From the NCBI GenBank assembly GCA_964481195.1, contig CAYZTB010000004.1:24306-88305 (forward strand): a DNA stretch of 64,000 nucleotides, given 5' to 3'. The notes beneath the pieces were generated by a model. The model was not told the origin of the DNA. It made no database searches and saw nothing but the letters and a program-made list of their open reading frames with translations. This document shows positions 1 through 64,000 of the stretch, in pieces. Numbering within the stretch: the first letter of the stretch is position 1; every line of letters begins with the position of its first letter. A program made the position numbers and the translations under genes. The stretch is from an uncultured Bacteroidia bacterium. GTDB lineage: Bacteria; Bacteroidota; Bacteroidia; Palsa-948.

Positions 1-382
1 AGCCTACCAATGCTCCAATTAATCCTCCTGTAGCAGCACCAGCTCCTGCCCCTGCTAATCCAGCAACTATTGGACCTGCTACAATCAATCCTAATCCAGG
101 AACTACAAGACTGGTTCCTATAGCGGCAATAATGCCGGCTACTGCACCTACTGTTCCACCAATTGCAGAACCCGTTCCGGCTCCTTCCAAAGCTTTGGTT
201 CCAACCTCAGTTTTACCTTTTGTAAAATGTTTTTTTCGTGTTTCATCTGACATTACTAAATTAATGTCATCTTTTGTGTAACCGCGTTCGCAAAGTGTGC
301 TATAAGCATTCTCTACACCTCTGCGATCGTTGAACATTCCCGTTACCATTACGCCACGATCTAACGTCATGTTGTCAGCCAT
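1..382 (-). CDS. General stress protein (YflT/17M-like N-terminus plus Gly/Ala-rich membrane region); runs off the window edge
   Basis: Not in the ORF track. Manual translation from ATG at 382: MADNMTLDRGVMVTGMFNDRRGVENAYSTLCERGYTKDDINLVMSD...GAGTGSAIGGTVGAVAGIIAAIG...GLIVAGPIVAGLAGAGAGAATGGLIGALVG, open to the edge. Confidence 0.75.
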   Translation of the reverse strand, partial: MADNMTLDRGVMVTGMFNDRRGVENAYSTLCERGYTKDDINLVMSDETRKKHFTKGKTEVGTKALEGAGTGSAIGGTVGAVAGIIAAIGTSLVVPGLGLIVAGPIVAGLAGAGAGAATGGLIGALVG

Positions 383-432
383 TTGATTTTGATCTTTTTC
401 TTTCATTTGTTTTGTTTTTTAGTTGTTTATTA

Positions 433-1074
433 TTAATCTTGATTTTGAAGCTGTCTTCTTTTTGTTGTTACGGATGTTTCTGCATCTTGATCTTGTTCGT
501 CTCCTTCACCGGATGCCTCAGCGTTTATTGAATCGGAAATTTCTGATAATTTTTCATCCGCTCTTTTTTCTTCGTTTAATGTTTCTTCTAACAGAGCAAC
601 CGCTTCGTTTTCTCCTAGAGTTTTTGCGAAAGAAGAGAGTGTGCCATAAGTTGCGATTTCATAATGTTCAACTTTTTGTCCAGCTAAGATGATTCCTGCA
701 TCGCGCACAACACCCTTTTCAGTTTTTTTCATAATTTCTTCAGCTTCCTTCACGAGGCCTGTCATAGTTTCGCACTTTTTTGCTACCGCTTTCTTACCAA
801 TAGATTTGAAAACTTCTTCGAGGCGCGTTACGTGTTTTTTAGTTTCTTCAAGATGACCGGTGAGTGCCTCTACTAGTTCATCAGTAGTTGCATTTTTAAT
901 CATTTTTGGAATAGCATTTGTTAATTCTTTTTCTGCCCAATAGATGTCTTTCAATTCATCTTCAAATAAATCACGAAGATCTTTTGCTACATCAGGTTTT
1001 TCTTTAATTGCTGTTATGTTTTTTCTTTTACCATTTCCGTTTTTGGAAAATTTAGTGTCTTTTTTCATTTTCAT
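433..1074 (-). CDS. yciF: Ferritin-like DUF892/YciF family protein
   Basis: LFEDELKDIYWAEK, HLEETKKHVTRLEEVF, AGQKVEHYEIATYGTL motifs. Confidence 0.9.
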   Translation of the reverse strand: MKMKKDTKFSKNGNGKRKNITAIKEKPDVAKDLRDLFEDELKDIYWAEKELTNAIPKMIKNATTDELVEALTGHLEETKKHVTRLEEVFKSIGKKAVAKKCETMTGLVKEAEEIMKKTEKGVVRDAGIILAGQKVEHYEIATYGTLSSFAKTLGENEAVALLEETLNEEKRADEKLSEISDSINAEASGEGDEQDQDAETSVTTKRRQLQNQD

Positions 1075-1093
1075 TTTTTTAGTATAATTATTT

Positions 1094-1558
1094 TTATTTT
1101 TTTACCAAATCCATTCCGCATTTGGAGCACTTGCCGGATTTGTCAGATGTTACTTCAGAGTGCATTGGGCAGGTATAAATTGCTGTTGTTTTATTGTTTT
1201 CATTTTCCTTTTGCGTTCCGCCTTTCTCCTCTTTAATCATCACTCCGCAGGTGGTTGTATTTCCATCCATATCCATGCACTCGCCTTCTTTCATTTTTAT
1301 TTTTTTTCCATTTTCCATTATGCAATCACCATTCACCATACATTTAGTTCCGTTTTTCATAGTTACGTCCTTATCCATCGGTATCATTTTCCCGGCTTTC
1401 ATGTGCATCATTTTTCCGTCTTTCATCATGCAACAGTCTTTCATTTTTGAAGAGTCGGCTTTGGACTGTGCATTGGAATTGCTGTTTGCAAAACATAATG
1501 CCATTATCAGTAATGAAGCAAACATGGTGGAAATCATTTTTTTCTTTTTCATAATCAT
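1094..1558 (-). CDS. Secreted Met/Lys-rich protein (DUF6799-like) with C-terminal heavy-metal-binding motif
   Basis: Signal peptide, DCCMMKDGKMM repeats, C-terminal YTCPMHSEV...GKCSKCGMDL. Confidence 0.75.
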   Translation of the reverse strand: MIMKKKKMISTMFASLLIMALCFANSNSNAQSKADSSKMKDCCMMKDGKMMHMKAGKMIPMDKDVTMKNGTKCMVNGDCIMENGKKIKMKEGECMDMDGNTTTCGVMIKEEKGGTQKENENNKTTAIYTCPMHSEVTSDKSGKCSKCGMDLVKK

Positions 1559-1742
1559 TTTTTTTGAATTTTATATTTGTCTTCAGTTCCGCTGTTGCCC
1601 GTTCTTCAGTTTTGCTGTTGCCCAATATTATTTACATTAATGTTCAGTAAATAGTCGCGGAACGCGGCAAGAAGTATAATTTGTTGTTCCCGTCAAATAT
1701 AAACTTGCCACGCCCGCTGTTTCTTTGTCCTACATACTTCAC

Positions 1743-1913
1743 TTATTGTTTCTTGAAGACGGTTATGCCCAATATTGCAGTTAAGACCACAAGCGCTATA
1801 AAGACAAAGAAAATTATTTTAGCGATTGATGCCGCTCCCGCAGCAATACCTGTAAATCCAAAAATTGCTGCTACGATTGCAATAACTAAAAAAATAGCTG
1901 TCCATTTTAACAT
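1743..1913 (-). CDS. DUF1328 (UPF0391) small membrane protein, 56 aa
   Basis: Below the ORF-track cutoff. Manual translation [56 protein letters not shown]. Confidence 0.9.
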
Positions 1914-1988
1914 GATGTTGGGTTTTTAGTGTTGTACATATTGATTAAATTTTACTGTTTACTAATTTATTTATGCATAAAATAATTC

Positions 1989-2456
1989 TTAAACTTTTTC
2001 AAGCTTAGCCATATCTCGCAGAGTCCTAATCTTGTCATGATCCATCTGCAACTCGGCTCTTTGTTTTGAAATAATATTCCGTAGGTTATCGCTGAACGGA
2101 GCATCTGCATTTATTACATCATCGTATGTTTCAAGCGCAGCATCTTCGCCTGTTTCGCATGAAGAGATAATTTCTTTTCTGTCTTTGCCTGTAAGGGCGG
2201 CTTTCACATCCATCCATGCACGGAAAATTTTTCCAGTCGTTTTTGTGCCTCGGATAGGCTCGCCACCAAGCAACATGATTTGTGCTGACAACTCACTATT
2301 ATTAGCACTGCTGTGTGAGGCAAGATCTGCAAAAAGCGCTTTTAAATCGCTGTCTTGGATCTCTTTTGCTGCTTTTTCATAGCCCTGAATACGATCATTG
2401 TTTATCTCAACAATATTGTTCAGTTGTTTGATTACTTTTTCATTTGCTTTTTCCAT
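1989..2456 (-). CDS. PA2169/DUF2383 four-helix-bundle (ferritin-like) protein
   Basis: LNNIVEINNDRIQGYEKAA, FRAWMDVKAALTGKDR, CETGEDAALETY. Confidence 0.9.
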   Translation of the reverse strand: MEKANEKVIKQLNNIVEINNDRIQGYEKAAKEIQDSDLKALFADLASHSSANNSELSAQIMLLGGEPIRGTKTTGKIFRAWMDVKAALTGKDRKEIISSCETGEDAALETYDDVINADAPFSDNLRNIISKQRAELQMDHDKIRTLRDMAKLEKV

Positions 2457-2536
2457 GTTTTTTTATGTTTTATTAACGAGTGATTGTAGCGGTGTCTTTT
2501 ATTTTTTATAGATTATTTTTATAAACCCTGATGCAG

Positions 2537-2977
2537 CTATTTAGTATTTCTTTTAGTTAAATCTTTCAAGGAGTTTCCAAGCTCATCCATGTCATGATTA
2601 AATTCTTTTCTGAAAGATTCCCATTTATCTTTTCCATCGTCTTTGTAATCTCTTGCCTTTGCTCTCAGGGTTTCATTTCTTTGCTGTAATTCATCAATTG
2701 ATTTTTCGTATTGCACTTTTTCTTCTCTTTTCATTTTTCTTGCATGCTCTTTTAATTCAGAAATTCTTTTTTCATTGGCATTTATTTTTTCATCTGATTC
2801 AAGTTTGAATTTATTATACTCACTTTTGTAATCTTCTTTTGCCTGATCCAGATTATTAGATGCTTCTTCTACTTTTACTTTTGCGTCATCTACTTTTGCA
2901 GTGGATGAATTGCAGCTTGTGAGTGTTGTTCCTGCCGCAAACGTTGTAAGAGCAAGAATAAAAATTGATTTTTTCAT
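2537..2977 (-). CDS. Coiled-coil lipoprotein typical of Bacteroidota stress clusters
   Basis: Lipobox LTSC; charged helical body ending KWESFRKEFNHDMDELG. Confidence 0.7.
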   Translation of the reverse strand: MKKSIFILALTTFAAGTTLTSCNSSTAKVDDAKVKVEEASNNLDQAKEDYKSEYNKFKLESDEKINANEKRISELKEHARKMKREEKVQYEKSIDELQQRNETLRAKARDYKDDGKDKWESFRKEFNHDMDELGNSLKDLTKRNTK

Positions 2978-3194
2978 TTTGTTTGGATTTTAATTGTTTA
3001 AGGGTTAATTAATATTGTTGATTTGCTGTAATGTTTTATTTTTTGTAAAGATGGGTGACCAAAGTCGCATACTTGTTACATTACTTGTGTAATAAGTTAC
3101 ATCATTCGAATATTCTATTTTTTTCATGTATCTATTAGTTGAGTGTGAATTTTGTATTTCCTGAATGGTGGAATTTCCTTTTTAGAAGTTGTAA

Positions 3195-3995
3195 TTAAAA
3201 TAGAAATGTTATACCTATATATGCGCCATTTGTTTTTCTGGAAGTTTTTATAATAACATTAAAACTATCGCTGCCGGTGCTTTTAGCATTCATATCCAGT
3301 ATACCGTAAAATCCTCTGTAACCTACATCCAATCTACAAGTATGATTTTTATTGAGAGCGAATTCTAAACCTGCCCCATAAGCGAAACCAATATCTCCCT
3401 GTCTCACCGCCACAACCGCTTGTAACGTATCAGTATTGTCACCGCCTGTTGTTTTAATATTTGATCCGACATTAAGCCCAAACTGAGTCCCTACTACAAA
3501 ATTTAGATTTACTGGCTTGGTCTTATCGATATTTAATGAAAGCAATAAAGGAATATCTAAGTAACTGATATGAACTTCACGGTTTAAATCTCGATCTTTA
3601 TAAGTTTGAGAAACCATGTAATAATTAATTTCTCCCTGAAACCCAACGTGTTTATCAAGATTTAATCCTAGCATGATGCCAAATCCATTACTCATTGAAC
3701 CCGAACCTTGAACGACTTCGCCATTATAGTTTCTAAAGTTTAATGAAGAAAATGTTGGCATATATCGAATTCCAAATTCTCCTCTTCGTAACACAGGATT
3801 TTCATTTTCATTCTTTTCTTTTAGAACTGTGTCGTGAACAACAGGCTGTTGTACGGGTTGTGGTTGCGGTACTACCCTTGTTTCTTGAACAGTTGTTTGA
3901 TGTACTGTCTTTATAGTATCCTGAGCTGTTACCACATTTGCAAGCAGTAACGCAGTAAAAAATACTGCAATGTTTAATAAAGTAATGTTTTTCAT
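3195..3995 (-). CDS. Outer-membrane beta-barrel (porin family/PorT-like) protein
   Basis: Signal peptide, alternating beta-strand pattern, YLDIPLLL, C-terminal Phe. Confidence 0.7.
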   Translation of the reverse strand: MKNITLLNIAVFFTALLLANVVTAQDTIKTVHQTTVQETRVVPQPQPVQQPVVHDTVLKEKNENENPVLRRGEFGIRYMPTFSSLNFRNYNGEVVQGSGSMSNGFGIMLGLNLDKHVGFQGEINYYMVSQTYKDRDLNREVHISYLDIPLLLSLNIDKTKPVNLNFVVGTQFGLNVGSNIKTTGGDNTDTLQAVVAVRQGDIGFAYGAGLEFALNKNHTCRLDVGYRGFYGILDMNAKSTGSDSFNVIIKTSRKTNGAYIGITFLF

Positions 3996-4367
3996 TTTGT
4001 TTTATTTTGTTAATTGATAATGTAAGAGTAGACCAAAAGGTTATCTCATAATTGAATATTCGTTAAGAGCAAGAGTTTAATAGCCCAAAGCAGTCAATAA
4101 TGGCTTGGATAAAAACATATGTTAGGTAATCAAACTTAAGTAAGAAGAATCTTTATTGGAATTTCTCCAACCCACTCTCTCAAAAAGAATCCAAAATTTC
4201 TCCCGAAGCAAATTTGGTGTAGGTACATGTAACTTGGTACTTGCTGGTTACCCATCCCGATCGCTTAGATTAGATATATCTTTGACAAAAGAAAAAATAA
4301 AATAAGGAGGCGGGTCTGGATTTATTAATTCTGACCTAAGAGGAACAACCCAAGCAGGTATTTGGCT

Positions 4368-4375
4368 TACCTTTG
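4368..4375 (+). promoter_or_regulatory. Bacteroidota -7 promoter element (TACCTTTG) for cvfB
   Basis: Matches TAnnTTTG; ends 3 nt before the ATG at 4379. Confidence 0.6.
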
Positions 4376-4378
4376 CAT

Positions 4379-5281
4379 ATGATTAATTTGGGAGCATATA
4401 ACACGTTGGCAGTATTACGCAGAGCCGATCAGGGTTTGTATTTGGGCGATGATTCTGGAGAATCGGTGCTTTTGCCAAACCGGTATATTCCCGAAGGTGC
4501 AGATATTGGGGATACGCTGGATGTTTTCATTTATAATGACTCCGAAGACAGAATCATTGCTACCACACTTGTTCCTAAATTTACGCTCAACAAATTTGCT
4601 TGTCTGGAAGTAGTAGCCGTTTCGAGCAGCGGAGCTTTTTTGGATTGGGGCCTGGCTAAAGATATTTTTGTTCCCTTTAAAGAGCAGATGAAAAAACTGG
4701 AAGTGGGACAGTTTGTAATTGCCTTTTTGTATTTAGATACTATTACCAATAGGTTGGCGGCATCGTGTAAGACTAATAAACACTTAAATAATGAAACGCT
4801 TGATGTAAAAGAAAACGAGGAGGTCGAGCTTTTAATTATGGAGAAAACAGATTTGGGTATTAACGTTATTATTAATGATAAATACAAGGGAATTATTTAC
4901 GAAAATGAAATTTTTAAAACCCTTACTTTTGGAGATCGCACAAAAGGACACATTAAAAAAATTAGAGAAGACAATAAAATTGATGTGAGTCTGGAAAAAT
5001 TAGGCTATGCCAAAGTAGAGTCAAACGAAGAAAAGATTTTAGAAAAACTACAAGAGAACAAAGGATTTCTTCCTTTAAATGATTACAGTTCTCCCGAAGA
5101 AATTGTGGCGCTATTGGAAATGAGCAAAAAGACTTTTAAGAAAGCGATTGGCTCCTTATTCAAACAACGAAAAATTAGAATAGAGGAGAAGGGGATATAT
5201 ACCCACCCTCCCCAACCCTCCCAGGGGGAGGGGGTTGCACGCCCAAGTTCTCCCCCTTCGGGGGAGTTAGAGGTGGCTTAA
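4379..5281 (+). CDS. cvfB: CvfB/YitL S1-domain RNA-binding protein with repeat-derived C-terminal tail
   Basis: GAFLDWGLAKDIFVPFKEQ, MSKKTFKKAIGSLFK winged helix; the last ~26 aa are encoded by a palindromic repeat. Confidence 0.9.
   Translation: MINLGAYNTLAVLRRADQGLYLGDDSGESVLLPNRYIPEGADIGDTLDVFIYNDSEDRIIATTLVPKFTLNKFACLEVVAVSSSGAFLDWGLAKDIFVPFKEQMKKLEVGQFVIAFLYLDTITNRLAASCKTNKHLNNETLDVKENEEVELLIMEKTDLGINVIINDKYKGIIYENEIFKTLTFGDRTKGHIKKIREDNKIDVSLEKLGYAKVESNEEKILEKLQENKGFLPLNDYSSPEEIVALLEMSKKTFKKAIGSLFKQRKIRIEEKGIYTHPPQPSQGEGVARPSSPPSGELEVA
5202..5277. repeat. C/G-rich palindromic doublet (family C), copy 1
   Basis: Arm A CCCTCCC-AGG-GGGAGGG, ~15-nt spacer, arm B CTCCCCC-TTC-GGGGGAG-TTAGAGG; same architecture at 11481 and 58800. 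Confidence 0.85.
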
Positions 5282-6478
5282 TCTCCCCGCAATAAAACCC
5301 GTTGTCCATGCTGCTTGAAAGTTAAAGCCGCCAGTTACAGCATCAACATTAAGCACCTCACCTGCAAAATACATGTCTGGGCATTTTTTGCTCTCCATCG
5401 TTTCAAAGTTCACATCATCTAGTGAAATTCCCCCGCAAGTAACAAACTCTTCTTTGAAAGTTGTTTTGCCTTCAGCGCTATAACAATCGTTCACGAGGGT
5501 ATTAATTAATTTATTCAGACTTTTTTTAGGAAGTTGGTTCCAGGTAGTTTCAGAAACAATTTCATTTTTCTCCAGCAGATATAACCACAATCTATTAGGT
5601 AACAGAAAAGGATTTTTGTTTCCTATTTGTCGTTTGCCTATTATTTTTAACTCTGTTTCCAGCTGTGCTCTAATTTCTTGTTCGGTATTATTTCCTAGCC
5701 AGTTTACTAGAATTTCAAATTTATAATTCATGGCTTGCAGCTCTCTGGCTCCCCAAGAGGATAGTTTTAAAATTGCAGGCCCACTCATTCCCCAATGTGT
5801 AATCAACAACGGACCTTCGCTAGAAAGTTTTGTGCCCTTCACTTTTACGGATACCGATTCAGCAACTACGCCCATAAGTTTTGTTATGCTTTCTGTTGGC
5901 ATGTTAAACGTAAAAAGCGATGGTACGGGCGAAACAATTTGATGTCCGAGTTCTTTTAGCCAGTTAAATCCTTCCGGCTTTGGGCTTCCTCCGCTGGCAA
6001 TAATAATTTTGTCGGCAACAATTTCGTTGCTACCCACCGAAAGGATAAATCCTTTGCCCTTCTTGGAGATTTTAGAAATAGCAGTTCCTCTTTTTATAAC
6101 AACGCCAAGCTTATCAGCCTCTTTTGTCAGACAATCAATGATGGTTTGCGAATTATCCGTTACGGGAAACATGCGATTATCTTTTTCTGTTTTAAGCTTT
6201 ACGCCTCTGGCTTCAAACCAATGAACAGTATCGTTTGCGTTAAACTGCGTAAAAGCTTTTTTAAGTTGCCTACCGCCACGAGGGTAAAATTTGGCAAGCT
6301 GAGAGTTTTCAAAACAGGCGTGCGAAACATTACATCGGCCACCACCGGATACGCTCACTTTAGCAAGTAGCTTGTCGGATTTTTCAAGTATCGTAACGTC
6401 AAAATCAGGGTGATGATGCTTGCAAGATAATGCAGCAAAAAACCCGGCAGCTCCTCCTCCTATAACTAGTACTTTCAT
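5267..6478 (-). CDS. NAD(P)/FAD-dependent oxidoreductase, HI0933/YhiN (BaiN) family
   Basis: GGGAAG, VSGGGRCNV, LLITHWGMSGPA, GGFNFQAAWTTG. Confidence 0.92.
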   Translation of the reverse strand: MKVLVIGGGAAGFFAALSCKHHHPDFDVTILEKSDKLLAKVSVSGGGRCNVSHACFENSQLAKFYPRGGRQLKKAFTQFNANDTVHWFEARGVKLKTEKDNRMFPVTDNSQTIIDCLTKEADKLGVVIKRGTAISKISKKGKGFILSVGSNEIVADKIIIASGGSPKPEGFNWLKELGHQIVSPVPSLFTFNMPTESITKLMGVVAESVSVKVKGTKLSSEGPLLITHWGMSGPAILKLSSWGARELQAMNYKFEILVNWLGNNTEQEIRAQLETELKIIGKRQIGNKNPFLLPNRLWLYLLEKNEIVSETTWNQLPKKSLNKLINTLVNDCYSAEGKTTFKEEFVTCGGISLDDVNFETMESKKCPDMYFAGEVLNVDAVTGGFNFQAAWTTGFIAGRLSHL

Positions 6479-6520
6479 CTTTATTTAGTCCTACCTTTAC
6501 AAAACAAAAGTATTGTTTTA

Positions 6521-8482
6521 ATGTCACTAAACAAGATTAGATTTCCTGCCTATGTTAGATTTTTTTTCTTCATGTATTTGTGGGGCATGTTGTTTTTTAT
6601 GCTTTTCAGACTGCTGTTATTAGCTTTAAACATTTCAAGTGGCGTAATAAGCTTTTCGGATTTATCGCTTTTGCCTATTTCTTTTGTTTATGGTTTTAGA
6701 TTTGATACCAGCGTTTCATGCTATATCCTTGCCTTGCCTTTTATAATTTCTTCTTTAGGCTTTTTCTTTAAGCCAATTAGAAAAATATTTTTTCATTTTT
6801 CGTTTTACCTGTTGCTTGCATTTTATTTTGCTGCGTATTTTATTTGTTGTGCAGATATTCCCTATTTCATGCAGTTTTCTTCTAGGCTCAGCACCGCAGC
6901 ATTTTTATGGATTGGAACACCCGGCTTTGTTATTAAGATGATAGTAGGCACCTTTTCCTATTGGATATTTTTTGTGCTATTCGTTTTGGTTTGCTTCCGT
7001 TTTTATCAAGTAGCAGCTAGGGAGAAGAAAAAAGTAGTTACTGATTTTGAAAGTCATACACAATTATTTTTCTTGAAGTCTTTGTTGTTTCTTATTTTGT
7101 TTGCCCCCATTTTATTTTTAGGGATGCGTGGTCGCATAGCCGAAAAATCTCCGATGGTAACGGGCACCGCTTATTTCAGCGAAAATAATTTTTTAAATCA
7201 ACTGGGACTGAATGGAGCGTTTACATTCATTTCCAGTGCGGCCGAAGATTTAGAGAATGGGAATCAGCACATGAGCTTGATGGATGATGAAATGGCTGTA
7301 GAGAACGCAAGAAAATATTTAAAGATTGACTCAGAATATGATTCCCCAATTGCAAGAAAGGTAGTTGCTGCCGGAAAAGAAAAAAAGATGAATGTGGTGC
7401 TTGTCATTATGGAGGGCATGAGCAGCTTTAACATGGGAAAGTATGGAGGCAGGGATACGGTTACTCCTGTTTTAACCGCACTTAGCAAAAAGGGTTTGTA
7501 TTTTGAAAATATTTTTTCACAAGGCATTCATACGTTCAATGGAATTTATTCTTCGCTATTTTCTTATCCTTCCCTGTTGCACAAACACAGCATGCGAAAC
7601 ATTCCTGCTAAACAATATTATTCCATGCCTCTGGTGCTGAAGAAAAACAATTACGAAACCCGTTTTTTCATTACGCACGATGGGCAGTTTGATAATGCAC
7701 AAGGTTTTTTAACTGCAAATGGATTTGATAGAGTTTATGCAGAAAGCGATTATCCTAAGGGAAAAGTACTGAGCACGTTGGGCGTTCCCGATGATTATTT
7801 GTTTGATTTTTCTATTTCCAAGCTAAATGAAATAGCAGCAACTGGGAAAAACTTTTTTGCAGGATACATGACGGGCAGCAATCATAATCCAATTATTATT
7901 CCGGATTGGGTAACAGAAAAATTTAGCTCTGGCGAAGACCATATTCGAATTATTCAGTATTCAGATTGGGCCATTGGCGAGTTTTTAAAAAATTGCTCTA
8001 AGCAAGATTGGTACAACAACACGATTTTTGTTTTTGTTTCCGATCATGGTGCAAACTGGCTGCACACTTACGACATGCCCTTGGGCTTCCATCATGTGCC
8101 CTTAATTATGTATGCTCCTGGATTGCAGCTCGAACCAAAATCAATTTATAACCCGGGTGGACAACTTGATATTTTTCCAACAGTAATGGGGCTGATGAAT
8201 ATGTCCTATCTAAATAGCACCATGGGCATTGATCTATTAAAAGAAGAAAGACCTTACATTTATTTTACAGCGGGTAATAAAATTGGATGCCTTGATAAGG
8301 AATATTATTTTATTCATAGAAAGGACGGAGGAGAAAGTTTATATAAATACGAAGCCTTAGACCCTACCAACTTATTGGAAAAATTTCCTGCCAAAGCTGA
8401 TAGCATGCGCAACTATGCGTTTTCTATGTTGCAAGCAACACAATGGTTGGTGGAGCACCAAAAGTTTAAGAAGCAAGATTAA
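6521..8482 (+). CDS. LTA synthase family / sulfatase-fold membrane protein
   Basis: N-terminal TM helices; NVVLVIMEG, QGIHTFNG, FVSDHG. Confidence 0.88.
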   Translation: MSLNKIRFPAYVRFFFFMYLWGMLFFMLFRLLLLALNISSGVISFSDLSLLPISFVYGFRFDTSVSCYILALPFIISSLGFFFKPIRKIFFHFSFYLLLAFYFAAYFICCADIPYFMQFSSRLSTAAFLWIGTPGFVIKMIVGTFSYWIFFVLFVLVCFRFYQVAAREKKKVVTDFESHTQLFFLKSLLFLILFAPILFLGMRGRIAEKSPMVTGTAYFSENNFLNQLGLNGAFTFISSAAEDLENGNQHMSLMDDEMAVENARKYLKIDSEYDSPIARKVVAAGKEKKMNVVLVIMEGMSSFNMGKYGGRDTVTPVLTALSKKGLYFENIFSQGIHTFNGIYSSLFSYPSLLHKHSMRNIPAKQYYSMPLVLKKNNYETRFFITHDGQFDNAQGFLTANGFDRVYAESDYPKGKVLSTLGVPDDYLFDFSISKLNEIAATGKNFFAGYMTGSNHNPIIIPDWVTEKFSSGEDHIRIIQYSDWAIGEFLKNCSKQDWYNNTIFVFVSDHGANWLHTYDMPLGFHHVPLIMYAPGLQLEPKSIYNPGGQLDIFPTVMGLMNMSYLNSTMGIDLLKEERPYIYFTAGNKIGCLDKEYYFIHRKDGGESLYKYEALDPTNLLEKFPAKADSMRNYAFSMLQATQWLVEHQKFKKQD

Positions 8483-9297
8483 TCCTTGGGATATAAATCT
8501 CCTGCCTTAATTTTGGAGGTGCGTATTCCTTTTATAAGTGCCGAGCTGAACCCTGCATGTTCCATCTCATTTAATCCGGCAATGGTACATCCCTTTGGAG
8601 AGGTTACTTTATCAATTTCATTTTCGGGATGTGAATTATTTGTCAGCAGCAGCGATGCAGCTCCCATAGCAGTTTGAGCTGCCATGCGCAATGCCTCATC
8701 GGCATGAAAACCAATTTCCACTCCACCTTGAGAAGCAGCGCGAATGGCACGTAAGAAAAAGGCGATGCCGCAAGCATTTAATGCTGTAGCAGAAGTCATG
8801 AGCTCCTCGTGAATTTCTTGCGTAATACCAACGGTATCAAAAATAGATTTTATAAGCTCCATACTTTCTTTGGTAGCACTTGATGAGGCAATGCAAGTCA
8901 TAGACTTTTGGATGGCGATGGCAGTATTGGGCATTGCTCTTACTATTTGCATTTGCTTGCCCAACCTAAGATCAAAATCTTTTGTACTCACACCGGAGAC
9001 TACAGAAACCAAAATATGTTTTTTAGGATCCAGAGCCGGCATTATTTCATCAAGTACTCCATTTAATTGTTGTGGAAGCACTGCTATAACAATCACATCG
9101 TTTGCTGCAACAGCCGAAGGATTTTTGATGCTGGTGTTAAAACCAAGTTTTGAAATTGCAGCTAAATTAGATTTACTTCTGCGTGTAATAGTTACTTCTT
9201 TGGCTTTGTAATTTCCAGATTGCACCAATCCTTTAGCCAACGATAAGCCAATGTTTCCGGCTCCCAGTATGGCAATTTTGTGTTTAGATTTTTTCAT
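8479..9297 (-). CDS. proC: Pyrroline-5-carboxylate reductase
   Basis: ILGAGNIG, VRAMPNTA, DKVTSPKGCTIAGL; start taken at MKKSKHK (track ORF extends to 9315). Confidence 0.95.
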   Translation of the reverse strand: MKKSKHKIAILGAGNIGLSLAKGLVQSGNYKAKEVTITRRSKSNLAAISKLGFNTSIKNPSAVAANDVIVIAVLPQQLNGVLDEIMPALDPKKHILVSVVSGVSTKDFDLRLGKQMQIVRAMPNTAIAIQKSMTCIASSSATKESMELIKSIFDTVGITQEIHEELMTSATALNACGIAFFLRAIRAASQGGVEIGFHADEALRMAAQTAMGAASLLLTNNSHPENEIDKVTSPKGCTIAGLNEMEHAGFSSALIKGIRTSKIKAGDLYPKD

Positions 9298-9330
9298 GAT
9301 AAAATAATATTGCACAAATCTAAAACAATC

Positions 9331-10730
9331 CTAATACTCCTTGCAAACAATTGTTTTTACACCATAATATTGGGCCTGGCAGGTATTTATCCAACTGGCA
9401 GAGTCTTTACTTAGGTCCAGTACAAATAATGATTTTGGCTTATTGCTTAATGGGGTCAATACTAGATCCAGTCCTTTATTCTCAAGCTTGGACAGCACTT
9501 CGTTTCGAATATTTATTTCCTTCTCAAAATTTTGTACGCGACCATACCAAATATCTTCTAGCACATCATATCCATTATTGGTAGTTAGCAGTGAGCCAAT
9601 AATTAAAACTAGCACAAGCATTTGAACTTTTTTTGCTTTAAATGAATCAATATTTATTTTTTCAATATAGGTTGATGCATACATGCCAATGCTTATAAGC
9701 CAGTACAGCATAAAGAAAAAGCAAGCAACATTGTTCTATGCTGACCTAATATATTGGTTGCCCAGTAAGGAGGGAAGATGCATACGAATAATATTATAAA
9801 ATGAAAAAATGCAACCAGCCAAGGATTTAGAAGCAAGTCATTTTTTAATATTGAAAAACTTTTTTTATTGGCAGATAAAATTCGCACAAATAAGAAAGTA
9901 GAAAATAGCAAAGGCAAGGAAGAGATCCAGTCAAACCCAAAGCGTGCTATTTGCAACAAACTTTGAATCAGGGAATGAAAAAAATTGTGATTATCTGGAT
10001 AAGCAGCAGTCCGAAAGCTATTTCCCGGAGCGAGTAACATAAGCAATGAAAAAGAAAGACAGGTGGCCAGAATTAAATACCAGGAGCCAGCTAATTTTTT
10101 ATTTTGATGCAACGACAAATATAAAATCATGCCGTGTATTATAATCAATAAGAAAGTAACTACTTCGCTGAATCCAAGCGTAAGAATCAGTATAACAAGT
10201 AGGAGCAGCAAATGAAACCCTTTGTGAAATAGATATTTCATTTTGTAGTAATCAATTAATAAACCTAAGTATAAAAGGCAAAACGATATTCCAGTTTGAT
10301 AATTGACTGCGGCCGTAAAAAAATAAAAACCTTCTGCTAAGGTTGGTATTTGATTTAAGTAGATCAATACAAAAAACAGACTGATGTTCATCGAATCTAT
10401 TCGTGATAAAGCGTATTCGCTAAGCGCTCTAAAAAAATAATAAACAGAAAAAATAGTTAACGCAATTTGAAAAATAGGGATGAGTGTATATAATTCAGTA
10501 TATGAAAATGCAATTGGGTTTAATAATATAAGTGCGTTGGTAGCATAGCGACCACCCATGCCCATAAATAATCCCAGGTAATTATCTGTAAAAGAATTTG
10601 CAGCGATTAAGTTTGAAAAACAATAATCATCAGCAACGGGCTGCGCAAACTGCGCAATATAGATGTATGGAGAAATTGCAGCTAGCAATGCCAGAAGCAA
10701 CAAGTATTTTAGATAAGCGGATTTCTCCAA
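9331..10730 (-). pseudogene. DUF6056-like GT-C-type membrane protein split by a frameshift near 9725-9735
   Basis: ORFs 9693..10730 and 9331..9711 overlap; N-terminal PVADDYCF and GGRY; a frame change restores HRT-NVACFFFMLYW continuity. Confidence 0.7.
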
Positions 10731-10737
10731 GCGAAAA

Positions 10738-12831
10738 TTATAAAATGTTGTTTAGCAATTGCTCATCCACTAAATTGGGCAGGGTAACTTTCAATTTTTT
10801 GCTTCGTTTCATTTCACGCTCTATGGCAAAAATAGCTTCTTTGTTACGCGCCCAACCTCTGCGAGCAATACCGTTATTTACATCCCAGAAAAGCATGGAT
10901 TTTAATCTGCGATCTGCATCTTTGCTGCCGTCCAGCACCATACCAAATCCACCATTTATTACTTCGCCCCAGCCAACACCCCCTCCGTTGTGCAGCGATA
11001 TCCAAGTAGCCCCGCGAAATCCATCGCCAACAAAATTCTGAACAGCCATGTCGGCAGTGAACTGAGAGCCATCATAAATATTGGATGTTTCCCGATATGG
11101 AGAATCTGTTCCCGATACATCGTGATGATCGCGCCCCAGCACAACCGGAGCAGATATTTTTTTTGCTTTGATCGCCTTGTTAAATGCTTCGGCAATTTTT
11201 ATTCTTCCTTCCGCATCGGCATACAAAATACGCGCTTGCGATCCAACAACCATTTTATTTTTCTGCGCTTCTTTTATCCAATGAATATTATCGGCTAGCT
11301 GTTGTTTTATTTCCTTGGGAGCTTTCTTGTAAATCCCTTCCAGCATCTTTGCGGCAATTTTATCTGTTACTTCTAAGTCTTTAGGATTTGCAGAGGTACA
11401 CACCCATCGAAAAGGACCAAAGCCATAGTCGAAACACATCGGCCCCATAATATCTTGAACGTAAGAAGGGTAGCGGAACACCCCACTCCCCGCTCTCCCC
11501 GAAGGGGAGAGAGTCGGAGTACTATCTTCTCCCCCTTTGGGGGAGATAAGAGAGGGGGTGTGGCTGTAAACATCCGCTCCAGCTCTTCCTGCCTCGAGCA
11601 AAAACGCATTTCCATAATCGAAAAAATACATGCCCTGTGCTGTAAGTTTATTTACGGCATTTACATGACGCACGAGCGTTTTTTGAACTTCTACTTTAAA
11701 CTGTGCAGGGTTTTCTGCCATCATTTTGTTTGCTTCATCAAAAGAAATCCCTACGGGATAATAACCTCCTGAATATGGATTGTGAAGAGAAGTTTGATCA
11801 GAACCCATTTCAACTTTTACGTTTTCAGCAGCAAACTTTTCCCATAGATCTACAATGTTGCCTTGATAAGCTAGCGACACCGCTTCTTTTTTATTTCTTG
11901 CAATTTCAATTCTTGCTATAAGCGTATCCAAATCTGAAAAAACTTCGTTCACCCATCCCTGCGAATGTCGTGTATATGTTGCTTTGGGATTTATTTCTGC
12001 AATCACAGCGATTGCACCTGCAATTACTCCTGCTTTGGGCTGCGCTCCACTCATGCCGCCCAGTCCTGAAGAAACAAAAAGAAGCCTCTCCCCAGCCCTC
12101 CCCGTTGGAGAGGGAGTATTTGCCCGATACATACGTGAAGCATTCAAAAGGGTGATGGTTGTGCCGTGCACTATTCCTTGCGGACCAATGTACATGAAGG
12201 ACCCAGCAGTCATTTGTCCGTATTGAGTTACACCCAGTGCATTGTATTTTTCCCAATCATCCTGCTTGGAATAATTTGGAATCATCATGCCATTGGTAAC
12301 AACTACGCGAGGCGCATCTTTATGTGATGGAAACAATCCTAACGGATGGCCAGAATACATTACAAGCGTTTGCTCATTCGTCATCGTTGCCAAATAGTTC
12401 ATGGTAAGCAAGTACTGCGCCCAGTTTTGAAAAACTGCTCCGTTGCCACCGTAGGTTATTAGCTCGTGCGGGTGTTGCGCCACAGCATAATCCAAGTTGT
12501 TGGACAGCATGTGCATGATGGCGCCTGCTTGCTTGGACTTATAGGGATATTCTGAAATTGGTCTGGCAAAAATTTTATAATCCGGACGAAAGCGGTACAT
12601 GTAAATACGTCCGTACGTTTTTAGTTCATCAGCAAATTCTTTAGCAAGCGTAGCATGAAACTTTTTTTGAAAATATCGCAGCGCATTTTTAATAGCCAAC
12701 TTTTTTTCATCGGTCGATAAAATATCTTTTCGCTTAGGTGCGTGATTGAGCGAGCGATCAAATTCTTTTACAGCAGGCAATTTATCCGGAATGCCTTTCA
12801 AAATCTCTTTTTGAAATTCTTTTTTTGTCAT
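10738..12831 (-). CDS. hutU: Urocanate hydratase (long form) with two repeat-derived insertions
   Basis: GQMTAGSFMYIGPQGIVHGT, GLGGMSGAQPKA, GRDHHDVSGTDSPYRET, HNGGGVGWG. Confidence 0.97.
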   Translation of the reverse strand: MTKKEFQKEILKGIPDKLPAVKEFDRSLNHAPKRKDILSTDEKKLAIKNALRYFQKKFHATLAKEFADELKTYGRIYMYRFRPDYKIFARPISEYPYKSKQAGAIMHMLSNNLDYAVAQHPHELITYGGNGAVFQNWAQYLLTMNYLATMTNEQTLVMYSGHPLGLFPSHKDAPRVVVTNGMMIPNYSKQDDWEKYNALGVTQYGQMTAGSFMYIGPQGIVHGTTITLLNASRMYRANTPSPTGRAGERLLFVSSGLGGMSGAQPKAGVIAGAIAVIAEINPKATYTRHSQGWVNEVFSDLDTLIARIEIARNKKEAVSLAYQGNIVDLWEKFAAENVKVEMGSDQTSLHNPYSGGYYPVGISFDEANKMMAENPAQFKVEVQKTLVRHVNAVNKLTAQGMYFFDYGNAFLLEAGRAGADVYSHTPSLISPKGGEDSTPTLSPSGRAGSGVFRYPSYVQDIMGPMCFDYGFGPFRWVCTSANPKDLEVTDKIAAKMLEGIYKKAPKEIKQQLADNIHWIKEAQKNKMVVGSQARILYADAEGRIKIAEAFNKAIKAKKISAPVVLGRDHHDVSGTDSPYRETSNIYDGSQFTADMAVQNFVGDGFRGATWISLHNGGGVGWGEVINGGFGMVLDGSKDADRRLKSMLFWDVNNGIARRGWARNKEAIFAIEREMKRSKKLKVTLPNLVDEQLLNNIL
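11481..11558. repeat. Family C palindromic doublet, in-frame inside hutU
   Basis: CTCTCCCC-GAA-GGGGAGAG, spacer, CTCCCCC-TTT-GGGGGAG-ATAAGAGAGG; encodes PSLISPKGGEDSTPTLSPSGRAGSG. Confidence 0.85.
12084..12116. repeat. Family C single arm inside hutU
   Basis: GCCTCTCCCCAGCCCTCCCCGTTGGAGAGGGAG; encodes TPSPTGRAGERL. Confidence 0.75.
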
Positions 12832-14246
12832 TTGGTTTTTTGATATAGATGAAACCGAGTGGTGGGAATATTTATTTTTTTTAGTTGTATAGAATCGGAC
12901 GCCTGCGTGCCAGTCTCTAGCACTACAAATTCATTGTCCGTAGTTATTTTATTGTCTATGCAAATATAATAATGCCGAATTAAATATTCTTGAAACGACC
13001 ATTGACTCCATAAATCATACGAGGCACCAACCACAGAGCCCCTCGGCACTATTTTCCCAATCAGATGAACATCTTCGATTGCAGTCTTGTCACGACTAAA
13101 GCCACCGGTGTGCATCGTTGATATAAGTAGTACAGAAATGAGCAAAAAAGGTGCGATTGTTCTAAAAATTGTGAATCCAATGGAGTGGATATTAATCTTC
13201 TCCACTAATAAGGAAAGAATGGGTGCTGTAATTATAGCTGCAACCAAAGCGAAGTAGGGCAGGGAGGTGGCCAAGTAAAATCCCCTTTGCTCAAGTGTTA
13301 TCATTAATGGGAAGGAAGCGGCAATGCCAATTAGTAAAAAGAACAAAGAGTTTTTCCACATCGCGGCAGAAATCGATGCCGGTATTTTTTTTTGCCGAGC
13401 GGCAAGAATCACGATAAGAGCGAATAGTATCATCGGCAGTAACTCCGATACCAATCTACCCAAAAGATAAAACCTTCCGTCACCATTATCTACGTGCTGA
13501 ATGCTATTCAACACACGGTTGTGTAGATAGGCACTTAGGCTTTCGTAGGCAGAATCATTTTGAAGGAGTAGAATTAATAGTATAGACGGAATCAGAATTA
13601 AGAGCATCGTGTTGGCCAACATTTTTTTTGCTGAAATATTTTTGTAGCAGATCCACCAGGCAAAAACAACAGCTAAGGGAAACAAGCCTTGTATCCCCTT
13701 GGTAAGCCCGGCCAACAAAATAAAAATTCCTGCCCCTGCCAGCATAAGATAGGAATTGGATTTTAGAAATCGAATAGTAAGCAGCACAGCGATCAGGTCA
13801 AATACCGACATGGTATTTTCCATCACGTTGTTTGAAAAAGCCCAAAAACAAACAGGCACCGTAATCCATAAGATGATAGGCAGCCAAGCCAATCCTTTTT
13901 TTTCAGCATCATTCTCAAAAACGCTTCGCCACATCAATACAATTAAAACTGCATTTAGAATGGCAGTAAGAAAGGAATACCCCCTCTCCACATAAATACC
14001 ATTCCCGAATGCAGAAAAGAAGAGGGCCTGAATTCCAAAACCTAACGGAGGCTGCTGATCAAAAAAAGAATGCAGCGTTTTGCTGAAGTGCGGAAACCAA
14101 AATGTTCCAATACCTTCGGATAGGTTTTTTGCCACAGATGCATAGAGCAGTCCGTCCATAAACATTCCATCCTCAAACAGCGTGGGGAGGATGAGTGCGC
14201 AGAGCAGCGCAAGGGTAAGTATCCAAAAGGGAAGGTGTTTTTGCAT
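12828..14246 (-). CDS. ArnT/PMT-like (GT39/83) membrane glycosyltransferase
   Basis: DGMFMDGLLYASVAKNL, FDQQPPL, multiple TM helices, LTKGIQGLFP. Confidence 0.85.
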   Translation of the reverse strand: MQKHLPFWILTLALLCALILPTLFEDGMFMDGLLYASVAKNLSEGIGTFWFPHFSKTLHSFFDQQPPLGFGIQALFFSAFGNGIYVERGYSFLTAILNAVLIVLMWRSVFENDAEKKGLAWLPIILWITVPVCFWAFSNNVMENTMSVFDLIAVLLTIRFLKSNSYLMLAGAGIFILLAGLTKGIQGLFPLAVVFAWWICYKNISAKKMLANTMLLILIPSILLILLLQNDSAYESLSAYLHNRVLNSIQHVDNGDGRFYLLGRLVSELLPMILFALIVILAARQKKIPASISAAMWKNSLFFLLIGIAASFPLMITLEQRGFYLATSLPYFALVAAIITAPILSLLVEKINIHSIGFTIFRTIAPFLLISVLLISTMHTGGFSRDKTAIEDVHLIGKIVPRGSVVGASYDLWSQWSFQEYLIRHYYICIDNKITTDNEFVVLETGTQASDSIQLKKINIPTTRFHLYQKTK

Positions 14247-14255
14247 GATGAAAAA

Positions 14256-15404
<1,149 letters not shown>

Positions 15405-15483
15405 GAGAGGCGATTAACAGCTTTGTGTTTATAAGCTATTAATTTGCATAAGGAATTTATTATCTGTCTGATTATTTTTACGT

Positions 15484-16464
15484 ATGGTAAAGAAAGTATT
15501 TTCTTGTGCATTTATTTTTCGTAATAATAATATTTCAGCTATTCTTTGTCTTCTCCCTATTTCCTTATTCCTATTACCTAATCCCTTAGCTTCTCAACCT
15601 GCCGAGTACCGCACCACCCGTGCCGATTACATAGAAAAATACAAGGATATTGCCATAAAAGAAATGATGGTAAACGGCATTCCAGCAAGCATAACATTGG
15701 CGCAAGGCATTTTAGAATCGGATGGAGGCAACAGCGCCTTAGCTATGTATGCAAACAATCACTTTGGTATTAAGTGCCATAAAGAATGGAATGGAGCCAA
15801 ATACATTCAGGATGATGATGAGAAGAACGAATGTTTCCGGAAATATAAAACGGCCGAGGAATCTTTTGACGACCATTCAGAGTTTCTGAAAACACGTGGC
15901 AGGTATGCTACTCTTTTTGAACTTCGTAAAACCGATTACAAAGGCTGGGCCGATGGATTGCGAGAAGCAGGCTATGCTACCGACAAAAGTTACGCTGCAC
16001 GACTCATTAAATTAATTGAGGACAACAAGCTCTACCAATTTGACCGCATGCAAGAAATGGCAATAGATAGTAAGGACAAGAAAAACCCGCAGCCACAAGT
16101 TATAAAACCAACGAATACTTCATCGCCAGCTAAAAAGATTTTTTTGAATAATAGAATAAAATATGTAGTGGTAGAGGATGGCGACACATACTATAAAATT
16201 GCGCAACGCTTAGATATGCGACTGTGGCAGCTGCACAACTACAACGAAACCGGAAAGCAAACTTGTTTGGAAGTGGGCGATATTGTTTACATGCAACCCA
16301 AGCGCAGGCATTCTCAAAAGGAACAATTTCATACACTGCGCTGGGGCGAAAGCATGTATTACATCTCCCAGCTTTATGGAATTAAGATGCGACATCTTAA
16401 CCGCCTAAACAAAATGCAGGATGGGCAAGAGCCCGCAGCAGGACAGAGGATTAAGTTGCGTTGA
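15484..16464 (+). CDS. GH73 glucosaminidase with two LysM domains (peptidoglycan hydrolase)
   Basis: IPASITLAQGILES, NNHFGIKCH, AGYATDKSYA, two LysM repeats. Confidence 0.93.
   Translation: MVKKVFSCAFIFRNNNISAILCLLPISLFLLPNPLASQPAEYRTTRADYIEKYKDIAIKEMMVNGIPASITLAQGILESDGGNSALAMYANNHFGIKCHKEWNGAKYIQDDDEKNECFRKYKTAEESFDDHSEFLKTRGRYATLFELRKTDYKGWADGLREAGYATDKSYAARLIKLIEDNKLYQFDRMQEMAIDSKDKKNPQPQVIKPTNTSSPAKKIFLNNRIKYVVVEDGDTYYKIAQRLDMRLWQLHNYNETGKQTCLEVGDIVYMQPKRRHSQKEQFHTLRWGESMYYISQLYGIKMRHLNRLNKMQDGQEPAAGQRIKLR
15556..15590. repeat. Degenerate 7-mer tandem array (CCTWWTN x5) in the signal-peptide region
   Basis: CCTATTT CCTTATT CCTATTA CCTAATC CCTTAGC. Confidence 0.55.
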
Positions 16465-16644
16465 CTTCGACAAGCTCAGTCAACGGGGAGTTTTTTGTGT
16501 CCGAGTAATTTCTGGTAGTTGAGCAGTTTCTGATGATTGAGCTGCTCCAGTGGTTGAGCAGTACCTGGTAGTTGAGCTGCTCCGGTGGTTGAGCAGTACC
16601 TGGTGGTTGAGCAGTACCTGGTGGTTGAGCTTGTCGAAACCACC
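16459..16644. repeat. Family B inverted REP pair enclosing a 7-unit 17/18-bp tandem array
   Basis: CGTTGAC-TTCGACAAGCTCA-GTCAACG at 16459-16485; TTGAGC cores at 16519, 16537, 16554, 16572, 16589, 16607, 16625; terminal GGTGGTT-GAGCTTGTCGA-AACCACC. Confidence 0.9.
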
Positions 16645-16654
16645 GTTAATAAGA

Positions 16655-16948
16655 ATGAAAGGCTGGATGTATATTTTAGAATGTTCTGATGGTAGCTATT
16701 ACACAGGCAGCACCAATAATTTGGAATATCGTTTTCAACAGCATCAAAATGGAGAGGGTGCTAACCATACTAAAAAGCACTTACCTGTGAAACTTGTGTA
16801 CTATGAGGAATATCCAAGAGTAGATCAAGCATTTTATCGCGAGAAACAGGTGCAGGGCTGGAGTCGAAAAAAGAAAGAAGCAATGATTCATAGCAAGCCG
16901 GAGATATTGCCCGAACTATCTAAAAACTACACTCAATTTCCACAATAA
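16655..16948 (+). CDS. Stand-alone GIY-YIG nuclease (UPF0213/YhbQ-like)
   Basis: MKGWMYILECSDGSYYTGST, RFQQH, AFYREKQVQGWSRKKKEA; the track's upstream extension is translated repeat. Confidence 0.9.
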   Translation: MKGWMYILECSDGSYYTGSTNNLEYRFQQHQNGEGANHTKKHLPVKLVYYEEYPRVDQAFYREKQVQGWSRKKKEAMIHSKPEILPELSKNYTQFPQ

Positions 16949-16959
16949 ATTTATTGATT

Positions 16960-17106
16960 CGGCAACTGGCAAGCGCTAAAGCAGACCCCGATGTTGGGTA
17001 TAGGTTAAGCCTCTGTCAGATTTAGAAGGACAGCTAAGCTGCCAGAAAATAATCGAGCGATGGTTACCCTTCGCTCAACGGGAGCCAACCTGTTGCTATA
17101 GGCAAC
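16960..17106. other. Possible attC-like recombination site
   Basis: Outer CGGCAAC...GTTGCTA ends ~140 bp apart, GC-richer than the flanks, abuts the TPR gene stop; internal symmetry is weak. Confidence 0.35.
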
Positions 17107-17109
17107 TAA

Positions 17110-17863
17110 CTATTTACAAATTCGTTCAGTAATATTATCAATTCGAATTTTATATCCAATCATTTCCTCTTCGCTTCCATGAAAATAGGTAAGCGATATT
17201 TTGCTTTTAGCTTCATTTGCAAATTTACATGCTTCCTTATGATTGTTTAATCGCTCTAGTATGATTATTTTTGTAATTAGAGCCTTAGACTTTCAGGATA
17301 TATTTTCAGTGCTGTATCAATCAGCGTAAGCGCAAGTTGTATGTTTTCCTGAGCGAAGGCTAAATGCGCTTGTTGAACTAGACCAACCTCATTAGTTTTG
17401 GAGTCAGTTTTAAAATTGTCTATTTCAACTTGAGCATCATTATACAACTTGTGTTTTATGTAAACTTGCGAAACTGCATCGACAAAATAATAGTCATTAG
17501 GGTTTTCCGAATTTAGATAACGAAAATCTGAAACCGACTGCTTTACTGAATCTAAATTATTATAACATTCAGCACGGAGCTTGATAATTATTGTGCTGTC
17601 GATTGGTTTATTGTTAATATAGTTTTGTGACATTTTTCCTTTAATTCTGAATTCTTGTAAGTTTCTTAATGCAGCTTTTAAGTCTTTTAAAGCTTCAGGG
17701 TAATCTTTTTTTCCATAAAAGCGATTCCTCTGTAAGCTAACAATTCTGGGTTATTAGGATCTTCAGTTAATGAGTAGTTTAGAATTTTAACAGCATCATC
17801 TGATTGAGAAAATAAATTTACTGATAAAAATGTTAGGACTGAAAAGAATAACGTTGGCTTCAT
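17110..17863 (-). pseudogene. Secreted TPR protein with two -1 frameshifts
   Basis: MKPTLFFSVLTFLSVNLFSQ...PNNPELLAYRGIAFME; frameshift in an A7 run (17706-17712); middle ORF 17277..17633; second shift near 17292; tail ...KIRIDNITERICK*. Confidence 0.75.
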
Positions 17864-17871
17864 GATTGGTT

Positions 17872-17925
17872 GCTTATAACTTGTTTGTGCCGCTGTAAAT
17901 TTAGCTCTTTTACGTGGTTATGCGC
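17872..17925 (-). other. Short attC-like site upstream of the TPR gene
   Basis: Minus strand reads GCGCATAAC...(36 nt)...GTTATAAGC-aaccaatc-ATG. Confidence 0.35.
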
Positions 17926-17955
17926 CTTGCCCAATAAATATTGCAGCATATGGGT

Positions 17956-18303
17956 TTAGCCCAACTCAGCCAATATTTTCTCAATGGATATCTTCAAGCG
18001 AGGAATATCGGCATACACAACATTCCACACTTGTTTACTGGAGATGCCGAAATATTCATGAGCAATAACGTTTCGGAAAGCTTTAATTCTGTACCATTCT
18101 ACATCTAGATATTTTGCTTTGAGCTCATCTGAAAGTACATTAACTGCCTCGCCAATTATTTCCATTTGCCGCTCCACCGCAGACTGCACCAGAATATTGG
18201 AGCAATAGGCACTCTCATCCATTCCTTTTGTAAATAACAGAATGTGATTCATGGCATCTTGAACGTGAAGCAGGCGTTGCTTATCTCCAAGCGAATTTTT
18301 CAT
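17956..18303 (-). CDS. hepT: HepT/DUF86 HEPN ribonuclease toxin
   Basis: AVERQMEIIGEA and RNVIAHEY (Rx4H plus Tyr). Confidence 0.9.
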   Translation of the reverse strand: MKNSLGDKQRLLHVQDAMNHILLFTKGMDESAYCSNILVQSAVERQMEIIGEAVNVLSDELKAKYLDVEWYRIKAFRNVIAHEYFGISSKQVWNVVYADIPRLKISIEKILAELG

Positions 18304-18593
18304 CAGGGTCTTTCGAAAAGAAGAACTTTGCTTTTATCGACAAATGGACGGATATATTTTGATATTCCATCTTCTGAAACCAAATCAATCTTTTTCCCAA
18401 TAATTTTTTCAAGGTCTAGCTTCCAGCCTATAAAATCGAGTAAACTCACTTTTTTTTGTGTATAATCTACATCTACTAGCAAATCAATATCACTCTGTTC
18501 TGTTTGCTTGTTTTGAGCGTAGGAGCCAAATACATAGACACTTCTGACAGGAAGATTTTGAAAATAATCTTTTATAATCTGTAGGTTATTCAT
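18303..18593 (-). CDS. mntA: MNT minimal nucleotidyltransferase antitoxin
   Basis: VFGSYAQNKQTEQSDIDLLVD; 1-nt overlap with hepT; -7 element (TATCTTTG on minus) at 18601-18608. Confidence 0.9.
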   Translation of the reverse strand: MNNLQIIKDYFQNLPVRSVYVFGSYAQNKQTEQSDIDLLVDVDYTQKKVSLLDFIGWKLDLEKIIGKKIDLVSEDGISKYIRPFVDKSKVLLFERP

Positions 18594-18638
18594 CCAAGGA
18601 CAAAGATACTGTTTTTTATAGCGATAATAAAACCAATC

Positions 18639-19895
18639 TCACCCAAAAAACATATACGCAATAAACACAGCAGCAATTACACCTGCTAAATCTGCAATAA
18701 GTCCTCCCGCAACGGCATAGCGGGTGTTTCGTATTCCAACAGAGCCAAAATACAGCGCAACAATATAAAAAGTAGTATCAGCAGCGCCTTGAAAAATACA
18801 AGATAGGCGACCTGCAAAAGAATCTGCCCCATACTTGTTCATCGTTTCAATCATGAGCGCACGCGCACCACTGCCACTTAAAGGCTTCATAAAAGCTGTA
18901 GGTAGGGCATCTACAAATTCTGTTCTGCCGCCAATAGCTTGCACACAGTAAGCGATTCCTTGTACAATTATATCCATAGCCCCCGATGCGCGGAATACCG
19001 CAATGCCAACGAGCATAGCAACTAAGTAGGGAATAATTTTTATGCTGGTTTCAAACCCTGACTTAGCCCCTTCTATAAATGCATCGTACACATTTATTTT
19101 TTTTCGAAGTGCAGCAATTAAAAAGGCAGAAATTATTCCAAACAAAATAATATTTCCTGCAAACGAAGAACGTACTGCAATTTGTTCCTGCGTGAGGGTA
19201 GATAAATACCAAATAATTCCCCCTATGAAAGAAGTTACTCCGCCAATCCAGGCAAGTAAGACTTTATCAAACAAATTTATTTTTTGCCAAATTGCCACAG
19301 CAATAATTCCTGCCAAAGTAGAGCAATAAGTTGCCATGAGTAGTGGAATAAAAATATCCGAAGCATCGGCAGCGCCTAATATTTTTCGCTGCATCATAAT
19401 CGTAATCGGAATCATGGTAAGTCCGGAAGTATTCAAAACCAAAAACATGATTTGTGAATTAGAGGCGGTATCTTTTTGAGGATTTAATTCCTGCAAGCTT
19501 TGCATGGCTTTTAATCCAAGGGGAGTAGCGGCATTGTCAAGCCCTAACATATTGGCAGAAAAGTTCATAATGATATTTCCATGTGCAGGATGTCCTTTAG
19601 GCACTTGAGGAAATAATCGAGAGAAAAAAGGATTTACAATTTTTGCCAACCAGCTGATTGCTCCTGCTTCTTCACCAATTTTCATAAGTCCCAACCAAAG
19701 CGTCATTACTCCAATAAGCGGAAGCGCAATTTTCATAACGGCTAATTCAGAAGATTCAAAAGTGGCGTTGATGATGGCAGGAAAAATATCTAAGCCTCCA
19801 AACTCGGGGTGACCAACAAAATGCAGCACTACCTTAGCGATAGCTACTAGCAGCGCCACAAGAAAAAAAGAAATCCAAATGTAGTTGAGTAACAT
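18639..19895 (-). CDS. Fused SpmA/SpmB-like nucleoside-recognition (Gate) membrane protein
   Basis: ANMLGLDNAATPLGLKAM, PLSGSGARA, DTTFYIVALYFGSVGI. Confidence 0.88.
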   Translation of the reverse strand: MLLNYIWISFFLVALLVAIAKVVLHFVGHPEFGGLDIFPAIINATFESSELAVMKIALPLIGVMTLWLGLMKIGEEAGAISWLAKIVNPFFSRLFPQVPKGHPAHGNIIMNFSANMLGLDNAATPLGLKAMQSLQELNPQKDTASNSQIMFLVLNTSGLTMIPITIMMQRKILGAADASDIFIPLLMATYCSTLAGIIAVAIWQKINLFDKVLLAWIGGVTSFIGGIIWYLSTLTQEQIAVRSSFAGNIILFGIISAFLIAALRKKINVYDAFIEGAKSGFETSIKIIPYLVAMLVGIAVFRASGAMDIIVQGIAYCVQAIGGRTEFVDALPTAFMKPLSGSGARALMIETMNKYGADSFAGRLSCIFQGAADTTFYIVALYFGSVGIRNTRYAVAGGLIADLAGVIAAVFIAYMFFG

Positions 19896-19950
19896 AGTTT
19901 TTAGTTTCTAGTCTTTAGTTTTTGGTCCTTAATTCCCTATTACCTATTAA
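19895..19950. repeat. Degenerate 7-mer tandem array, 8 units, upstream of the spm gene
   Basis: TAGTTTT TAGTTTC TAGTCTT TAGTTTT TGGTCCT TAATTCC CTATTAC CTATTAA. Confidence 0.65.
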
Positions 19951-20017
19951 TTCAACAAATTTAGCTTTTTCTCTAAAGGGTAAAGAGGGGGCTTTCAATT
20001 AAAACGGCATTCGATTT

Positions 20018-20100
20018 TTCAACACAGAGAGCACAGAGTTTACTGAGATTCACAGAGAAACTCTGTGTTACTCTGTTTGCTTCGCGAACTCTGTGTTAAA
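20018..20100. mobile_element. Gene-less family A (CACAGAG) inward-facing doublet, MITE-like
   Basis: TTCAACACAGAGAGCACAGAG...GAGATTCACAGAG-AAA-CTCTGTGTTACTC...CTCTGTGTTAAA; arms match the flanks of GxxExxY at 62495/62914. Confidence 0.7.
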
Positions 20101-20217
20101 GATTTTATTATTCGTATTAAAATACGTTTAATAGCAAACAATAACATTCAAGCTAAAACTCTTTCAATAGCTCTTAATAAATTATATCTTTGCGCCACAA
20201 TCTTAAATATAAAAATT

Positions 20218-20628
20218 ATGTACCCAGAAGCAATTGTAAAACCAATGAAAGCAGAACTTAACTCTGCCGGATTTGAAGATCTTATAACAACAGATGCAGT
20301 AGAGAATGCAATCAATGCAAAAGGCACTACACTGGTAGTAGTAAATTCTGTTTGCGGTTGCGCTGCAGGCGCTGCACGCCCGGGAGTGAAATTAGCTATT
20401 GATCATCCTAAACACCCATCAAAATTAACTGCTGTATTTGCCGGTGTAGATACCGAAGCGGTAGCACAAGCAAGAAAGCATTTTCTTCCTTACCCGCCTT
20501 CATCTCCCTCAATAGCTTTATTTAAGGATGGCAAATTGGTGCATTTTGTAGAGCGCCATCATATTGAAGGTCGTTCGGCAGAAATGATAGCCGATAATCT
20601 TAAAATGGCTTTTGACGAACATTGCTAA
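20218..20628 (+). CDS. BrxA/BrxB family bacilliredoxin
   Basis: MYPEAIVKPM, VNSVCGCAAGAARP (CGC motif); -7 TATCTTTG at 20185-20192. Confidence 0.92.
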   Translation: MYPEAIVKPMKAELNSAGFEDLITTDAVENAINAKGTTLVVVNSVCGCAAGAARPGVKLAIDHPKHPSKLTAVFAGVDTEAVAQARKHFLPYPPSSPSIALFKDGKLVHFVERHHIEGRSAEMIADNLKMAFDEHC

Positions 20629-20703
20629 TACGACAAAACTAAGACCAATTTCATTTAGTAGAATTCAATTTGAAGGCATTGGCTTAGTTTTTTAAGTATT
20701 CAT

Positions 20704-20834
20704 CCTTTGTGAACTTTGTGGGCTGATTCTTTGTGTTCTTTGCGGTTTCTGCCTTTTTAACAGCCGAAACCACAAAGAGAATCATGTAAATACACGCTCC
20801 AAAGGAGTCCCTTCGGGGCAAAGAACATAGAGGA
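20704..20834. repeat. Family A' (CACAAAG) outward-facing doublet with a nested family D element (20796-20819)
   Basis: Reverse-complement similarity to 28964-29070 (TTTGTGGGCTG, TTTGYGGTTTCTG, CAGCCGAAACCACAAAG); GCTCCAAAGGAGTCCCTTCGGGGC interrupts a CAC^AAAG unit. Confidence 0.8.
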
Positions 20835-20971
20835 ATACAAGCTGAGACGCTTAATACAAAATACTGTTTTTTGCTGTCGTTCTGTTTTATTATCTTCGCA
20901 CGCCCGAATGAGAATTGCTCAGGTGGGCAACTTTTAAAAAAAAATAGTCAACAATCATTAAAATATAAATC

Positions 20972-22291
20972 ATGTCAGAAACAAAAGTGGAAAAATTTGT
21001 AAAGAACAAAGTGAAAGACATTTCTCTAGCAGCTTGGGGCCGCAAAGAGATTCTTTTGGCAGAAGCCGAGATGCCGGGTTTAATGGCTCTTCGCGATGAA
21101 TACGGAAAGCAACAACCTTTAAAAGGCGCGCGTATTGCAGGTTGCCTGCATATGACCATTCAAACAGCAGTGCTAATTGAAACACTAACAGCATTAGGCG
21201 CAGAGGTTACTTGGTCGTCTTGCAATATTTTTTCTACACAGGATCACGCAGCAGCAGCCATTGCTGATGCAGGAATTTCTGTTTATGCTTGGAAAGGAAT
21301 GAATGCCGAAGAGTTTGACTGGTGCATTGAACAAACATTATTTTTTGGAGAAGACCGCAAGCCACTCAACATGATTTTGGATGATGGTGGAGATCTTACT
21401 AACATGGTTATTGATAAATTTCCTGAGTTAGTAAAAGATATCAAAGGGCTTTCGGAAGAAACAACAACAGGAGTACACCGTTTGTATGAGCGCATGAAAA
21501 ACGGTACTCTTCCTATGCCTGCAATCAACGTAAACGATTCAGTAACTAAATCAAAGTTTGATAATAAATACGGCTGTAGAGAATCATTGGTAGATGCTAT
21601 CCGCAGAGCAACTGACCTTATGTTAGCGGGTAAAGTAGCGGTGGTAGCGGGGTTTGGTGATGTTGGAAAAGGTTCAGCAGAATCACTGAAAGATGGCAAA
21701 GTTCGAGTAATTGTAACTGAGATTGACCCAATTTGTGCCCTGCAAGCAGCGATGGAAGGATATGAAGTAAAAAAGATGGACGATGCAGTAAAAGAAGCCG
21801 ACATCATTGTTACCGCAACCGGAAATTACAACATCATTACCGATCGTCATTTCAAAGCGATGAAGAACAACGCAGTGGTTTGTAACATCGGCCACTTTGA
21901 TAATGAAATTGATATGGCTTGGTTAAATAAAACTCACGGCAAATCAAAAGTGGAAATTAAGCCACAGGTAGATAAATATACTGTTGATGGCAAAGACATT
22001 ATCGTTCTTGCTGAAGGTCGTTTAGTAAACTTAGGTTGTGCTATGGGTCACCCATCATTTGTGATGAGTAATTCATTCACCAACCAAACTCTTGCTCAGC
22101 TGGAACTTTGGAAAAACTCTTCTAAGTACGAAAACAAAGTGTACACCTTACCTAAGGAGCTTGACGAAAAAGTTGCACGCCTGCATTTGAATAAAGTTGG
22201 CGCAGTGTTGGATACTTTAAGTGAAGAGCAAGCAAAATATATTGGTGTTAAAGTACAAGGGCCGTTTAAATCGGATACGTACAGATACTAG
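20972..22291 (+). CDS. ahcY: Adenosylhomocysteinase
   Basis: [51 protein letters not shown]. Confidence 0.98.
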
Positions 22292-22313
22292 AAATAGTGC
22301 AATTAATATCTTT

Positions 22314-22347
22314 AAAAGTCCGGGTAGAAATACTCGGACTTTTTTTG
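22314..22347. terminator. Intrinsic terminator after ahcY (potentially bidirectional)
   Basis: AAAAGTCCGGG-TAGAAATA-CTCGGACTTTTTTT between convergent genes. Confidence 0.8.
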
Positions 22348-23427
22348 TTAAAATTTCTCTGTTAACCTCTTCACCAATCTAAAGTTTATAAAAAACTCTT
22401 TGGCAATTACGCGCAGCACTGTGTAGGTAGGAACAGCAATTACCATTCCTCCAATGCCACCGGCCTTGGCTCCAATAAGGATTACTAAAAATATTTCCAG
22501 CGGATGCGCTTTTACAGAGTTCGAAAAAATAAATGGTTGCAACAAAAACGAATCAGCTATTTGAGCAATTCCAAATACTAAAACTACTTTTCCGACAAGC
22601 ACCATCATGGTCATTTCTGGGTTGGTGGTGAGCCCAATAAATAATGCAAACCCGGCTCCAATAAGCGGCCCTACATATGGAATTACGATTACGATTCCTG
22701 CAAAGAGCGCAATCAGAAAAGCATTATTTATTCCTGCAATGGTTAATCCAACTGAAAGAATAGTCATAACCGAAAACACTTCAATTAAAATCCCGATAAA
22801 GTACCTTATCAACATCTGCTTGGATTCTTTAAGCACCTTGCTGATGCGAGTTGAATAATCCTCCGGCACCGAAGCAAGTACTGCAGTTATGATTTGCTTC
22901 TCATCTCTTAAAAAGAAAAAGGTAAGAAAGGATATTGCAAAAAAGGCTATGAAGAAATCGCCCATCACAGCTACTGTTTTATGTAATACAAGGGTAAGAT
23001 TGGCAGCTGTCAATGCCGACATTAATTTTTCCTGCAGGTATTTTTGAATAGTTCCCCGATCGTAGGATACATTAAAATTTTGTAGCACCTCTTCAATTTT
23101 GTCTATGGGAGCTTGAAGAGATGCAAGTGCATCGGTGCGACTTATAGAAGATATTAATTGAGCCTCCTCGGTAACTAGCGGCACAAAGATGATGGCAAAA
23201 AGTACAAATACCGATAGCATAGTCAGAAAAGTAAGTGTGGCACTAATTGTCTCGGTAAGTTTAAATTTTCCCAGCTTCAGACTTCCATAAAACGTATCAA
23301 TGGGCTGCCCAATGAGTGCAATAACTCCGGCAATTACAACATACAGGAATATGGCGCTGAAATACCAAATGGAAAAACCAATTAGTGCAATGGCGAAAAT
23401 CGCTAAAAGTGGTTTTCTCATTTCCAT
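22348..23427 (-). CDS. AI-2E family transporter
   Basis: Multi-TM protein; IPYVGPLIG, VKAHPLEIFLVILIG. Confidence 0.9.
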   Translation of the reverse strand: MEMRKPLLAIFAIALIGFSIWYFSAIFLYVVIAGVIALIGQPIDTFYGSLKLGKFKLTETISATLTFLTMLSVFVLFAIIFVPLVTEEAQLISSISRTDALASLQAPIDKIEEVLQNFNVSYDRGTIQKYLQEKLMSALTAANLTLVLHKTVAVMGDFFIAFFAISFLTFFFLRDEKQIITAVLASVPEDYSTRISKVLKESKQMLIRYFIGILIEVFSVMTILSVGLTIAGINNAFLIALFAGIVIVIPYVGPLIGAGFALFIGLTTNPEMTMMVLVGKVVLVFGIAQIADSFLLQPFIFSNSVKAHPLEIFLVILIGAKAGGIGGMVIAVPTYTVLRVIAKEFFINFRLVKRLTEKF

Positions 23428-23548
23428 AAATTATAGCTCCGAAGGTACAAATAATGCGTGTAGCCTAAATCTGTGTAAATCTGAACAATCTGTGGTAAAA
23501 TCAAACCGTACAACATATTAATTTTTGCCAATCACAGACTGATTTTTG

Positions 23549-23556
23549 TATCTTTG
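23549..23556 (+). promoter_or_regulatory. -7 promoter element for purF
   Basis: TATCTTTG, with TTTG (-33) at 23524-23527. Confidence 0.65.
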
Positions 23557-23565
23557 TGATAGGCT

Positions 23566-25494
23566 ATGAGCGATTCCATTAAGCATGAGTGCGGCATCGC
23601 ACTTTTACGACTTCTCAAACCACTCTCGTTTTACCACGAAAAATATGGCACGGCTCTTTATGGAATAAACAAACTTTATTTGTTGATGGAAAAACAGCGC
23701 AATCGCGGTCAAGACGGTTGTGGGGTTGCCAATATTAAATTTGACGTTGACCCCGGCACTCGATACATCAGCAGATACCGCTCGGCCTCGCACAATGCGC
23801 TTGAAGATATTTTCAAAAAAATAAATTCACGCTTTGTCGATTTAGACAAAAAAAATCCTGAAAAAATTTCTGACCCTGTTTGGCTCAAAAAAAATATGGC
23901 CTTTACTGGCGAATTATTTTTAGGACATCTTCGCTATAGCACCTTTGGAAAAAATGGCGTTGAATATTGCCACCCTTTTCTGCGCCAAAATAATTGGATG
24001 ACACGAAACTTAGTAGTAGCAGGAAATTTTAACCTCACTAACACTGAGGAACTTTTTAACCAGCTGGTAGAGCTGGGTCAGCACCCAAAAGATAAAGCGG
24101 ATACGGTTACGGTGATGGAAAAGATTGGGCATTTTCTGGATGAAGAAAACCAAGAGTTGTTCAATAAGTATCATAAGGAAGGTCTTTCAAACGAAGAAAT
24201 TACTTTAAAGATTGTTCAAAATCTGGACGTTAAAAATATTTTAAAGGCAGCAACAAAAAAGTTTGATGGTGGCTATGCCATGGCTGGATTGTTAGGACAT
24301 GGCGATGCATTTGTGCTGCGCGACCCCAACGGTATTCGTCCTGCTTTTTATTATTGCGATGATGAGGTTGTGGTTGTTACTTCAGAACGCCCTGCCATTC
24401 AAACAGCTTTTAACGTTCCGATGGAAAACATCAAAGAAATAAAGCCCGGCTTTGCGCTCATCATAAAAAAAGATGGAACCATAACCGAAGAGGAAGTGCT
24501 GGAGCCCAAAGAAAAAAAATCTTGCTCCTTCGAGCGCATTTATTTTTCGAGAGGCAGCGATGCAGATATTTACATAGAAAGAAAAAAACTAGGCGTAGAA
24601 CTTTGTTCTGCTGTACTAAAATCGGTAGACAGCGACTTGCGTAACACCGTATTTTCATTTATACCTAATACTGCCGAGGTTGCTTTTATAGGTCTCATGC
24701 AGGGCATTTCTAACTATTTGGATGGATGGAAAACTACCGAGATTAGAAAATTATTTTCTTCTCAAACATCTTCTTCTCGCCCTATTGCGGAAGTGATGGA
24801 CGAAGTGCACGAAATTGTTTCTTTTAGGGCAAGACAAGAAAAAATAGCTATCAAAGATGCAAAGCTACGCACCTTTATTACTGCCGATGCGCAACGCGAT
24901 GACATGGTGGCACATGTTTACGATACAACCTATGGCGTGATCCGAAAAGGGTTGGATAATTTTGTGGTGCTGGATGATTCCATCGTTCGCGGCACTACCC
25001 TTAAGAAAAGCATCATCCGCATTTTTGACAGACTAGGCCCTAAAAAAATTGTTATCGTTTCTTCAGCGCCACAAATCAGGTTCCCAGATTGTTATGGCAT
25101 TGATATGGCTCGCTTAGGCGATTTGATAGCTTTCCGCGCAGCGGTAGAATTATTGAAATCAAAATACAAAGAGAATTTTTTAGAAGAACTATTAGAAAAA
25201 GCCATTGCTGAAAACAATAAGCCGCCAGGAGATATTCAAAATGTGGTGAAAGAAATTTACAAACCATTTACCCCACAGGAAATATCAGATAAAATTACAG
25301 AGCTACTTCTTCCTCCTAATACAAAGGCCAAGGTGCAAATCATTTATCAATCCATTGAAGGGTTACACGCTTCGTGTCCAAACCATAAAGGAGATTGGTA
25401 TTTTACTGGCGATTACCCTACGCCTGGTGGCAACCGTGTTGCAAACCGCTCTTTCATTAATTACATGCAAGGAAAAAATGTGAGAGCGTATTGA
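23566..25494 (+). CDS. purF: Amidophosphoribosyltransferase (long Bacteroidota form)
   Basis: HECG N-terminus, NRGQDG, VLDDSIVRGTT, SSAPQIRFPDCYGIDM. Confidence 0.93.
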   Translation: MSDSIKHECGIALLRLLKPLSFYHEKYGTALYGINKLYLLMEKQRNRGQDGCGVANIKFDVDPGTRYISRYRSASHNALEDIFKKINSRFVDLDKKNPEKISDPVWLKKNMAFTGELFLGHLRYSTFGKNGVEYCHPFLRQNNWMTRNLVVAGNFNLTNTEELFNQLVELGQHPKDKADTVTVMEKIGHFLDEENQELFNKYHKEGLSNEEITLKIVQNLDVKNILKAATKKFDGGYAMAGLLGHGDAFVLRDPNGIRPAFYYCDDEVVVVTSERPAIQTAFNVPMENIKEIKPGFALIIKKDGTITEEEVLEPKEKKSCSFERIYFSRGSDADIYIERKKLGVELCSAVLKSVDSDLRNTVFSFIPNTAEVAFIGLMQGISNYLDGWKTTEIRKLFSSQTSSSRPIAEVMDEVHEIVSFRARQEKIAIKDAKLRTFITADAQRDDMVAHVYDTTYGVIRKGLDNFVVLDDSIVRGTTLKKSIIRIFDRLGPKKIVIVSSAPQIRFPDCYGIDMARLGDLIAFRAAVELLKSKYKENFLEELLEKAIAENNKPPGDIQNVVKEIYKPFTPQEISDKITELLLPPNTKAKVQIIYQSIEGLHASCPNHKGDWYFTGDYPTPGGNRVANRSFINYMQGKNVRAY

Positions 25495-25533
25495 GTTAAG
25501 GCTGATTTACAGATTCAAACTAGCTCTTCCAGA

Positions 25534-25902
25534 TTATTTCTTTTTCTTATCTTTTTCAAGCAACGAGTTTATTTTTTGAAGTAACCCGTATTTATCCTTC
25601 AATTCTGAAATTTCTTTTTTGAGAATTTCTGTCTCTTGAGGAGGAGGCTTGCTTTTTCCTGTCCTATAATCTGGCACAGGCTCGGCAGAAGATAAAATCT
25701 GTTCATCCGAAAAATAGTGTTTGAAAAAATTATAGTTAAAGGCGTAAGAAATCTTCGAAAGCAAATATGTGTCAATGGATTTCCGTTTATAAATTCCGTA
25801 AATATTCTGCTTAGAAGTGTTTATCATTTTACTCAGTTCGGTGGGGCCAATGCGTAATTCCTTTGCTTTTTCGCGTATTTTTTGACCTATGTGAATCTCC
25901 AT
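25534..25902 (-). CDS. XRE/Cro-like HTH transcriptional regulator
   Basis: HIGQKIREKAKELRIGPTELSKMINTSKQNIYGIYKRKSIDT; C-terminal coiled coil. Confidence 0.8.
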   Translation of the reverse strand: MEIHIGQKIREKAKELRIGPTELSKMINTSKQNIYGIYKRKSIDTYLLSKISYAFNYNFFKHYFSDEQILSSAEPVPDYRTGKSKPPPQETEILKKEISELKDKYGLLQKINSLLEKDKKKK

Positions 25903-25990
25903 ACGGCAAAATTGGGCAATAACCCTCCTGTATCCGTTTAATAAAGGTATGTTTATATAATAATATTAGTATATAAATTCTTTAATTATT

Positions 25991-26007
25991 GTAAATTATA
26001 TATTTAC
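25991..26007. promoter_or_regulatory. Palindrome, candidate operator between the regulator and the lipoprotein cluster
   Basis: GTAAAT-TATAT-ATTTAC, upstream of a -7-like TATATTTG; AT-rich, so it could be chance. Confidence 0.35.
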
Positions 26008-26010
26008 TTT

Positions 26011-27063
26011 ATGGCAATAAATCATATATTTGTAGTATCGTCCAAAATCGCTTTTAAATTGAAAGAAAAATTACTTTATGTGATTGTCAGCCTTGTTTTT
26101 ATGAGTTGCGCTGATTGGGTAAAAATTGTCAATCTCACAGTCGTATCAACGAGAAATTACAATTCTCAGGCGGGATATAAAGAGCTGCAAAGGTTTGCTG
26201 AAGGACGCGACAATGGTAAATCAGTGACATCAAGAGAAGGTAAAGTTTCGGCAGAGAACAATGGAAAAATAACTGCCGCGATTGAAGATGCCATACGAAA
26301 TGTACCCGGTGGGGAATGCATGCAGAATGTTCAAGTTTATGAAAAGAATGGGAAGATTAAAGTGGTTGGCGATGTGTGGGGCTTTCCGGAAAACGCAAAT
26401 AAAAATCAGTATGGACATAATATCAATGCTGGCGAGAAAGTAATGTTTAAATGGAATGGCAGTTTTATTACCGGGGTAGTAGTAGCTATAGAGGTTGATA
26501 AAGCGGCTGTTAAATATCTAGATAGTAGGGGAGGAGAGCAAATTAAAAAATTTGATTATAAAGATTTAACAAAATACACAGGCGCAGAGTTGCCAGTCAA
26601 TTCTTCGAAGGCCGAGTTTACCGAGGGAGATTTGGTCACTTGGAAAAGAGATTGGGGTTCCGAATATGATCAGGGAACCGTTAGAGCAGTTAAGGGTAAA
26701 TATGTGATAGTAGATTACAAAAATCAGAATGGACGTGATAAAACAATAGAAATTATTTCTTCGAAACTCACAAAGATCCAGGCTCCTGCTAACAATCCAA
26801 CAGTCACGGAAAATAATTCCCCTATTGTTAATCAGAGGCCTCCAGATATGCCAGCTTCCCAATTCAATGCTGAAAAGCAATTTTATACTGTTAATACAGA
26901 AACCCTTAATGTAAGAGAAGAGCCTAACATATCATCCTCATCTTTTTTAACATTAAAAAAAGGTTCGCAGGTTGAGCTTGTTGAAAAAACAAGCGCAGGG
27001 TGGTGGAAAGTGAAATATAGTGGCGTGGAGGGATATGTTTCTTCGAAATACCTGACTAAATAA
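26011..27063 (+). CDS. Lipoprotein with two Tudor/SH3-fold-like repeats and a C-terminal bacterial SH3 domain (likely TTG start near 26059)
   Basis: LVFMSC lipobox; AGEKVMFKW / EGDLVTWK repeats; TLNVREEPNISS...LKKGSQVELVEK...WWKVKY...GYVSSKYL. Confidence 0.75.
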   Translation: MAINHIFVVSSKIAFKLKEKLLYVIVSLVFMSCADWVKIVNLTVVSTRNYNSQAGYKELQRFAEGRDNGKSVTSREGKVSAENNGKITAAIEDAIRNVPGGECMQNVQVYEKNGKIKVVGDVWGFPENANKNQYGHNINAGEKVMFKWNGSFITGVVVAIEVDKAAVKYLDSRGGEQIKKFDYKDLTKYTGAELPVNSSKAEFTEGDLVTWKRDWGSEYDQGTVRAVKGKYVIVDYKNQNGRDKTIEIISSKLTKIQAPANNPTVTENNSPIVNQRPPDMPASQFNAEKQFYTVNTETLNVREEPNISSSSFLTLKKGSQVELVEKTSAGWWKVKYSGVEGYVSSKYLTK

Positions 27064-27093
27064 ACAAACAATAACAATCAAAACAAATCAAAA

Positions 27094-27678
27094 ATGAAAA
27101 AAACAATTATTCTTGGAATGTTTGCACTAAGCGTGCTAATGTTCAATTCTTGTGCCAAAGATGACCAAATGGGTCCTCAAGGTCCAGCCGGTGCAAACGG
27201 AGCAAATGGAACTGCAGGCACTAATGGAACAAACGGAACTAATGGTACAAATGGCAATGCCAATGTAACGTCTACAACCATAACTCCCAATAACTGGGTT
27301 ACTGATTATGATGATGGAATCAATTTTGATTATAGTGTTTCTATGTCATGGGCGAACATTACACAATCCGTTAAAGATAAAGGTGCAGTTATGGTATATG
27401 GTGACGATGGTGCGGGGAGTTGGGTTGCACTGCCTTATACATATTCCGATGATACTTATTATTCCACTACTTTGAATTTTTGGTTTTCTATCGGTACTGT
27501 AAAAGTACAGTATGTTGGATTTGATGATTCAGGATCACCTGGTTCTGCATCATTTTTAAATGGGCAACTGAAATTTAAAATTGTTGCGATTGACGGTTCT
27601 AGGTGGGCTAATTTCCCTAAGAGCGTTAATATCAAAAATTACAAAGAAGTAAAAGAATATTTTCAATTGATAGATTAA
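27094..27678 (+). CDS. Collagen-like lipoprotein
   Basis: FNSC lipobox; G-X-Y run GPQGPAGANGANGTAGTNGTNGTNGTNG. Confidence 0.8.
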   Translation: MKKTIILGMFALSVLMFNSCAKDDQMGPQGPAGANGANGTAGTNGTNGTNGTNGNANVTSTTITPNNWVTDYDDGINFDYSVSMSWANITQSVKDKGAVMVYGDDGAGSWVALPYTYSDDTYYSTTLNFWFSIGTVKVQYVGFDDSGSPGSASFLNGQLKFKIVAIDGSRWANFPKSVNIKNYKEVKEYFQLID

Positions 27679-27701
27679 TAAAGTAAAATAGTATTATGAA
27701 T

Positions 27702-27734
27702 AAAAACCCCATTCCATAGTGGAATGGGGTTTTT
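27702..27734 (+). terminator. Intrinsic terminator
   Basis: AAAAACCCCATTCCA-TAG-TGGAATGGGGTTTTT. Confidence 0.85.
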
Positions 27735-27759
27735 CAACCTTATTTAAAAGTACCCCAAA

Positions 27760-28128
27760 ATGAAAACAAAAATACTATCTGCACTTTTATTCTGTTCACT
27801 AATTCTATTTAGCGAATGCAAAAAAGAAACACCCTCAAGTCCCGGAAATGGCACTGCGACACAACCGGGATGTGTAACAAACAATACAGGCGTTGTGTAT
27901 TTCAAAAACAAATATTCAGACCCGTACAAATTAGAGATTAACGCAGTTTACAAAGGAACTGTTTCAGGTGGATCATCCACTTCTCCTACTACCAGTTCCC
28001 CCTATACTACTTCTGCGGGAAGTATTTCATGGAAAGCTACACAAGCAAGTGGCTATACTTTTTGGCCCGATGCTTACAATGGGAATAGCACCGTTACGCA
28101 ATGTTCTGATTTGACCATCATATTTTAG
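27760..28128 (+). CDS. Small lipoprotein, hypothetical
   Basis: LFSEC lipobox-like motif; Cys pair; beta-rich Thr/Ser body. Confidence 0.7.
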   Translation: MKTKILSALLFCSLILFSECKKETPSSPGNGTATQPGCVTNNTGVVYFKNKYSDPYKLEINAVYKGTVSGGSSTSPTTSSPYTTSAGSISWKATQASGYTFWPDAYNGNSTVTQCSDLTIIF

Positions 28129-28150
28129 GGTAGGAGCTTTCGGAGTTTTT

Positions 28151-28179
28151 AAGCCATCCCTATCAGGGGTGGCTTTTTT
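28151..28179 (+). terminator. Intrinsic terminator
   Basis: AAGCCATCCC-TATCA-GGGGTGGCTTTTTT. Confidence 0.75.
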
Positions 28180-28492
28180 ATTTTTATAGAACCTCTCTTG
28201 GCCTTTGGCAGTTGAACGTCTTTTGTCAGCGCACGGATTAACTACCTTTTATTGAAATTTTCTATAAAAACCCACCTTATGCGTCTGCAAACGTTTACAA
28301 ACGGGTATATCCGAATGTAAATGCTTAATAACCGACTTGGCCGGCAGGACCGCTGCACCTTTGCCTCATCAAACGAAACGAACAACCAAAATAGGATGCA
28401 CAGTAAAAATAAAAGATCAGGGGAAGTGAATGCGCTTTCTTTAGTTGTACGTGAATATATAATAAAGCACTGTGTAACCATTGCATCCCATA

Positions 28493-28539
28493 TGTCTGCC
28501 CAGTCCCTGAGCTTATCCAAGGACGGGAAGGCGCAGACA
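28493..28539. repeat. Degenerate family B REP inside a hairpin
   Basis: TGTCTGC..GTCC-CTGAGCTTATCCAA-GGAC..GCAGACA; core matches TGAGCTTGTCGAA at 11/13. Confidence 0.6.
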
Positions 28540-28588
28540 AATAACAAAAACAACAGTCCGATCCCTTTGCTCCATCAAACAAAAAAAA

Positions 28589-28972
28589 ATGCTGACAGAA
28601 AATCAACTATCAAATAAAATAATCGGACTTGCGATGCAAGTTCACACCACACTGGGTCCGGGCCTGCTCGAAAGCGCATATAAGGAGTGCATGCAATACA
28701 AAATAAAAAAAGCGGGTCTATGCGTAGAAAAGGAAAAAGCCATGCCACTCATTTTTGAAGAAATAAAGCTGGAATGCGCATACCGCATGGACCTGCTCGT
28801 AGAAAGTAAGGTAGTAATAGAGATCAAGAGTGTAGAGGCGTTGAATGATGTACACCTAGCGCAAACACTCACCTACATGAAACTTGGGAGTTATAAACTA
28901 GGGTTACTGATCAATTTTAATGTTGCACATCTAAGAAATGGAATAAAACGTGTTATAAACGGCACTTTGTGA
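28589..28972 (+). CDS. GxxExxY protein (PD-(D/E)XK nuclease superfamily), copy 1
   Basis: [41 protein letters not shown]. Confidence 0.93.
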   Translation: MLTENQLSNKIIGLAMQVHTTLGPGLLESAYKECMQYKIKKAGLCVEKEKAMPLIFEEIKLECAYRMDLLVESKVVIEIKSVEALNDVHLAQTLTYMKLGSYKLGLLINFNVAHLRNGIKRVINGTL

Positions 28973-29070
28973 CCTCTGTGCCAGCCATAGTGTCCTTTGT
29001 GGTTTCGGCTGATAAATACAGAAACCACAAAGGACACAAAGTGAATAAACAGCCCACAAAGGGCACGAAG
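28964..29070. repeat. Family A' doublet overlapping the GxxExxY-1 stop codon
   Basis: CACTTTGTGACCTCTGTG...CCTTTGTGGTTTCGGCTG-ATAAATA-CAGAAACCACAAAGGACACAAAG...CCCACAAAGGGCACGAAG. Confidence 0.85.
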
Positions 29071-29171
29071 AATATAAAAGAAAAACAAACAACAACAACC
29101 GCCCCTTCCCTAAAAGGGCGAAACAAATAAAACAAACGCTTCATGCAGGGATGAGGCAAAAAAACAAAAAC

Positions 29172-29195
29172 CCACCTACGCTGAAGCTACGGTGG
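29172..29195. repeat. Short REP-like hairpin (family E) just upstream of ssb
   Basis: CCACC-TACGCTGAAGCTAC-GGTGG; single copy in the window. Confidence 0.5.
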
Positions 29196-29210
29196 ATAAA
29201 ACAAAACAAC

Positions 29211-29543
29211 ATGAGAAACAAAGTAACATTGATCGGAAACCTCGGACAAAATCCTGAAGTGAAAGAACTTGATGGAGGAAAAAAATTTGCAAAATTCTCC
29301 CTCGCAACCAACGAAACCTATCACAATAAAGCGGGCGAAAAAATAACGGACACCCAATGGCATAACCTGACCGTGTGGGGTAAAACAGCCGATATCGTTG
29401 AGAAATATCTTAAGAAAGGCAGCGAAGTGGCCGTTGAAGGAAAACTGCTCAACCGCAACTACACGGATAAAGAAGGCGTGAAGCGCTACATTACCGAAGT
29501 ACAAGTGAGCGAGCTTGTGATGCTTGGAGGAAAGAAGGACTAA
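29211..29543 (+). CDS. ssb: Single-stranded DNA-binding protein (short form)
   Basis: MRNKVTLIGNLGQNPE, FSLATNE, TQWHNL, KGSEVAVEGKL. Confidence 0.95.
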   Translation: MRNKVTLIGNLGQNPEVKELDGGKKFAKFSLATNETYHNKAGEKITDTQWHNLTVWGKTADIVEKYLKKGSEVAVEGKLLNRNYTDKEGVKRYITEVQVSELVMLGGKKD

Positions 29544-29566
29544 GCAATCCAACCTCTAAATCAAAG

Positions 29567-29596
29567 AAGCCTTGTCTTAACAGACAGGGCTTTTTT
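29567..29596 (+). terminator. Intrinsic terminator after ssb
   Basis: AAGCCTTGTC-TTAACA-GACAGGGCTTTTTT. Confidence 0.8.
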
Positions 29597-29674
29597 ATTT
29601 CGGAATTCCCTTTACTTGCAATGAGATTGTATTTCCTACATCTTTTTGTATCTCTGTGCTATAAGAAACAAAAC

Positions 29675-29899
29675 ATAAATACTGTTACCATTACCCTGAA
29701 TAACGATAAGGAAGCAAGTTTTCTAATTTCTCTTGCTAAAAAACTTCTTTCGGTAAAATCTATTAAATCAAATAGTAGAAATCTTGTCGTAAAAGGCGAA
29801 CCTATGGATTTGAAAGAATTACGCTCTATGATTAAGAAATCAGAAAAAACCAGATTTGTTTCCGTTGAGCAGTTAGAGGCAAATATGAAGCAATGGTGA
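29675..29899 (+). CDS. Putative antitoxin; start codon may have decayed (ATA instead of ATG)
   Basis: INTVTITLNNDKEASFLISLAKKL...KELRSMIKKSEK; the 3' end overlaps the toxin start by 7 nt. Confidence 0.55.
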   Translation: MNTVTITLNNDKEASFLISLAKKLLSVKSIKSNSRNLVVKGEPMDLKELRSMIKKSEKTRFVSVEQLEANMKQW

Positions 29900-30317
29900 A
29901 AGAAGAATTCTTTACTGTTCATTGGTCTCTGTTTGCTCAACAAAATCTCAAAGATATTTACGATTTTATTAGGAGTGATAGCCAGCGGAAAGCTGTAAAA
30001 ATCACTTCTGGTATTGTATACTGACGACAACCGATTTTAAGAATTTTTGATCGGTTGTATCAGTATATGCCGATCGAAATATTTCCTTAAACTTATTTAG
30101 CATCGGTATAAAACATTCCAAATCACTTGCGCGTTTACCTTTTAAATATGAAGAGTGCGCAGAACTTCCTTCAAAAAATAAAATTTATAGAAAAGCGACT
30201 TATGCGCCTTTCAAAATAGTTTATAGGGTCAAATAAAAAAGAGTTGAGATTTTAAGAGTGTTCCATTCGAGCCAGAATCCGAAAAAAATTTATTCATTTA
30301 GAAAAATCAAGGCATAG
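29893..30317 (+). pseudogene. RelE/ParE toxin disrupted by a 92-bp insertion and an internal TAA
   Basis: MVKEEFFTVHWSLFAQQNLKDIYDFIRSDSQRKAVKITSGIV|KHSKSLARLPFKYEEC...PFKIVYRVK*KRVEILRVFHSSQNP; removing 30019-30110 restores the frame. Confidence 0.85.
30017..30110. mobile_element. TA-flanked double-hairpin miniature insertion
   Basis: TA duplicated at 30017-18 and 30109-10; hairpin TATACTGA..ACAACCGAT/ATCGGTTGT..TCAGTATA, then TATGCCGAT/ATCGGTATA. Confidence 0.75.
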
Positions 30318-33300
30318 TTAAAAATAGGCTCTGACTTGCGCATTTCCTGTATGAATGGTTTTTACCCCCGGAGAATTTCTTCCATCGTACGATAAGGTAA
30401 GCTGAATATTACTCGCGAGCGTTCGATTGTAGGCTACACCCCAAGTGTAATTATTTCCGGTTTTAAGACCATCCAGCATTTCATAGGCTAGGGGAGTGTT
30501 TTCTACACTGTTGTAACTAATAAGAATAAAATTTGCTTTGGCCGCTAAGCTTCCTTTGTTGAGCGCACTGTATTTTATTTCGCTGCCATAATTTTGTGCT
30601 TGCACTAACTCCGCCTTTGCGCCAAGAATTGAAATCGTATTTTTTTTCTCAGAATATTTGTACGACATAATTACACGAAACGTAGCGCTGGATTGTAAAA
30701 TTATTTTAGGCTCTGCTTCATAATAGGTAATGCGATAATTTCGGGCAGTAAAAAATTTAGAATTGTTTTGCTTTATTCCTTCTTTAAAACTTCCTTGCCA
30801 AGTCCATTTTCTATTTACGTTCCAACGAATTTTAGTTTCGCTATAGGTGTTGGTACGAAAGACGGTGTCATTTACGAGTAAGGATTTGTTTTCTACATCC
30901 TGCCAAGTAAAATCCATGCCAAACACTGGGTCGTTTTGGTTGAAAAAGATAGTGTTACGGAGGGATGAATTCAACGTTATTAATGTGCTGTCTTTGGTGT
31001 CGGATGCAAACGGATTGTATGCTATTGCTAAATCTGTATTGGTAGTTTTTCGGTCCGTTCTATAAGCAGTTTGATTTCCAAAACGTGAAATAGTTTTTTT
31101 AATTCCTTTTTTTCCTGACCACTTTGCACTCGGTCGTATATTAAACACTTCACTGAATTGGTTGGTATAAATGCTGATGTAGTCATCAGTAGGAGTCCAC
31201 ACTTTAATGTAGTTTGCTTCGTTGGGGAACAACGATATCTCAAACTCATTTAATTCCTTTACTCCATTTTTGTTGTAATCAACCCAAATGTGTGTTCCTT
31301 GTCCGGGCGCAACTTCTAAAAAAATAAAATCTCTTTTCAGCTCAAGTCCGGAGCCCACTTCGTAAAATGTTTGAGAAGAAATAAATCCCTTTAAAAGAGC
31401 AAAATTATATTCCACTCTTCCTACCACTGTGTTTTCGGACTTTTGAATGGTGATGGTGGTGTCCAGCATTTTTAATTTTCTGTAGCTGCCAGTAAACCTA
31501 AACTGACTATTAGGGTTACTAAACAGTTCCATGCCACCGCCATAATCTTCGGCCAAAGTAGCACGATGAAGCTCTGCTCCTTTTAAATTGCTAATAGCAT
31601 AGTCGGTTCGCTGTTTGTAGGACAAGGAATATTTATTGTTTGACGAATCTTTAAGTTCTACAAAAGGTTCCCACTCCATGAAGCGCGCACTGCCTGCCAT
31701 GAGTGAGTCAAATAATTTTGTTTGAATTAAATTATGTTCTTGTTTTTCTCGCACACCAGCAGTGAATTTTCCATTTATCAATCCTACAGGAATTTCTTTT
31801 GATGCCGTTGCTCGGTGTCTTAAAAAGTTTGAATTATTTAAAGAGCTTTTTGAATTCAAATAGCTTCCATCAGCATTTATTAAATATCCATTTGAAGCAA
31901 TGTTGACAATGCTGCTGTGGCGCATGGCATTGTAAAATCTCCCTTCCATGAAAGATTTGTAGTCATACGAAAGCAAATTATTTTTTTTAGCAATTCCAAT
32001 TCGTCCCCCCATAATGTGCTGGTCATCTTGTTGGATAGCATTTATTCGATTCCAGTCGCGAATAAATTCTACAGAACGAAAGCGCTCAATAGGCGAAAAT
32101 GTTTTTTGCAAGAATTCATAATTTGCATTGGTAACTAATTTCCAGGAAGGCATCGCGTTGCCGGTATCGTTCTCTTTGTGCGTTAGCGGAATAATATGAT
32201 CCCAATTAATTTTTCCTCCTAATCCTGTATTATCTTTTTTATCTTTTTCAGAAAAGGTATTTATGTCATTGTTGCTAATAGCTCCTTCAAAAGACAAAAT
32301 CGAATTTTTTGAAAAAATAATATCAGCTCCTGCCGTAACCATCTGTTTTTGCTTAGGTGAAATAAGTAAAATCACAGGCTCATAAGAACCGGTAGGCTGA
32401 CCGCTTACCGTATCCGGCACAACCCATTCATACACCTTTCCGTTTGCGGCCGATTGTTTTAGTTTGTAATTGCCTTTATTTATCCCTACAAAAGAAAAAC
32501 TTAATCGAAAATGTGCTTTAGCAGTATCTGTAGAGTACATATAAATGCTAGGATAAGTAAAAGTGCCAATCGAAGAATCTAGCTTATCATATAAAACTTC
32601 TGTATTGTTAAATGGAATGCTGTCTGCCGAAGAAGTAATTGCTTGATGTAAGCTGTCGCCAACTATCGAAAGCAACAATTTTTCTGGATTATCTAGCTGT
32701 TGTTGTAACGGTCTGTTTTTATTATCTTGTTCCGTATAACCATTCAAGCGCACATTAATTTTTTTGGATTTGTATTCACTGCCTGCATGCGCCAGCGAGC
32801 GAGCATAATTTTTATCGGAGTACTGAAACTCCACCGAAATACGTTTGTCTTTGGTAATTAAATTTTTTGGAGTGAAAGTTATTTCAGATGTGTTGTAATC
32901 AATGATGTAGTCGTTTTCTTGTCCGCGTTCCAGCAATTTCCCGTCTAAGTAAACCATTTCTGTTCCCGCTAAAACAATGATAAACTGTTCGTTTTCAGCG
33001 CCACGTAATTTATAGGCACCTTGATTTCGTTCCTGCCGTTGCCCGTTAAATGTGTTGCCATTTTTATTTTCTACCGAAATGTTTCTGGCGAATTTTCCCT
33101 TTGATACTGCTACACTCCCTCTAACAATCAATTCAGAGGATTTGGGCTGAGCCATTTTAGTTTCAATACTTAAGCCCTGATTTCTTTTATTATATACCAT
33201 GAAGTAGCCATCCGGTTTCATCATTTGAAAATCACCAGCGGTAAGGAGGGTTTTTCCGGATTTTGGCAAATCCTTGATTCCAATTTGAATAAATACTTTA

Positions 33301-33956
33301 TCAAACTCTTGCAGCTGCTGCGTGTTTCCATCTGGCTGAACAGGAATATTTTGATCTGTTGCTGCCAATAAAATATCCATGTTGTCGCTAACTTTTCCTG
33401 CAAGCTGAAGATTTAAATTAGAGTTTAACACTACATCTTGATTATTACCAAACGATATTCCTCTGGAAAGACTCCCGCTTTTAGTCAGCCCTTCCGTTTT
33501 AAAAAAATCGACTGGCTTATTTTTATCAACGTTATAAATATAGGGTTCGCCAAATTGGTTGTTTTGAATTTTTCGTACATCTTTATGCTTGTATTCTTTC
33601 GAAAATAAAAATGGGAATACATTGTAGGAAACAACCAATGAGTCATTTCTCAACCCATTTGCAGCTGAAGAAAATATTAGTAATGCCTTGGCATAATCGA
33701 TTTTATATTTCGAAGTATCTATAGGCTCCCCATTTATTTTTTTTATAGAAACGGAGTTTGCCACTACACTCAATGTATCCAATGAAATCGTATCGCCTAA
33801 TACAAAGATATTTTTTGTACGCTGATTGGAGGTTTGTGAAAAAGAGCAAGCACAGTTGATCAGCCCAATCAAAAGCAACAGAATCTTTTTCTGCACACCA
33901 ACTGCAGGCTTCGTTTTTAAAAGCGCCAAATATGTTTTAGAATTTAGGATAGACAA
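30318..33956 (-). CDS. Large conserved outer-membrane beta-barrel protein of unknown function
   Basis: 1212 aa; signal region; GSLSRGISFGNNQD, AGTEMVYLDG...DYIIDYNTSEITF; C-terminal ...QVRAYF. Confidence 0.75.
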   Translation of the reverse strand: MSILNSKTYLALLKTKPAVGVQKKILLLLIGLINCACSFSQTSNQRTKNIFVLGDTISLDTLSVVANSVSIKKINGEPIDTSKYKIDYAKALLIFSSAANGLRNDSLVVSYNVFPFLFSKEYKHKDVRKIQNNQFGEPYIYNVDKNKPVDFFKTEGLTKSGSLSRGISFGNNQDVVLNSNLNLQLAGKVSDNMDILLAATDQNIPVQPDGNTQQLQEFDKVFIQIGIKDLPKSGKTLLTAGDFQMMKPDGYFMVYNKRNQGLSIETKMAQPKSSELIVRGSVAVSKGKFARNISVENKNGNTFNGQRQERNQGAYKLRGAENEQFIIVLAGTEMVYLDGKLLERGQENDYIIDYNTSEITFTPKNLITKDKRISVEFQYSDKNYARSLAHAGSEYKSKKINVRLNGYTEQDNKNRPLQQQLDNPEKLLLSIVGDSLHQAITSSADSIPFNNTEVLYDKLDSSIGTFTYPSIYMYSTDTAKAHFRLSFSFVGINKGNYKLKQSAANGKVYEWVVPDTVSGQPTGSYEPVILLISPKQKQMVTAGADIIFSKNSILSFEGAISNNDINTFSEKDKKDNTGLGGKINWDHIIPLTHKENDTGNAMPSWKLVTNANYEFLQKTFSPIERFRSVEFIRDWNRINAIQQDDQHIMGGRIGIAKKNNLLSYDYKSFMEGRFYNAMRHSSIVNIASNGYLINADGSYLNSKSSLNNSNFLRHRATASKEIPVGLINGKFTAGVREKQEHNLIQTKLFDSLMAGSARFMEWEPFVELKDSSNNKYSLSYKQRTDYAISNLKGAELHRATLAEDYGGGMELFSNPNSQFRFTGSYRKLKMLDTTITIQKSENTVVGRVEYNFALLKGFISSQTFYEVGSGLELKRDFIFLEVAPGQGTHIWVDYNKNGVKELNEFEISLFPNEANYIKVWTPTDDYISIYTNQFSEVFNIRPSAKWSGKKGIKKTISRFGNQTAYRTDRKTTNTDLAIAYNPFASDTKDSTLITLNSSLRNTIFFNQNDPVFGMDFTWQDVENKSLLVNDTVFRTNTYSETKIRWNVNRKWTWQGSFKEGIKQNNSKFFTARNYRITYYEAEPKIILQSSATFRVIMSYKYSEKKNTISILGAKAELVQAQNYGSEIKYSALNKGSLAAKANFILISYNSVENTPLAYEMLDGLKTGNNYTWGVAYNRTLASNIQLTLSYDGRNSPGVKTIHTGNAQVRAYF

Positions 33957-34041
33957 AGTTGCGCAATTCGTTTCAGATAACGAGCAATTGCTAAATTTGT
34001 TTCCTTAAGTCAAGTCACAAAAGCATTACTTAGAGCAAATA

Positions 34042-34806
34042 ATGAAAATATTATCATATAATGTAAATGGCATTCGATCCGCAATTAGCAAAGGCCTGAT
34101 AGAATGGATAAACAATATTAATCCAGATGTTATTTGTTTGCAAGAGATAAAAGCTAACCCCGAGCAGCTCGATAAAGACACCCACGATAAATTATACAAG
34201 CATACATTTTGGTTTCCTGCGCAAAAAAAAGGGTACAGCGGAGTGGCAATATTATCTAAAAAGAAACCCGATCATGTGGAGTATGGATGTGGCATAAAAA
34301 AGTACGATGACGAAGGAAGAATTATTCGAGCCGATTTTGGTGATGTTTCCGTCATGAGTGTTTATTTTCCCTCCGGAACTTCGGGCGAGCATCGTCAAGA
34401 TTTTAAGTATGAATTCTTGGAGGATTTTCAGATATATATTAATAAGCTCAAAAAGAAAATTCCCAAACTCGTTATCTGCGGAGACTTAAATATTTGTCAC
34501 AAAGCAATTGATATACATAACCCTATAGCTAATGCAAATTCTACAGGTTTTTTGCCGGAAGAAAGAGCCTGGATAGACCAATTCCTAAAAAGTGGCTTTA
34601 TTGATACTTTCCGGTTTTTCAACCAAGAGCCTCATAATTACACTTGGTGGAGCTTTAGAGCTAACTCCAGAGCAAAAAACTTAGGCTGGAGGATTGACTA
34701 TCACTTAGTAAGCACTCCTCTGGAAAAGCAATTAAAACGCTCCATAATCTTATCAGAAGCAAAACATTCTGATCATTGCCCTTTGTTGGTAGAATTAAAA
34801 GATTAA
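34042..34806 (+). CDS. xth: Exodeoxyribonuclease III
   Basis: SYNVNGIRS, CLQEIKA, CGDLNICH, GWRIDY, SDHCP. Confidence 0.97.
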   Translation: MKILSYNVNGIRSAISKGLIEWINNINPDVICLQEIKANPEQLDKDTHDKLYKHTFWFPAQKKGYSGVAILSKKKPDHVEYGCGIKKYDDEGRIIRADFGDVSVMSVYFPSGTSGEHRQDFKYEFLEDFQIYINKLKKKIPKLVICGDLNICHKAIDIHNPIANANSTGFLPEERAWIDQFLKSGFIDTFRFFNQEPHNYTWWSFRANSRAKNLGWRIDYHLVSTPLEKQLKRSIILSEAKHSDHCPLLVELKD

Positions 34807-34943
34807 CAACCTATTTTGACCATTTTATAGGGTTTTCTAATTCACAATTATTATTGGGCAAAATAAATTAAAGTTTATATTTGCAGTCAGCACATCTATC
34901 TAGAAAAAGCTATTAAAACTGACTAATTTTGCATCTAAATAAT

Positions 34944-36695
34944 ATGAAAAAACTCTTTTTATCTTTTGTAGCGTTATCACTAATTTACTCTTGCGGACAA
35001 GAGGCAACAGTGGAAGGTGGATTGACACCTTTAAACGGAGGAAAATATGCAGGAGGAGTACTGCGAATGAACGAAGTTGAGGATTTCAGAAATCTCTATC
35101 CGCTAGATATTACCGAGGTTACATCGCATCGAATTGCAAATCAGATTTACGAAGGTCTTGTTCGCCTTTCACAAAAAGATCTTTCTATTGGCCCTGGATT
35201 AGCCGAGTCTTGGACTAAAAACTCTGAAGCTACCGTGTGGACTTTTAAAATTCGCAAAGGAGTAAAGTTTCATGACGATGAATGTTTTGGCGGCAAGGGC
35301 CGTGAAATAAATGCCAACGATTTCAAATGGTGTTTCGATAATCTTTGTACAGCAGGACCCCACAACCAATGGTTTGATGGAACATTTAAGGACAGAGTAA
35401 AAGGAGCAAATAAATATTACCAATCTACAAAAGATAAAAAGCCTTTGGAAGGCGGTGTAAGCGGTGTAAAAGTTTTAGATGATTACACACTTGAAATTAC
35501 ACTTACCAAGCCCAATGCAGGGTTTCTTAATTTCTTAGTAATTCAGGGATGTTATTTATTTCCTAAAGAAGCATATGAAAAATATGGTGCAGATGGAATG
35601 CGAGCTAGAGCTATTGGTACCGGTGCATTTAGACTTAAAACGATTAAAGAAGGCGAAGTTGTTATTTTGGAAAGAAACCCAGATTATTGGGGTAAAGATG
35701 CGGACGGAAATCAACTGCCTTACTTAAACACTGTACGATTCTCTTTCATCAAAGAAAAAAAGCAGGAGCTTTTGGAGTTTCAAAAAGGGAATCTTGATAT
35801 GCTTTATCGAATTCCTACCGAAAATATTGGAGACATATTGGCTGATTTAGATAAAGCAAAAGATAATGTTCCATTCGAGTTACAACTTTCACCAGCGATG
35901 AATCTTTTCTACTATGGATTTTTACACCCTGTAAAACCATTTGATGATAAGCGCGTTTGTTTAGCATTTAATCATGCTATTGACAGACAGAAAATTGTTG
36001 ATTACACACTTAAGGGGGAAGGGATACCTGCACTTTATGGAATGGTTCCTCCTGTACCAAGTTTTGAAGCTAAAGGGTATGATTTTAAATCACTCAAAGG
36101 ATATGCGTTTGATACAGATTTAGCAAAAAAATTATTAGCTGAAGCAGGATATCCAAACGGCAAAGGATTCCCTCATATCACCTTGCAAATTAATAGTGGT
36201 GGAGGTGACCGAAACGTATTAACGGCTCAGGTAATACAGGGCATGCTTAAGGAAAATTTGAATATTGATATTAATATTGAAACCCTTCCCTTTACACAGC
36301 ATTTAGATAAAATTGAAAGCGGGCAAACTCTTTTCTGGCGCTCTGGTTGGATATCAGATTATCCGGATCCTGAATCTTTCTTAACACTTTTGTCAAGCTC
36401 TCATATTCCGGATCATCTTTCTGATCGTTCGTTTTTCAATACTACTCGTTTTAAGAATGCTAAATATGACTCCTTGTTGTATTTAGCTAGTATGGAAATT
36501 GATGATGTAAAACGATTTAAACTTTATTTACAAGCGGATCAAGTTCAAATAGACGAGGGTGCTTTAATGCCTATTTTCTACGATGAAATTTATCGTTTAA
36601 TTCAGAAAAATGTAAAAGACTTTGATGTAAACGCAATGGAATATCGAGATGTTTCACGTGTATATTTTGTGCCAAGCGAAGACAAGAACCCGTAA
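34944..36695 (+). CDS. Family 5 ABC substrate-binding lipoprotein (peptide/nickel type)
   Basis: IYSC lipobox; QIYEGLV, LAESW, WTFKIRKGVKFH, IGTGAF, WISDYPDP. Confidence 0.9.
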   Translation: MKKLFLSFVALSLIYSCGQEATVEGGLTPLNGGKYAGGVLRMNEVEDFRNLYPLDITEVTSHRIANQIYEGLVRLSQKDLSIGPGLAESWTKNSEATVWTFKIRKGVKFHDDECFGGKGREINANDFKWCFDNLCTAGPHNQWFDGTFKDRVKGANKYYQSTKDKKPLEGGVSGVKVLDDYTLEITLTKPNAGFLNFLVIQGCYLFPKEAYEKYGADGMRARAIGTGAFRLKTIKEGEVVILERNPDYWGKDADGNQLPYLNTVRFSFIKEKKQELLEFQKGNLDMLYRIPTENIGDILADLDKAKDNVPFELQLSPAMNLFYYGFLHPVKPFDDKRVCLAFNHAIDRQKIVDYTLKGEGIPALYGMVPPVPSFEAKGYDFKSLKGYAFDTDLAKKLLAEAGYPNGKGFPHITLQINSGGGDRNVLTAQVIQGMLKENLNIDINIETLPFTQHLDKIESGQTLFWRSGWISDYPDPESFLTLLSSSHIPDHLSDRSFFNTTRFKNAKYDSLLYLASMEIDDVKRFKLYLQADQVQIDEGALMPIFYDEIYRLIQKNVKDFDVNAMEYRDVSRVYFVPSEDKNP

Positions 36696-36710
36696 ATAAA
36701 AATATTTGTC

Positions 36711-36746
36711 AAGGGCATATAATAGGATTCTATTATATGCCTTTTT
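36711..36746. terminator. Intrinsic terminator between convergent genes
   Basis: AAGGGCATATAATAG-GATT-CTATTATATGCCTTTTTT. Confidence 0.8.
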
Positions 36747-36758
36747 TATTTTCAAAAA

Positions 36759-37487
36759 TTAATTCTCGATTTTACTTTCTGCCGATGCCAAATGTCTTAC
36801 CAACATTCGCTTAGCAATTGGTAAAAAAGTTTCTTCAAGTGGCAAACTTAAATCAGTTTCAATGGCATACGTTGCTGGGTTTGCCAGTTTTTTATTATCC
36901 CTAAGCAGGTCGCCTTTTATAGACTGAAACGTAGTAGAAATATTTTTTTCAAACGATTTTACATAGTGGGTATGAATAGCTTTAAACTTCTCAGTGGCGC
37001 TTTCAAAAAAGGTTACTTGATATTCATATACGCTTGTTATTGCTGTTTTGCCATCCTTTAACAACATATAGCCGTATTCAGAGTTTAATGGCATTAGGCC
37101 AACTGATTGTAATGACAAATGATCTTCAACAACATCGTAAATATTTTTTCCCTCATCTACCCGCTGCTGAAACTGAGGGATTGCATATTCAATAATGTTT
37201 TCTAACTCAGCCATCATATTCCCGTCATTTACCATATTTTCAAAAGTAAGTTTGCCGCTTTCATCAATGCCGGATAAGCGCTGCGGAAAATGCATTTTTA
37301 GATTTTGCTTATTCTCTTTAACAGAAAGAGTGTTTTTATAATGCTCAATAAGTTCCGCAAACCAAGGATATAGGCGCGTAGCGTCAAAATTTTTGCTCAC
37401 ATCTTGCAAATAAGAAAGTAATAGGTACTTTTTGTACTCAAAATCAATGTGCTTTTCAGTAAGCCAGTTTTTGCTTAAATCTGTCAT
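36759..37487 (-). CDS. Conserved Bacteroidota hypothetical protein
   Basis: WLTEKHIDFEYKKYLLLSYL...PLEETFLPIAKR; full-length ORF. Confidence 0.7.
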   Translation of the reverse strand: MTDLSKNWLTEKHIDFEYKKYLLLSYLQDVSKNFDATRLYPWFAELIEHYKNTLSVKENKQNLKMHFPQRLSGIDESGKLTFENMVNDGNMMAELENIIEYAIPQFQQRVDEGKNIYDVVEDHLSLQSVGLMPLNSEYGYMLLKDGKTAITSVYEYQVTFFESATEKFKAIHTHYVKSFEKNISTTFQSIKGDLLRDNKKLANPATYAIETDLSLPLEETFLPIAKRMLVRHLASAESKIEN

Positions 37488-37662
37488 GATATATCTTTTT
37501 TATGTCAACCCGCCTTTCAATATTAAACGATTTGGAGCAAAAAATGTTTCGCTGTATAATGTAATTATTAGCAAAGACATGTTGATAATTGATTTTTTCT
37601 GAAAAAATCCACCCTCATTATTGCATTATTATTGCTATAGCATAAAATATAAAACCAGAAAA

Positions 37663-38670
37663 ATGAAAAACAATTTTTTCCTAGTAGTAACATTAATCAT
37701 AATTACCGCATTTGTTGCTTGCGTTCCTGCCAATAAATTACAAAACGAAAAAGCAAAGCGAGAAAACTGTGAGAAAGAACTAGCTAATTTCAAAGCTTCT
37801 TCTCAAGCGCTTGAAACAGAACTGAACGAACTAAAGAATAAAATGCAGGATGAGCAAAAACAACTTATAGGACTACAAAAGGATACCGCTATAATAGGTA
37901 CAAATTATAGAAACCTAACAGCTAAATACGACAAATTAAATAGCGTAAATGAAACGTTAATAGACAGATATAACAAACTACTAGCGGGAAGTGATTCAGA
38001 AAGCAAAAAATTATCGGGCCAACTTTCTTCTACTCAGGAACAGCTTCAGCGTAAGGAAGACGACTTAAAAAAATTACAAATAGAATTAGAAAAAAAGAAA
38101 ATTGATTTGGATGGCTTAACGGTTGAACTAAAAAAACGCGAAGAGCGCGTGAAAGAACTTGAAGATGTACTTAAGCAAAAAGAAGATGCTGTGAATGCGC
38201 TCAAGAAAAAAGTATCAGACGCGCTTTTGGGCTTTGAAGGAAAAGGATTAACGGTTACGCAAAAGAACGGAAAGGTGTATGTTTCTTTGGAGGAGAGTTT
38301 GCTCTTTAAGAGCGGAAAATGGGCTGTAGAACCTATAGGCGTTGATGCTCTAAAGCAGCTTGCCAAAGTATTGGAATCTAATCCAGATATTAATGTACTC
38401 GTTGAAGGTCATACGGATGATGTGCCCATGAAAGGCTTAGGGGATGTGAAAGACAATTGGGATCTGAGCTCTGTACGTGCAACATCAGTAGTAAAAATAA
38501 TTACTCAAAACAGCAGCACGAACCCTAAGCGATTAACAGCAGCAGGCAGAGGAGAGTTTTTCCCGATTGACGATAGTAAAACAAAAGAAGCACGTGCAAA
38601 AAATCGCAGAACGGAAATTATCTTAACTCCTAAATTGGACGAGCTATTTAAAATCTTAGAAGGAAATTAA
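37663..38670 (+). CDS. OmpA/MotB-domain lipoprotein with a long coiled coil
   Basis: FVAC lipobox; VEGHTDDVP, NWDLSSVRA, NRRTEIIL. Confidence 0.9.
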   Translation: MKNNFFLVVTLIIITAFVACVPANKLQNEKAKRENCEKELANFKASSQALETELNELKNKMQDEQKQLIGLQKDTAIIGTNYRNLTAKYDKLNSVNETLIDRYNKLLAGSDSESKKLSGQLSSTQEQLQRKEDDLKKLQIELEKKKIDLDGLTVELKKREERVKELEDVLKQKEDAVNALKKKVSDALLGFEGKGLTVTQKNGKVYVSLEESLLFKSGKWAVEPIGVDALKQLAKVLESNPDINVLVEGHTDDVPMKGLGDVKDNWDLSSVRATSVVKIITQNSSTNPKRLTAAGRGEFFPIDDSKTKEARAKNRRTEIILTPKLDELFKILEGN

Positions 38671-38674
38671 GAGA

Positions 38675-39166
38675 TTATTTTTTTCCGGGCTTGCCCTTTA
38701 GCTTTCCAGAAAAGGTATAGCTCCACTTTAATTCTTCTTCTTTGTTGAATAGATCAGCAGTGCCTTCTATATCATCACCGGTAATGGTGCCACTCCACTT
38801 CATTACCTCTTTTATGTCATTTACTGTTTCTGCAATCCAAACATACACAATGGCCTCTGCATTTGTGGAGTCTGATGAAACTATTTTATAGGGCATCGCT
38901 TTCGTAAATCCCCATTGTGCAAATATTTTACTTTTAAATTTCCCTGTCAAAAATTTTAGCTCATCTGGGTCGAGGGGTTTTTTCTTTCCTTCTTTAAACA
39001 CCTCTGCTAAATAAATATTTTTATCCAAAGGACCCTTTAATGGTCCTTGTGCAAACAATAAAATTGAACATGCAACAGCAGCAACACTTAAAATAAATTT
39101 TTTCATAAAATAAAGTTTAAAATGAATATTAATATACAAAAATTGTATTTTTTTTGGATAATGCAA
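38675..39166 (-). CDS. Secreted hypothetical protein (probable start MKKFIL)
   Basis: Signal peptide followed by a beta-rich domain. Confidence 0.6.
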   Translation of the reverse strand: MHYPKKIQFLYINIHFKLYFMKKFILSVAAVACSILLFAQGPLKGPLDKNIYLAEVFKEGKKKPLDPDELKFLTGKFKSKIFAQWGFTKAMPYKIVSSDSTNAEAIVYVWIAETVNDIKEVMKWSGTITGDDIEGTADLFNKEEELKWSYTFSGKLKGKPGKK

Positions 39167-39189
39167 TATAAATCACAATGTTTTTATCC

Positions 39190-41274
39190 TTATTTATTCT
39201 TAGGTGCTGAAACGGGCAATGGAACTGCGTTACGCTGTTGCAATATCACGTCAAGTCCTTTCTTAGCTTCTACATTACTAGGATCCAACTGCAGGCACTT
39301 ACTCCAGCCTCGGTATGCCTCTTTAACATTGCCGACAGAGTAATTGGCTCCTCCGTAGTGATACCAGGTTTGCGCACTTGTGCTGTCGTAATGCAAAGCA
39401 CGACTCATGAATTCAATTGCTTTCGGTATATTTCCTTTTTGTCCTTCTTGTCGAGCTCGTTCTACCAAAGCATTGGCTAGGGCAGGATCATACGATTGAC
39501 GAAAGAATGGATGTGAGGGAAAGTACTTTCTGGCAAGCCCCCAATATTGTTCAGCTTTATCCAAGTCCCTTTTTTGAAAATAGGCAAGCCCTAAATTAAG
39601 ATAGCCATTTACATATTTAGGGTGAAGTGTCACCGCTTTTTCGAGATGATAAATTGCAGAGTCAAGGAGCGCTAATCTGTTTACGGAATCTTTTTGTGCG
39701 TATTCAATAAATGCTTTGCCAGAATTTCCATTTGCTAAAACACTATTGGGCACCACCCAGGCATCGTGCATAAATAAAATATTGTCAGTCTCCCAATCAG
39801 GGTTTCTATCAATGGTTTTATAGCTCATAGGGATAATTAGTGCTAAAATTATTGTAACGTAAAACACTTTCCGTGCATTTTCGGATTTTATGAACTGGTA
39901 TAATAAAAAAAGTATTCCGTATGCTGCAATCATTACAAATCCTAAGGAAGAATGATATACCAACCTTTCGCCCATGGTAGCGCCAATAGGCATAAGCAGG
40001 TTTGAAATCATGAATAAGTGGAATAGGTAAAATGCCAGCGCAAAAGCCATCCAGTTTCTGTTTTTCAAAAATTTGAAAAAGTAGTATACGATAAACGTAT
40101 GTACCATCAACGAGACCCATACTAAAGCATCGCCAAAATTATTGTACGGTATTGTTTTCCAGGAATAATCTGCCGAAAGCGGATGAGGGAAAATAAGAAG
40201 GCGAATATATTTCAATAAAATAAAAATATGTGTTGCCTTTGCTTCAAGGGCAGTGGCAAAAACAAACGGATTGTTAAGCACCTCTGTTATTTCACCTTGC
40301 TTGCCGGCACCTACAAATTTGTAGCGTAACATCATGTAAAATGCTGCAACTGCAAAATAGGGTAACGAAGCCTTAATGCTTTGAGGAATAGAATATTTTT
40401 TGAAAATAAAAAACATCATTGGGATTATAGCCACTAAGGTTATTCCCCATTCTTTTGATAATAATGCTAAAAAATAAAAGGACAAACCAAGATAGAGGTC
40501 TTGAGATTTTTTTGAATCGGTGTATTTAAATACATAGATAAAAGTGAGAATCATGAAAAGTAGGGACAAGATTTCATCTCTGCTTTTTACATTGGCAACA
40601 ACTTCGGTGTGTATGGGGTGTACTAAAAATAAAAGCGTAGCAAAAAATGCCAGATCTTTGTAGTTTACGAATGTGAGATTAGCATATTTGAATATATAAT
40701 CACGTAACAATTGCAAAAGAAATACGGCAGACAAAATATATAGTAACACGTTTACTACGTGCCTTATCATTGCCAGGTCTTCGTGCGACTGGGATATAAG
40801 CCCTTCCAAAGCTGCCTTTTCGGCAATGAGTTTATTGGCAAGGTTGGGGTTGGTTTGCATCAAATATGTTTGCGAAAGCGTATCGCGAATTTCTAACATT
40901 CGAGTGCCGTGACATTCGCCAAACAATTCCTGTTCAATGGCAAAAGTTAAAATGGAAAATGGACGGTAACGACCACCAGATAACTCTCCAGATGAACCCA
41001 TGGACTTAAAAAAGCTATCGTACGAATCGGTTGTCATTATTTTTCCAATCCCACCAAACCCCTCTTGCACGTAATCATTTAAGCGCATTACAATATCATC
41101 GTCCAATGCATATTTATTGTTGAAAGAATTAAAATAAATACCAAAACCAAGGAGCACAATGATTATAGTCTGAAAACGAAAAGACGTAATAGGAGAAATA
41201 GACTCTATTTTGGGAATAGAAACAACAGGCTGTTTCTTTTGTTGCTGCTGTTTAGTTTGTTTTTGCTTGGCCAT
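39190..41274 (-). CDS. TMTC-like GT-C membrane protein with C-terminal TPRs
   Basis: YALDD, GRYRPFS, HPIHTEVVAN, LLSKE, PLSADYS, GERLVY, TPR tail. Confidence 0.85.
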   Translation of the reverse strand: MAKQKQTKQQQQKKQPVVSIPKIESISPITSFRFQTIIIVLLGFGIYFNSFNNKYALDDDIVMRLNDYVQEGFGGIGKIMTTDSYDSFFKSMGSSGELSGGRYRPFSILTFAIEQELFGECHGTRMLEIRDTLSQTYLMQTNPNLANKLIAEKAALEGLISQSHEDLAMIRHVVNVLLYILSAVFLLQLLRDYIFKYANLTFVNYKDLAFFATLLFLVHPIHTEVVANVKSRDEILSLLFMILTFIYVFKYTDSKKSQDLYLGLSFYFLALLSKEWGITLVAIIPMMFFIFKKYSIPQSIKASLPYFAVAAFYMMLRYKFVGAGKQGEITEVLNNPFVFATALEAKATHIFILLKYIRLLIFPHPLSADYSWKTIPYNNFGDALVWVSLMVHTFIVYYFFKFLKNRNWMAFALAFYLFHLFMISNLLMPIGATMGERLVYHSSLGFVMIAAYGILFLLYQFIKSENARKVFYVTIILALIIPMSYKTIDRNPDWETDNILFMHDAWVVPNSVLANGNSGKAFIEYAQKDSVNRLALLDSAIYHLEKAVTLHPKYVNGYLNLGLAYFQKRDLDKAEQYWGLARKYFPSHPFFRQSYDPALANALVERARQEGQKGNIPKAIEFMSRALHYDSTSAQTWYHYGGANYSVGNVKEAYRGWSKCLQLDPSNVEAKKGLDVILQQRNAVPLPVSAPKNK

Positions 41275-41306
41275 GGTAATTGAAGCTTGCTCTTTTTAAT
41301 TTCAAA

Positions 41307-41732
41307 TCATTTTATTAATTTCATTACAAATATCTGATTTGCATTAAAATTATACAACTTGCAAAAATCCACTTTTTTTTCAAGTACGGGCGGATAATGT
41401 TTGGTGGCCTGAAACCCAAATTTTTTGAAGAATTCAGGAATTACACAGGTTACAAATAGCTCGGAGGGCCCAGCATTTATTAATTCCTTGATAAGCAAAG
41501 TGCCTATACCGCTAATTTGTAATTCTGGTACAACACCAACAGTTGCTATTTCGGTACAGTTTTCATACTTACGCAACCTTCCAATACCAACAATTTTACT
41601 TTGCTTTTTAGCTACTATGAATTGATTCCAATTCATTTCTTCTGTATCTAAGTCTAAGCTCTTTCCTAAGTGGGCAATCTCAATGAAGTCATCCTGAATG
41701 CTGCTTTGTATGGTTATGCTCTTTTCCAACAT
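41307..41732 (-). CDS. GNAT N-acetyltransferase (ArgA-like)
   Basis: EIATVGVVPELQISGIGTLL, FFKKFGF. Confidence 0.85.
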   Translation of the reverse strand: MLEKSITIQSSIQDDFIEIAHLGKSLDLDTEEMNWNQFIVAKKQSKIVGIGRLRKYENCTEIATVGVVPELQISGIGTLLIKELINAGPSELFVTCVIPEFFKKFGFQATKHYPPVLEKKVDFCKLYNFNANQIFVMKLIK

Positions 41733-41837
41733 AGTAGCACAAAGTTAAAAAGCTCGAGAATTGTAGTTTTATATAAGACATTTTATTTTTGTAACTTTGT
41801 CAGGATTTATACGTCTTACTATATTAAACCTCCTTAA

Positions 41838-43412
41838 ATGAAGAAAATTTACACTCTTTTACTTTTTACAGCTATTCTTTCACTTTCTGCTTCTGCACAA
41901 TTGGTTTATAAAGATGTAGCAGGCATTTTTTATAGTCGCTGTACCGGCTGCCATCATGTAAATGGTGGAGCTCCTTTTCCAATGATGACCTATAGCCAAA
42001 CCTATCCTTGGGCTTCATCTATTCAAACCGATTTAAATACTGGCAAAATGCCTCCTTGGGCTCCCGATACAACTTATACTAGATTTTTGCATGAACGTAT
42101 TATTACTAGCTCAGAAAAAAATTCCATTTTGAGTTGGGTTAGTACAGGAGCATTAAAAGGAGATACTACACTTGCTCCGCCTCCGCCAACCTATACAAAG
42201 CACAAATTAAAAGGCACACCTGATTTAGTACTGCAGATACCTACATTTGTAAGTAATGGAGTATCGGCAGATGTGTATAATTGTTTTGCGCTACCAACAG
42301 GATTAACGCAAGATCGAATACTTCGTGCTTTTGAAGTTATACCCGGAAATCCAGATATTGTACATCACGTAGTAGTGAAGGTGGACACTACAGGCACTGT
42401 GACAAATAATTTAAATGGGTCTTGCTTTACAGAGCCCGGAGATTTTGATTTGGATGTATATGCTCCAGGAGGATCTCCAACTGTATTTCCCGGTAAAGCA
42501 CCGCTAAAAATGGGAATTAGAATTAAGGCTGGCTCACAAATTATTATGCAAATCCATTACCCAGCTGGAACTGGAGGTCAACTGGATAGTACTCAAATTA
42601 GGCTTTATTTTTATCCCTTGAATGAAACGGGTATTCGGCCGGTATATGTATCAACCCCATTACAAAATTGGGTCATGCCTATGTTTGCTAATACTACACC
42701 CACGTTTACTGCTAAATACCCCTCATCGGGAACAATACCGCTTGCGCGTTCAATATATGGCTCGTTCCCGCATTCTCATTTAGTTTGTAAAAGCATTACG
42801 AATTGGGCGACCAATGGCACAACAACTATTCCTCTGATTAAAATTAATAATTGGGATTTTGCATGGCAAGGATTCTATACATATCCAAACTTGGTAAAAG
42901 TTCCTGCAGGATATACATTAAATTCAAGTCATACTTTTGACAATACTGTAAATAATCCTAATAACCCGAATAATCCTCCAGCATATGTTGGAGCAGGTAC
43001 CGGAACCAAAGATGAAATGTTGTTTGATTCTTTTCAGTGGATGAATTATTTACCCGGAGATGAATTAATTAATATTGGCAATTTACTAGCTAATGATTCC
43101 TTGTTAAGCACAGTTTACAACTACAGCAGTGCTACAAATATTACTTCATATTCTTATCCAAATCCATTTAATGATTTTGTTAAAATAGGTTACGAGCTCG
43201 ATCGACCTGCTGAAACAACTGTTTCGGTTTATTCCATATATGGCAGCGAAGTAAAAACTTTATCGTATCAATATAATGCGGCAGGTACTTACACGATTAA
43301 CTGGGATGGAAGGAACAACTCGGGAGCAGCAGTTTCCTCCGGAATATATTTTTACACCATACGCGCAGGCAATACATCTAGCAGCGGAAAAATAGTTTTT
43401 ATGGCGAAGTAA
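41838..43412 (+). CDS. T9SS-secreted heme-c plus copper type II monooxygenase-like protein
   Basis: Signal peptide; CTGCH; IVHH...QIHY and PHSH...DEM; C-terminal YPNPF...FlgD/CTD domain. Confidence 0.8.
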   Translation: MKKIYTLLLFTAILSLSASAQLVYKDVAGIFYSRCTGCHHVNGGAPFPMMTYSQTYPWASSIQTDLNTGKMPPWAPDTTYTRFLHERIITSSEKNSILSWVSTGALKGDTTLAPPPPTYTKHKLKGTPDLVLQIPTFVSNGVSADVYNCFALPTGLTQDRILRAFEVIPGNPDIVHHVVVKVDTTGTVTNNLNGSCFTEPGDFDLDVYAPGGSPTVFPGKAPLKMGIRIKAGSQIIMQIHYPAGTGGQLDSTQIRLYFYPLNETGIRPVYVSTPLQNWVMPMFANTTPTFTAKYPSSGTIPLARSIYGSFPHSHLVCKSITNWATNGTTTIPLIKINNWDFAWQGFYTYPNLVKVPAGYTLNSSHTFDNTVNNPNNPNNPPAYVGAGTGTKDEMLFDSFQWMNYLPGDELINIGNLLANDSLLSTVYNYSSATNITSYSYPNPFNDFVKIGYELDRPAETTVSVYSIYGSEVKTLSYQYNAAGTYTINWDGRNNSGAAVSSGIYFYTIRAGNTSSSGKIVFMAK

Positions 43413-43430
43413 ACAACACAGCCTAATTTA

Positions 43431-43469
43431 TAAAGCTTGTTCTTGAAAAAGAGCAAGCTTTATTTTTTT
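43431..43469. terminator. Intrinsic terminator
   Basis: TAAAGCTTGTTCTT-GAAA-AAGAGCAAGCTTTA followed by a T-run. Confidence 0.8.
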
Positions 43470-43690
43470 AGAAGGTCTTTAATAACCCAATACATGGCAG
43501 CAAAAACAGAGAGTAAGGAAAGGCAAATTGTAAAAATAGGGAATCGTGTAATTGGATAGTATTCGTCAAGCTTCATTCCTCCCCATACGCCTAAAGCGAT
43601 GGTAGCCCCCATCTGGAAAGCCATAGAAGAGAATTTACCATAATCAGTAAGCCGCTGCTTTTTCTGATTTTGTGGTTTCTCCTTGTCCAT
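43460..43690 (-). CDS. AtpZ/AtpI family small membrane protein
   Basis: MAFQMGATIALGVWGGMKLDEY; two TM helices. Confidence 0.8.
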   Translation of the reverse strand: MDKEKPQNQKKQRLTDYGKFSSMAFQMGATIALGVWGGMKLDEYYPITRFPIFTICLSLLSVFAAMYWVIKDLLKK

Positions 43691-44078
43691 TATTTAATTT
43701 GATGTTTGGTACAGAGCCAGACATAGTACATGATCCGCTGAAATTTGCACCAGGCTCAATAGATAGTTTGCTGGTATTGATATCGCCAGTTAGTTTACTA
43801 GTCCCCTTGAGTGAAAGAAGTTCAGTTATTTTTATTTTACCGCTAATGGTTCCTGATATATCTGCATTTTGGCAAGAAGCTTCGCCATCAATCATCCCGG
43901 TAACTCCAAGCACAAGCTTTCCTTTAGTAAATATGGAGCCATTCAGTGTGCCATCTACGCGAACATCTCCATCCGATTTTATATCTCCTTCAATAACAGT
44001 TCCTGCTCCAATGATATTTATTGAAGGATTTTCAGTTGTTTTTGGGTTTGCCATTGAATTCGATTTAAGATTAAACAT
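43644..44078 (-). CDS. Bactofilin (polymer-forming cytoskeletal protein)
   Basis: NIIGAGTVIEGDIKSDGDVRVDG...KLSIEPGANFSGSC. Confidence 0.92.
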   Translation of the reverse strand: MFNLKSNSMANPKTTENPSINIIGAGTVIEGDIKSDGDVRVDGTLNGSIFTKGKLVLGVTGMIDGEASCQNADISGTISGKIKITELLSLKGTSKLTGDINTSKLSIEPGANFSGSCTMSGSVPNIKLNNGQGETTKSEKAAAY

Positions 44079-44165
44079 AAAAAAGTATAACTGCTTTTAT
44101 CAAAAAGCGAATATATGCAAAAATTAGTAAAATCTAGCAAAAAAGACTAGCCTGGATGGTTAATT

Positions 44166-45092
44166 TTAGTCCAATTCCAAAGTAGACTTCCCTATTGGGG
44201 CATCGTCAAGAACTACGTCTACAATATATTTGCCAGGGAGAAGCTCTTCCGATTCTTTTTTTCTAACGTATAATTCAACGGAAACATCCTCGTTATTATA
44301 TTGCAAAGATTTTTTCATGGCATAATAGCCTTTGGAATTGCCAAATGTAAATAGGTGATCGGCATCTGGCGAGTCGCACCATTCTTTTCCATCAGGCTTC
44401 ACAATTCGAACATATATAGTTCTAGGGCCTTTGGGAGCAATGTTATTTGCTTCAAGCTTAAATTCTATTTTAATTTTATCAGTGCGTTTTGCTTTTTTTG
44501 TATCATCCATTTTATTTTTGGACTTTACATTTACGGCAGTTACAGCCATGCCGCTTGACTTGATAATTGAACCTATTTGATAAAGCTTGTCTTTTTCATT
44601 TTGAAGCGTAGATCTTTTTTGTTTTTCTGTTGTTAGTTCAGTTTTTACAGAATCATTTACAGCAATCAATTTTTTATTAAGCGTATTGAGTGAATCTATT
44701 TCAACCACAAAGTGTCTCATAATATCACGCAACGTTTTAGTTTCTTTTTTAAGGCGAGCCATGATATACGCGTCATCCTTGTGCTTTTCTGCTTCGCGCT
44801 GTAGTTCTTCGATGAGTGCTTTTTTCTCTTCTATCTCAGCTTTCAGAAACTGATCGTTTGTTTCCAGCATGGCATATTCAGTTTGCAAATTCTGAAGGTC
44901 GCGTTTAACAACTTCTGATTCTTGCGTTATCTGAATATTTTCTGTGACTACCGATTGCGTTTCAGTTTTCTGGTTCCAGAAAAGAAATGCCATGACAATA
45001 CAAACGCATGTCATAAACCAGAATAGGTAGACAAATTTGTTGCGTTTTGGTTTTTCTTCTTTTGGGGTAAGGCTGGGCTCTTTTGTTTCCAT
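44166..45092 (-). CDS. Membrane-anchored coiled-coil protein with C-terminal beta-sandwich, hypothetical
   Basis: N-terminal TM, heptad region, LLPGKYIVDV. Confidence 0.7.
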   Translation of the reverse strand: METKEPSLTPKEEKPKRNKFVYLFWFMTCVCIVMAFLFWNQKTETQSVVTENIQITQESEVVKRDLQNLQTEYAMLETNDQFLKAEIEEKKALIEELQREAEKHKDDAYIMARLKKETKTLRDIMRHFVVEIDSLNTLNKKLIAVNDSVKTELTTEKQKRSTLQNEKDKLYQIGSIIKSSGMAVTAVNVKSKNKMDDTKKAKRTDKIKIEFKLEANNIAPKGPRTIYVRIVKPDGKEWCDSPDADHLFTFGNSKGYYAMKKSLQYNNEDVSVELYVRKKESEELLPGKYIVDVVLDDAPIGKSTLELD

Positions 45093-45218
45093 TTTGCTAA
45101 TTTATGGATTGATAGAGTTCTGAGGGTTGTATTACGTAGTAAATATCAACATACATATCAACCCCTGAATAGCTTGCTTTAAGAGAACCCCAGGTTATAT
45201 AGAAGAGGGCAACTACCC

Positions 45219-47366
45219 TTAATGGCCCGCATCGGACCACACTAGCTTGAGTAGAAAGGGGCTATATAAGGAAGTAGAACCGTTTTGTTCAATTCTTAAC
45301 ATGCTATTTTTGATTTCTGTTATTTCTTCCATCTCGCAAGCAATTAAGTATTTTCCAGAAGAATCTATAATTCCCTTTTTCCCATTTAGAATTACAATAG
45401 CAACGCCATTTTTAAAATCAGTGCCTTCTTCAAAAGTTGGAGGTAAAATAGCCTCACCTTTCTTATTTATATAACCGGTTTTACCCTTCACTTTTATGCG
45501 AGCTATACCACCCGAAAAATCCCAAGCATAATCGTAAAGAAAATTTATTTTTAGTTTCTTGTTTACGTCAATATAACCCCACTTACCCTTTTTTGCAGCA
45601 CATAGTTCGCCAGAAAAATTACGTATGTCATCGTATTCAAAGGGAATAACTACCTCGCCTTTTTGATTAAGCAACCCTCGTTTTTTATTTAACTCAACTT
45701 TAGCCAGGCCATTTTTAAAGCCATTGGAGATAGAAATTTCGGGCGTGTAATCGTATTTTATTGGAACTATTATTTCTCCTTTCAAATTAACAAAACCAAA
45801 ATTTTTATCTTTTACAACGGCTGCAAAGCCCTCGTAAAAATTATCTATGTTATCGTATTCGCAGGGCAGAATAATTTTCCCAGCAGTATCTATTAATCCA
45901 AATTTTGCATTTTGTTTTACCCGAACAAGTGGATTTCTAAAACTTTCGGTCCAATCATAAGCAGGCGCTATTACTACTTGTCCTGTTTTATTAAGGAAGC
46001 CAAATTTTTCATCTCGTTGAAAAAAAGCGCGCTCTAAAAAAAAGTCACCTGTTTTTTCAAATTTTCCTTCCATAAGCAGCTCTCCATTTTTATTATAAAA
46101 GCCATATACCCCATTTTTTAATGCGCGAAATACTTTTTCCTTCTCAGTGTTCTCATTATAGCTGATGTCATCGTATTCAAAATCTAAAATTAATTTCCCT
46201 GTTTTTCTAATTAAACCAAACTCCCCATTTTTCTTTACGATGGCAAATCCTTGTTGAAAAGCATTGGCCTCATCAAATCGAGGCGATATCATCATTCTGC
46301 CTGATTTATTGATGTAGCCTGCTTCGTCTTGAGATATAATTACTGCAAAACCTTCTGAAAATTCATCTGCCCAGTCGTAGGTGCAAGGAATTCTGATTTT
46401 CCCAGTAGAATCGATAAACCCCCATTTCCCTTCTTGCTGAATCCTAAAAAATCGAATAGCCGCCAGCTCGTTATCAATTTTAATCCTATCCTTATCCGGA
46501 AAATCTGGATAATCAAAAACAAAATTTGCAAATGCTTCGGGAGTAGATTCAATGGTGGCCAACAAGTATATTTTTTCCCAGGCTTTTTTTACATTGTGAT
46601 TCGTTGGGTATTTTTTAATAAACTCTCTGTACTGTAAAGCATTTTCATTTCTTGTAGAGAAGATAAATATGCTATCCTCTGCCTGCATGCGGTAAGGGCT
46701 CTTAGGGTATTTTTTTACAAAGGTCTCGTAGGTTTCAATTGAATTTTGGTTAGTGAGTGTATTATAAAGCGAAAGCTCATACAGCCATTTAGCGTCTGCA
46801 GCCTCAACAGCACTTGGAAAATTGGTGATAAATTCTTTATATGCTTGTGCGGTATTTATTTTTTTGGCATTTTCAAAGGCTAAGCTGTTTCGCAATTTTG
46901 CAGCTTCCTTTTTTAAAGGAGAACTGCCAAACGTCTTTATAAACCAATCAAAAGAAGATATATCGTTGTTGGTTTTGGCATTTTCAAAAGCACGAGCAAT
47001 AATATTTTCTTCGAGTTCATTTATTGCCAGCAGCGTAATGGAAAGTTTTTTTAACTCTTCGCGTTCTTTTAAGTCAGATGCTTTATAATGGCTAATAGAT
47101 ATCCTTATGTATTTGTATGCCGAATCAATGTTGCTAAATGGATTATCTGTTCTATAATAGATGGTGCTTAAGCCGTAAGCTGCACCAGCTGTATTTTTTT
47201 TCATCGCTTTTTCAAACTGCTCTTTCGCTTCAAAATAATTAAAAGCTTGCAGGGCTTCAAACCCCTTTTTTAATGGGTTGGCAAAGGAGGTCAGCGGCAT
47301 CACGATGGCTAACGCAAAACCTACCAAGATTTTTTTGTAATAAAAAACAGAAAACTTTTTTTTCAT
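45219..47366 (-). CDS. WG-repeat protein with N-terminal helical repeats
   Basis: Many GKWGFID/KFGFLN...F.EG.A repeats. Confidence 0.9.
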   Translation of the reverse strand: MKKKFSVFYYKKILVGFALAIVMPLTSFANPLKKGFEALQAFNYFEAKEQFEKAMKKNTAGAAYGLSTIYYRTDNPFSNIDSAYKYIRISISHYKASDLKEREELKKLSITLLAINELEENIIARAFENAKTNNDISSFDWFIKTFGSSPLKKEAAKLRNSLAFENAKKINTAQAYKEFITNFPSAVEAADAKWLYELSLYNTLTNQNSIETYETFVKKYPKSPYRMQAEDSIFIFSTRNENALQYREFIKKYPTNHNVKKAWEKIYLLATIESTPEAFANFVFDYPDFPDKDRIKIDNELAAIRFFRIQQEGKWGFIDSTGKIRIPCTYDWADEFSEGFAVIISQDEAGYINKSGRMMISPRFDEANAFQQGFAIVKKNGEFGLIRKTGKLILDFEYDDISYNENTEKEKVFRALKNGVYGFYNKNGELLMEGKFEKTGDFFLERAFFQRDEKFGFLNKTGQVVIAPAYDWTESFRNPLVRVKQNAKFGLIDTAGKIILPCEYDNIDNFYEGFAAVVKDKNFGFVNLKGEIIVPIKYDYTPEISISNGFKNGLAKVELNKKRGLLNQKGEVVIPFEYDDIRNFSGELCAAKKGKWGYIDVNKKLKINFLYDYAWDFSGGIARIKVKGKTGYINKKGEAILPPTFEEGTDFKNGVAIVILNGKKGIIDSSGKYLIACEMEEITEIKNSMLRIEQNGSTSLYSPFLLKLVWSDAGH

Positions 47367-47423
47367 TTTACTTGCCTAGTGTTGCGCAAATACTAATATT
47401 TGCACTGCGAAGTTATTAAAAGA

Positions 47424-48107
47424 ATGATTAAGGATTTTTTAACACTCATTTTTCCAAAGGTATGCAACGCCTGCAGAAAAGCACTCTATAAAAGTGAAGA
47501 TTGCATCTGCGCCTACTGTCATTATCACCTACCTAAAACCAATTTTCATTTAAATAAAGAAAACCCTATTAGCAAGACTTTTTGGGGGAGGGCAGCAGTT
47601 GAAGAAGCTACCTCCTTGTATTATTTTAATAAAGGGACTAAAGTGCAACACCTTATTCATCAACTAAAATACAGAGGAAAGAAAGAAATTGGATATTCGC
47701 TGGGCAAACATTATGGCGTTGAATTAAAAAATAGTCGCTCATTTTCAACGATAGATTTAGTGATACCAGTTCCGCTTTTCCCTTCCAAACAGAAAAAAAG
47801 AGGATATAATCAGAGCGAATTATTTGCAAAAGGATTAGCCGAAAGCTTATCTGTTGAAAGTCACAGTGAGGTGCTAATAAGAAAATTAAATTCTCAATCA
47901 CAAACCAAAAAGACGCGCTTTGACAGATGGAAAAATGTAGAATTTGTTTTTGAAGTCACAAAGCCGGAGGTGCTGCACGGAAAGCACATCTTGTTGGTGG
48001 ATGATGTTATTACCACTGGAGCAACGCTGGAAGCCTGCGCTAATAGAATTATAGAGGTGCCTGGCTCAAAAGTGAGCATTGCAACTATTGCAAGTACCTT
48101 GTTTTAA
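47424..48107 (+). CDS. comF: ComF family phosphoribosyltransferase-like protein
   Basis: CNAC..CAYC, RGYNQS, LLVDDVITTGATL. Confidence 0.9.
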   Translation: MIKDFLTLIFPKVCNACRKALYKSEDCICAYCHYHLPKTNFHLNKENPISKTFWGRAAVEEATSLYYFNKGTKVQHLIHQLKYRGKKEIGYSLGKHYGVELKNSRSFSTIDLVIPVPLFPSKQKKRGYNQSELFAKGLAESLSVESHSEVLIRKLNSQSQTKKTRFDRWKNVEFVFEVTKPEVLHGKHILLVDDVITTGATLEACANRIIEVPGSKVSIATIASTLF

Positions 48108-48146
48108 TCGTTACAATTTTCCCATCTTTGCATAATAACAAATGCT

Positions 48147-48629
48147 ATGGCAGAATCATTAATTGTACAAGGAGAAACAAAAGCGGCTAAATACGAATCG
48201 CTATTACCTCAAATTAAAGGATTGGTAGACGGAGAGCCAGATTTAATAGCCAATGTTTCAAACATTGTTGCCGCTTTGAAATATGGCATGAATTTCTTTT
48301 GGGTAGGGTTATATTTTGTAAAAGGCGATCAATTGGTGTTAGGACCTTTTCAGGGCCCCGTAGCTTGTACCCGCATTTCTTTTGGAAAAGGCGTTTGCGG
48401 CTCATCGTGGAAAGAAAGAAAAACAATTCTTGTTGATGATGTAGAAAAATTTCCCGGACATATTTCCTGTAGTTCGGATTCAAAATCAGAGATTGTAATT
48501 CCTTGCTTCCGAGATGGAGAAGTGACAGCGGTATTAGATATAGATAGTGATAAGCTTTCAGATTTTGATGACACAGACAAAAAATACCTAGAGCAAATAG
48601 CCGCCCTTATAAGCCAACTCGCCAATTAA
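48147..48629 (+). CDS. msrC: GAF-domain free methionine-R-sulfoxide reductase-like protein
   Basis: FWVGLY, LGPFQGPVACTRI, GVCG, HISC, SEIVIP, LDIDS. Confidence 0.85.
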   Translation: MAESLIVQGETKAAKYESLLPQIKGLVDGEPDLIANVSNIVAALKYGMNFFWVGLYFVKGDQLVLGPFQGPVACTRISFGKGVCGSSWKERKTILVDDVEKFPGHISCSSDSKSEIVIPCFRDGEVTAVLDIDSDKLSDFDDTDKKYLEQIAALISQLAN

Positions 48630-48638
48630 ATTTATTGA

Positions 48639-50321
48639 ATGCAGGCACGACCACTTACATATTTTTATCATTTCTATTGGCTTCTCCTCTTAGCCCTATT
48701 TTATTCCTGCGCTCAAATCGTGTCACCTGGTGGAGGAGCAAAAGATATTACCGCGCCTAGCGTAGAAAAGTTTATTCCAGATAGTGCAGCTACTAACTTT
48801 AAAGCAAAAAGCATTGCTATTTATTTTGACGAGTACATTCAGCTGGTAGATCTTCAAAAGGAGCTAACTATTTCGCCCCCCATGCACCATCAACCCGATA
48901 TAAAAGCAAAGGGACGAATGTTGCAAATTGAAATTACCGACACACTAAAAACAAATACAACTTATGTTTTGAATTTCGGGAATTCTATTCGCGATTTTAC
49001 AGAAGGAAACATTAAAAAAGATTTTCAATATATTTTTTCTACTGGAAATATTATTGATACATTAAAGTTGTCTGGTGGTATTAAATATGCAACAGACCTG
49101 AAAACCGAAAAAGGAATTCTGGTTATTCTCTTCAATGATAAGACTGATTCTGTTCCATATAAAATAGGGCCTTTTTATTTTGCAAGAACAAATCCAGATG
49201 GATCGTACCAGATCAGTCATATTAAGCCGGGACTATACAAAGCGTTTGCACTAAAAGATGAAAATGGAAATAGCAGATTTGACATCCCGACAGAAAGCGT
49301 TGGTTTTTCAGATACGCTCGTTAAAATTTCGCGCAATCAAAAATTGGACTTTACCCTATTCAAGGAGGAGACTAAAAAACAGCTTTTGTTAAAACACTAT
49401 GTTAGGGGCTATGCCAGCATAGTTTTACTTTTTTCAAAACCTGTTAAGAGCCTAAGCTATGAAGCGTTAAATCCTGGGACAAAAACACAAACATTTTTGA
49501 CTGAATACAATTTAACAAGGGATAGCATTCGAATCTGGACTCCTGAATTTACGAACGATAGTCTGCATTTTAAAATTATTGTGGAGGGGGAAATAATAGA
49601 TACCTTAAAAATCGGAACTACTCAATTTCAAAAAGACAACGGTGGAAGAGGAGAGGCGTTTAAGTTAGTAGGCACAATGAATGCTGCAAAGACTAAGCCG
49701 TTGGATATAAATAAATCGCTCGAATTAACTTTTTCTTATCCTATTAAGGAGTACAAACCTGAAAATATATTTTTAACTAATGGAAAGCAAAAAATTACTA
49801 GCACTAACAAAAACCATAAAGATTCATTGGGCAGGAAGTTTTCTTTTGATTTTGATTTAATACAAGATTCATTGTATCGCCTGGAAATAGTACCCGGCAC
49901 CTTCATCGATATTTTTGGATTAACAAATGACACGCTCAAAACAGAATTTAAATTACAGGAAGAAAGATTTTACGGCACACTGAAAATGATTTTGAAAATG
50001 AAAAAAACACCAATCAAATGCATTGTTCAATTAGTAAATGATAAGGGTAGTGTATCTAAAGAAGATATTTTGTATGAGTCGAAGGAATTATTCTACCCCT
50101 ACCTAAGCCCCGGGAAATACAGAATAAAAATTATTTACGACACAAACGAAGATGGCAAATGGACTACAGGAAATTATTTACTACACAAGCAGCCAGAAAA
50201 AATATCCTTTTTTGCTGGGGAAATAAACATTCGAGCCAATTGGGATTTGGAATTAGATTGGGACTTAACTCCACCGCAAACTCCCGTTGTTAAACAGGAA
50301 GGAGTTAAACAAGACAAATAG
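48639..50321 (+). CDS. Ig-like (Big_5) domain lipoprotein, conserved in Bacteroidota
   Basis: YSCAQIVSPGGGAKD, FDEYIQL, YDTNEDGKWTTGNY. Confidence 0.8.
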   Translation: MQARPLTYFYHFYWLLLLALFYSCAQIVSPGGGAKDITAPSVEKFIPDSAATNFKAKSIAIYFDEYIQLVDLQKELTISPPMHHQPDIKAKGRMLQIEITDTLKTNTTYVLNFGNSIRDFTEGNIKKDFQYIFSTGNIIDTLKLSGGIKYATDLKTEKGILVILFNDKTDSVPYKIGPFYFARTNPDGSYQISHIKPGLYKAFALKDENGNSRFDIPTESVGFSDTLVKISRNQKLDFTLFKEETKKQLLLKHYVRGYASIVLLFSKPVKSLSYEALNPGTKTQTFLTEYNLTRDSIRIWTPEFTNDSLHFKIIVEGEIIDTLKIGTTQFQKDNGGRGEAFKLVGTMNAAKTKPLDINKSLELTFSYPIKEYKPENIFLTNGKQKITSTNKNHKDSLGRKFSFDFDLIQDSLYRLEIVPGTFIDIFGLTNDTLKTEFKLQEERFYGTLKMILKMKKTPIKCIVQLVNDKGSVSKEDILYESKELFYPYLSPGKYRIKIIYDTNEDGKWTTGNYLLHKQPEKISFFAGEINIRANWDLELDWDLTPPQTPVVKQEGVKQDK

Positions 50322-51104
50322 CTATTGCTTAATAGTAAACGTATCAGCATCTTTCCAGGCTGGAAATGTTTTTCTCCAGTCTGATAATTTTTTTTGAGAA
50401 AGGATGACAGTTTCTGTAGAATTTTGATGAGCCTTTAATTTACTAATCACCTCGCCTTTAAAATCTATTATTCCCGAATCTCCTGAATAGGAGTACTCAT
50501 TTCCATCTTTACCAATTCGGTTTACACCCACTACATACGCCTGATTTTCCATGGCGCGTGCAAGTAGTAATGTTTTCCAAGGATGGCTCCTGCGTTCAGG
50601 CCAGTTGGCTACAAAAAGTAATACATCGTATGCATTATTTTTATTCCGAATCCATACTGGGAATCGAAGGTCATAACAAATCAGAGGACAAATTTTCCAG
50701 CCTTTTATATTGACAATTAGTTTTTTCTTTCCTGCTGCGTAATATTTTTCTTCTCCGGCATAGCAAAACAAATGTTTTTTGTCGTAGGTCTTGTATTTAC
50801 CATTGGGCAACATCCATACCAAGCGATTGTAATATTTATTTTTTTCTTTAATAATCAGACTTCCGGTAATTACACATTTCTTCTTCTTAGCTATTGATTT
50901 CATCCATGTTATGGCAGAGCCACTCATTGTTTCGGCAACAACTTTATTGTTCATGGTAAATCCGGTACTGAACATTTCAGGCAGCACAATTACATCTGTT
51001 TTTTCTTTTATAGAATTAATCTTTTCCGAGAACATTTTTAAGTTATTCTCGATGTTCTCCCAGTGAAGTGGAGATTGTACAATTGTAATTTTTAAATCTT
51101 GCAT
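50322..51104 (-). CDS. Carbon-nitrogen hydrolase (YafV/omega-amidase-like)
   Basis: LPEMF, YDKKHLF, ICYDLRFP (E-K-C triad). Confidence 0.9.
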   Translation of the reverse strand: MQDLKITIVQSPLHWENIENNLKMFSEKINSIKEKTDVIVLPEMFSTGFTMNNKVVAETMSGSAITWMKSIAKKKKCVITGSLIIKEKNKYYNRLVWMLPNGKYKTYDKKHLFCYAGEEKYYAAGKKKLIVNIKGWKICPLICYDLRFPVWIRNKNNAYDVLLFVANWPERRSHPWKTLLLARAMENQAYVVGVNRIGKDGNEYSYSGDSGIIDFKGEVISKLKAHQNSTETVILSQKKLSDWRKTFPAWKDADTFTIKQ

Positions 51105-52249
51105 AATTTTTCTGCTGCTTGTTTAAGTACATCATCCGTTTTAGCAAAACAAAAGCGTAATAATTTATTATCAATGGGTTTATGAAAAAATACCGAAGTA
51201 GGGATGGAGGCAACTCCATTTTCTTTAGTAAGTCTTATAGCGTAATCTGTATCTTTTTCTTGCGTGATGGCGCTGTAATCAAGCAATTGAAAGTAAGAGC
51301 CGGAAGCAGGCATGCATTTAAACTTTGAGCCTTTTAATGCATCCAGAAAAAAATCACGCTTCTTCTGATAGAAATCACCTAGTTCATTATAGTCGTTACT
51401 ATCTTTTATATACTCTGCCAACGCGTGTTGGATGGGTGTGTTTGCAGTAAATACAATAAACTGATGCACTTTACGAAATTCTGCCATCAAATTTTCGGGA
51501 GCAAAGCAATACCCCATTTTCCAGCCGGTAGCATGGTATGTTTTTCCAAAAGAAAAAATTATGAAGCTACGCTCTGCTAGTGTAGGATATTTACAAACGC
51601 TCTCGTGTTTTTGGCCGTCAAAAATAATATGCTCATATACCTCATCACTAATAATAATAATGTTGGTTCCCTTTACTAGCTTTTCCAATTGCTGCATGTC
51701 ATCGGCAGAAAGTACAGATCCCATAGGATTATGAGGAGAGTTAATCATAATCACTTTGGTGCGTGAGGTCATCACTTTTTTTACATCATTCCAGTCGATG
51801 GTGTGATTGGGCGCTTTAAGCTGCACATATATAGGTATGCCTCCGTTTAACTCGATGGTTGGAACATAACAATCGTATGCGGGTTCAATTACAATAACTT
51901 CATCCCCTTCGCGCACTATGGCAGTTAACGCTGAATAAATAGCCTGTGTTCCACCAGCAGTAATTGTAATTTCTGTATCGGGATTATACTTTGCCCCATA
52001 AAGCTTTTCCATTTTTTCGCATAACACTTCGCGTAACTGGGGCACTCCCTGCATGGGAGCATATTGATTCATGCCCTCTTTCATCTTTTTGTTAATGAGT
52101 GAAATCAATTTTGGATTTACATCAAAGTTTGGGAATCCCTGAGATAAGTTTATAGCCTTATGCTCATTTGCTAAAGCACTCATGACAGAAAAAATAGTAG
52201 TACCTACTTTAGGTAATTTGGAAGAAATGGAATTGGGATATTTTGGCAT
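51092..52249 (-). CDS. ybdL: Methionine aminotransferase (class I PLP)
   Basis: INLSQGFP, NQYAP, INSPHNPMG, SDEVYEH, SFGKTYHATGWKMG. Confidence 0.9.
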   Translation of the reverse strand: MPKYPNSISSKLPKVGTTIFSVMSALANEHKAINLSQGFPNFDVNPKLISLINKKMKEGMNQYAPMQGVPQLREVLCEKMEKLYGAKYNPDTEITITAGGTQAIYSALTAIVREGDEVIVIEPAYDCYVPTIELNGGIPIYVQLKAPNHTIDWNDVKKVMTSRTKVIMINSPHNPMGSVLSADDMQQLEKLVKGTNIIIISDEVYEHIIFDGQKHESVCKYPTLAERSFIIFSFGKTYHATGWKMGYCFAPENLMAEFRKVHQFIVFTANTPIQHALAEYIKDSNDYNELGDFYQKKRDFFLDALKGSKFKCMPASGSYFQLLDYSAITQEKDTDYAIRLTKENGVASIPTSVFFHKPIDNKLLRFCFAKTDDVLKQAAEKLCKI

Positions 52250-52349
52250 ATATAATAATGAAGTATAAAGATAGAAAAAGAAAAAACAAGCTGTGTTTTA
52301 GCTGTCATAGCGAGAAATAATTTTATTTTTGTGCCTTAATAATTTATCT

Positions 52350-52868
52350 ATGAATATTACTAAAAACTCCGTTGTAACCTTAGGCTATTTGCTAAAAACC
52401 AGAACTGGACTGTCGCTTGAAGAAAAACAAGTAGAGCAAACTACGTCTGATCGCCCGTTTGTGTTTATATATGGCGGTGGTATGATGTTACCAGATTTTG
52501 AGCTAAACTTAAGTGGCAAAAAAGCAGGAGATAAATTTGATTTTTTTATTCCAGCAGCAAAGGCCTACGGTGTGCAGAATGATAAATATGTGATGAATGT
52601 TCCTATAGATTCTTTTAAAGGACCAGATGGTACGCTGGATTTAAACGAAATAAAAACGGGAAACATATTAACGATGAATGACGAAAAAGGCAACCAGTTG
52701 CAAGGCACTATATTAGAAGTGACCGCAGTTCATGTGCGCATGGATTTTAATCATCCGCTTGCTGGGCAAGAGCTGCATTTTACAGGAGAAGTTTTTAGTG
52801 TACGCGCTGCTACTGCCGAAGAGATTTCGCACGGGCATGTGCATGGACCTGGCGGACATCATCACTAA
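52350..52868 (+). CDS. slyD: FKBP-type PPIase with His-rich tail
   Basis: VRMDFNHPLAGQELHF, HGHVHGPGGHHH. Confidence 0.92.
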   Translation: MNITKNSVVTLGYLLKTRTGLSLEEKQVEQTTSDRPFVFIYGGGMMLPDFELNLSGKKAGDKFDFFIPAAKAYGVQNDKYVMNVPIDSFKGPDGTLDLNEIKTGNILTMNDEKGNQLQGTILEVTAVHVRMDFNHPLAGQELHFTGEVFSVRAATAEEISHGHVHGPGGHHH

Positions 52869-52880
52869 TAATAGCGTAGG

Positions 52881-53609
52881 CTACCAATAGCCGAAGGTCT
52901 TTTTAATCATAGCCTTGCCCCATTTTTCTTTTCCATAATCTTTTTCCAGCTTGGCTTTTAGCTCTACAGGATTGTAAACCTTGCTTTTTGATTTTTTTGG
53001 AAGCAGATCCTCTATTGCAGGGGCTATTGTTTCGATTCTAGTTGCAAAATATATTACTCCCCCGTCTTCGGTAGCAAGACCAAGAATAGCACCTGGCAAG
53101 CCAATAAAACTTTCCGGACCGGTAGAAACAGAAATTTCATCGCAGTACCAGGCATAAATGCGGGAGCTGTCGGGCGCTTCCCAAACTGCTTTTCGGCAGG
53201 TGTAGCCACCAATGTTACGTTTGCTATCTGTAATTTTCCAGGAACGTGGGTATAAACTGTCGCCCAAATAAACAAACTCACTCCAAATAGTTTTTATGGT
53301 GAGGCGAGTATTTTGCTTAAAGTTTTGGTATACTTTATTTTTTTCGGTGTACCAGCTCATGTAATCACGCTCATCGTTTTCCCGTTCCTTGAAGGCAGAA
53401 ATAGAATCGTTAAAGTATAATTCAAAATAATCAATCTTGATTTTATCGGTTTTGTTAATCCAATCCAATACATCATCGTCTTTAAATTTTTTATAAAGAT
53501 TTGTTTTTCGTTCGTAAGTAATCTTGCCAGCAGTAATTTGCGACTGAACGTCACCCGTTACCGCAACCACAATAAAGAACGAAAGTATTATGTTAAGGAG
53601 CGACTTCAT
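52881..53609 (-). CDS. GLPGLI family protein
   Basis: WKITDSKRNIGGYTCRKA, AWYCDEI, GPESFIGLPGAIL. Confidence 0.9.
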   Translation of the reverse strand: MKSLLNIILSFFIVVAVTGDVQSQITAGKITYERKTNLYKKFKDDDVLDWINKTDKIKIDYFELYFNDSISAFKERENDERDYMSWYTEKNKVYQNFKQNTRLTIKTIWSEFVYLGDSLYPRSWKITDSKRNIGGYTCRKAVWEAPDSSRIYAWYCDEISVSTGPESFIGLPGAILGLATEDGGVIYFATRIETIAPAIEDLLPKKSKSKVYNPVELKAKLEKDYGKEKWGKAMIKKTFGYW

Positions 53610-56331
53610 CTTGTTTAGGTGCTTTGTTTTTGAATTTGTAATTTAGTTTCACCAAAAAATATCTGCCTACCGCATTTGTGCTTACATCCATAATCATGTT
53701 ATCCTGCACTGTTCGGTACACATTAATATTTTGATTAAGGATATCGCGAACCGAAATTCCCAGCTGAAGACTTTCATCTTTGAAGAAGGATTTAGTAAGC
53801 GATGCATTCCAAATCAGATAATCAATGTTATAGCCCTGAAAGCGCTGATTGTTCTTGCTATAGTTGGCATCGGTTTTAAGCTCAAACGTTTTTTTAATAG
53901 TAAAGGATGCAGAGCTGTTGTAGTTGATAGTTGAGAATGGCCTAGTAGAATTTGCATTTATAGTTGATGTTGGGCTTGTATAAGAGTATCCAGTTCCAAT
54001 AAGAAATTCTATTTTCTCTAACCTTAAAACCACATCTAGCTTTGGATTCGAAATAGTATTAACTACTTTATTCTGAACGTTGTTGATGTAGCTCGTGTTT
54101 TGCGTTTGTCCAAGATTTAAGGCCGGACTCAAAAATATTTTTTTGGACCAAAAAGGAAAATCTAAATTCAAATTTGCACCGGTGCGGTAGTTGCCATTCA
54201 CATTGATGGTTTGAGTAAATACTTGTCCTTTGTTATCGTACGCCACCGAATTAGAAAAATCATTATTTGTTGTTATGTAGTAGATATTACCCCATATGTT
54301 GCGTCCGCTTACGGGCTTATATGAATTAATTGACATGCGGAAGAGGTGACCGAACGTTTGTTTTAAGTCAGGATTACCAATTTTTATTTGATTGGGAGTG
54401 GAGTTATCGGGTATCGGTTGCAATTGATCTATGCTTGGAAGTTTTGAATTGCTGTTGTAGTTGATATAGATGCGCGAATTATTTTTAAATGTATACTGAC
54501 CAAAGGCAAAGGGTAAAAGTATGTTTGCATTCTGCTTTAAAACACTGTTGTTAATCAAATTTGTGTTTGTTATGTCTCGTACTTCGCCTCTTGTTCCAAG
54601 CCCTGCGGAATAGCTTTTTACTTCGTATCGTAAATTTATGGATGCTTGATTTGTTATTCTGTTTATTTGAAAGTTATTTGTTAGTAAAGCATTTTCCAAA
54701 TTATAATCCCCTCCCTGAAAGTCCAATGTTTTTTTATCTTGGTTATTTTCCAAACCCGTAAAGGTGTAGGAAGAATAAATAAATATTTTTTTAGTAATTG
54801 GCAGATTAAAGCCTGCGTTAAAGCGATGGCTCTGACTAGAACTAGAATTATTTTTTTTCTGGTTTATACTATCTGAAGAGGTAATGCTTGAAAAATAATA
54901 TGAATCCAAAGATTGAAGAATGCTTGAGGAATTATTTTGCCTTGCTTCTTGCGTATACGACACATACAAACGTTTTTTCTTATTTTGGTATCTTCTGGAG
55001 TATTCCAAGGTATTTAGTATAGATGAGTTATTCCCATTGGTAATATTTTCAAAATTGGAAGAACGAAAAAGGCTGCTGTCTTCATCAAAATAGTTTATTG
55101 ACTTATTTATCTGACTAGTAGACTCATTAAGCCTGATTTTAGAATTAAAAGATATATCACTCATGGAGTCAAGCTCTTGCTCAAGCTGAAAATTAAATTG
55201 ATGAGAAACATTATTTTGTTGGTTGCTAAGCACTTCATTTGTTTTATACGAAGTATCTGAAAAGAAATATTGTGTTTGGGTTTTTGATGACAAATTCATT
55301 TCCGTTGGGTTGTAGGTATAGTTGCCATCAATCTTATTTCCTTTCCAGAATTTGTTTGAGAAGTAAATTCCTGCTTTTAACGTTTGCGGTAATCCCGAAT
55401 TTGAATTATTTTGAGTAAAAGGCTGTGTGCCCCATTCCTCGTCCCAATCCCAATCTCTGAATGCATCCAGCCCGTACTCATTTTGATCCTGCCAGCTGAA
55501 TTGTGAATTGGGGGTGTTGGCGCCTAAAGCAAAAACAGAAAGCTTGGATTTTTTTCTGAATCTGTTTGCCAGAAATTGATTCTCGTAGAATTTTGAAAAG
55601 TCTGTCCCTCCTGATATTTTTCCAAAGTATCCTTTCTTGGCATCTTCCTTAAGTTGAAGGTTCATCACCTTCAGGGTTTCACTACTGCCATCGCCCCCCG
55701 CACTGGTATTTGCTTTATCATACACCTGAACGGATGCAATAGATTTTGCATCTAGGTTGCGCGTTGCCACAGTTGGGTCAGCGCCAAAAAATTCATCTCC
55801 ATCCACTAATAATTTATCAATGGCTCTTCCTTGCGAATATATTTTTCCTTGCGCATCTACTTTAATTCCCGGAAGTTTTTTCAGTAAATCCTCAACAACG
55901 GCATTGGGTTTTACAGCAAAGGAGTCAGCGTTATATATTAAAGTATCGCCTTTATAATACATAGGGTCCGAATAACCAACAATAACTACTTCTTGAAGCG
56001 AAATTGTTTTAGGTGGAAGTATCAAGTTCTTTAATACCACATCCAGATTTTCTTTATTTCCCATTATGATAAACTGCTGATCGCCAAAGGTTGGATGGGA
56101 AACAATAACAACATATGTATCTAGCGGAAGTTTATCTATTTTAAAGAAGCCATTTTTATCTGAACGCGAAAAGGAGATTAATGTAGAGTCTGAAAACCGC
56201 ACTGCAACAACAACCGCATTTTCTACAATAGTATTTGTTGCTGTATCCCGTGCAGTTCCTGCAACACTCATCTGCTGGGCGTTTACCGCATTTACGAAGA
56301 AGAGAAAAGAGGCTATTAATATATATCTCAT
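53593..56331 (-). CDS. Outer-membrane beta-barrel (TonB-receptor-like) protein with N-terminal carboxypeptidase-regulatory-like domain
   Basis: KGDTLIYNADSF, VEDLLKKLPGI, LVDGDEFFG, GNPDLKQ, GRYFLVKLNYKF. Confidence 0.88.
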   Translation of the reverse strand: MRYILIASFLFFVNAVNAQQMSVAGTARDTATNTIVENAVVVAVRFSDSTLISFSRSDKNGFFKIDKLPLDTYVVIVSHPTFGDQQFIIMGNKENLDVVLKNLILPPKTISLQEVVIVGYSDPMYYKGDTLIYNADSFAVKPNAVVEDLLKKLPGIKVDAQGKIYSQGRAIDKLLVDGDEFFGADPTVATRNLDAKSIASVQVYDKANTSAGGDGSSETLKVMNLQLKEDAKKGYFGKISGGTDFSKFYENQFLANRFRKKSKLSVFALGANTPNSQFSWQDQNEYGLDAFRDWDWDEEWGTQPFTQNNSNSGLPQTLKAGIYFSNKFWKGNKIDGNYTYNPTEMNLSSKTQTQYFFSDTSYKTNEVLSNQQNNVSHQFNFQLEQELDSMSDISFNSKIRLNESTSQINKSINYFDEDSSLFRSSNFENITNGNNSSILNTLEYSRRYQNKKKRLYVSYTQEARQNNSSSILQSLDSYYFSSITSSDSINQKKNNSSSSQSHRFNAGFNLPITKKIFIYSSYTFTGLENNQDKKTLDFQGGDYNLENALLTNNFQINRITNQASINLRYEVKSYSAGLGTRGEVRDITNTNLINNSVLKQNANILLPFAFGQYTFKNNSRIYINYNSNSKLPSIDQLQPIPDNSTPNQIKIGNPDLKQTFGHLFRMSINSYKPVSGRNIWGNIYYITTNNDFSNSVAYDNKGQVFTQTINVNGNYRTGANLNLDFPFWSKKIFLSPALNLGQTQNTSYINNVQNKVVNTISNPKLDVVLRLEKIEFLIGTGYSYTSPTSTINANSTRPFSTINYNSSASFTIKKTFELKTDANYSKNNQRFQGYNIDYLIWNASLTKSFFKDESLQLGISVRDILNQNINVYRTVQDNMIMDVSTNAVGRYFLVKLNYKFKNKAPKQDEVAP

Positions 56332-56365
56332 GTTTCTTTTATAAGGATACCTGAAAAATCATGCA

Positions 56366-57167
56366 TTAATAGATGCCGGTAATTACAACTTCTACTCTTC
56401 TGTCTTCTCGCATTCCTTTACCCGTTGGAACATCGCTGCCATATCCAGTGTAAGTTGGCCGGGTGGGCTCAATTCCGCGTTTGATTAAATATTGGTAAAC
56501 AGTTTGAGCTCGTACTTTTGATAAATTCAATATTCCAGTCTTCTTATCGAGGTCATCTATTCCGCGACTGGTACAACAAACATGACCTTCAATTTTAAAA
56601 GTCACAGTATTATTAATTCTGAGTAAACTTAGGAGTGAATCGAGTGTAGGTATTGATTCCTTTGATATCGAACACGAACCGGTGTCAAATAAAATCTGAT
56701 CCATAGATAATTTATCCCCTACTTTTTTATTTGCAATCTTCTGTCTTCCCCATGCGGAGTCGAGCACCTGCGTGAGTATGAGGTCAACACGTCTACTGAT
56801 TCTTCTTTTGGATTCCAGATCGTTGGTGTCTGCTATCTCAATCTCGCCCCATCCGTTCACTTTGGAAATGGCCTTGCTCTCAACTCCTAAGGAGATAAGA
56901 AATTGCTTGAGTGTATCTGCGCGTTGCTGAGATAAGCGCAGATTGTATTGTTCAGAGCCTATCATCGCAGTATCCCATGATGGAAATAGCAGTCTCAGAA
57001 TTTACATTTCTATTTGCAATGAACTGGGTCAATCTTTTTTCCTGTTGCTTGGTTAATGTGTCTGAATTTGAAGAAAAGTATACTGAGTATATAATGGGTC
57101 TCTGCCCGAAAGTGAGACTGTATGCACAAAGAATAGCCAATAATATGGTACAGTTCTTTTTATTCAT
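56366..57167 (-). pseudogene. Double OmpA-domain protein split by a frameshift at ~56960
   Basis: ORF1 ends MGYCDDRL*; ORF2 continues GSEQYNLRLSQQRA; second domain IEGHVCC...LSKVRA...DRRVEV. Confidence 0.75.
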
Positions 57168-57275
57168 TAATAAATAACGAGCAATAATTTTTGAACGAAA
57201 AGGTATTCTCTTTATTGCTTCATATATAACTCGAAAAGTAACATATTTGTGGTATTTCTTACATATAGAAAAATC

Positions 57276-57440
57276 CTAAATATCAGGTTTCATTAATGAC
57301 CGAAACTGGTTAAATACTCGTTCCAAGACCGATAGTTGTTCTGTTACTATATCCGCCATTCCGCCCATTTCAGGTTTATATTCAATTTGCTTCTTATAGC
57401 TTGTTAGTAGGCCTTGCGATAAAATAACCTCAACTCTATA
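57276..57440 (-). pseudogene. C-terminal relic of an HlyD-type secretion adaptor
   Basis: 54-codon start-less frame YRVEVILSQGLLTSYKKQIEYKPEMGGMADIVTEQLSVLERVFNQFRSLMKPDI*. Confidence 0.7.
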
Positions 57441-57441
57441 A

Positions 57442-59430
57442 TTATTTTTTGTTTGCTAATTGTTTTAGCTCTTCCAGTTCAGCCTCATTTACAAACCCAC
57501 CTTTTTCTTTTGCGGTAAGCATATCCTGTAATGCCTCGTTAAATTTCCCTAAACTTTTATACGAAAGTGCACGGTTGGCATAAGCGCTAACATTATCGGG
57601 CTTCAGCTCCAATGATTTACTAAAGCTTATTACAGACTCTTCATATTTACCACTCATGCTTAAAATGATTCCTCGGTTGTTATAGGCTTGTCCGTTTTCG
57701 GGAGCAAATTCAATTGTTTTATTTATATCTGCCAAGGCTTTGTTTAGCTTACCGCTTTTTCCATACGCTTCGGAGCGAGCATAAAAGCCTTCGCCACTTT
57801 GAGGGTTAATATTTATTATTTCAGAAAAATCTTTTATGGCACTTTCAAAATAATTTTTTTCTACATAAATAGTACCCCTGCTTAAGTAGTTCAGATAATC
57901 TGTTGGAACTTGGTTTATGGCTTTAGTGAAAGAATTAATGGCATCGTCTTTCTTTTTCAGCCGCACTTCGATAAGTCCTTTGTTTCTCCAGGCATTGGGA
58001 TAGCGTGGTTTTAATTTCACTAATGCAATAAAATCTTGCAGCGCTTCTTCGTTACGCGAGGAATCGGATAGCACAGCTCCGCGGTTGGTATAAAGGATAG
58101 CGGCTTGATGTCCGTTATTTATGGCATCAGTATAAAGCGTGATGCTATCGTGCCATACTTTGTTTCTATTAAATGAAGAGTAAGCTAAAAGCAGCAAGCA
58201 AACACCGGCTCCTGATAACACCATTTTATTTTTTAATAAAGGAGTTATGTAATAGGCGACAATAAAAAATAATCCTATAGAAGGCAGGTAGGTGTATCGA
58301 TCGGCATACAAGGCATCGCCAACAGGTAAAAGTTGTAACACCAGCGCGATAGTTATTATAAAAAATGCTGCACCAAACAAAACAAATTTCGATTCTTTAA
58401 AATATTTCCAGATGATAAATGCAAGTGCTAACAACACGGCCGGGCTTAAATAAACCCAGATGGTATTTATTTTATCATCGGTTTCGGGATAGGGGTAGAA
58501 GCAGCTAAGATTTATTGGTAAAATAATTTTATGCAGGTAGGTCATGAGTGCATAACAAGAAAATAATAGTCGTTCGTACAATGGAAAGTATTGAAACGTT
58601 TGCATGGCACCTGCTTTGCCTTGCACATTGATGGCCAGCACACCAAAAGCAATAGCCAATAAAAAGAAAGGAACTTTTTCTAAAATAGTTTGCTTGTTTA
58701 TTTTTCTGCCCAACAAAAAATCCACAGCAAAGAAAACTAAGGGCAACACCACTGCTTGTGCTTTGGAGAGAAGAGCGAGGGTGAAGAGGAAGAGAAGAAG
58801 CCCCACCCTTGCCCTCCCCATAAGGGAGGGAAATAGTGCGACAGTTCCTCCCCTAGCGGGGGAGGTAAGTAGAGAGCCCGATATATACAAATACAAACTC
58901 CACAAAAAGAAAAATCCGTACAACACATCTTTGCGTTCGGATATCCAGGCAACGGATTCTACATGCAACGGATGAATACCAAATAGGAGGGAGGTGAGGA
59001 AAGCTACTAAGAGCGCATTGCTTTTGAAGAGAAAGGATCCAATTTTTTGTATTATCAAAAAAACAAAAAGCGTATTCAGTAAATGTAAAACCAGGTTTGT
59101 TAAATGATATCCAAATGGATTTAGTTCCCAGATTTTATATTCCAGCATATAACTTAACATAGTAAGCGGCTGATAATTACCCACAAACTGTTCCGAGAAA
59201 ATTAGTTTGATGTTAACTACATTTAAAGTGTGAACTGCCGGATTGTTAATGAGGTATTGGGGATCATCCAGGTTAACGAATTTATTTTGTAAGGAAGGCA
59301 AGAAAACTAAAAAGGTAATGGCTAAGATTATAGGTAAAAAGTATTTTTTATACTTTGAAAAAACACCTTCTGCAGGAATTTTATTCGAAGTAGCGGCTTT
59401 AATTTTCGGAGCAGGCTTTGCCATCCTCAA
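57442..59430 (-). CDS. TMTC-like GT-C membrane protein with TPRs and an in-frame repeat insertion
   Basis: NLDDPQY, NYQPLT, HPLHVESVAWISERKDVL, LLSKAQAV, ADRYTYLP, TPR tail. Confidence 0.88.
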   Translation of the reverse strand: MRMAKPAPKIKAATSNKIPAEGVFSKYKKYFLPIILAITFLVFLPSLQNKFVNLDDPQYLINNPAVHTLNVVNIKLIFSEQFVGNYQPLTMLSYMLEYKIWELNPFGYHLTNLVLHLLNTLFVFLIIQKIGSFLFKSNALLVAFLTSLLFGIHPLHVESVAWISERKDVLYGFFFLWSLYLYISGSLLTSPARGGTVALFPSLMGRARVGLLLFLFTLALLSKAQAVVLPLVFFAVDFLLGRKINKQTILEKVPFFLLAIAFGVLAINVQGKAGAMQTFQYFPLYERLLFSCYALMTYLHKIILPINLSCFYPYPETDDKINTIWVYLSPAVLLALAFIIWKYFKESKFVLFGAAFFIITIALVLQLLPVGDALYADRYTYLPSIGLFFIVAYYITPLLKNKMVLSGAGVCLLLLAYSSFNRNKVWHDSITLYTDAINNGHQAAILYTNRGAVLSDSSRNEEALQDFIALVKLKPRYPNAWRNKGLIEVRLKKKDDAINSFTKAINQVPTDYLNYLSRGTIYVEKNYFESAIKDFSEIININPQSGEGFYARSEAYGKSGKLNKALADINKTIEFAPENGQAYNNRGIILSMSGKYEESVISFSKSLELKPDNVSAYANRALSYKSLGKFNEALQDMLTAKEKGGFVNEAELEELKQLANKK
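58800..58878. repeat. Family C palindromic doublet, in-frame inside the TMTC-like gene
   Basis: CCCTCCC-CATAA-GGGAGGG, spacer, CCTCCCC-TAGC-GGGGGAGG; encodes GSLLTSPARGGTVALFPSLMGRARVG. Confidence 0.85.
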
Positions 59431-59504
59431 AAATAAAAAATCCCGACCAGTTGAGGTTAGATTAATAAGTGTTTGAAAAACGATACAAAAAAAATTAGTT
59501 TAGG

Positions 59505-59590
59505 CTCCGTGTTACTCTGTGCTCTTTGTGTCTCTGTGTTGGATGTTTTAACACATAGCCCACAGAGTAGTAAGAGTCCCACAGAGAGAC
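59505..59590. repeat. Family A outward-facing doublet downstream of sdhB
   Basis: CTCCGTGTTACTCTGTG...CTCTGTGTT-GGATGTT-TTAACACATAGCCCACAGAG...GAGTCCCACAGAG. Confidence 0.8.
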
Positions 59591-59656
59591 ACCTCTGCTC
59601 CAGATATTTTTGTGCCCCTGCCTGAGAAGATTTTTCTTTACAGAGGCATTAACAGA

Positions 59657-60400
59657 TTATTCAGCAAGATTGGACATCATATATTCTCGGTTCATTCTAG
59701 CAATGTTTGAAAGCGATATCTCTTTTGGACATTCTGCTTCGCAGCTGCCAGTGTTGGTACAATTTCCAAACCCTTCGGCATCCATTTGTGCCACCATACT
59801 TTGTACACGTTCCTTGCGCTCCACATGTCCTTGAGGCAATAATGCTAGCTGAGAAACTTTTGCAGAAACAAAAAGCATAGCCGATGAATTTTTGCAAGCA
59901 GCAACACAAGCACCACATCCAATGCAGGCAGCAGCGGCAAAAGCTTCATCTGCATCGGGCTTTGGAATAGTTATGTTGTTTGCATCTTTTGCGTTTCCGG
60001 TATTTACAGATACAAAACCTCCTGCAGCGATGATGCGGTCAAAACCGGATCGATCCACCACCAAATCTTTCACCACCGGAAATCCTTTGGCTCTCCAAGG
60101 TTCAATTGTTATAGTATCTCCATCTTTGAAAGCACGCATGTGCAGCTGACACGTAGTGGTTCCATCCCAAGGGCCGTGCGCTCGTCCATTAATAAACATG
60201 GAACACATTCCACAAATTCCTTCGCGGCAGTCGTGATCAAAGGCAACGGGCTCCTCGTTCTTTCCAATGAGACGCTCGTTAAGCACATCAATCATTTCCA
60301 AAAACGACATATCTTCCGATATCCCATCCACCGCATAACTGGCAAAGCCGCCTTTCTCGTTTTTGTTTTTTTGTCTCCAGATTTTTAATGTCAAATTCAT
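59657..60400 (-). CDS. sdhB: Succinate dehydrogenase/fumarate reductase Fe-S subunit
   Basis: [29 protein letters not shown]. Confidence 0.96.
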
Positions 60401-60414
60401 AGGTTGTATTTTTT

Positions 60415-60500
60415 CTCAGTGTAACTCTGGTTTTACCTCTGTGTTCTCTGTGTTGAAAAATTTAACACAGAGCGCGCAGAGGCGAATGAGTTTCACAGAG
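60415..60500. repeat. Family A outward-facing doublet between sdhA and sdhB
   Basis: CTCAGTGTAACTC...CTCTGTGTTCTCTGTGTTGAA-AAA-TTTAACACAGAGCGCGCAGAG...GAGTTTCACAGAG. Confidence 0.85.
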
Positions 60501-60502
60501 TA

Positions 60503-62482
60503 TTATTTATAACTACGCTGCGATGGATGAACAATGTCAAAAACCAACTCTTCCTTATGTAATTCAGATTCGCCAACTCCTTTGTATTCCCAGGCTGCTA
60601 CGTAGCTGAAGTTTTCATCATCGCGTTTTGCTTCTCCATCTTCGGTTTGAGATTCTTCACGAAAATGGCCTCCGCAAGATTCTTTTCTGTTGAGTGCATC
60701 TTTACACATTAATTCACCAAGCTCAATAAAATCTGCAACACGACCTGCTTTTTCCAGTTCTAAGTTCATTTCATTTTGCTCTCCTGGAATTCGAACATCC
60801 TTCCAGAATTCTTCGCGCAGCGCACGAATTTCGGCAATGGCTTCGTTCAATCCTTTTTCATTTCTTGCCATGCCGCACTTGTCCCACATGATTTTTCCTA
60901 ATTTTTTGTGGAAATGATCTACGGACTTTGTTCCTTTGATGCTCATTAATTTATCCAGCTGCTCCTGCACTTTCTTTTCGGCTGCTACAAATGCTTCGTG
61001 GTCGGTAGGGATTGCTTTGGTGCGTATGTCTTGCGATAAATATGTTCCGATGGTGTAGGGCAATATAAAATATCCGTCCGCCAATCCTTGCATGAGTGCT
61101 GATGCTCCTAAGCGATTTGCTCCGTGATCCGAAAAGTTTGCTTCGCCCAGCGCGTACAACCCCGGTACGGATGTCATCAAGTCATAATCTACCCACAGTC
61201 CGCCCATGGTATAATGCACGGCAGGATAAATACGCATGGGAGTTTCGTACGGATTTTCTCCGGTAATTTTTGCATACATGTCAAATAGGTTGCCGTATTT
61301 TTCTTTTACCACTTCTTTTCCAAGTTCAATAATCCGTTCGTTGGAAACATTATGCAGGTTTAGTTTGTTAACCTGACTTTTTCCGTAGCGCACAATGGCA
61401 GCAGTAAAATCTAGGAACACCGCCATTTTAGAAGTGCCCACTCCGTACCCTTCATCGCATCTTTCTTTAGCTGCGCGTGATGCCACATCGCGTGGAACCA
61501 AGTTTCCAAAGGCGGGGTATCTTCTTTCTAAATAATAATCTCTTTCTTCTTCCGGAATGTCTTTAGCTTTTCTAGCATCTCCTTTTGCTTTGGGCACCCA
61601 TATGCGTCCGTCATTTCGTAAGGATTCAGACATCAAGGTTAGTTTGGATTGATGATCTCCCGAAACAGGAATGCAGGTAGGATGTATTTGAGTGTAGCAA
61701 GGATTTCCAAAGAATGCTCCTTGCTTATGCGCTTTCCATGCTGCGGTTACATTAGAACCCATGGCGTTGGTAGAAAGATAAAATACGTTTCCATAACCAC
61801 CGGTGCAAAGTAAAACAGCGTGACCGAAATGCCTTTCCAGTTTTCCGCTGATTAGATCACGTGCAATGATGCCTCGCGCTTTTCCATCAATCATAACAAT
61901 GTCCAGCATCTCGTGACGAGAATACATTTTTACGGTACCAAGGCCTACTTGTCTTTCTAAAGCAGAATATGCTCCGAGCAAAAGTTGTTGTCCGGTTTGT
62001 CCTGCAGCATAAAAAGTACGCTGCACTTGTGTTCCACCAAACGAGCGGTTGCTTAAATAGCCTCCGTATTCACGAGCAAAAGGAACTCCTTGCGCTACAC
62101 ACTGATCAATAATATTGGAAGATACTTCTGCTAAGCGATATACGTTTCCTTCGCGTGCACGGTAGTCGCCACCTTTTACGGTATCGTAAAAAAGTCGAAA
62201 CACGCTATCGCCATCGTTCTGATAATTTTTTGCTGCGTTAATTCCACCCTGTGCTGCGATGGAGTGTGCACGTCTTGGAGAATCTTGAAAGCAGAAACAT
62301 TTTACTTGGTAGCCAAGCTCTGCCAATGAAGATGCTGCTGATGCACCTGCAAGACCGGATCCTACCACAATGATTTCGATGCTGCGTTTGTTGGCAGGGT
62401 TTACCAGTGGGACAGTGGATTTATATTTGACCCACTTTGTTTCAAGATCTCCCGCAGGAATTTTAGAATTTATTTTGCTCAT
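60503..62482 (-). CDS. sdhA: Succinate dehydrogenase/fumarate reductase flavoprotein
   Basis: [47 protein letters not shown]. Confidence 0.97.
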
Positions 62483-62494
62483 AGTATTTACTTT

Positions 62495-62958
62495 TTTAAC
62501 ACAGAGGGCATGGAGAAAAAGAGTTACACGGAGTTTAAATTGCCGTTTATTTTTCTTCGGATACCTTCTTTTAATAAGGGAACATTAAAGTTAATTAAAA
62601 GTCCAAGTTTTTTATTTGCTAGTTTAAGATACGTTACTAATTGCGCTTCGTGAACAGGTAAAATATGTTCAACAGATTTAAATTCTAAAATTATCAAATC
62701 GTTCACTAGGGTATCAATAACAAATTCTTTATCAAGTTTTTCGCCTTTAAATGTAACTGGTAATATTACTTGTCTTTGCACATACAGCCCTTCTTTCAGC
62801 ATTACGTTCTCAGCACATATTTCATATACAGATTCCATTAAACCCGGACCAAGCTCTTTGTGCACTTCCATGCAACAATGAATTATTTGTTGAGAAAGAT
62901 TATTGTAATCCTTCTCTGTGAAACTCTTAACCCTCTGTGTGCTCTGTGTTGAATTCAT
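62495..62958. mobile_element. GxxExxY gene bounded by inverted family A arms, inserted between sdhC and sdhA
   Basis: Left arm TTTAACACAGAG...GAGTTACACGGAG (62495-62533); right arm CTCTGTGAAACTC...CTCTGTGTGCTCTGTGTTGAA (62914-62953). Confidence 0.75.
62524..62958 (-). CDS. GxxExxY protein, copy 2
   Basis: [41 protein letters not shown]; N-terminal [15 protein letters not shown] and C-terminal NSV* are repeat-encoded. Confidence 0.93.
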
Positions 62959-62963
62959 ATTCT

Positions 62964-63647
62964 TTAGAACGTATTGCCTGCAATGCCGAAGTAAAACAAA
63001 ACAGGAATGGACGCGAAGCCTACAAACACAATTCCGAAAGCAAACGCACTTCCGATTAGGGATAATACAGGCATGTATTTTTTATTATTTAATCCTAAGC
63101 TTTGAAAAGCAGATTGGAAGCCATGGTTTAAATGAAATGATAAGATGAGGACAGATACAACATACAAAAGCACATACCAGCCATTTTGAAAAGCAACTTT
63201 CACTGCTTGTGCTACGTTTAGTTGATCTTCACCACCAACGGTGCCGGAGATTCGGTAAGGAACAAAGAAGTGCCAAAGGTGTACCACGATAAAGAAAAAT
63301 ATTAAGCTGCCGGTAATACCCATGTTGCGAGAAAACCAATTGCTGGTTTCGCCCACTTTGTACATCGCATATTTTACTGGACGCGCATCGGAGTTTTGTT
63401 TGGTTAAATTAATGGCTTGTAATACATGCACGATGATGGCTCCAAACAAAAATACTTCTACTATACGAATGAATAAGCTGTGTACTAAGGTGTGAGAATA
63501 CTCTACAAAGGCAAGACCTCCGTCAGAAGCAAACAATAATAGGTTTCCGTAAAGGTGCTCCACTAAAAATACGCAGAGGAATAAGCCGGTAGCAGCCATC
63601 ACAGTTTTTCTGCCAAGGCTGGAATTTAAGAATTGGGTAATGGTCAT
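62964..63647 (-). CDS. sdhC: Succinate dehydrogenase cytochrome b subunit
   Basis: GRKTVMAATGLFL, HLYGNL, VHLWHF, HLNHGFQSAFQSLG. Confidence 0.95.
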   Translation of the reverse strand: MTITQFLNSSLGRKTVMAATGLFLCVFLVEHLYGNLLLFASDGGLAFVEYSHTLVHSLFIRIVEVFLFGAIIVHVLQAINLTKQNSDARPVKYAMYKVGETSNWFSRNMGITGSLIFFFIVVHLWHFFVPYRISGTVGGEDQLNVAQAVKVAFQNGWYVLLYVVSVLILSFHLNHGFQSAFQSLGLNNKKYMPVLSLIGSAFAFGIVFVGFASIPVLFYFGIAGNTF

Positions 63648-63685
63648 AAGTTATTAGGTATGAGTGCGGCATTTTGTTGCTGCTG

Positions 63686-63693
63686 CAAATGTA
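63686..63693 (-). promoter_or_regulatory. -7 promoter element for the sdh operon
   Basis: Minus strand TACATTTG, ~40 nt upstream of the sdhC ATG. Confidence 0.6.
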
Positions 63694-63769
63694 GCAGCAT
63701 GAAGCAAATGGGGAAACAAAAAACCTTCAAAGTTTTTAACTAGTAGAGGGATTATTTCAAATAATAAAA

Positions 63770-64000
63770 TTATTGAAAGCTAGCAGCAGATTTATACAAG
63801 AAAGGATTAGGATTACCCCAGCGTAAAGAAATTTCAAATCCTCCTTTTCCGGAGGTTGCAGACTTAAGCCCCGATAAATTTACATCGTAGCTTACTCCTA
63901 TTGTATATTCGGCAAATTCAAATTGCACGGAGGGTATAAAAGCATCTTTTACTCTCCAATAGGAGCCAAGCATAATAGAAGCACCTTTAACATAGCCAGT
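63770..64000 (-). CDS. PorP/SprF family T9SS membrane protein, C-terminal part
   Basis: DAFIPSVQF...IGVSYDVNLSGL...GGFEISL; enters from the window edge. Confidence 0.75.
   Translation of the reverse strand, partial: TGYVKGASIMLGSYWRVKDAFIPSVQFEFAEYTIGVSYDVNLSGLKSATSGKGGFEISLRWGNPNPFLYKSAASFQ

Follow-up and report, generated by a model that had tools for sequence, protein, structure and literature searches.

How do short palindromic repeats spread through DNA that encodes no transposase? The question is raised by a 64-kb window (the whole stretch of DNA analysed), whose nuclease set consists of two GxxExxY genes (GxxExxY-1 and GxxExxY-2, hereafter copies 1 and 2) and one UPF0213-like GIY-YIG gene. 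Domain searches bore out the original prediction of three stand-alone small nucleases (two PF13366 domains, one PF01541), each touching a repeat: arms lie at the GxxExxY genes and hairpins before the GIY-YIG start. They also agreed with its claim that the region holds no DDE/HUH transposase or integrase, as Pfam identified neither among the 56 ORFs of at least 80 aa in the window, a search confined to ORFs; NCBIfam gave zero matches on six window ORFs, five of them also without a Pfam match. Several short palindromic repeat families are present (A, A', B, C, D, and E; Table 1). The count of at least five families stands insofar as several are real, but A and A' form one superfamily and D and E are represented by no more than one or two copies each; likewise, more than 15 copies are reached only by counting single arms and hairpins, the repeat sites numbering about 14. 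We scored predicted folding against shuffles of each sequence's own composition (fold z), and by this measure most family C copies, and the B hairpins when scored one by one, fold no better than their shuffles. The reading we favor, to which we give about an even chance, is that the window carries two independent nuclease-plus-cognate-repeat modules, in which the nuclease acts on the arms and drives their spread, together with several orphan repeat families.

Table 1. Positions of nuclease genes, repeat copies, and related features in the window
Feature	Position	Strand	Remarks
Family C (GC-rich CTCCCC..GGGGAG) hairpin pair	5201..5264		Convergent ends of CvfB-like and HI0933-like genes
Family C copy	11468..11513		In frame in urocanase; ~18 extra residues vs PDB 6uek
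Family C copy	12080..12116		In frame in urocanase; ~6 extra residues vs 6uek
Family C/D copy	14736..14788		Within PLP-dependent enzyme gene
Family B hairpins and half-sites	16462..16645		Two hairpins with complementary loops (TTCGACAAGCTCA at 16466, TGAGCTTGTCGAA at 16626) around 17/18-nt tandem half-site array
Stand-alone GIY-YIG nuclease gene, 97 aa	16655..16948	+	UPF0213-like; PF01541 E 1e-18
Gene-less A doublet	20014..20105		Arm order as in gene-bearing element, AA joins arms; fold z -4.5
Gene-less A' block	20700..20835		Family D copy splits one CAC/AAAG unit
Family D core AAGGAGTCCCTTCGGG	20802-20817		Inside the gene-less A' block
GxxExxY-1 gene, 127 aa	28589..28972	+	Without 5' arm; PF13366 E 6e-41, TIGR04256 E 1e-41
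Family A' block 3' of GxxExxY-1	28965..29075		3' arm; 19-bp hairpin 28985-29042 (DNA fold z -8.0); further arm 29026-29070
Family E insert, two hairpins, 92 bp	30019..30110		Decayed ParE/RelE-like region; fold z -6.8
Family C hairpin pair	58796..58865		Within TPR protein gene; fold z -3.5
Gene-less A doublet	59500..59590		3' of sdhB; DNA fold z -3.1
Gene-less A doublet	60410..60502		sdhA/sdhB junction; arm ends abutted, CTCTGTGTT GAAAAATTT AACACAGAG; fold z -5.15
Complete GxxExxY-2 element, 464 bp	62492..62955	-	5' arm, gene, and 3' arm; blastn homology limits; absent from the L161 and L162 sdhC-sdhA junctions
GxxExxY-2 3' arm	62492..62523	-	Gene sense CTCTTTTTCTCCATGCCCTCTGTGTTAAAAAA
GxxExxY-2 ORF, 144 aa	62524..62958	-	From upstream ATG; PF13366 E 2e-38, TIGR04256 E 2e-39
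GxxExxY-2 5' arm	62907..62955	-	Gene sense TTCAACACAGAG CACACAGAG GGTTAAGAG TTTCACAGAG
Five CACAGAG clusters	20014-20105, 59500-59590, 60410-60502, 62492-62523, 62907-62955		

Repeat arrays at the two GxxExxY genes

The family A heptamer CACAGAG has 20 exact occurrences in the window where base composition predicts about 5, and 18 of the 20 lie in five intergenic clusters. Two of these clusters are the arms of the GxxExxY-2 element, which separates the sdhC stop codon from the sdhA start. Homology by blastn to elements in other contexts (L001, L002, L004, L011, L017, and L020) stops at 62473-62493 and 62951-62964, and this termination at the arm ends across other contexts and phyla marks the element as a discrete unit. 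Gene and arms interlock: the N-terminal 18 aa are encoded by the 5' arm, the conserved domain begins near 62904, and the stop codon falls within the first 3' unit; the start is AAGAGTTTCACAGAG, where relatives usually have ATGAGTTTCACAGAG. As single-stranded DNA, the family A doublets have fold z values of -3.1 to -5.2. The gene-less A copies resemble the gene-bearing arms at only ~80% and therefore give no sign of recent copying.

GxxExxY-1, 48% identical to GxxExxY-2, no longer has a 5' arm and is fixed. Its orthologue in L163 is syntenic (dN 0.05, dS 1.88), placing the gene under purifying selection with dN/dS of ~0.03. The 3' arm is 81% identical between the two loci, where silent sites are saturated (69% differ) and the upstream spacer could not be aligned; the arm has been retained together with the gene under selection. 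Both unit types, CACAGAG (A) and CACAAAG (A'), occur in this one genome, each also as gene-less copies. The arms could alternatively be inert baggage, either co-transferred flanking DNA or remnants of a single old duplication, with no present function, and the divergence of the gene-less copies and the lack of any activity seen would suit this. We give that reading hardly any credence, given how well the copy 1 arm was kept beside saturated silent sites and an unalignable spacer, and given that Bacteroidota share one unit architecture of the arms with Acidobacteriota, Cyanobacteria, and Verrucomicrobiota, whose proteins are only 50-60% identical.

The GxxExxY protein is predicted to be a nuclease core of ~125 aa from the Cas4/lambda-exonuclease branch of the PD-(D/E)XK fold. 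Its AF2 model (pLDDT 94.5) found as best PDB fold matches the Cas4 protein SSO0001 (4ic1; E 1e-3, TM 0.53) and lambda exonuclease, and a search of the PDB for relatives at the sequence level found none. The motif set D...ExK...QxxxY, which that branch shares, is intact, with catalytic columns that vary little or not at all across 68 sequences, and there is a weak match to a Cas4 HMM. Unlike members of the Cas4/lambda exonuclease/RecE branch, which have at least 200 aa, the protein is short, without Fe-S cluster cysteines or extra domains, and its genes lie outside CRISPR or recombination operons.

Pairing of nuclease and repeat across homologues

We found inverted-repeat flanks above the 99th percentile of same-geometry controls at 59 of 80 relatives of GxxExxY-2 and 49 of 80 relatives of GxxExxY-1. 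Inverted arrays of phased CRCARAG units (A arms) reach 3.06 per kb within 150 nt of GxxExxY genes (80 homologues), compared to 0.09 per kb further off and 0.04 per kb beside GIY-YIG genes, while B loops reach 7.81 per kb next to GIY-YIG genes (80 homologues), 0.81 per kb further away, and 0.03 per kb next to GxxExxY genes. The repeat unit type tracks the nuclease subfamily, CACAGAG for copy 2 and CACAAAG for copy 1: the 26 nearest GxxExxY-2 relatives include 18 loci with CRCAGAG and 0 with CRCAAAG, and for the 26 nearest GxxExxY-1 relatives the numbers are 1 and 22. Each nuclease family has its own repeat family; the pairing is specific in this two-by-two density matrix and recurs in many bacterial phyla. 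The pairing hints that these common small nucleases act on adjoining DNA.

REP-RAYT systems act in trans at a distance, and our transposase search covered the window, so another enzyme encoded elsewhere in the genome (a RAYT/HUH or IS transposase) might spread the palindromes, with the nuclease genes as passengers or preferred landing sites that do not act on the repeats. We consider this improbable: beyond the lack of a transposase in the window, the arrays are 30- to 100-fold enriched at nuclease genes over 160 and 80 loci in many phyla, each repeat type shows this enrichment beside its own nuclease alone, unit type and nuclease subfamily go together even within one genome, and the start and stop codons of GxxExxY genes are embedded in the innermost arm units.

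The arms themselves behave as sequence motifs rather than as pairing partners. Two arms from the same element resemble each other no more closely than arms from different elements (identity 0.71 within, 0.69-0.72 between), and arm mismatches, mostly of the transversion type, have no sense-strand excess of G.T, the G.U-compatible kind (170 vs 205). Both results bear on a role in RNA, whereby the arms would pair in the operon transcript and their stem would either be processed, much as rRNA intervening sequences are by RNase III, or insulate or terminate, so that a foreign small gene is tolerated or expressed in host operons. The elements do lie in co-transcribed sdhCAB junctions, the arms bracket precisely the ORF with its start and stop codons, and the doublets fold well; with the mismatch pattern, the arm identities, a gene orientation relative to the arms that varies among clades, and no Rfam family match, we regard such a role as very improbable.

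The GIY-YIG ORF spans 16550-16948(+), and its real start is probably ATG 16655, giving 97 aa; the closest PDB matches are 1zg2 (BH0048; E 4e-15) and 1ywl (EF2693; E 4e-9). Tandem half-sites (GGTGGTTGAGCAGTACCT) form an array that stops just before this start. Of 80 homologous GIY-YIG genes, 79 have the TTCGACAAGCTCA loop within 150 nt; 172 distinct 7-nt stems surround this loop, and at least 6 of 7 stem pairs form in 57% of these hairpins, compared to 19% after partner swapping. No dispersed family B copies were found in the window, where the family occurs solely at its own GIY-YIG gene.

Insertions in the sdh operon and a possible route of spread

The sdhC-sdhA junction measures 481 nt here, compared to 3-17 nt without arms in two related species (L161 and L162; SdhC identity 77-81%), and the sdhA-sdhB junction 102 nt, compared to 11-34 nt, again without arms. 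The GxxExxY-2 element and the two gene-less doublets in sdhCAB are therefore lineage-specific insertions, missing in both species. GxxExxY proteins that are 70-87% identical and have the same arms show a patchy cross-phylum spread, and 5 of 80 homologues are pseudogenised by premature in-frame stops. Two further observations count against the reading we favor: in about one-third of homologues we detected no arms, and some of these genes (L021, L022, and L024) occupy sites that several genera share; and GxxExxY genes are seldom found on plasmids (8 of 72,556 records) or in viral contigs (5 matches).

These observations lead us to a candidate mechanism in which the nuclease would bind or cut its own arms and drive the spread of gene-bearing or gene-less copies. 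The GxxExxY gene lies between inverted arrays of three or four phased 9-10-bp units (CRCARAG, outer end TTTTCAACACAGAG), which the neighboring nuclease may recognize by sequence as places to bind or cleave. Gene and arms would be inherited and transferred as one unit, which over evolutionary time would land between genes such as sdhC and sdhA, leaving gene-less arm doublets behind; some copies, like copy 1, would become fixed and kept by selection. Landing would probably proceed by homing-like break-and-repair copying with host recombination. It counts against the mechanism that a lone PD-(D/E)XK or GIY-YIG nuclease cannot transpose DNA itself, so that spread would need host repair. The GIY-YIG module may follow the same logic through its 7-bp-stem hairpins, conserved 13-nt loop TTCGACAAGCTCA, and tandem half-sites, by analogy with Ssn nucleases cutting flanking NTS hairpins in single-stranded DNA.

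The original interpretation is partly supported, by the pairing and the sdhCAB insertions among other results; as to its prediction that such nucleases propagate the repeats, we saw no movement. In assembled contigs from eight microbial-mat metagenome runs, which drop rare variants, we found no empty or new sites, and long exact-match pieces in runs X1 and X4 span the element unchanged. Exact GxxExxY-1 and GIY-YIG proteins are on record only in the same context, the 144-aa GxxExxY-2 ORF has no record match, and neither polymorphism nor identical copies elsewhere were seen. With the palindrome grading into A/T-rich flanking sequence, neither a target-site duplication nor a common target was definable.

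Ssn GIY-YIG nucleases cut the hairpin repeats (NTS/SRM) that flank their own genes, with a measured effect on natural transformation, and their authors note an IS-like NTS-ssnA-NTS layout (Chenal et al. 2025, Nat Commun 16:2388, PMC11893778). On this precedent, the window's nucleases could form a host-serving system without mobility of its own, cutting the genome's repeats while they are single-stranded, in the course of transformation, replication, or repair, and thereby modulating recombination or DNA uptake; the repeats would then reflect autoregulation or common descent, and the modules would benefit the cell. This possibility, which we judge unlikely overall, is favored by the strong purifying selection that keeps GxxExxY-1 and its arm at one fixed site, by armless copies whose sites several genera share, and by the lack of observed movement. 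It leaves unexplained the discrete gene-plus-arms insertion in the essential sdh operon, the patchy spread across phyla, and the pseudogenised copies, and it shares with the nuclease-driven modules we favor the key step of a nuclease acting on its own repeats.

Known systems and the repeats outside the modules

The layout of these modules parallels both RAYT-REP, as had been proposed, and the published Ssn-NTS pairing. As in Ssn-NTS, a small single-domain nuclease gene is flanked by its own hairpin repeat, on one side or on both; the association extends over many phyla, and variants of the enzyme are matched by variants of the repeat. Ssn, however, belongs to the cd10448 GIY-YIG clade, whereas the window's GIY-YIG protein is nearest to UPF0213 structures, and the published SRM pattern has 0 matches in the window and in 80 homologous GIY-YIG loci; GxxExxY differs further in its PD-(D/E)XK fold and in having phased heptamer arrays, not single tagged hairpins. 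Like REP/REPIN-RAYT systems (REPtrons), the modules have an enzyme gene bracketed by an inverted short repeat and also gene-less intergenic doublets, and in Acidobacteriota the GxxExxY gene lies between units of arm, ~90 nt, and arm, as RAYT lies between REP pairs. RAYT, an HUH/Y1 transposase, both cuts single-stranded DNA and rejoins it. The only enzyme here is a hydrolytic nuclease that is not known to transfer strands, and its repeats are unit arrays at low copy number in the window, not one 20-40-nt palindrome.

Free-standing homing endonuclease genes, such as the phage T4 Seg and Mob genes, are likewise small nuclease genes wedged between conserved genes and absent from that junction in relatives; they are not known to have bounding repeat arrays or to leave gene-less palindromes. 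TIR transposons whose ends carry several subterminal binding sites (Mu, Tn7, plant Ac/En-Spm type ends) and their MITEs share with the GxxExxY modules inverted ends of phased, binding-site-like units, gene-less derivatives (by internal deletion in their case), and ends conserved for their sequence, not for pairing with each other, but for the modules we found no DDE or other transposase, target-site duplication, or near-identical copies. In Acidobacteriota, moreover, the gene lies outside the arm pairs and the arm orientation is reversed, so a simple TIR-transposon picture does not fit.

Families C, D, and E are phenomena separate from the nuclease-repeat modules; none has a nuclease neighbor in the window, and family C is placed outside the modules for this reason. 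Family D has two copies, at 14757 and 20802, compared to 0.26 pattern matches expected. Family C resembles BoxC/PIT-type and Rickettsia RPE-type repeats, which are also GC-rich small hairpins in frame in enzyme loops, with no nuclease link to family C in this window. As to the further claim that repeats shape protein loops, family C is indeed located in such loops, and two of its copies coincide with insertions in urocanase relative to PDB 6uek.

Nucleases and repeat families of the window

The window is a chromosomal stretch of 37% G+C. Metagenome-assembled genomes (MAGs) of Bacteroidetes and Bacteroidia supply the loci most closely related to it, and the sequencing runs that contain it are microbial-mat metagenomes. 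Pfam and NCBIfam scans of its 56 ORFs found ordinary housekeeping genes (sdhCAB, urocanase, AdoHcy hydrolase, SSB, a HepT/MNT pair, and TPR and OmpA proteins). The three small nucleases of the original prediction, two GxxExxY and one GIY-YIG, were recovered as profile matches, and its statement that the region holds no transposase or integrase is borne out: none of the 56 ORFs carries such a domain, nor the HUH/Y1 transposase domain PF01797 of the REP-RAYT enzyme. The window has no Rfam or tRNA match. The MNT nucleotidyltransferase of the HepT/MNT toxin-antitoxin pair matches the PADLOC candidate PDC-S09 (E 4e-21).

Family A is built from 9–10-nt units containing CACAGAG. This heptamer occurs exactly 20 times, against about 5 expected from base composition, and 18 of the 20 fall in five intergenic clusters that are inverted arrays, either as arms flanking a nuclease gene or as gene-less doublets of two arms. 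Folding of the doublets as single-stranded DNA surpasses that of shuffles by 3 to 5 standard deviations. Family A', with CACAAAG units, forms one superfamily with A. Family B is a hairpin pair with complementary loops TTCGACAAGCTCA and TGAGCTTGTCGAA around a 17/18-nt tandem array that stops just before the GIY-YIG start; in the window these hairpins occur only at this gene, so B is not a dispersed REP-like family here. Family C comprises GC-rich CTCCCC...GGGGAG hairpins within genes, several of which are no better than composition predicts.

Coordinates of features in the window (positions in nt)
Feature	Position	Strand	Remark
GxxExxY-1	28589-28972	+	profile match
GxxExxY-2	62524-62958	-	profile match; between sdhC and sdhA
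GIY-YIG domain ORF	16550-16948	+	likely start ATG at 16655, giving 97 aa
Family A arm pair	62907-62955 and 62492-62523		bracketing GxxExxY-2
GxxExxY-2 unit	62492-62955		464 bp
Family A doublets	20014-20105, 59500-59590, 60410-60502		gene-less
Family A' arrays	28965-29075		after GxxExxY-1
	20700-20835		gene-less
Family D copies	20796-20819		23 nt
	14757		in PLP enzyme gene
Degenerate family B loop	28493-28539		TGAGCTTATCCAAGG
HepT-like RNase and MNT pair	17956-18593	-	toxin-antitoxin
1212-aa ORF	30318-33956	-	no Pfam or NCBIfam match
Extra block relative to L163	25495-28564		3 kb
Extra segment relative to L163	29544-30317		~650 extra nt

Several palindrome families are thus present as predicted, although A and A' count as one and the two minor families are each represented by just one or two copies; the figure of more than 15 repeat copies holds only when single arms are counted. 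Reshaping of protein loops is seen for family C, two copies of which coincide with urocanase insertions of ~6 and ~18 residues relative to PDB 6uek, but this family is not linked to the nucleases in the window, and grouping all palindromes under the nucleases was an overreach. Small repeats also land inside other repeats: within the gene-less A' block, one copy of the minor family D splits a CAC/AAAG unit. The second family D copy lies in frame in its host gene.

GxxExxY nucleases and their arms

Both GxxExxY copies score 132–142 bits, against curated cut-offs of 22 and 35 (PF13366 PDDEXK_3 / TIGR04256). Among 68 sequences, including both window copies, G21, E24, Y27, E74, K76, and Y92 are invariant and D64 and Q88 at least 90% conserved, corresponding to the D...ExK...QxxxY set of RecB/Cas4-type nucleases. 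An AlphaFold (AF2) model (pLDDT 94.5) predicts a restriction-endonuclease-like fold, with Cas4 SSO0001, lambda exonuclease, LHK-Exo, and RecE as the best PDB fold matches of the model; a fold like that of Holliday junction resolvases was unsupported, as the fold search led to Cas4 and lambda exonuclease. The PDB holds no sequence relative. Nothing pointed to membership of a defence system or phage family except a weak match to a Cas4 HMM. The profile search (E up to 0.001) found a very large family, 33,007 clusters at 50% identity, and members are seldom carried by plasmids or viral contigs. The top-scoring representatives, P0002–P0017, are 240–295 aa long with two GxxExxY domains; they could be either genuine fusions or tandem cassettes whose arm is open to read-through.

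The comparison drew on two sets of 80 loci, one with genes for GxxExxY-2 relatives and the other with genes for GxxExxY-1 relatives; the sources include Bacteroidota, Acidobacteriota, Cyanobacteria, Verrucomicrobiota, Ignavibacteria, KSB1, and Balneolia, among others. Like arrays lie directly upstream and, inverted, downstream of the gene in nearly all loci as read. About a third of the homologues have no detectable arms. The flank-versus-flank inverted-repeat score exceeded the 99th percentile of same-geometry controls at 59/80 GxxExxY-2 and 49/80 GxxExxY-1 loci. The arm consensus has four units (AACACAGAG, NN-CACNGAG, a degenerate unit, and TT(T/A)CACAGAG); often the innermost unit (ATGAGTTTCACAGAG) contains the start codon, and the first unit downstream (CTCTGTGTAA) contains the stop. 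Acidobacteriota show the arrangement (arm, ~90 nt, arm)(arm, ~90 nt, arm) GENE (arm, ~90 nt, arm), which places the gene between arm pairs as a RAYT gene lies between REPs. We found no description in the searchable literature of GxxExxY/PF13366 tied to repeats or arrays. Premature stops occur in 5/80 homologues, and some armless homologues occupy sites conserved across genera. At three loci (Chitinophaga, Sediminibacterium, and a Chitinophagaceae MAG; L021, L022, and L024), an armless GxxExxY immediately precedes one and the same small gene, which apparently encodes a membrane protein; these copies look like a fixed, possibly domesticated lineage.

The arms could be read as a stem selected in a transcript or as motifs on DNA. 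Among the mismatches between an element's two arms, sense-strand G.T pairs are not enriched (170, compared with 205 of antisense type) and transversion-type mismatches predominate; arms within one element are no more alike (identity 0.71) than those of different elements (0.69–0.72). Both observations weaken the RNA-stem reading and argue for arms that would be read as sequence motifs on DNA.

A small version of the repeat-by-neighbour-gene matrix proposed with the original prediction, for which we also fetched 80 loci of GIY-YIG relatives, found each repeat dense only at its own nuclease. A-type arms (at least 3 CRCNRAG units) occurred at 3.06/kb within 150 nt of GxxExxY genes and 0.09/kb in the outer flanks, versus 0.04/kb and 0.02/kb at GIY-YIG loci; B-type loops (TTCGR-N4-7-CTCA) occurred at 7.81/kb within 150 nt of GIY-YIG genes (79/80 loci) and 0.81/kb in the outer flanks, versus 0.03/kb and 0.09/kb at GxxExxY loci. 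The A-arm densities in the outer flanks, higher at GxxExxY loci than at the unrelated GIY-YIG loci, give a first hint that repeat abundance may depend on the enzyme being present. Each repeat family goes with its own nuclease family, and distinct nuclease-repeat systems, A/A' at GxxExxY and B at GIY-YIG, do coexist with no transposase in view. The association extends to subfamilies. GxxExxY-1 and GxxExxY-2 are 48% identical and have different repeat units: CRCAGAG dominates in 18 of the 26 closest GxxExxY-2 relatives and CRCAAAG in none, whereas among the 26 closest GxxExxY-1 relatives these units dominate in 1 and 22 loci, respectively. Both unit types, and gene-less copies of each, coexist in the genome of the window. 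Co-inheritance of gene and arms predicts that unit type tracks subfamily, and the pattern is compatible with specific recognition of the arms by the protein. On a predicted viral contig (L246), GxxExxY is flanked by ATCAGCG/ATCCGCG and CGCAGAT units, so arm units differ widely among subfamilies.

The GIY-YIG gene and its hairpins

The GIY-YIG protein of the window is single-domain, and its nearest solved structures are the UPF0213 proteins BH0048 and EF2693. Across 376 instances, family B hairpins carry a conserved 13-nt loop on a 7-bp stem that takes 172 different forms, and stem pairing is retained in 57% of instances, compared with 19% when partners are swapped. The loop lies within 150 nt of 79/80 GIY-YIG homologues; within 250 nt, it is upstream at 43 of the 80 loci, downstream at 71, and on both sides at 35. 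Tandem half-site arrays like the window's recur in the relatives. A degenerate family B loop also occurs ~60–70 nt upstream of GxxExxY-1, in a spacer that does not align with L163, a genome syntenic around that gene.

The nearest published system is Ssn, a GIY-YIG nuclease family flanked by NTS/SRM hairpins that Ssn cuts in single-stranded DNA (PMC11893778); in both, the gene is flanked by its own hairpin repeat. Using the published SRM pattern (HGTCWYN(0-2)YYVSBRHN(0-5)WNVSBRGN(0-2)RNCYNB), a regular expression that recognises all NTS variants, we found 0 matches in the window and 0 in the 80 GIY-YIG loci. We therefore rejected family B as a member of the SRM class; judged by this pattern, it is a different repeat class. 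Ssn belongs to the cd10448 clade, whereas the window protein resembles UPF0213 structures and possibly represents another GIY-YIG clade. At eight loci (L085, L088–L090, L098, L105, L110, and L146), UPF0213-like genes and their hairpins apparently sit inside type I restriction-modification operons, between apparent methylase and specificity genes in the flanking sequence as read, which suggests a preferred niche or target.

Element boundaries, mobility, and fixation

L161 and L162 (SdhC 77–81% identical), the nearest genomes found and the sole related loci from the sdhC single-protein query, have sdhC-sdhA gaps of 3–17 nt, compared with 481 nt, comprising gene and arms, in the window; their sdhA-sdhB gaps are 11–34 nt, compared with 102 nt, comprising a doublet. 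After sdhB, both lack an arm where the window has a doublet. Operon junctions have thus been reshaped as predicted, and GxxExxY-2 is present or absent at an otherwise conserved junction, as for free-standing homing endonucleases. Nucleotide homology between this element and those in unrelated contexts (L001, L002, L004, L011, L017, and L020, the last from candidate division KSB1) starts and stops at the arm termini, which defines a unit of 464 bp.

The unit has terminal inverted repeats, as for IS/MITE-type transposons. Several observations speak against ongoing mobility. No target duplication is definable: the A/T-run flanks (TTTTC / GAAAA) continue the palindrome, and the L161 and L162 empty sites are too diverged to align. 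Near-identical copies indicating recent activity were not found in the window, which has no transposase; gene-less A copies are ~80% like the gene-bearing arms. Eight microbial-mat runs gave no empty-site joint among assembled contigs, which hide rare variants, and long assembled pieces matching exactly spanned the element unchanged. An arm-to-arm joint from 62926 to 60437 most likely reflects another repeat copy, not a rearrangement. Exact-protein look-ups found no second genomic context for GxxExxY-1 or the GIY-YIG protein, and the 144-aa GxxExxY-2 ORF is not on record.

As in a REPtron, inverted copies of a repeat bracket the enzyme gene, and doublets without a gene lie elsewhere. The original prediction also went too far in implying that the nucleases propagate the repeats; that they may do so is an inference. 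We favour, at about even odds, cognate modules whose arms would serve as recognition sites of the neighbouring nuclease; such modules would spread as units over evolutionary timescales and would be partly domesticated. It seems improbable that GxxExxY goes further and constitutes a nuclease-only class of selfish elements, a third system beside RAYT-REP and Ssn-NTS. GxxExxY proteins would then be sequence-reading minimal Cas4-like nucleases assembling on phased heptamer arrays, each subfamily reading its own unit, and their cuts at or beside the arrays would cause the gene-plus-arms cassette, and gene-less doublets too, to be copied in a recombination-dependent way; a UPF0213 GIY-YIG/TTCGACAAGCTCA-hairpin system working on the same principle would coexist in this genome. 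Few small bacterial proteins without a known function are as common as GxxExxY (PF13366) and the UPF0213-type GIY-YIG proteins, and an own repeat for each enzyme, of a type that follows subfamily, offers a concrete substrate for in vitro work. If the enzymes cut the arms, this would account for widespread intergenic palindromes that alter operon spacing, as at sdhC-sdhA, and would add sequence-specific small nucleases, possible tools as argued for Ssn; if they do not, the tight gene-repeat linkage still calls for explanation.

GxxExxY-1, which has no 5' arm, is matched by a syntenic orthologue in L163 at dN 0.05 and dS 1.88, comparable to a nearby GATase-like gene (0.08 and 4.0) and tighter than SSB (0.08 and 0.71). 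Its 3' arm is 81% identical to that of L163 although 69% of silent sites differ. Because of this constraint on the gene and the conservation of the arm against diverged silent sites, sequence comparison indicates that both are functional and fixed at the site, not decaying. Nearby, the window differs from L163 by an extra block encoding an HTH protein, an SH3-domain protein, a collagen-like protein, and a 122-aa ORF, and by an extra segment with a decayed ParE/RelE-like module and a 92-bp two-hairpin insert.

Follow-up and report, generated by a model that had tools for sequence, protein, structure and literature searches.

A GC-rich hairpin repeat of BoxC/PIT/TM-like architecture read in frame within genes of an uncultured Bacteroidia bacterium

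The window, the whole 64,000-nucleotide stretch of DNA analyzed here, carries a GC-rich hairpin repeat found in frame within four ordinary genes or at their ends. The six loci concerned are probably copies of one short repeat family defined by its structure, a judgement that we make jointly for the explanation as a whole. Comparison with orthologues supports a dispersed palindromic element through which the host frame continues, as it does in Rickettsia, and the architecture of the element points to the BoxC/PIT/TM repeats as the closest known family.

Results

One unit consists of a C-rich tail, a C-rich arm, a loop of 3–5 nt and a G-rich arm, and measures about 33–37 nt. In a doublet, two units stand head to head with a spacer of about 15 nt between them. 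The host is an AT-rich uncultured Bacteroidia bacterium, and the repeat a short GC-rich hairpin. The window contains three doublets of about 80 bp and three single units, two of them decayed. The features discussed below are as follows.

4373-5281, + strand: cvfB, with its final codons and stop replaced by doublet 1
5203-5281, + strand: doublet 1
5267-6478, − strand: HI0933-like oxidoreductase gene, with its final three codons and stop replaced by doublet 1
10738-12831, − strand: hutU, host of doublet 2 and of the single unit at 12084
11481-11565, + strand: doublet 2, inside hutU at site B
12084-12118, + strand: single unit, inside hutU at site A
14463-15404, + strand: gene of a PLP-dependent enzyme, D-cysteine desulfhydrase/ACC deaminase-like, host of two decayed units
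14736-14790, + strand: decayed single unit, internal to the PLP enzyme gene
15383-15412, + strand: decayed single unit, at the 3' end of the PLP enzyme gene
57442-59430, − strand: gene of a membrane protein with C-terminal TPR repeats
58800-58878, + strand: doublet 3, inside the TPR membrane protein gene
62524-62958: PDDEXK_3 nuclease gene, adjoining or within a CACAGAG-family repeat

The window was scanned for two exact hairpin patterns, with 100 shuffles as the control. CTCCCC-N3-8-GGGGAG matched 4 times and CCTCCC-N3-8-GGGAGG 3 times, against an expectation of 0.00. A less stringent scan looked for the three blocks of the unit as a pyrimidine tail and arm, a loop and a purine arm. It returned 7 units, every one within the six loci, whereas 20 block-shuffled windows together gave 1; its cut-offs missed the hairpin at 58847 and the copy at 15383, and it found no further copies in the window, intergenic or otherwise. 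All six loci listed by an earlier sequence-only reading are present at the places it gave, and the repeat is non-random. The three doublets are strong copies and the unit at 12084 is a good one. The decayed units at 14736 and 15383, with 10–11 mismatches in 24 positions to the TMECO consensus (see below), lie at the edge of random, and are taken as real copies because a relative, L208, has intact units at the orthologous positions. Predicted hairpin stabilities range from −31 to −50 kcal/mol; one of the three doublets folded better than its own shuffles (the fold z of doublet 2 was −4.1), and Rfam returned zero matches for the hairpin elements.

Four copies lie inside genes and keep the frame: two in HutU, one in the PLP enzyme and one in the TPR membrane protein. 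The other two form 3' ends, one for cvfB together with the oxidoreductase gene and one for the PLP enzyme gene. Every internal copy keeps the frame of its host, lacks a stop codon and has a net length divisible by three. Host genes lie on the + strand for three copies and on the − strand for the other three, so that the repeat does keep or end the frame and is read from either strand, as had been proposed. Long ORFs cover about 91% of the window, and the probability that six of six copies overlap coding sequence under random placement is about 0.57, indicating that coding sequence is not avoided and that a preference for it is not demonstrated. In close relatives (about 188 kb), nearly all units fall within ORFs of more than 250 aa. 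In orthologue alignments all six copies are extra sequence; wherever the window has a copy, orthologues that lack the repeat are shorter, and the test put forward earlier, that of equally long repeat-free orthologues, therefore does not refute the insertions. The copies are located in loops, inter-domain linkers and termini, and old copies decay through point mutation, as ordinary coding sequence does. We also considered whether the sequence of the element serves to keep every one of the six frames open, and rejected this: the doublets are open in 2–4 of six, no better than composition-matched shuffles.

Doublet 1 is made of a C-tail with hairpin CCCTCCC/GGGAGGG, the spacer GGTTGCACGCCCAAGTT, and hairpin CTCCCCC/GGGGGAG with a purine tail. 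In addition to the ends of both genes it takes the whole convergent intergenic spacer between cvfB and the oxidoreductase gene, where the relative L207 has a 42-bp AT-rich spacer instead. CvfB orthologues end in GIYLNK at 276–278 aa, and window CvfB runs on with THPPQPSQGEGVARPSSPPSGELEVA before its stop; the oxidoreductase ends in AGRLSHL in the window and in AGKLKTY or AGKLNKN in relatives. The spacer GGTTGCACGCCCAA, and with it the subfamily, is common to window cvfB and to site B of L208 hutU.

The unit at 14736 encodes a 15-residue segment of the PLP enzyme. A second small hairpin (about 14754–14777) is nested in its loop, and the nested motif recurs at about 20798–20816. At this site L208 has the intact unit GCCCCACCCCAACCCTCCACGTTGGGGAGGGAG, and L004 and L006 have none. 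The unit at 15383 has a new stop codon in its loop, and the original stop context GATTAACAG persists just downstream; the enzyme of L004 ends in QGKLH, and the L208 gene has an intact 33-nt unit, through which the frame continues as far as the original stop. Doublet 3 encodes LLTSPARGGTVALFPSLMGRARVG at about residues 186–211 of the TPR membrane protein, earlier described as TMTC-like, whose relatives are labelled PMT_2/O-mannosyltransferase. The position is a loop between hydrophobic segments: orthologues of 640–642 aa read YILHTKQEKQFSKYFLFSL there, and many others have inserts of 8–28 aa in other frames.

HutU has two occupied sites. Site A, directly preceding the GLGGMSGAQ motif, carries TPSPTGRAGERL (about residues 240–250) where insert-free orthologues read GRKISKGKTDLAGKV; orthologous copies are present in L208 and, in decayed form, in L207. 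Site B, at the junction of the Rossmann-like and C-terminal domains, carries SHTPSLISPKGGEDSTPTLSPSGRAGSGV (about residues 423–450) where insert-free orthologues read GADILKPDGKFKY; here doublet 2 brings a net gain of 72 nt, with 15 nt of native loop lost relative to L207. Among 121 HutU orthologues, 46 have inserts at site A and 53 at site B, 28 at each site bearing the TM-type peptide signature, and the inserts represent several frames, orientations and subfamilies. Parsimony requires 20–26 changes, near the shuffled mean of 25, and the AU test at site B rejects a single clade (delta lnL 852, p 1.6e-66). Insert-bearing HutU alleles do not form one clade. Site B is occupied by single units of three junction and frame classes and, in either orientation, by doublets that belong to two subfamilies. 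The two sites are filled together above chance (odds ratio 4.5, p 0.0018), as expected if repeat activity differs between genomes. In filled alleles 12–21 nt of the native loop are gone, and no target-site duplication was seen. Other, unrelated hairpin repeats also occupy these loops in relatives. Since the AlphaFold model of HutU is poor (mean pLDDT 62), surface exposure of the inserts is read from alignment gaps against solved urocanases.

Outside the window, the right half TTCTCCCCCTTTGGGGGAGATAAGAGAGGGGGTG is identical in window hutU and in a dihydroorotase-like gene of L048, and L006 hutU differs in the last base only. Across related genomes the same loops carry copies that differ in frame, subfamily and orientation. 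The search pattern for doublets is matched in many phyla, often by loci of the same build; of 120 loci fetched, 25 agree exactly with the published TMECO consensus. In other Bacteroidota, in-frame doublets were found in ORFs named from their translations: ArgRS-like and dihydroorotase-like (MAG nzgw126), LeuRS-like (a Mucilaginibacter MAG), sensor kinase-like, and the linker of an ORF reading like a fused xanthine-dehydrogenase-type enzyme (Flavobacteriales MAGs). The doublet also occurs in isolate genomes of Mucilaginibacter and Flavobacterium micromati. In viral contigs the element is rare, with 6 matches in 2.9 million.

Pfam scans of the 45 window ORFs found no transposase, bearing out the expectation that the mobiliser does not lie in this window. 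The small nucleases of the window, a GIY-YIG and two PDDEXK_3 proteins, lie beside or within other repeats, in the case of the GIY-YIG nuclease a tandem repeat. No presence/absence polymorphism was found in contigs from other samples. That the repeat is active, or recently was, as had been proposed, is shown for the clade by the turnover among relatives and not for this strain, in which several copies are old and decaying. Because no mobiliser, no empty/filled polymorphism within the population and no transposition intermediate was seen, the case for mobility is a comparative one.

Discussion

Judged from its architecture, the repeat is closest to the BoxC/PIT/TM (triplex motif) family, described in E. 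coli and further bacteria, and not to the Rickettsia palindromic elements (RPEs). It shares with BoxC, PIT and TMECO elements the order of C-rich block, loop, complementary G-rich block, short loop and second G-rich block (mirrored if read on the opposite strand), the G/C-rich islands with frequent inverted pairs of two unit types, and a dispersed distribution in many copies, variable between close relatives, without an associated transposase. The likeness to potential triplexes is one of sequence build. TMECO, with the consensus CCCTCNCCC-N3-6-GGGNGAGGG-N3-GGGNGAGGG, forms inverted A+B pairs and has no associated transposase (Holder et al. 2015, PMC4666352); PIT (potential intrastrand triplex) repeats are credited there to Hoyne and Maher (2000/2002). 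The stems in the window are 7–8 bp, whereas those of TMECO are 9 bp, and window units other than the decayed copies differ from the consensus at 4–7 of 24 positions (9 in one half), with zero exact matches. Each of the six window loci overlaps coding sequence, and in close relatives almost every copy is intragenic; in E. coli K-12, by contrast, all 23 of 23 TMECO copies are intergenic (PMC4666352).

The repeat had earlier been called RPE-like. RPE-1 is about 100–150 bp long and belongs to the Rickettsiales. The label is apt for behavior, since both are dispersed palindromic repeats that lie in frame in genes of functional proteins and add peptide segments, as cited for R. conorii in PMC3733652. 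It fails as a family assignment: the architecture is that of BoxC/PIT/TM, and the window repeat shares no sequence, length class or lineage with RPEs, RPE-1 being a longer palindromic insertion. REPs tagged with GTAG or CGTC (Di Nocera et al. 2013, PMC3733652) and REPINs (Bertels and Rainey 2011, PMC3116915) resemble the repeat in their hairpin units of 20–40 bp, single or in head-to-head dimers, some of them in ORFs; some intragenic REPs encode 20–30 extra residues, and intragenic copies have been interpreted as occupying tolerant linkers and termini (PMC3733652). Unlike REPs, window units lack either tetranucleotide next to the stem and have a third block, the tail, and there is no RAYT in the window. 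The small dispersed repeats (SDR) of Nostoc and the GC clusters and double-hairpin elements of fungal mitochondria are likewise very small, hairpin-forming and apparently mobile, and in AT-rich genomes some of them enter coding sequence; to our knowledge no enzyme is assigned to them. They belong to other lineages and have other sequences, and the likeness is one of description.

Selfish, non-autonomous DNA that selection has filtered to tolerant loops, linkers and termini is probably the best account of these sequences. A possible but less favored account is one ancient insertion per site, with the filled allele spread by homologous recombination or a homing-like process and by repeated ectopic conversion from other genomic copies; it implies zero repeated de novo insertions. 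The filled HutU alleles that were examined as DNA all share a near-identical right junction (G-tail, 0–4 nt, TTY CGN TAY) and the loss of native PDGK or DLGGKV codons, and residues in the flanks, as far as about 8 codons from the insert, co-vary with it (S415G, I421V, L422F/Y, K453R), as a co-conversion tract would; on these features such a history fits about as well as repeated insertion. A palindromic element can be converted either way round, and this would account for the copies in the window and in L006 being oppositely oriented. However, single units at site B have three left junctions and frames (L005, L215, L216), site A of the distant relative L128 keeps an ancestral RKISK flank absent from other filled alleles, the co-varying residues are also present in some empty alleles, and the element has no associated homing nuclease. 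We regard as rather unlikely a REP/REPIN-type element inserted single-stranded at the replication fork by a RAYT (an HUH Y1 transposase) whose gene would lie in another part of the genome. The inverted doublet with its variable spacer, the lack of target-site duplication and the documented intragenic REPs (PMC3733652) would suit it, as would the orientation of single units in the syntenic hutU–PALP region, which follow one chromosomal direction regardless of host strand in 6/6 cases in the window (p 0.03), or 9/9 (p 0.004) if the relatives' junction classes are separate events. Yet no consistent GTAG or CGTC tag adjoins the stem, no Y1 transposase is encoded in the window, a transposase has not been found for the E. 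coli BoxC/TM elements either (PMC4666352), and HUH insertion does not predict the replacement of native nucleotides.

Functional modules under selection, acting as flexible linkers, as structural switches in mRNA or DNA, or as a bidirectional cvfB/oxidoreductase terminator, are improbable. Inserts recur at the same loops across many lineages, the hairpins are stable, and doublet 1 fills the entire spacer of two convergent genes; but it lacks a T-run and is not called by a terminator scan, and PIT elements showed neither promoter nor terminator activity in E. coli (PMC4666352). The fold and Rfam results are likewise unfavorable, orthologous copies decay freely (L207 at site A and the PALP sites; window units 14736 and 15383), many relatives lack the inserts, and unrelated hairpin repeats fill the same loops. 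The GC-cluster-derived byp elements of yeast mitochondria are a precedent for bypass, and GC-rich hairpin inserts within AT-rich coding sequence recall them. Removal from the mRNA or bypass by the ribosome is nevertheless very improbable here: bypassing would not impose the open, in-frame, stop-free state of every internal copy, under which even decayed copies continue to evolve. An assembly artefact, with repeats wrongly joined into genes, is scarcely credible. The window does come from a metagenome assembly and Logan contigs break within the element, but an identical HutU protein occurs on 6 contigs, of which the three listed come from JGI and ENA assemblies; about 9 independent runs, all of DNA, contain the stretch; the frame is kept in every case; and an in-frame doublet of this kind recurs in the Mucilaginibacter MAG, the doublet itself being present in the isolate genomes too.

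Under the favored account of selfish, non-autonomous DNA, the repeat would have spread by copying to new sites, some of them in genes, within this Bacteroidia lineage. The lack of target-site duplication, the replacement of 12–21 native nucleotides and the lack of a nearby transposase argue for spread without a classical DDE cut-and-paste transposase, more likely via a hairpin or single-stranded DNA form. Candidate routes would be an HUH-type enzyme acting in trans or, alternatively, exchange between copies by template switching or ectopic gene conversion; the palindromic build would let either work in both orientations. Copies landing elsewhere in genes would have been purged by selection, so that the surviving copies may mark tolerant sites, and the inserted peptides, predicted to be rich in Pro, Ser, Gly, Arg and Glu, would be passive surface loops.

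Six GC-rich hairpin repeats overlap coding sequence

Six loci stand out as G/C-rich islands (56-69% G+C) in the window, which has a G+C of ~37%. Each is made of one or two copies of a short three-block hairpin repeat, here called the unit; in a doublet (~80 bp), two units lie head to head around a spacer. All six overlap coding sequence.

Loci of the element in the window
5203-5281: doublet, at the ends of cvfB and of the convergent gene for an HI0933-like oxidoreductase
11481-11565: doublet, in hutU (site B)
12084-12118: single unit, in hutU (site A)
14736-14790: single unit, decayed, inside the gene for a PLP-dependent enzyme
15383-15412: single unit, decayed, at the 3' end of the same PLP-dependent enzyme gene
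58800-58878: doublet, in the gene for a TPR-repeat membrane protein

Pattern scans of the window returned four matches to CTCCCC-N3-8-GGGGAG and three to CCTCCC-N3-8-GGGAGG, with 0.00 expected for each. A looser full-unit scan found seven units, every one within the six named loci, and no extra copy in the window, intergenic or other; the same scan of 20 block-shuffled windows gave one match in total (~0.05 per shuffled window). The sequence-only reading had described an element like the Rickettsia palindromic elements (RPEs), in frame inside proteins at these six loci, and its list proved accurate and complete for the window. A preference for insertion into coding sequence is unsupported, because a 6/6 overlap has a probability of ~0.57 at the window's coding density of 91%.

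A HutU identical at every residue to that of the window is found on a 69.8-kb JGI contig (sample 3300020213), with further copies on JGI and ENA contigs, and the sequencing runs containing the stretch are labelled as microbial mat metagenome. Among named relatives, 'Bacteroidia bacterium' MAGs are the closest.

Architecture and predicted folding

Read from its C-rich side, the unit (33-37 nt) consists of a pyrimidine tail, (A)GCCYCNCCC, followed after 2-3 nt by a pyrimidine arm, CCCTCYCC, a 3-5 nt loop and the complementary purine arm, GGRGAGGG. In the doublets, a long-tailed unit is followed by a spacer of ~15 nt and by an inverted second unit, CTCCCC(C)-N4-5-GGGGGAG, which ends in a purine tail. 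All three window doublets thus pair two different unit types and, because the two units are inverted, each doublet as a whole is an imperfect palindrome. Folding predictions give stable hairpins, at -31 to -50 kcal/mol, although among the doublets the one in hutU alone is clearly more stable than shuffles of itself (z -4.1). We rejected a design open in all six frames, since the elements are no more open than their composition predicts, and also a canonical intrinsic terminator at 5203-5281, where a terminator scan made no call and there is no T-run. No Rfam match was found in the window.

Comparison with orthologues shows insertions at all six loci

The repeats had been proposed to be insertions. 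Alignment with orthologues shows that this holds at all six loci: at none of them did repeat-free orthologues have equally long segments.

HutU (10738-12831, minus strand, 697 aa) aligned end to end with urocanase 6uek, a solved structure of 681 residues, apart from additional residues at ~237-250 and 424-450. Its modal length among the 120 closest orthologues is 668 aa, and in these 668-aa forms both loops are short, reading GRKISKGKTDLAGKV (site A) and GADILKPDGKFKY (site B), where the window protein has RANTPSPTGRAGERLL and VYSHTPSLISPKGGEDSTPTLSPSGRAGSGVFRY, respectively. The AlphaFold model of HutU is too poor (mean pLDDT 62) for surface mapping of the inserts. The TPR-repeat membrane protein (57442-59430), which the sequence-only reading had called TMTC-like, carries ~17-20 extra residues in one loop, at which orthologues of 640-642 aa read YILHTKQEKQFSKYF.

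Compared with its orthologues at L004 and L006, two loci of relatives, the PLP-dependent enzyme (14463-15404) gains 15 residues and a longer C-terminus. At another such locus, L208, the enzyme gene contains intact 33-nt units at exactly both window insert positions, indicating that the two weak window copies are decayed units. In the C-terminal copy a new stop lies in the loop, and the original stop context persists just downstream. The loop of the internal copy encloses a further small hairpin, whose motif, AAAGGAGTCYCTTCGGG (14754-14777), lies in the translated frame and occurs again in an intergenic repeat region at 20796-20819.

CvfB orthologues end in GIYLNK* at 276-278 aa, and the window protein reads on through the whole doublet, gaining 26 residues. 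The other end of the same doublet supplies the last three codons and the stop of the convergent oxidoreductase gene. At L207, the locus of the closest syntenic relative, a 42-bp AT-rich spacer takes the place of this doublet.

Inserts recur and turn over at the two HutU loops

Among 121 HutU sequences, inserts longer than the native loop were present in 46 at site A and 53 at site B, and a peptide signature of the element family in 28 at each site. On a HutU tree from an alignment with the insert columns removed, 20-26 changes of insert status were required, near the shuffled mean of 25, and an AU test rejected a single clade of site-B carriers (delta lnL 852, p 1.6e-66). The empty alleles cannot be secondary losses, as they keep native PDGK codons that are absent from every filled allele. 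Five different states were found at site B at the DNA level.

States of HutU site B in the window and at loci of relatives
Window: doublet, in one orientation
L006: doublet of the same subfamily as in the window, in the opposite orientation
L208: doublet of another subfamily, whose spacer, GGTTGCACGCCCAA, is that of the window cvfB copy
L005, L215, L216: single units, with three different left junctions and reading frames
L207: no insert

At site A, the copy is orthologous in the window, L207 and L208, and visibly decaying in L207; other relatives have a unit in another register. Sites A and B are jointly filled above chance (odds ratio 4.5, p 0.0018), as expected if the family is active in some genomes. 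No presence/absence polymorphism was seen in hutU among contigs from four runs, which are fragmented pieces.

The L208 site-B doublet contains a further insert of ~30 nt, ACAACTGAAGGTTAGGAGCGAAGCTCGA, in frame inside its second hairpin (~11300-11340 of that locus), a nested insertion. Unrelated repeat-like peptides (KSKIKNQK, RSEIRNPKSEI, DRVSNPVR, DRFSKPVRS) occupy the same two loops in other orthologues (P0009, P0012, P0039, P0056-58, P0065-67, P0082 and P0118). At site A they often match the net length of the GC-rich units, suggesting that the HutU loops accept several kinds of small repeat.

Distribution in relatives and in other phyla

In 188 kb comprising the window and nine loci of relatives, nearly all units lay inside ORFs of >250 aa; L208 has six units in 13 kb. 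Doublets were also found in frame in ORFs whose names we read from the translations rather than from domain scans: ArgRS-like and dihydroorotase-like ORFs of MAG nzgw126, a LeuRS-like ORF of a Mucilaginibacter MAG, a sensor kinase-like ORF, and the linker of an ORF resembling a fused xanthine-dehydrogenase-type enzyme in two Flavobacteriales MAGs. In a doublet-pattern scan of one genome per species, the matches listed include Geobacter, Gallionella, Burkholderiales, Omnitrophota, Chloroflexota, Acidobacteriota, Armatimonadota, Methylomirabilota, Caulobacteraceae, Firmicutes, Mucilaginibacter, Flavobacterium and others, and many of those listed share the build of tail, hairpin, spacer, hairpin and tail; isolate genomes of Mucilaginibacter and Flavobacterium micromati are among the carriers. 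A metagenome scan with HutU retrieved relatives at only 69-78% identity, from which the element is nearly absent. The viral contig collection gave only six matches; the element is thus rare in viral contigs, and we rejected carriage by phage. More distant Bacteroidota hutU loci (L182, L190, L201 and L202) each contain several copies of another hairpin family, gccaCCCCTCC-NNN-GGAGGGGaatt.

Relation to known repeat families

BoxC, PIT and triplex-motif repeats have been known since the 1990s. To our knowledge, neither a function nor a mechanism of spread has been established for them. The E. coli triplex motif, TMECO, has the consensus CCCTCNCCC-N3-6-GGGNGAGGG-N3-GGGNGAGGG, with 3610 copies in 262 proteobacterial genomes (Holder et al. 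2015, PMC4666352). It is highly variable between strains, lacks an associated transposase and shows neither promoter nor terminator activity; its intrastrand triplex forms in vitro, and in vivo footprints gave no support for it (PMC4666352). Inverted TMECO pairs always combine two unit types, all five E. coli pairs being type A plus type B (PMC4666352).

No exact match to strict TMECO was found in the window. The best window units differ from it at 4-7 of 24 specified positions, compared with at least 9 (mode 14) for random 55-nt windows, and their stems are shorter; 25 of 120 fetched doublet loci match the consensus exactly. Seven window units have the three-block build of the broad triplex-motif class (pyrimidine arm, complementary purine arm and an adjacent third block, homopurine or homopyrimidine, with short loops), and all three doublets are inverted pairs of two unit types, as in that class. 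In E. coli K-12, 23 of 23 TMECO copies are intergenic (PMC4666352), whereas all six window loci overlap coding sequence. Judged by sequence, the window element is of the same kind as BoxC/PIT/TMECO, as a diverged variant whose location in the genome is opposite to that in E. coli.

REP/REPIN elements have a GTAG or CGTC tag beside the palindrome; the window units have no consistent tag, and a pyrimidine or purine tail flanks their stems instead. In-frame palindromic repeats were already known as Rickettsia RPEs and as intragenic GTAG/CGTC REPs (PMC3733652). The element shares with RPEs its in-frame behaviour, a likeness of behaviour rather than of compared sequences; RPEs belong to Rickettsiales, whereas the host here is a Bacteroidia MAG and the unit is 33-37 nt. 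Our literature searches, which covered journals outside subscription, found no report of an in-frame repeat of this kind in Bacteroidota.

Nucleases and other repeats in the window

Among 45 scanned window ORFs there was no transposase and no RAYT (Y1 HUH transposase), in agreement with the earlier statement that the mobiliser is not in the window. The small nuclease genes of the window (GIY-YIG and PDDEXK_3) adjoin or sit within other repeats, not the GC-rich hairpin element. One PDDEXK_3 gene (62524-62958), between an sdhC-like gene (62964-63647) and a putative sdhA ORF (60503-62482), goes with a second dispersed family rich in CACAGAG/CTCTGTG (20002-20105, 59531-59586, 60437-60507 and 62907-62955), copies of which flank sdhB (59657-60400) and abut the nuclease gene. 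From this arrangement, the gene and its repeats look like a small nuclease-plus-repeat cassette inserted in the succinate dehydrogenase operon. The GIY-YIG ORF (16550-16948) has its start and upstream region in an 18/35-nt tandem repeat (16485-16637). A second PDDEXK_3 (PD-(D/E)XK) gene (28589-28972) lies directly upstream of ssb (29151-29543), and adjacent genes for a HepT-like RNase and a nucleotidyltransferase (MNT) at 17956-18593 resemble a toxin-antitoxin pair.

A DUF6056/GT_STM0557_N gene (9331-10730) is split into overlapping ORFs (9693-10730 and 9331-9711), also in other assemblies of the window strain; at L207 it is one gene of 464 aa (12034-13428). Recoding may explain the split, or a frameshift may have left the gene a pseudogene.

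Junctions, orientation and mode of spread

Filled alleles at both HutU sites lack 12-21 nt of the native loop. The net gain is +15 nt at site A, and at site B +18 or +21 nt for single units and +63 to +72 nt for doublets; the C-terminal copy in the L208 PLP enzyme is an apparently clean 33-nt gain. Comparison of filled and empty alleles showed no target-site duplication, with flanks diverged by 15-25%, in which a duplication of 2-3 nt could be hidden. At the right junction of site B, the purine tail is always followed by 0-4 nt and TTY CGN TAY, and residues up to about eight codons away co-vary with insert status. In the syntenic region from hutU to the PLP-enzyme gene, single units have the C-rich tail first on the window plus strand, regardless of the strand of the host gene. 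Orientation was the same in 6/6 cases in the window (p 0.03), and in 9/9 (p 0.004) if the junction classes of relatives count as separate events. The bias is relative to the chromosome and not to transcription, and may be a replication-strand bias.

Loss of native nucleotides with no duplication seen, together with these junction and orientation features, argues against a MITE derived from a DDE transposon, which would have terminal inverted repeats and a target-site duplication. The same features fit a mechanism of spread that depends on single strands or hairpins. They fit equally a history in which each site received one insertion, which then spread by recombination while copies converted one another. 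A bolder proposal, which we consider improbable, is that three-block repeats of the BoxC/triplex-motif type are transposase-free mobile DNA whose own hairpins or single strands would let it spread, with template switching or conversion taking place at replication forks. Such spread would account for nucleotides being replaced rather than duplicated, for repeated hits at the same sites, for co-converted flanks and for the shared orientation of single units. If it were true, this Bacteroidia lineage, with nearly all of its repeats lying inside conserved genes, would be the first system in which each event could be reconstructed at base level against an orthologous empty site.

Discussion

The in-frame, RPE-like phenomenon is real, with extra sequence relative to orthologues at six confirmed loci. 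Its sequence features identify the cause as a diverged member of the BoxC/PIT/triplex-motif kind, lying mostly inside genes in this lineage. Most likely the element is selfish DNA, filtered by selection to tolerant loops, linkers and termini.

Strictly intergenic in the E. coli picture, this kind of element is here a routine passenger in housekeeping enzymes, both in a Bacteroidia lineage and elsewhere among Bacteroidota. The Rickettsia RPE phenomenon thus has a second, phylogenetically unrelated example, found in a free-living bacterium. The inserts matter for gene annotation and for the alignment of orthologues in Bacteroidota MAGs, because they make annotated proteins longer or shorter and introduce new stop codons. 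They also serve as a natural map of where proteins can accommodate 7-30 additional residues. Since the coding flanks are conserved, insertion junctions, replaced nucleotides and orientation can be read, and the question of how these repeats move becomes testable.

What the first reader, a model, noticed from the sequence alone, without database searches (positions are those of the whole stretch)
16459..16948. GIY-YIG nuclease preceded by an inverted REP pair and an expanding 17/18-bp tandem array
Seen: two hairpins with complementary loops (TTCGACAAGCTCA and TGAGCTTGTCGAA) enclose seven tandem units of GGTRGTTGAGCWG-like sequence. The units become more uniform towards the gene and end 10 bp before the ATG of a 97-aa GIY-YIG protein. 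A degenerate lone copy lies at 28503. There are no unique spacers, so it is not a CRISPR array. Inference: a second nuclease-repeat pairing, in which the tandem units are truncated REP halves amplified by nick-and-repair or slippage next to the cognate nuclease.
Basis: partly seen in the sequence, partly recalled or inferred. Interest (0 to 1): 0.68.

Follow-up and report, generated by a model that had tools for sequence, protein, structure and literature searches.

The report
Small nuclease gene with cognate hairpins
A 97-residue GIY-YIG nuclease gene sits behind two copies of a DNA hairpin whose 13-base loop travels with this gene clade across many bacterial phyla. It resembles the Ssn nuclease/hairpin pairs published in 2025, but the hairpin is of a different, apparently undescribed type.

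Summary
Two hairpins with exactly complementary 13-nt loops (16459-16485 and 16620-16644) enclose a 6.8-copy, 17/18-bp array that ends 10 nt before a 97-aa GIY-YIG gene.

- Around 80 close homologues (70-82% identical, several phyla) the loop motif is about 70-90 times denser within 100 bp of the gene than beyond 1 kb.
- Other small GIY-YIG paralogues carry a different hairpin family.
- Three loop variants track three versions of the protein's last ~10 conserved residues in 77 of 78 loci, on a nearly invariant catalytic core.
- The array units are the 5' stem plus the first five loop bases of the neighbouring hairpins.
- Such partial-unit arrays recur in 39 of 80 homologue loci and look youngest next to the complete hairpin.

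Three things are not shown: cleavage, the mechanism of array growth, and current expansion (contigs from five metagenome runs carry an identical array). Many genomes hold dozens of these hairpins with no such gene.

The closest known system is Ssn/NTS (Chenal et al. 2025). The published SRM pattern is not met, and the protein looks UPF0213/Slx1-like. I file it as a new variant of a known kind.

The parts
15484..16464 (+). Upstream glucosaminidase + LysM gene; its stop codon TGA (16462-16464) lies inside the 5' stem of hairpin 1
   Evidence: Pfam PF01832 at 5e-36 and PF01476 at 4e-11. Same-genus orthologues end ...KIVLKK/...KIVLRK and have no cassette behind them.
16459..16485 (-). Hairpin 1, (-) orientation: on the + strand the loop reads TTCGACAAGCTCA, with stem CGTTGAC/GTCAACG
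   Evidence: DNA fold -6.9 kcal/mol, z -3.2. The same stem and loop occur upstream of the closest homologue, L031.
16511..16616 (+). Six partial units of 18/17/18/17/18/18 nt: 5' stem (GGTRGT) + first five loop bases (TGAGC) + filler (AGTACCT or TGCTCC). U2+U3 and U4+U5 form a 35-nt double unit.
   Evidence: TRF, unit table, comparison with the complete hairpins of L031, proximal-to-distal identity 1.0 to 0.67.
16620..16644 (+). Hairpin 2, (+) orientation: stem GGTGGT/ACCACC, loop TGAGCTTGTCGAA. It is the seventh, complete unit of the array and ends 10 nt before the ATG.
   Evidence: In homologue loci the last (+) hairpin loop typically ends 16-40 nt before the ATG. 24-25-nt exact matches to this hairpin occur in L032, L040 and L041.
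16655..16948 (+). Stand-alone GIY-YIG nuclease gene, 97 aa, with C-terminal tail ...LSKNYTQFPQ (type 'NYTQ', which pairs with loop type A)
   Evidence: Pfam PF01541 at 6e-19. PDB sequence hits are UPF0213 proteins 1zg2 (3.7e-15) and 1ywl. AF2 model: core pLDDT about 90, tail 46-55. Foldseek: UPF0213 then Slx1. 406 related loci found, the top 80 at 70-82% identity.
17063..17092 (.). Possible decayed downstream hairpin (GGTTACCC-TTCGCTCAAC-GGGAGCCAACC). Weak; not needed for the interpretation.
   Evidence: Read from the sequence. The folding program prefers other pairings, and there is no DNA homology to homologue loci downstream of the stop codon.
28493..28539 (+). Degenerate lone copy (loop TGAGCTTATCCAA at 28508-28520, 2 mismatches) inside a larger hairpin
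   Evidence: Uncertain.

Best explanation
The stretch is a nuclease-plus-hairpin cassette. The gene encodes a stand-alone GIY-YIG nuclease of the UPF0213/Slx1-like kind. The hairpins are its cognate sites, with consensus GGTGSY-TGAGCYTGTCGAA-RSCACC.

Shown here:
- The gene clade and this hairpin family travel together across phyla, usually as (+)hairpin-gene-(-)hairpin, often with further copies or doublets.
- The stem is kept by compensating changes while the loop is conserved.
- Three loop variants (A TGAGCYTGTCGAA, B TGAGGYWCTCGAA, C TGAGCGNAGYCGAA) go with three versions of the protein's C-terminal tail on an otherwise nearly invariant core.
- The cassette is absent from the orthologous site in same-genus genomes.

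Inferred:
- The protein binds the extruded hairpin, most likely in single-stranded DNA as Ssn nucleases do.
- The conserved core reads the constant TGAG...CGAA ends of the loop, and the flexible tail reads its centre.
- The protein nicks in or beside the hairpin.
- The 17/18-bp array records repeated local duplications that start in the loop of hairpin 2. Each duplication copies the 5' stem plus TGAGC, and new units are added next to the complete hairpin.
- Whether a nuclease nick followed by misaligned repair drives this, or plain hairpin-promoted slippage, is open.
For: Association:
- Motif density is 4.58, 2.04 and 1.15 per kb at 0-100, 100-200 and 200-300 bp from 80 homologue genes, against 0.05-0.11 per kb beyond 500 bp.
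- 53 of 80 loci have a hit within 300 bp at up to 2 mismatches. The remaining 27 were printed, and most show variant loops in the same architecture.
- 78 of 80 classified loci have a TGAG...GAA-loop hairpin within 350 bp.
- Other small GIY-YIG paralogues have none and instead carry GTCATTGCGAG-type hairpins.

Structure:
- Of 150 copies, 61% have a stem of at least 4 bp, against 8% with shuffled partners. The inner two pairs covary (C:G/T:A and G:C/C:G/A:T).

Specificity:
- Tail and loop agree in 77 of 78 loci, and also for upstream hairpins alone.
- Core identity is the same within and between types (0.837 against 0.834). Pairs with 94-99% identical cores carry different tails and matching different loops.
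- One genome (JAHDRA01) holds both B-type and C-type genes, each with its own loops.

Insertion:
- G002, G004 and G005 lack the cassette after the orthologous LysM gene.
- G003 has one gene-bearing copy and at least 7 gene-less (+)(-) doublets.

Arrays:
- 53 arrays lie in 39 of 80 loci within 400 bp of the gene (0.88 per kb against 0.051 per kb further away).
- The hairpin-proximal unit pair is younger than the distal pair in 8 of 9 informative arrays, p 0.04.

Fold:
- The nearest structures are UPF0213 proteins and Slx1, a structure-specific nuclease.

Precedent:
- Ssn nucleases bind hairpin repeats in ssDNA and cut beside them (PMC11893778).
Against: - No biochemistry: binding, strand preference, cleavage site and the role of the tail are all inferred.
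- Hairpins are abundant without the gene. Only 6 of 27 genomes with at least 15 A/B loops have a close homologue. G024, G058 and G107 have 48-70 loops and no small GIY-YIG gene at all. The hairpins therefore do not need a resident nuclease to persist.
- Tail and downstream hairpin are physically adjacent, so part of the tail-loop match could be linkage. The upstream hairpins argue against this, but cassette-wide recombination would give the same pattern.
- The core tree is poorly resolved, with 77 columns.
- The array shows no length variation in contigs from five runs.
- The AF2 tail has low confidence.
- In this window no clear downstream hairpin remains.
Confidence: 0.62

Rival explanations
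1. The hairpins are an independent REP/BIME-like genomic repeat, maintained by something else or by selection for a host function such as termination or mRNA stability. The GIY-YIG gene is a homing-type parasite that uses them as landing sites. In this reading the nuclease recognises the hairpin in order to insert its own gene there, not to spread or process the repeats.
For: - Many genomes have dozens of hairpins and no small GIY-YIG gene.
- In G024 the hairpins are parts of a ~290-nt G+C-rich composite repeat holding both A and C loops.
- Copies often sit right after stop codons.
- In G003 the gene lies exactly between the two hairpins of what is elsewhere a gene-less doublet.
- Close homologues show a patchy distribution across several phyla.
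Against: - It shares the key step, specific recognition of the hairpin by the nuclease, with the main explanation. It is a variant about direction of benefit, not a contradiction.
- No empty-site/filled-site pair with exact junctions was found.
- No candidate alternative enzyme was identified.
Confidence: 0.22
2. The hairpins act at the RNA level on the nuclease's own transcript, for example a 5'-UTR operator and a 3' stabiliser or terminator for autoregulation. The tandem array is then an ordinary slippage microsatellite without functional meaning.
For: - The last upstream (+) hairpin lies at a fairly constant 16-40 nt before the ATG.
- The downstream (-) hairpin sits at or in the 3' end of the ORF.
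- Hairpin 1 is followed by a T-run.
- The array is invariant in all contigs.
Against: - Both orientations occur on the same strand, giving different RNA loops.
- Hundreds of copies lie far from the gene and in genomes without it.
- No Rfam family matches, and no terminator-like site was called at the hairpins.
- Arrays recur in 39 of 80 loci with independent periods and a polar age gradient, which is more than a chance microsatellite.
- No RNA data could be found.
Confidence: 0.08
3. The co-occurrence is passive. Gene and hairpins are simply cargo and ends of a cassette moved by an unrelated recombinase, integron-like or R-M-associated, and the nuclease has another substrate.
For: - About 40% of the closest homologues lie between a methyltransferase gene and hsdS in R-M operons.
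- In L105 and L032 the gene is flanked by direct repeats of a whole hairpin doublet.
Against: - No recombinase gene is consistently adjacent (clusters).
- The tail-loop covariation on an invariant core is hard to explain if the protein never touches the hairpin.
- Each GIY-YIG clade has its own hairpin family.
Confidence: 0.08

Closest known systems
Ssn nucleases with NTS/SRM hairpin repeats (SsnA of Neisseria meningitidis; Chenal et al. 2025, Nat Commun 16:2388, PMC11893778)
   Same: - A single-domain GIY-YIG protein of about 95 aa.
- The gene is flanked by copies of a short hairpin repeat that also occurs many times elsewhere in the genome.
- Repeat-gene-repeat layout.
- Different clades have different repeats.
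- Some repeat-rich genomes lack the gene.
   Different: - The published SRM search pattern gives 0 hits in the window, in 80 homologue loci and in the paralogue loci.
- In NTS the stem and a 5' flank are conserved and the loop is dispensable. Here a 13-14-nt loop is conserved and the stem varies by compensating changes.
- The protein's nearest solved relatives are UPF0213 proteins and Slx1. Ssn is defined as CDD cd10448, and that assignment could not be tested here.
- Other paralogues in these genomes carry NTS-like CGTCATTGC... hairpins and are better Ssn candidates.
- The tail-loop specificity classes and the partial-unit arrays are not described in the parts of that paper that I read or term-searched ('tandem' occurs 0 times).
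REP/REPIN elements with RAYT transposases (Enterobacteria, Pseudomonas)
   Same: - A short palindromic repeat, often as inverted doublets, dispersed in intergenic DNA.
- One or few copies of a cognate nuclease gene flanked by the repeats.
- Gene-less doublets, as in G003 (L126-L132).
   Different: - RAYT is a HUH/Y1 transposase, not a GIY-YIG protein.
- REPs are tagged by a conserved GTAG/CGTC tetranucleotide at the stem foot, not by a conserved loop.
[quoted passage not shown]
UPF0213 family (E. coli YhbQ, B. halodurans BH0048 PDB 1zg2, E. faecalis EF2693 PDB 1ywl) and Slx1
   Same: - Sequence match to 1zg2 at E 3.7e-15 and 39% identity over the Foldseek alignment.
- Same fold and the same conserved Tyr/Tyr/Arg/His/Glu positions.
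- Slx1 is a structure-specific nuclease acting on branched DNA.
   Different: - No function or DNA partner is reported for UPF0213 proteins in the searched library.
- Slx1 has a RING domain and needs Slx4, whereas this protein is a bare domain with a short variable tail.

Membership tests
GIY-YIG superfamily (Pfam PF01541) | Match to the GIY-YIG catalytic domain above the curated cut-off | tested here: met
   68.6 bits against a cut-off of 22.6, E 6e-19, covering residues 2-74.
GIY-YIG superfamily (Pfam PF01541) | Conserved catalytic positions (two Tyr, Arg, His, Glu) and the alpha/beta fold | tested here: met
   Y6, Y16, R26 and H30 are invariant and E63 nearly invariant in 84 sequences. The AF2 core has pLDDT about 90 with the order beta-beta-alpha-alpha-beta-alpha.
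UPF0213 / YhbQ-like stand-alone GIY-YIG proteins | Single-domain protein of about 90-110 aa with closest similarity to BH0048/EF2693 | tested here: met
   phmmer against the PDB: 1zg2 at 3.7e-15 and 1ywl at 3.5e-9, the only hits. Foldseek ranks the same two first. Assignment to CDD cd10456 itself was not run.
Ssn nucleases (Chenal et al. 2025) | Top CDD hit cd10448 (GIY-YIG_unchar_3), or blastp E < 1e-10 with at least 75% cover to N. meningitidis SsnA (CAX49033.1) | not testable with these tools
No SsnA structure is present in the PDB copy.
Ssn nucleases (Chenal et al. 2025) | Single-domain protein under 150 aa | tested here: met
   97 aa, with one Pfam domain.
Ssn nucleases (Chenal et al. 2025) | SRM element (HGTCWYN0-2YYVSBRHN0-5WNVSBRGN0-2RNCYNB) in the flanks of the gene | tested here: not met
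   The regex was validated on the NTS consensus. It gives 0 hits in the 64-kb window, 0 in L031-L110 and 0 in L004-L030.
Ssn nucleases (Chenal et al. 2025) | Site-specific cleavage of ssDNA only, next to the hairpin | not testable with these tools
   This needs a purified-protein assay.
REP-RAYT / REPIN systems | Cognate gene encodes a HUH Y1 transposase (RAYT) | tested here: not met
   The gene is GIY-YIG.
REP-RAYT / REPIN systems | Repeats occur as inverted doublets dispersed in intergenic DNA and flank the single-copy gene | tested here: met
   G003 doublets L126-L132 and the gene-bearing L003; G058 doublets.
CRISPR array | Identical repeats separated by unique spacers of similar length | tested here: not met
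   The units are head-to-tail with no spacers.
Known structured RNA (Rfam 15) | Match to any covariance model | tested here: not met
   Only three chance-level hits (E 3.7-9) in 15800-17800.

The most novel reading that the evidence does not exclude
UPF0213-type stand-alone GIY-YIG proteins, a large family with no known function, are loop-reading hairpin nucleases. A short, exchangeable C-terminal tail (NYTQ, AYRD or CxNxT) sets which 13-14-nt hairpin loop is recognised. This would make them a second family of programmable site-specific (ss)DNA nucleases, independent of Ssn, with a simple tail-loop code. Their nicking would drive both the spread of the hairpins and the polar growth of partial-unit arrays such as the one in this window.
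Probability: 0.3. Interest if true: 0.8.

Novelty: new variant of a known kind. Interest (0 to 1): 0.62.

Why it matters
Site-specific nucleases for single-stranded or structured DNA are rare and useful, and the Ssn family was the first described (2025). This cassette points to a second group with the opposite recognition logic: a conserved loop with a free stem.

Comparative data already suggest which ~10 residues choose the target. That makes a directly testable specificity code: tail swaps against loop swaps.

It would also give a function to UPF0213/YhbQ-like proteins. It would explain a hairpin repeat that is common in Bacteroidota and beyond, and that generates spurious ORFs, repeat-encoded protein tails and assembly breaks.

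For this particular genome the practical message is modest. It is an inserted nuclease cassette that rewrote the 3' end of a cell-wall hydrolase gene.

Tried and rejected
- **Rfam**: no family matches, so no known RNA.
- **Published SRM pattern**: 0 hits anywhere, so the repeat is not an SRM as defined.
- **Exact empty site**: same-genus genomes lack the cassette, but their downstream genes all differ, so no junction could be reconstructed.
- **Terminal inverted repeats of a larger element**: the inverted pairs 16502-16527/17030-17055 and 16442-16454/17005-17017 are not mirror-ordered. Nothing downstream of the stop codon is conserved in homologue loci. I treat them as chance or decay.
- **Array-length polymorphism**: contigs from five metagenome runs are identical. 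Only contigs were available, not raw reads.
- **RNA evidence**: no run found.
- **Plasmid or phage carriage**: no homologue at 60% identity or more.
- **Literature**: none of the six loop sequences searched (A and B variants, both strands) occurs in any relevant paper. There is no functional paper on UPF0213/YhbQ and no GIY-YIG/REPIN paper.
- **Assignment to Ssn**: the CDD family and the SsnA sequence could not be obtained.
- **Strict dependence of hairpins on the gene**: rejected, because many hairpin-rich genomes lack it.
- **Raw loop counts as a measure of hairpins**: partly rejected. In G058 and on G000 contig C11 some copies lie in coding tandem repeats.
Full report
**1. What is in the window**

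The sequence is as described.
- Hairpin 1 (16459-16485) reads CGTTGAC-TTCGACAAGCTCA-GTCAACG.
- Hairpin 2 (16620-16644) reads GGTGGT-TGAGCTTGTCGAA-ACCACC.
- The two 13-nt loops are exact reverse complements and are the only exact copies in the window.
- Between them, Tandem Repeats Finder reports 6.8 copies of an 18-nt unit at 16511-16630, and also a 35-nt double unit at 88% identity.
- The units are 18/17/18/17/18/18 nt. They become identical towards hairpin 2, which is itself the complete last unit.
- Ten nucleotides later starts a 97-codon ORF (16655-16948) that matches Pfam GIY-YIG at E 6e-19.
- The TGA inside the 5' stem of hairpin 1 is the stop codon of the upstream glucosaminidase/LysM gene.
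- Each hairpin folds on its own as DNA at -5.5 to -6.9 kcal/mol. When the whole 196 nt is folded, the two loops pair with each other instead.

**2. The hairpin is a family with a conserved loop and a compensated stem**

- The window's genome (3.19 Mb, 36.7% G+C) has 7 exact copies of the 13-mer.
- Most are a loop between different complementary stems: gtgggc/gcccac, ggtgcc/ggcacc, gtcaaccc/gggttgac.
- In 20 relatives the motif occurs 0-51 times per genome, while the reversed control occurs 0-1 times.
- Among 150 copies next to homologous genes, 61% have a perfect stem of at least 4 bp, against 8% when 3' flanks are shuffled among copies.
- The consensus is GGTGSY-TGAGCYTGTCGAA-RSCACC, and the inner two pairs covary.
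- Other genera use GTCAnnn/nnnTGAC stems.
- No Rfam family matches.
- None of the six loop sequences searched (A and B variants, both strands) appears in a relevant paper.

**3. The gene and the hairpin go together**

- A scan of one genome per species found 406 loci that encode relatives. The best 80 are 70-82% identical at the protein level.
- They come from Flavobacteriales, Bacteroidales, Chitinophagales, Ignavibacteriota, Planctomycetota, Chloroflexota, Calditrichota, Fibrobacterota and a deltaproteobacterial MAG.
- DNA similarity to the window is confined to the hairpins and the ORF.
- Motif density (up to 1 mismatch) falls from 4.58 per kb within 100 bp of the gene to 0.05-0.07 per kb beyond 1 kb.
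- The nearest upstream hairpin is (+) in 26 of 37 loci. The nearest downstream hairpin is (-) in 53 of 69, often overlapping the end of the ORF.
- In L105 and L032 a whole (-)(+) doublet is repeated directly on both sides of the gene.
- More distant small GIY-YIG paralogues in the relatives have no such hairpin within 1.5 kb. They are flanked by another family beginning CGTCATTGCGAG. This includes the second small GIY-YIG gene of the window's own genome, on contig C20, which has one 1-mismatch copy beside it.
The enrichment is strong and clade-specific.

**4. Loop type follows the protein's tail**

Of the 27 loci without a type-A loop within 300 bp, most that I read have the same hairpin architecture with other loops. 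Three loop types exist:
- A: TGAGCYTGTCGAA
- B: TGAGGYWCTCGAA
- C: TGAGCGNAGYCGAA (14 nt)

They go with three versions of the residues that follow the conserved GWSRKKKEALI helix:
- ...LSKNYTQ[FY]P with loop A in 30 of 30 loci with hairpins
- ...LA[IVMK]AYRD[LI] with loop B in 35 of 36
- ...LHELAKCLNETSH, or LAECxNETH, with loop C in 12 of 12

Further points:
- The match also holds for the upstream hairpins alone, which are separated from the tail by the whole core: 28 A to 2 C, 27 B to 2 C, and 11 C to 0.
- The 71-residue core is no more similar within a type than between types (0.837 against 0.834).
- Pairs with 94-99% identical cores carry different tails and correspondingly different loops, for example L052 and L073.
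- One MAG holds B-type and C-type genes, each with its own loops.
- A core tree also intermixes the types but is weakly resolved.
- The AF2 model has a confident GIY-YIG core and a low-confidence, probably flexible tail.
- Its nearest solved structures are the UPF0213 proteins 1zg2 and 1ywl, then Slx1.

I read this as follows. The core contacts the constant TGAG...CGAA ends of the loop, and the tail reads its centre. This is inference. Cassette-wide recombination could mimic part of the pattern.

**5. The tandem array**

- The closest homologue locus (L031, 81% identity) has hairpin 1 with nearly the same stem. It then has complete hairpins ggtagt-TGAGCTTGTCGAA-actatc and ggtggt-TGAGCTTGTCGAA-accacc, and no array.
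- The window's units GGTAGTTGAGC and GGTGGTTGAGC are therefore the 5' stem plus the first five loop bases of those hairpins, followed by 6-7 nt of filler.
- Such arrays are a family trait. 53 arrays lie in 39 of 80 loci within 400 bp of the gene, 17 times the density further away. Periods range from 9 to 140 nt.
- In the arrays I read, breakpoints lie within or at the edge of the loop.
- Ten partial-unit arrays abut one complete hairpin. In 8 of these the two proximal units are more alike than the two distal ones, in 1 they are equal and in 1 less alike (means 0.93 and 0.81, sign test p 0.04). New units seem to arise next to the hairpin.
- This fits a break or stall in the loop followed by misaligned resynthesis. 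It does not tell nuclease nicking from slippage.
- In the window's population, contigs from five microbial-mat runs carry the array unchanged. There is no sign of ongoing expansion, though contigs hide rare variants.

**6. Mobility and limits of the pairing**

- Same-genus genomes G002, G004 and G005 keep the two upstream genes but have no cassette after the LysM gene. Their downstream genes all differ, so no exact empty site exists.
- G003 (same genus) has one copy in which the gene lies between a (+) and a (-) hairpin. It also has at least seven gene-less (+)(-) doublets of the same hairpins. This layout resembles IS/MITE or RAYT/REPIN pairs.
- In a sample of 151 genomes of the class, 13 have a close homologue. 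At least 10 A/B loops occur in 9 of those 13 against 28 of the other 138 (odds ratio 8.8, p 5e-4).
- Only 6 of the 27 genomes with at least 15 loops have the gene.
- G024, G058 and G107 have 48-70 loops and no small GIY-YIG gene at all.
- In G024 the hairpins are parts of a ~290-nt G+C-rich composite repeat. In G058 they form intergenic doublets, and some counts come from a coding repeat.
- The hairpins can thus live without a resident nuclease. The gene may be a user of a pre-existing repeat as much as its propagator.

**7. Comparison with the known**

The nearest published system is Ssn (PMC11893778). These are single-domain GIY-YIG proteins of CDD family cd10448. They bind the NTS/SRM hairpin repeat in ssDNA and cut upstream of it, in an NTS-ssnA-NTS layout.

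Shared features:
- protein size and domain
- the repeat-gene-repeat layout
- clade-specific repeats
- many dispersed copies

Differences:
- The SRM pattern gives no hit.
- In NTS the stem and 5' flank are conserved and the loop is dispensable. Here the reverse holds.
- The protein is nearest to UPF0213/Slx1.
- I could not test cd10448 membership or similarity to SsnA.
- The CGTCATTGC... hairpins beside the other paralogues resemble NTS (CGTCATTCCC...) more than these do.

UPF0213/YhbQ has no functional literature in the searched library.

Earlier notes of this scan describe the same gene family with hairpins in other genomes, often in R-M operons. I confirmed the R-M context independently. HsdS lies downstream in 32 of 80 loci, a methyltransferase upstream in about 27-30 of 80, and HsdR in 12 of 80. 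The window copy is not in such an operon.

**8. Verdict**

- The finding is one more copy of a widespread cassette that is apparently undescribed in the literature. It works like Ssn/NTS but differs in hairpin logic and probably in protein subfamily.
- I rate it a new variant of a known kind, with interest 0.62.
- The most valuable lead is the tail-loop correspondence, which turns the function of this protein family into a simple bench test.

Noticed in passing
L031-L110 (homologue loci): About 40% of the closest homologues sit inside restriction-modification operons in the same orientation. An HsdS gene (PF01420) lies directly downstream in 32 of 80 loci, an N6-methyltransferase upstream in about 27-30 of 80, and HsdR in 12 of 80. 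The window copy is not in such an operon.
   Followed up: partly
L031-L110, downstream of the GIY-YIG genes: Downstream hairpin-derived arrays have periods that are multiples of three in 34 of 39 cases (p 5e-12), against 6 of 14 upstream. The nuclease ORF often reads through them (up to 412 aa, or 685 aa in L042, where it also runs on into a downstream gene). This gives repeat-encoded tails such as STTKE or SNSEG, suggesting a coding constraint.
   Followed up: partly
G000 contig C20:4764-5009 (L019) and L006, L008, L010, L011, L022-L024, L153: A different clade of small GIY-YIG genes is flanked by a different hairpin family beginning CGTCATTGCGAG. It resembles the 5' end of the Neisseria NTS (CGTCATTCCC...). 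These genes may be the true Ssn-type genes of these genomes.
   Followed up: partly
L007 (G007:C29:13202-13420) and G013:C114:5745-5954: A GIY-YIG domain lies in frame inside an ORF of more than 1100 aa. In L007 this ORF looks like a type I restriction subunit (my reading of the sequence; no Pfam scan was run). It may be an in-frame insertion of the cassette into a large gene.
   Followed up: no
L168-L173 (G024): A 2.0-Mb genome with no small GIY-YIG gene carries dozens of copies of a ~290-nt G+C-rich composite repeat. The repeat holds two type-A hairpins and one type-C hairpin, so it is a BIME-like mosaic.
   Followed up: partly
G000 contigs C12:10195, C18:48575, C47:17313, C2:82817: The window's genome has a four-copy, ~110-nt repeat. 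It combines a B-like (-) hairpin remnant (ccTTCGAGAGCCTCAgg), a type-A (+) hairpin (gtgggc...gcccac) and about 40 conserved bases, with no gene.
   Followed up: partly
window 17956-18593 (- strand): A HepT-like RNase (PF01934) and its MNT-type nucleotidyltransferase (PF18765/PF01909) form a toxin-antitoxin pair about 1 kb downstream of the cassette. The region after the LysM gene differs in every same-genus genome, so it is a variable spot.
   Followed up: no
L178 (G058:C11) and G000 C11:49428, 51204: The 13-mer also occurs once per unit in long coding tandem repeats (222-nt period in G058). Plain motif counts therefore overstate hairpin numbers in some genomes.
   Followed up: no
L179 (Sphingomonas parapaucimobilis plasmid NZ_CP155752.1, 295828-296148): A GIY-YIG gene 46% identical to the window's protein is flanked by C-like loops (TGAGCGAAGTCGAA / TTCGACTTCGCTCA). 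The loop-conserved hairpin family thus reaches Alphaproteobacteria.
   Followed up: no
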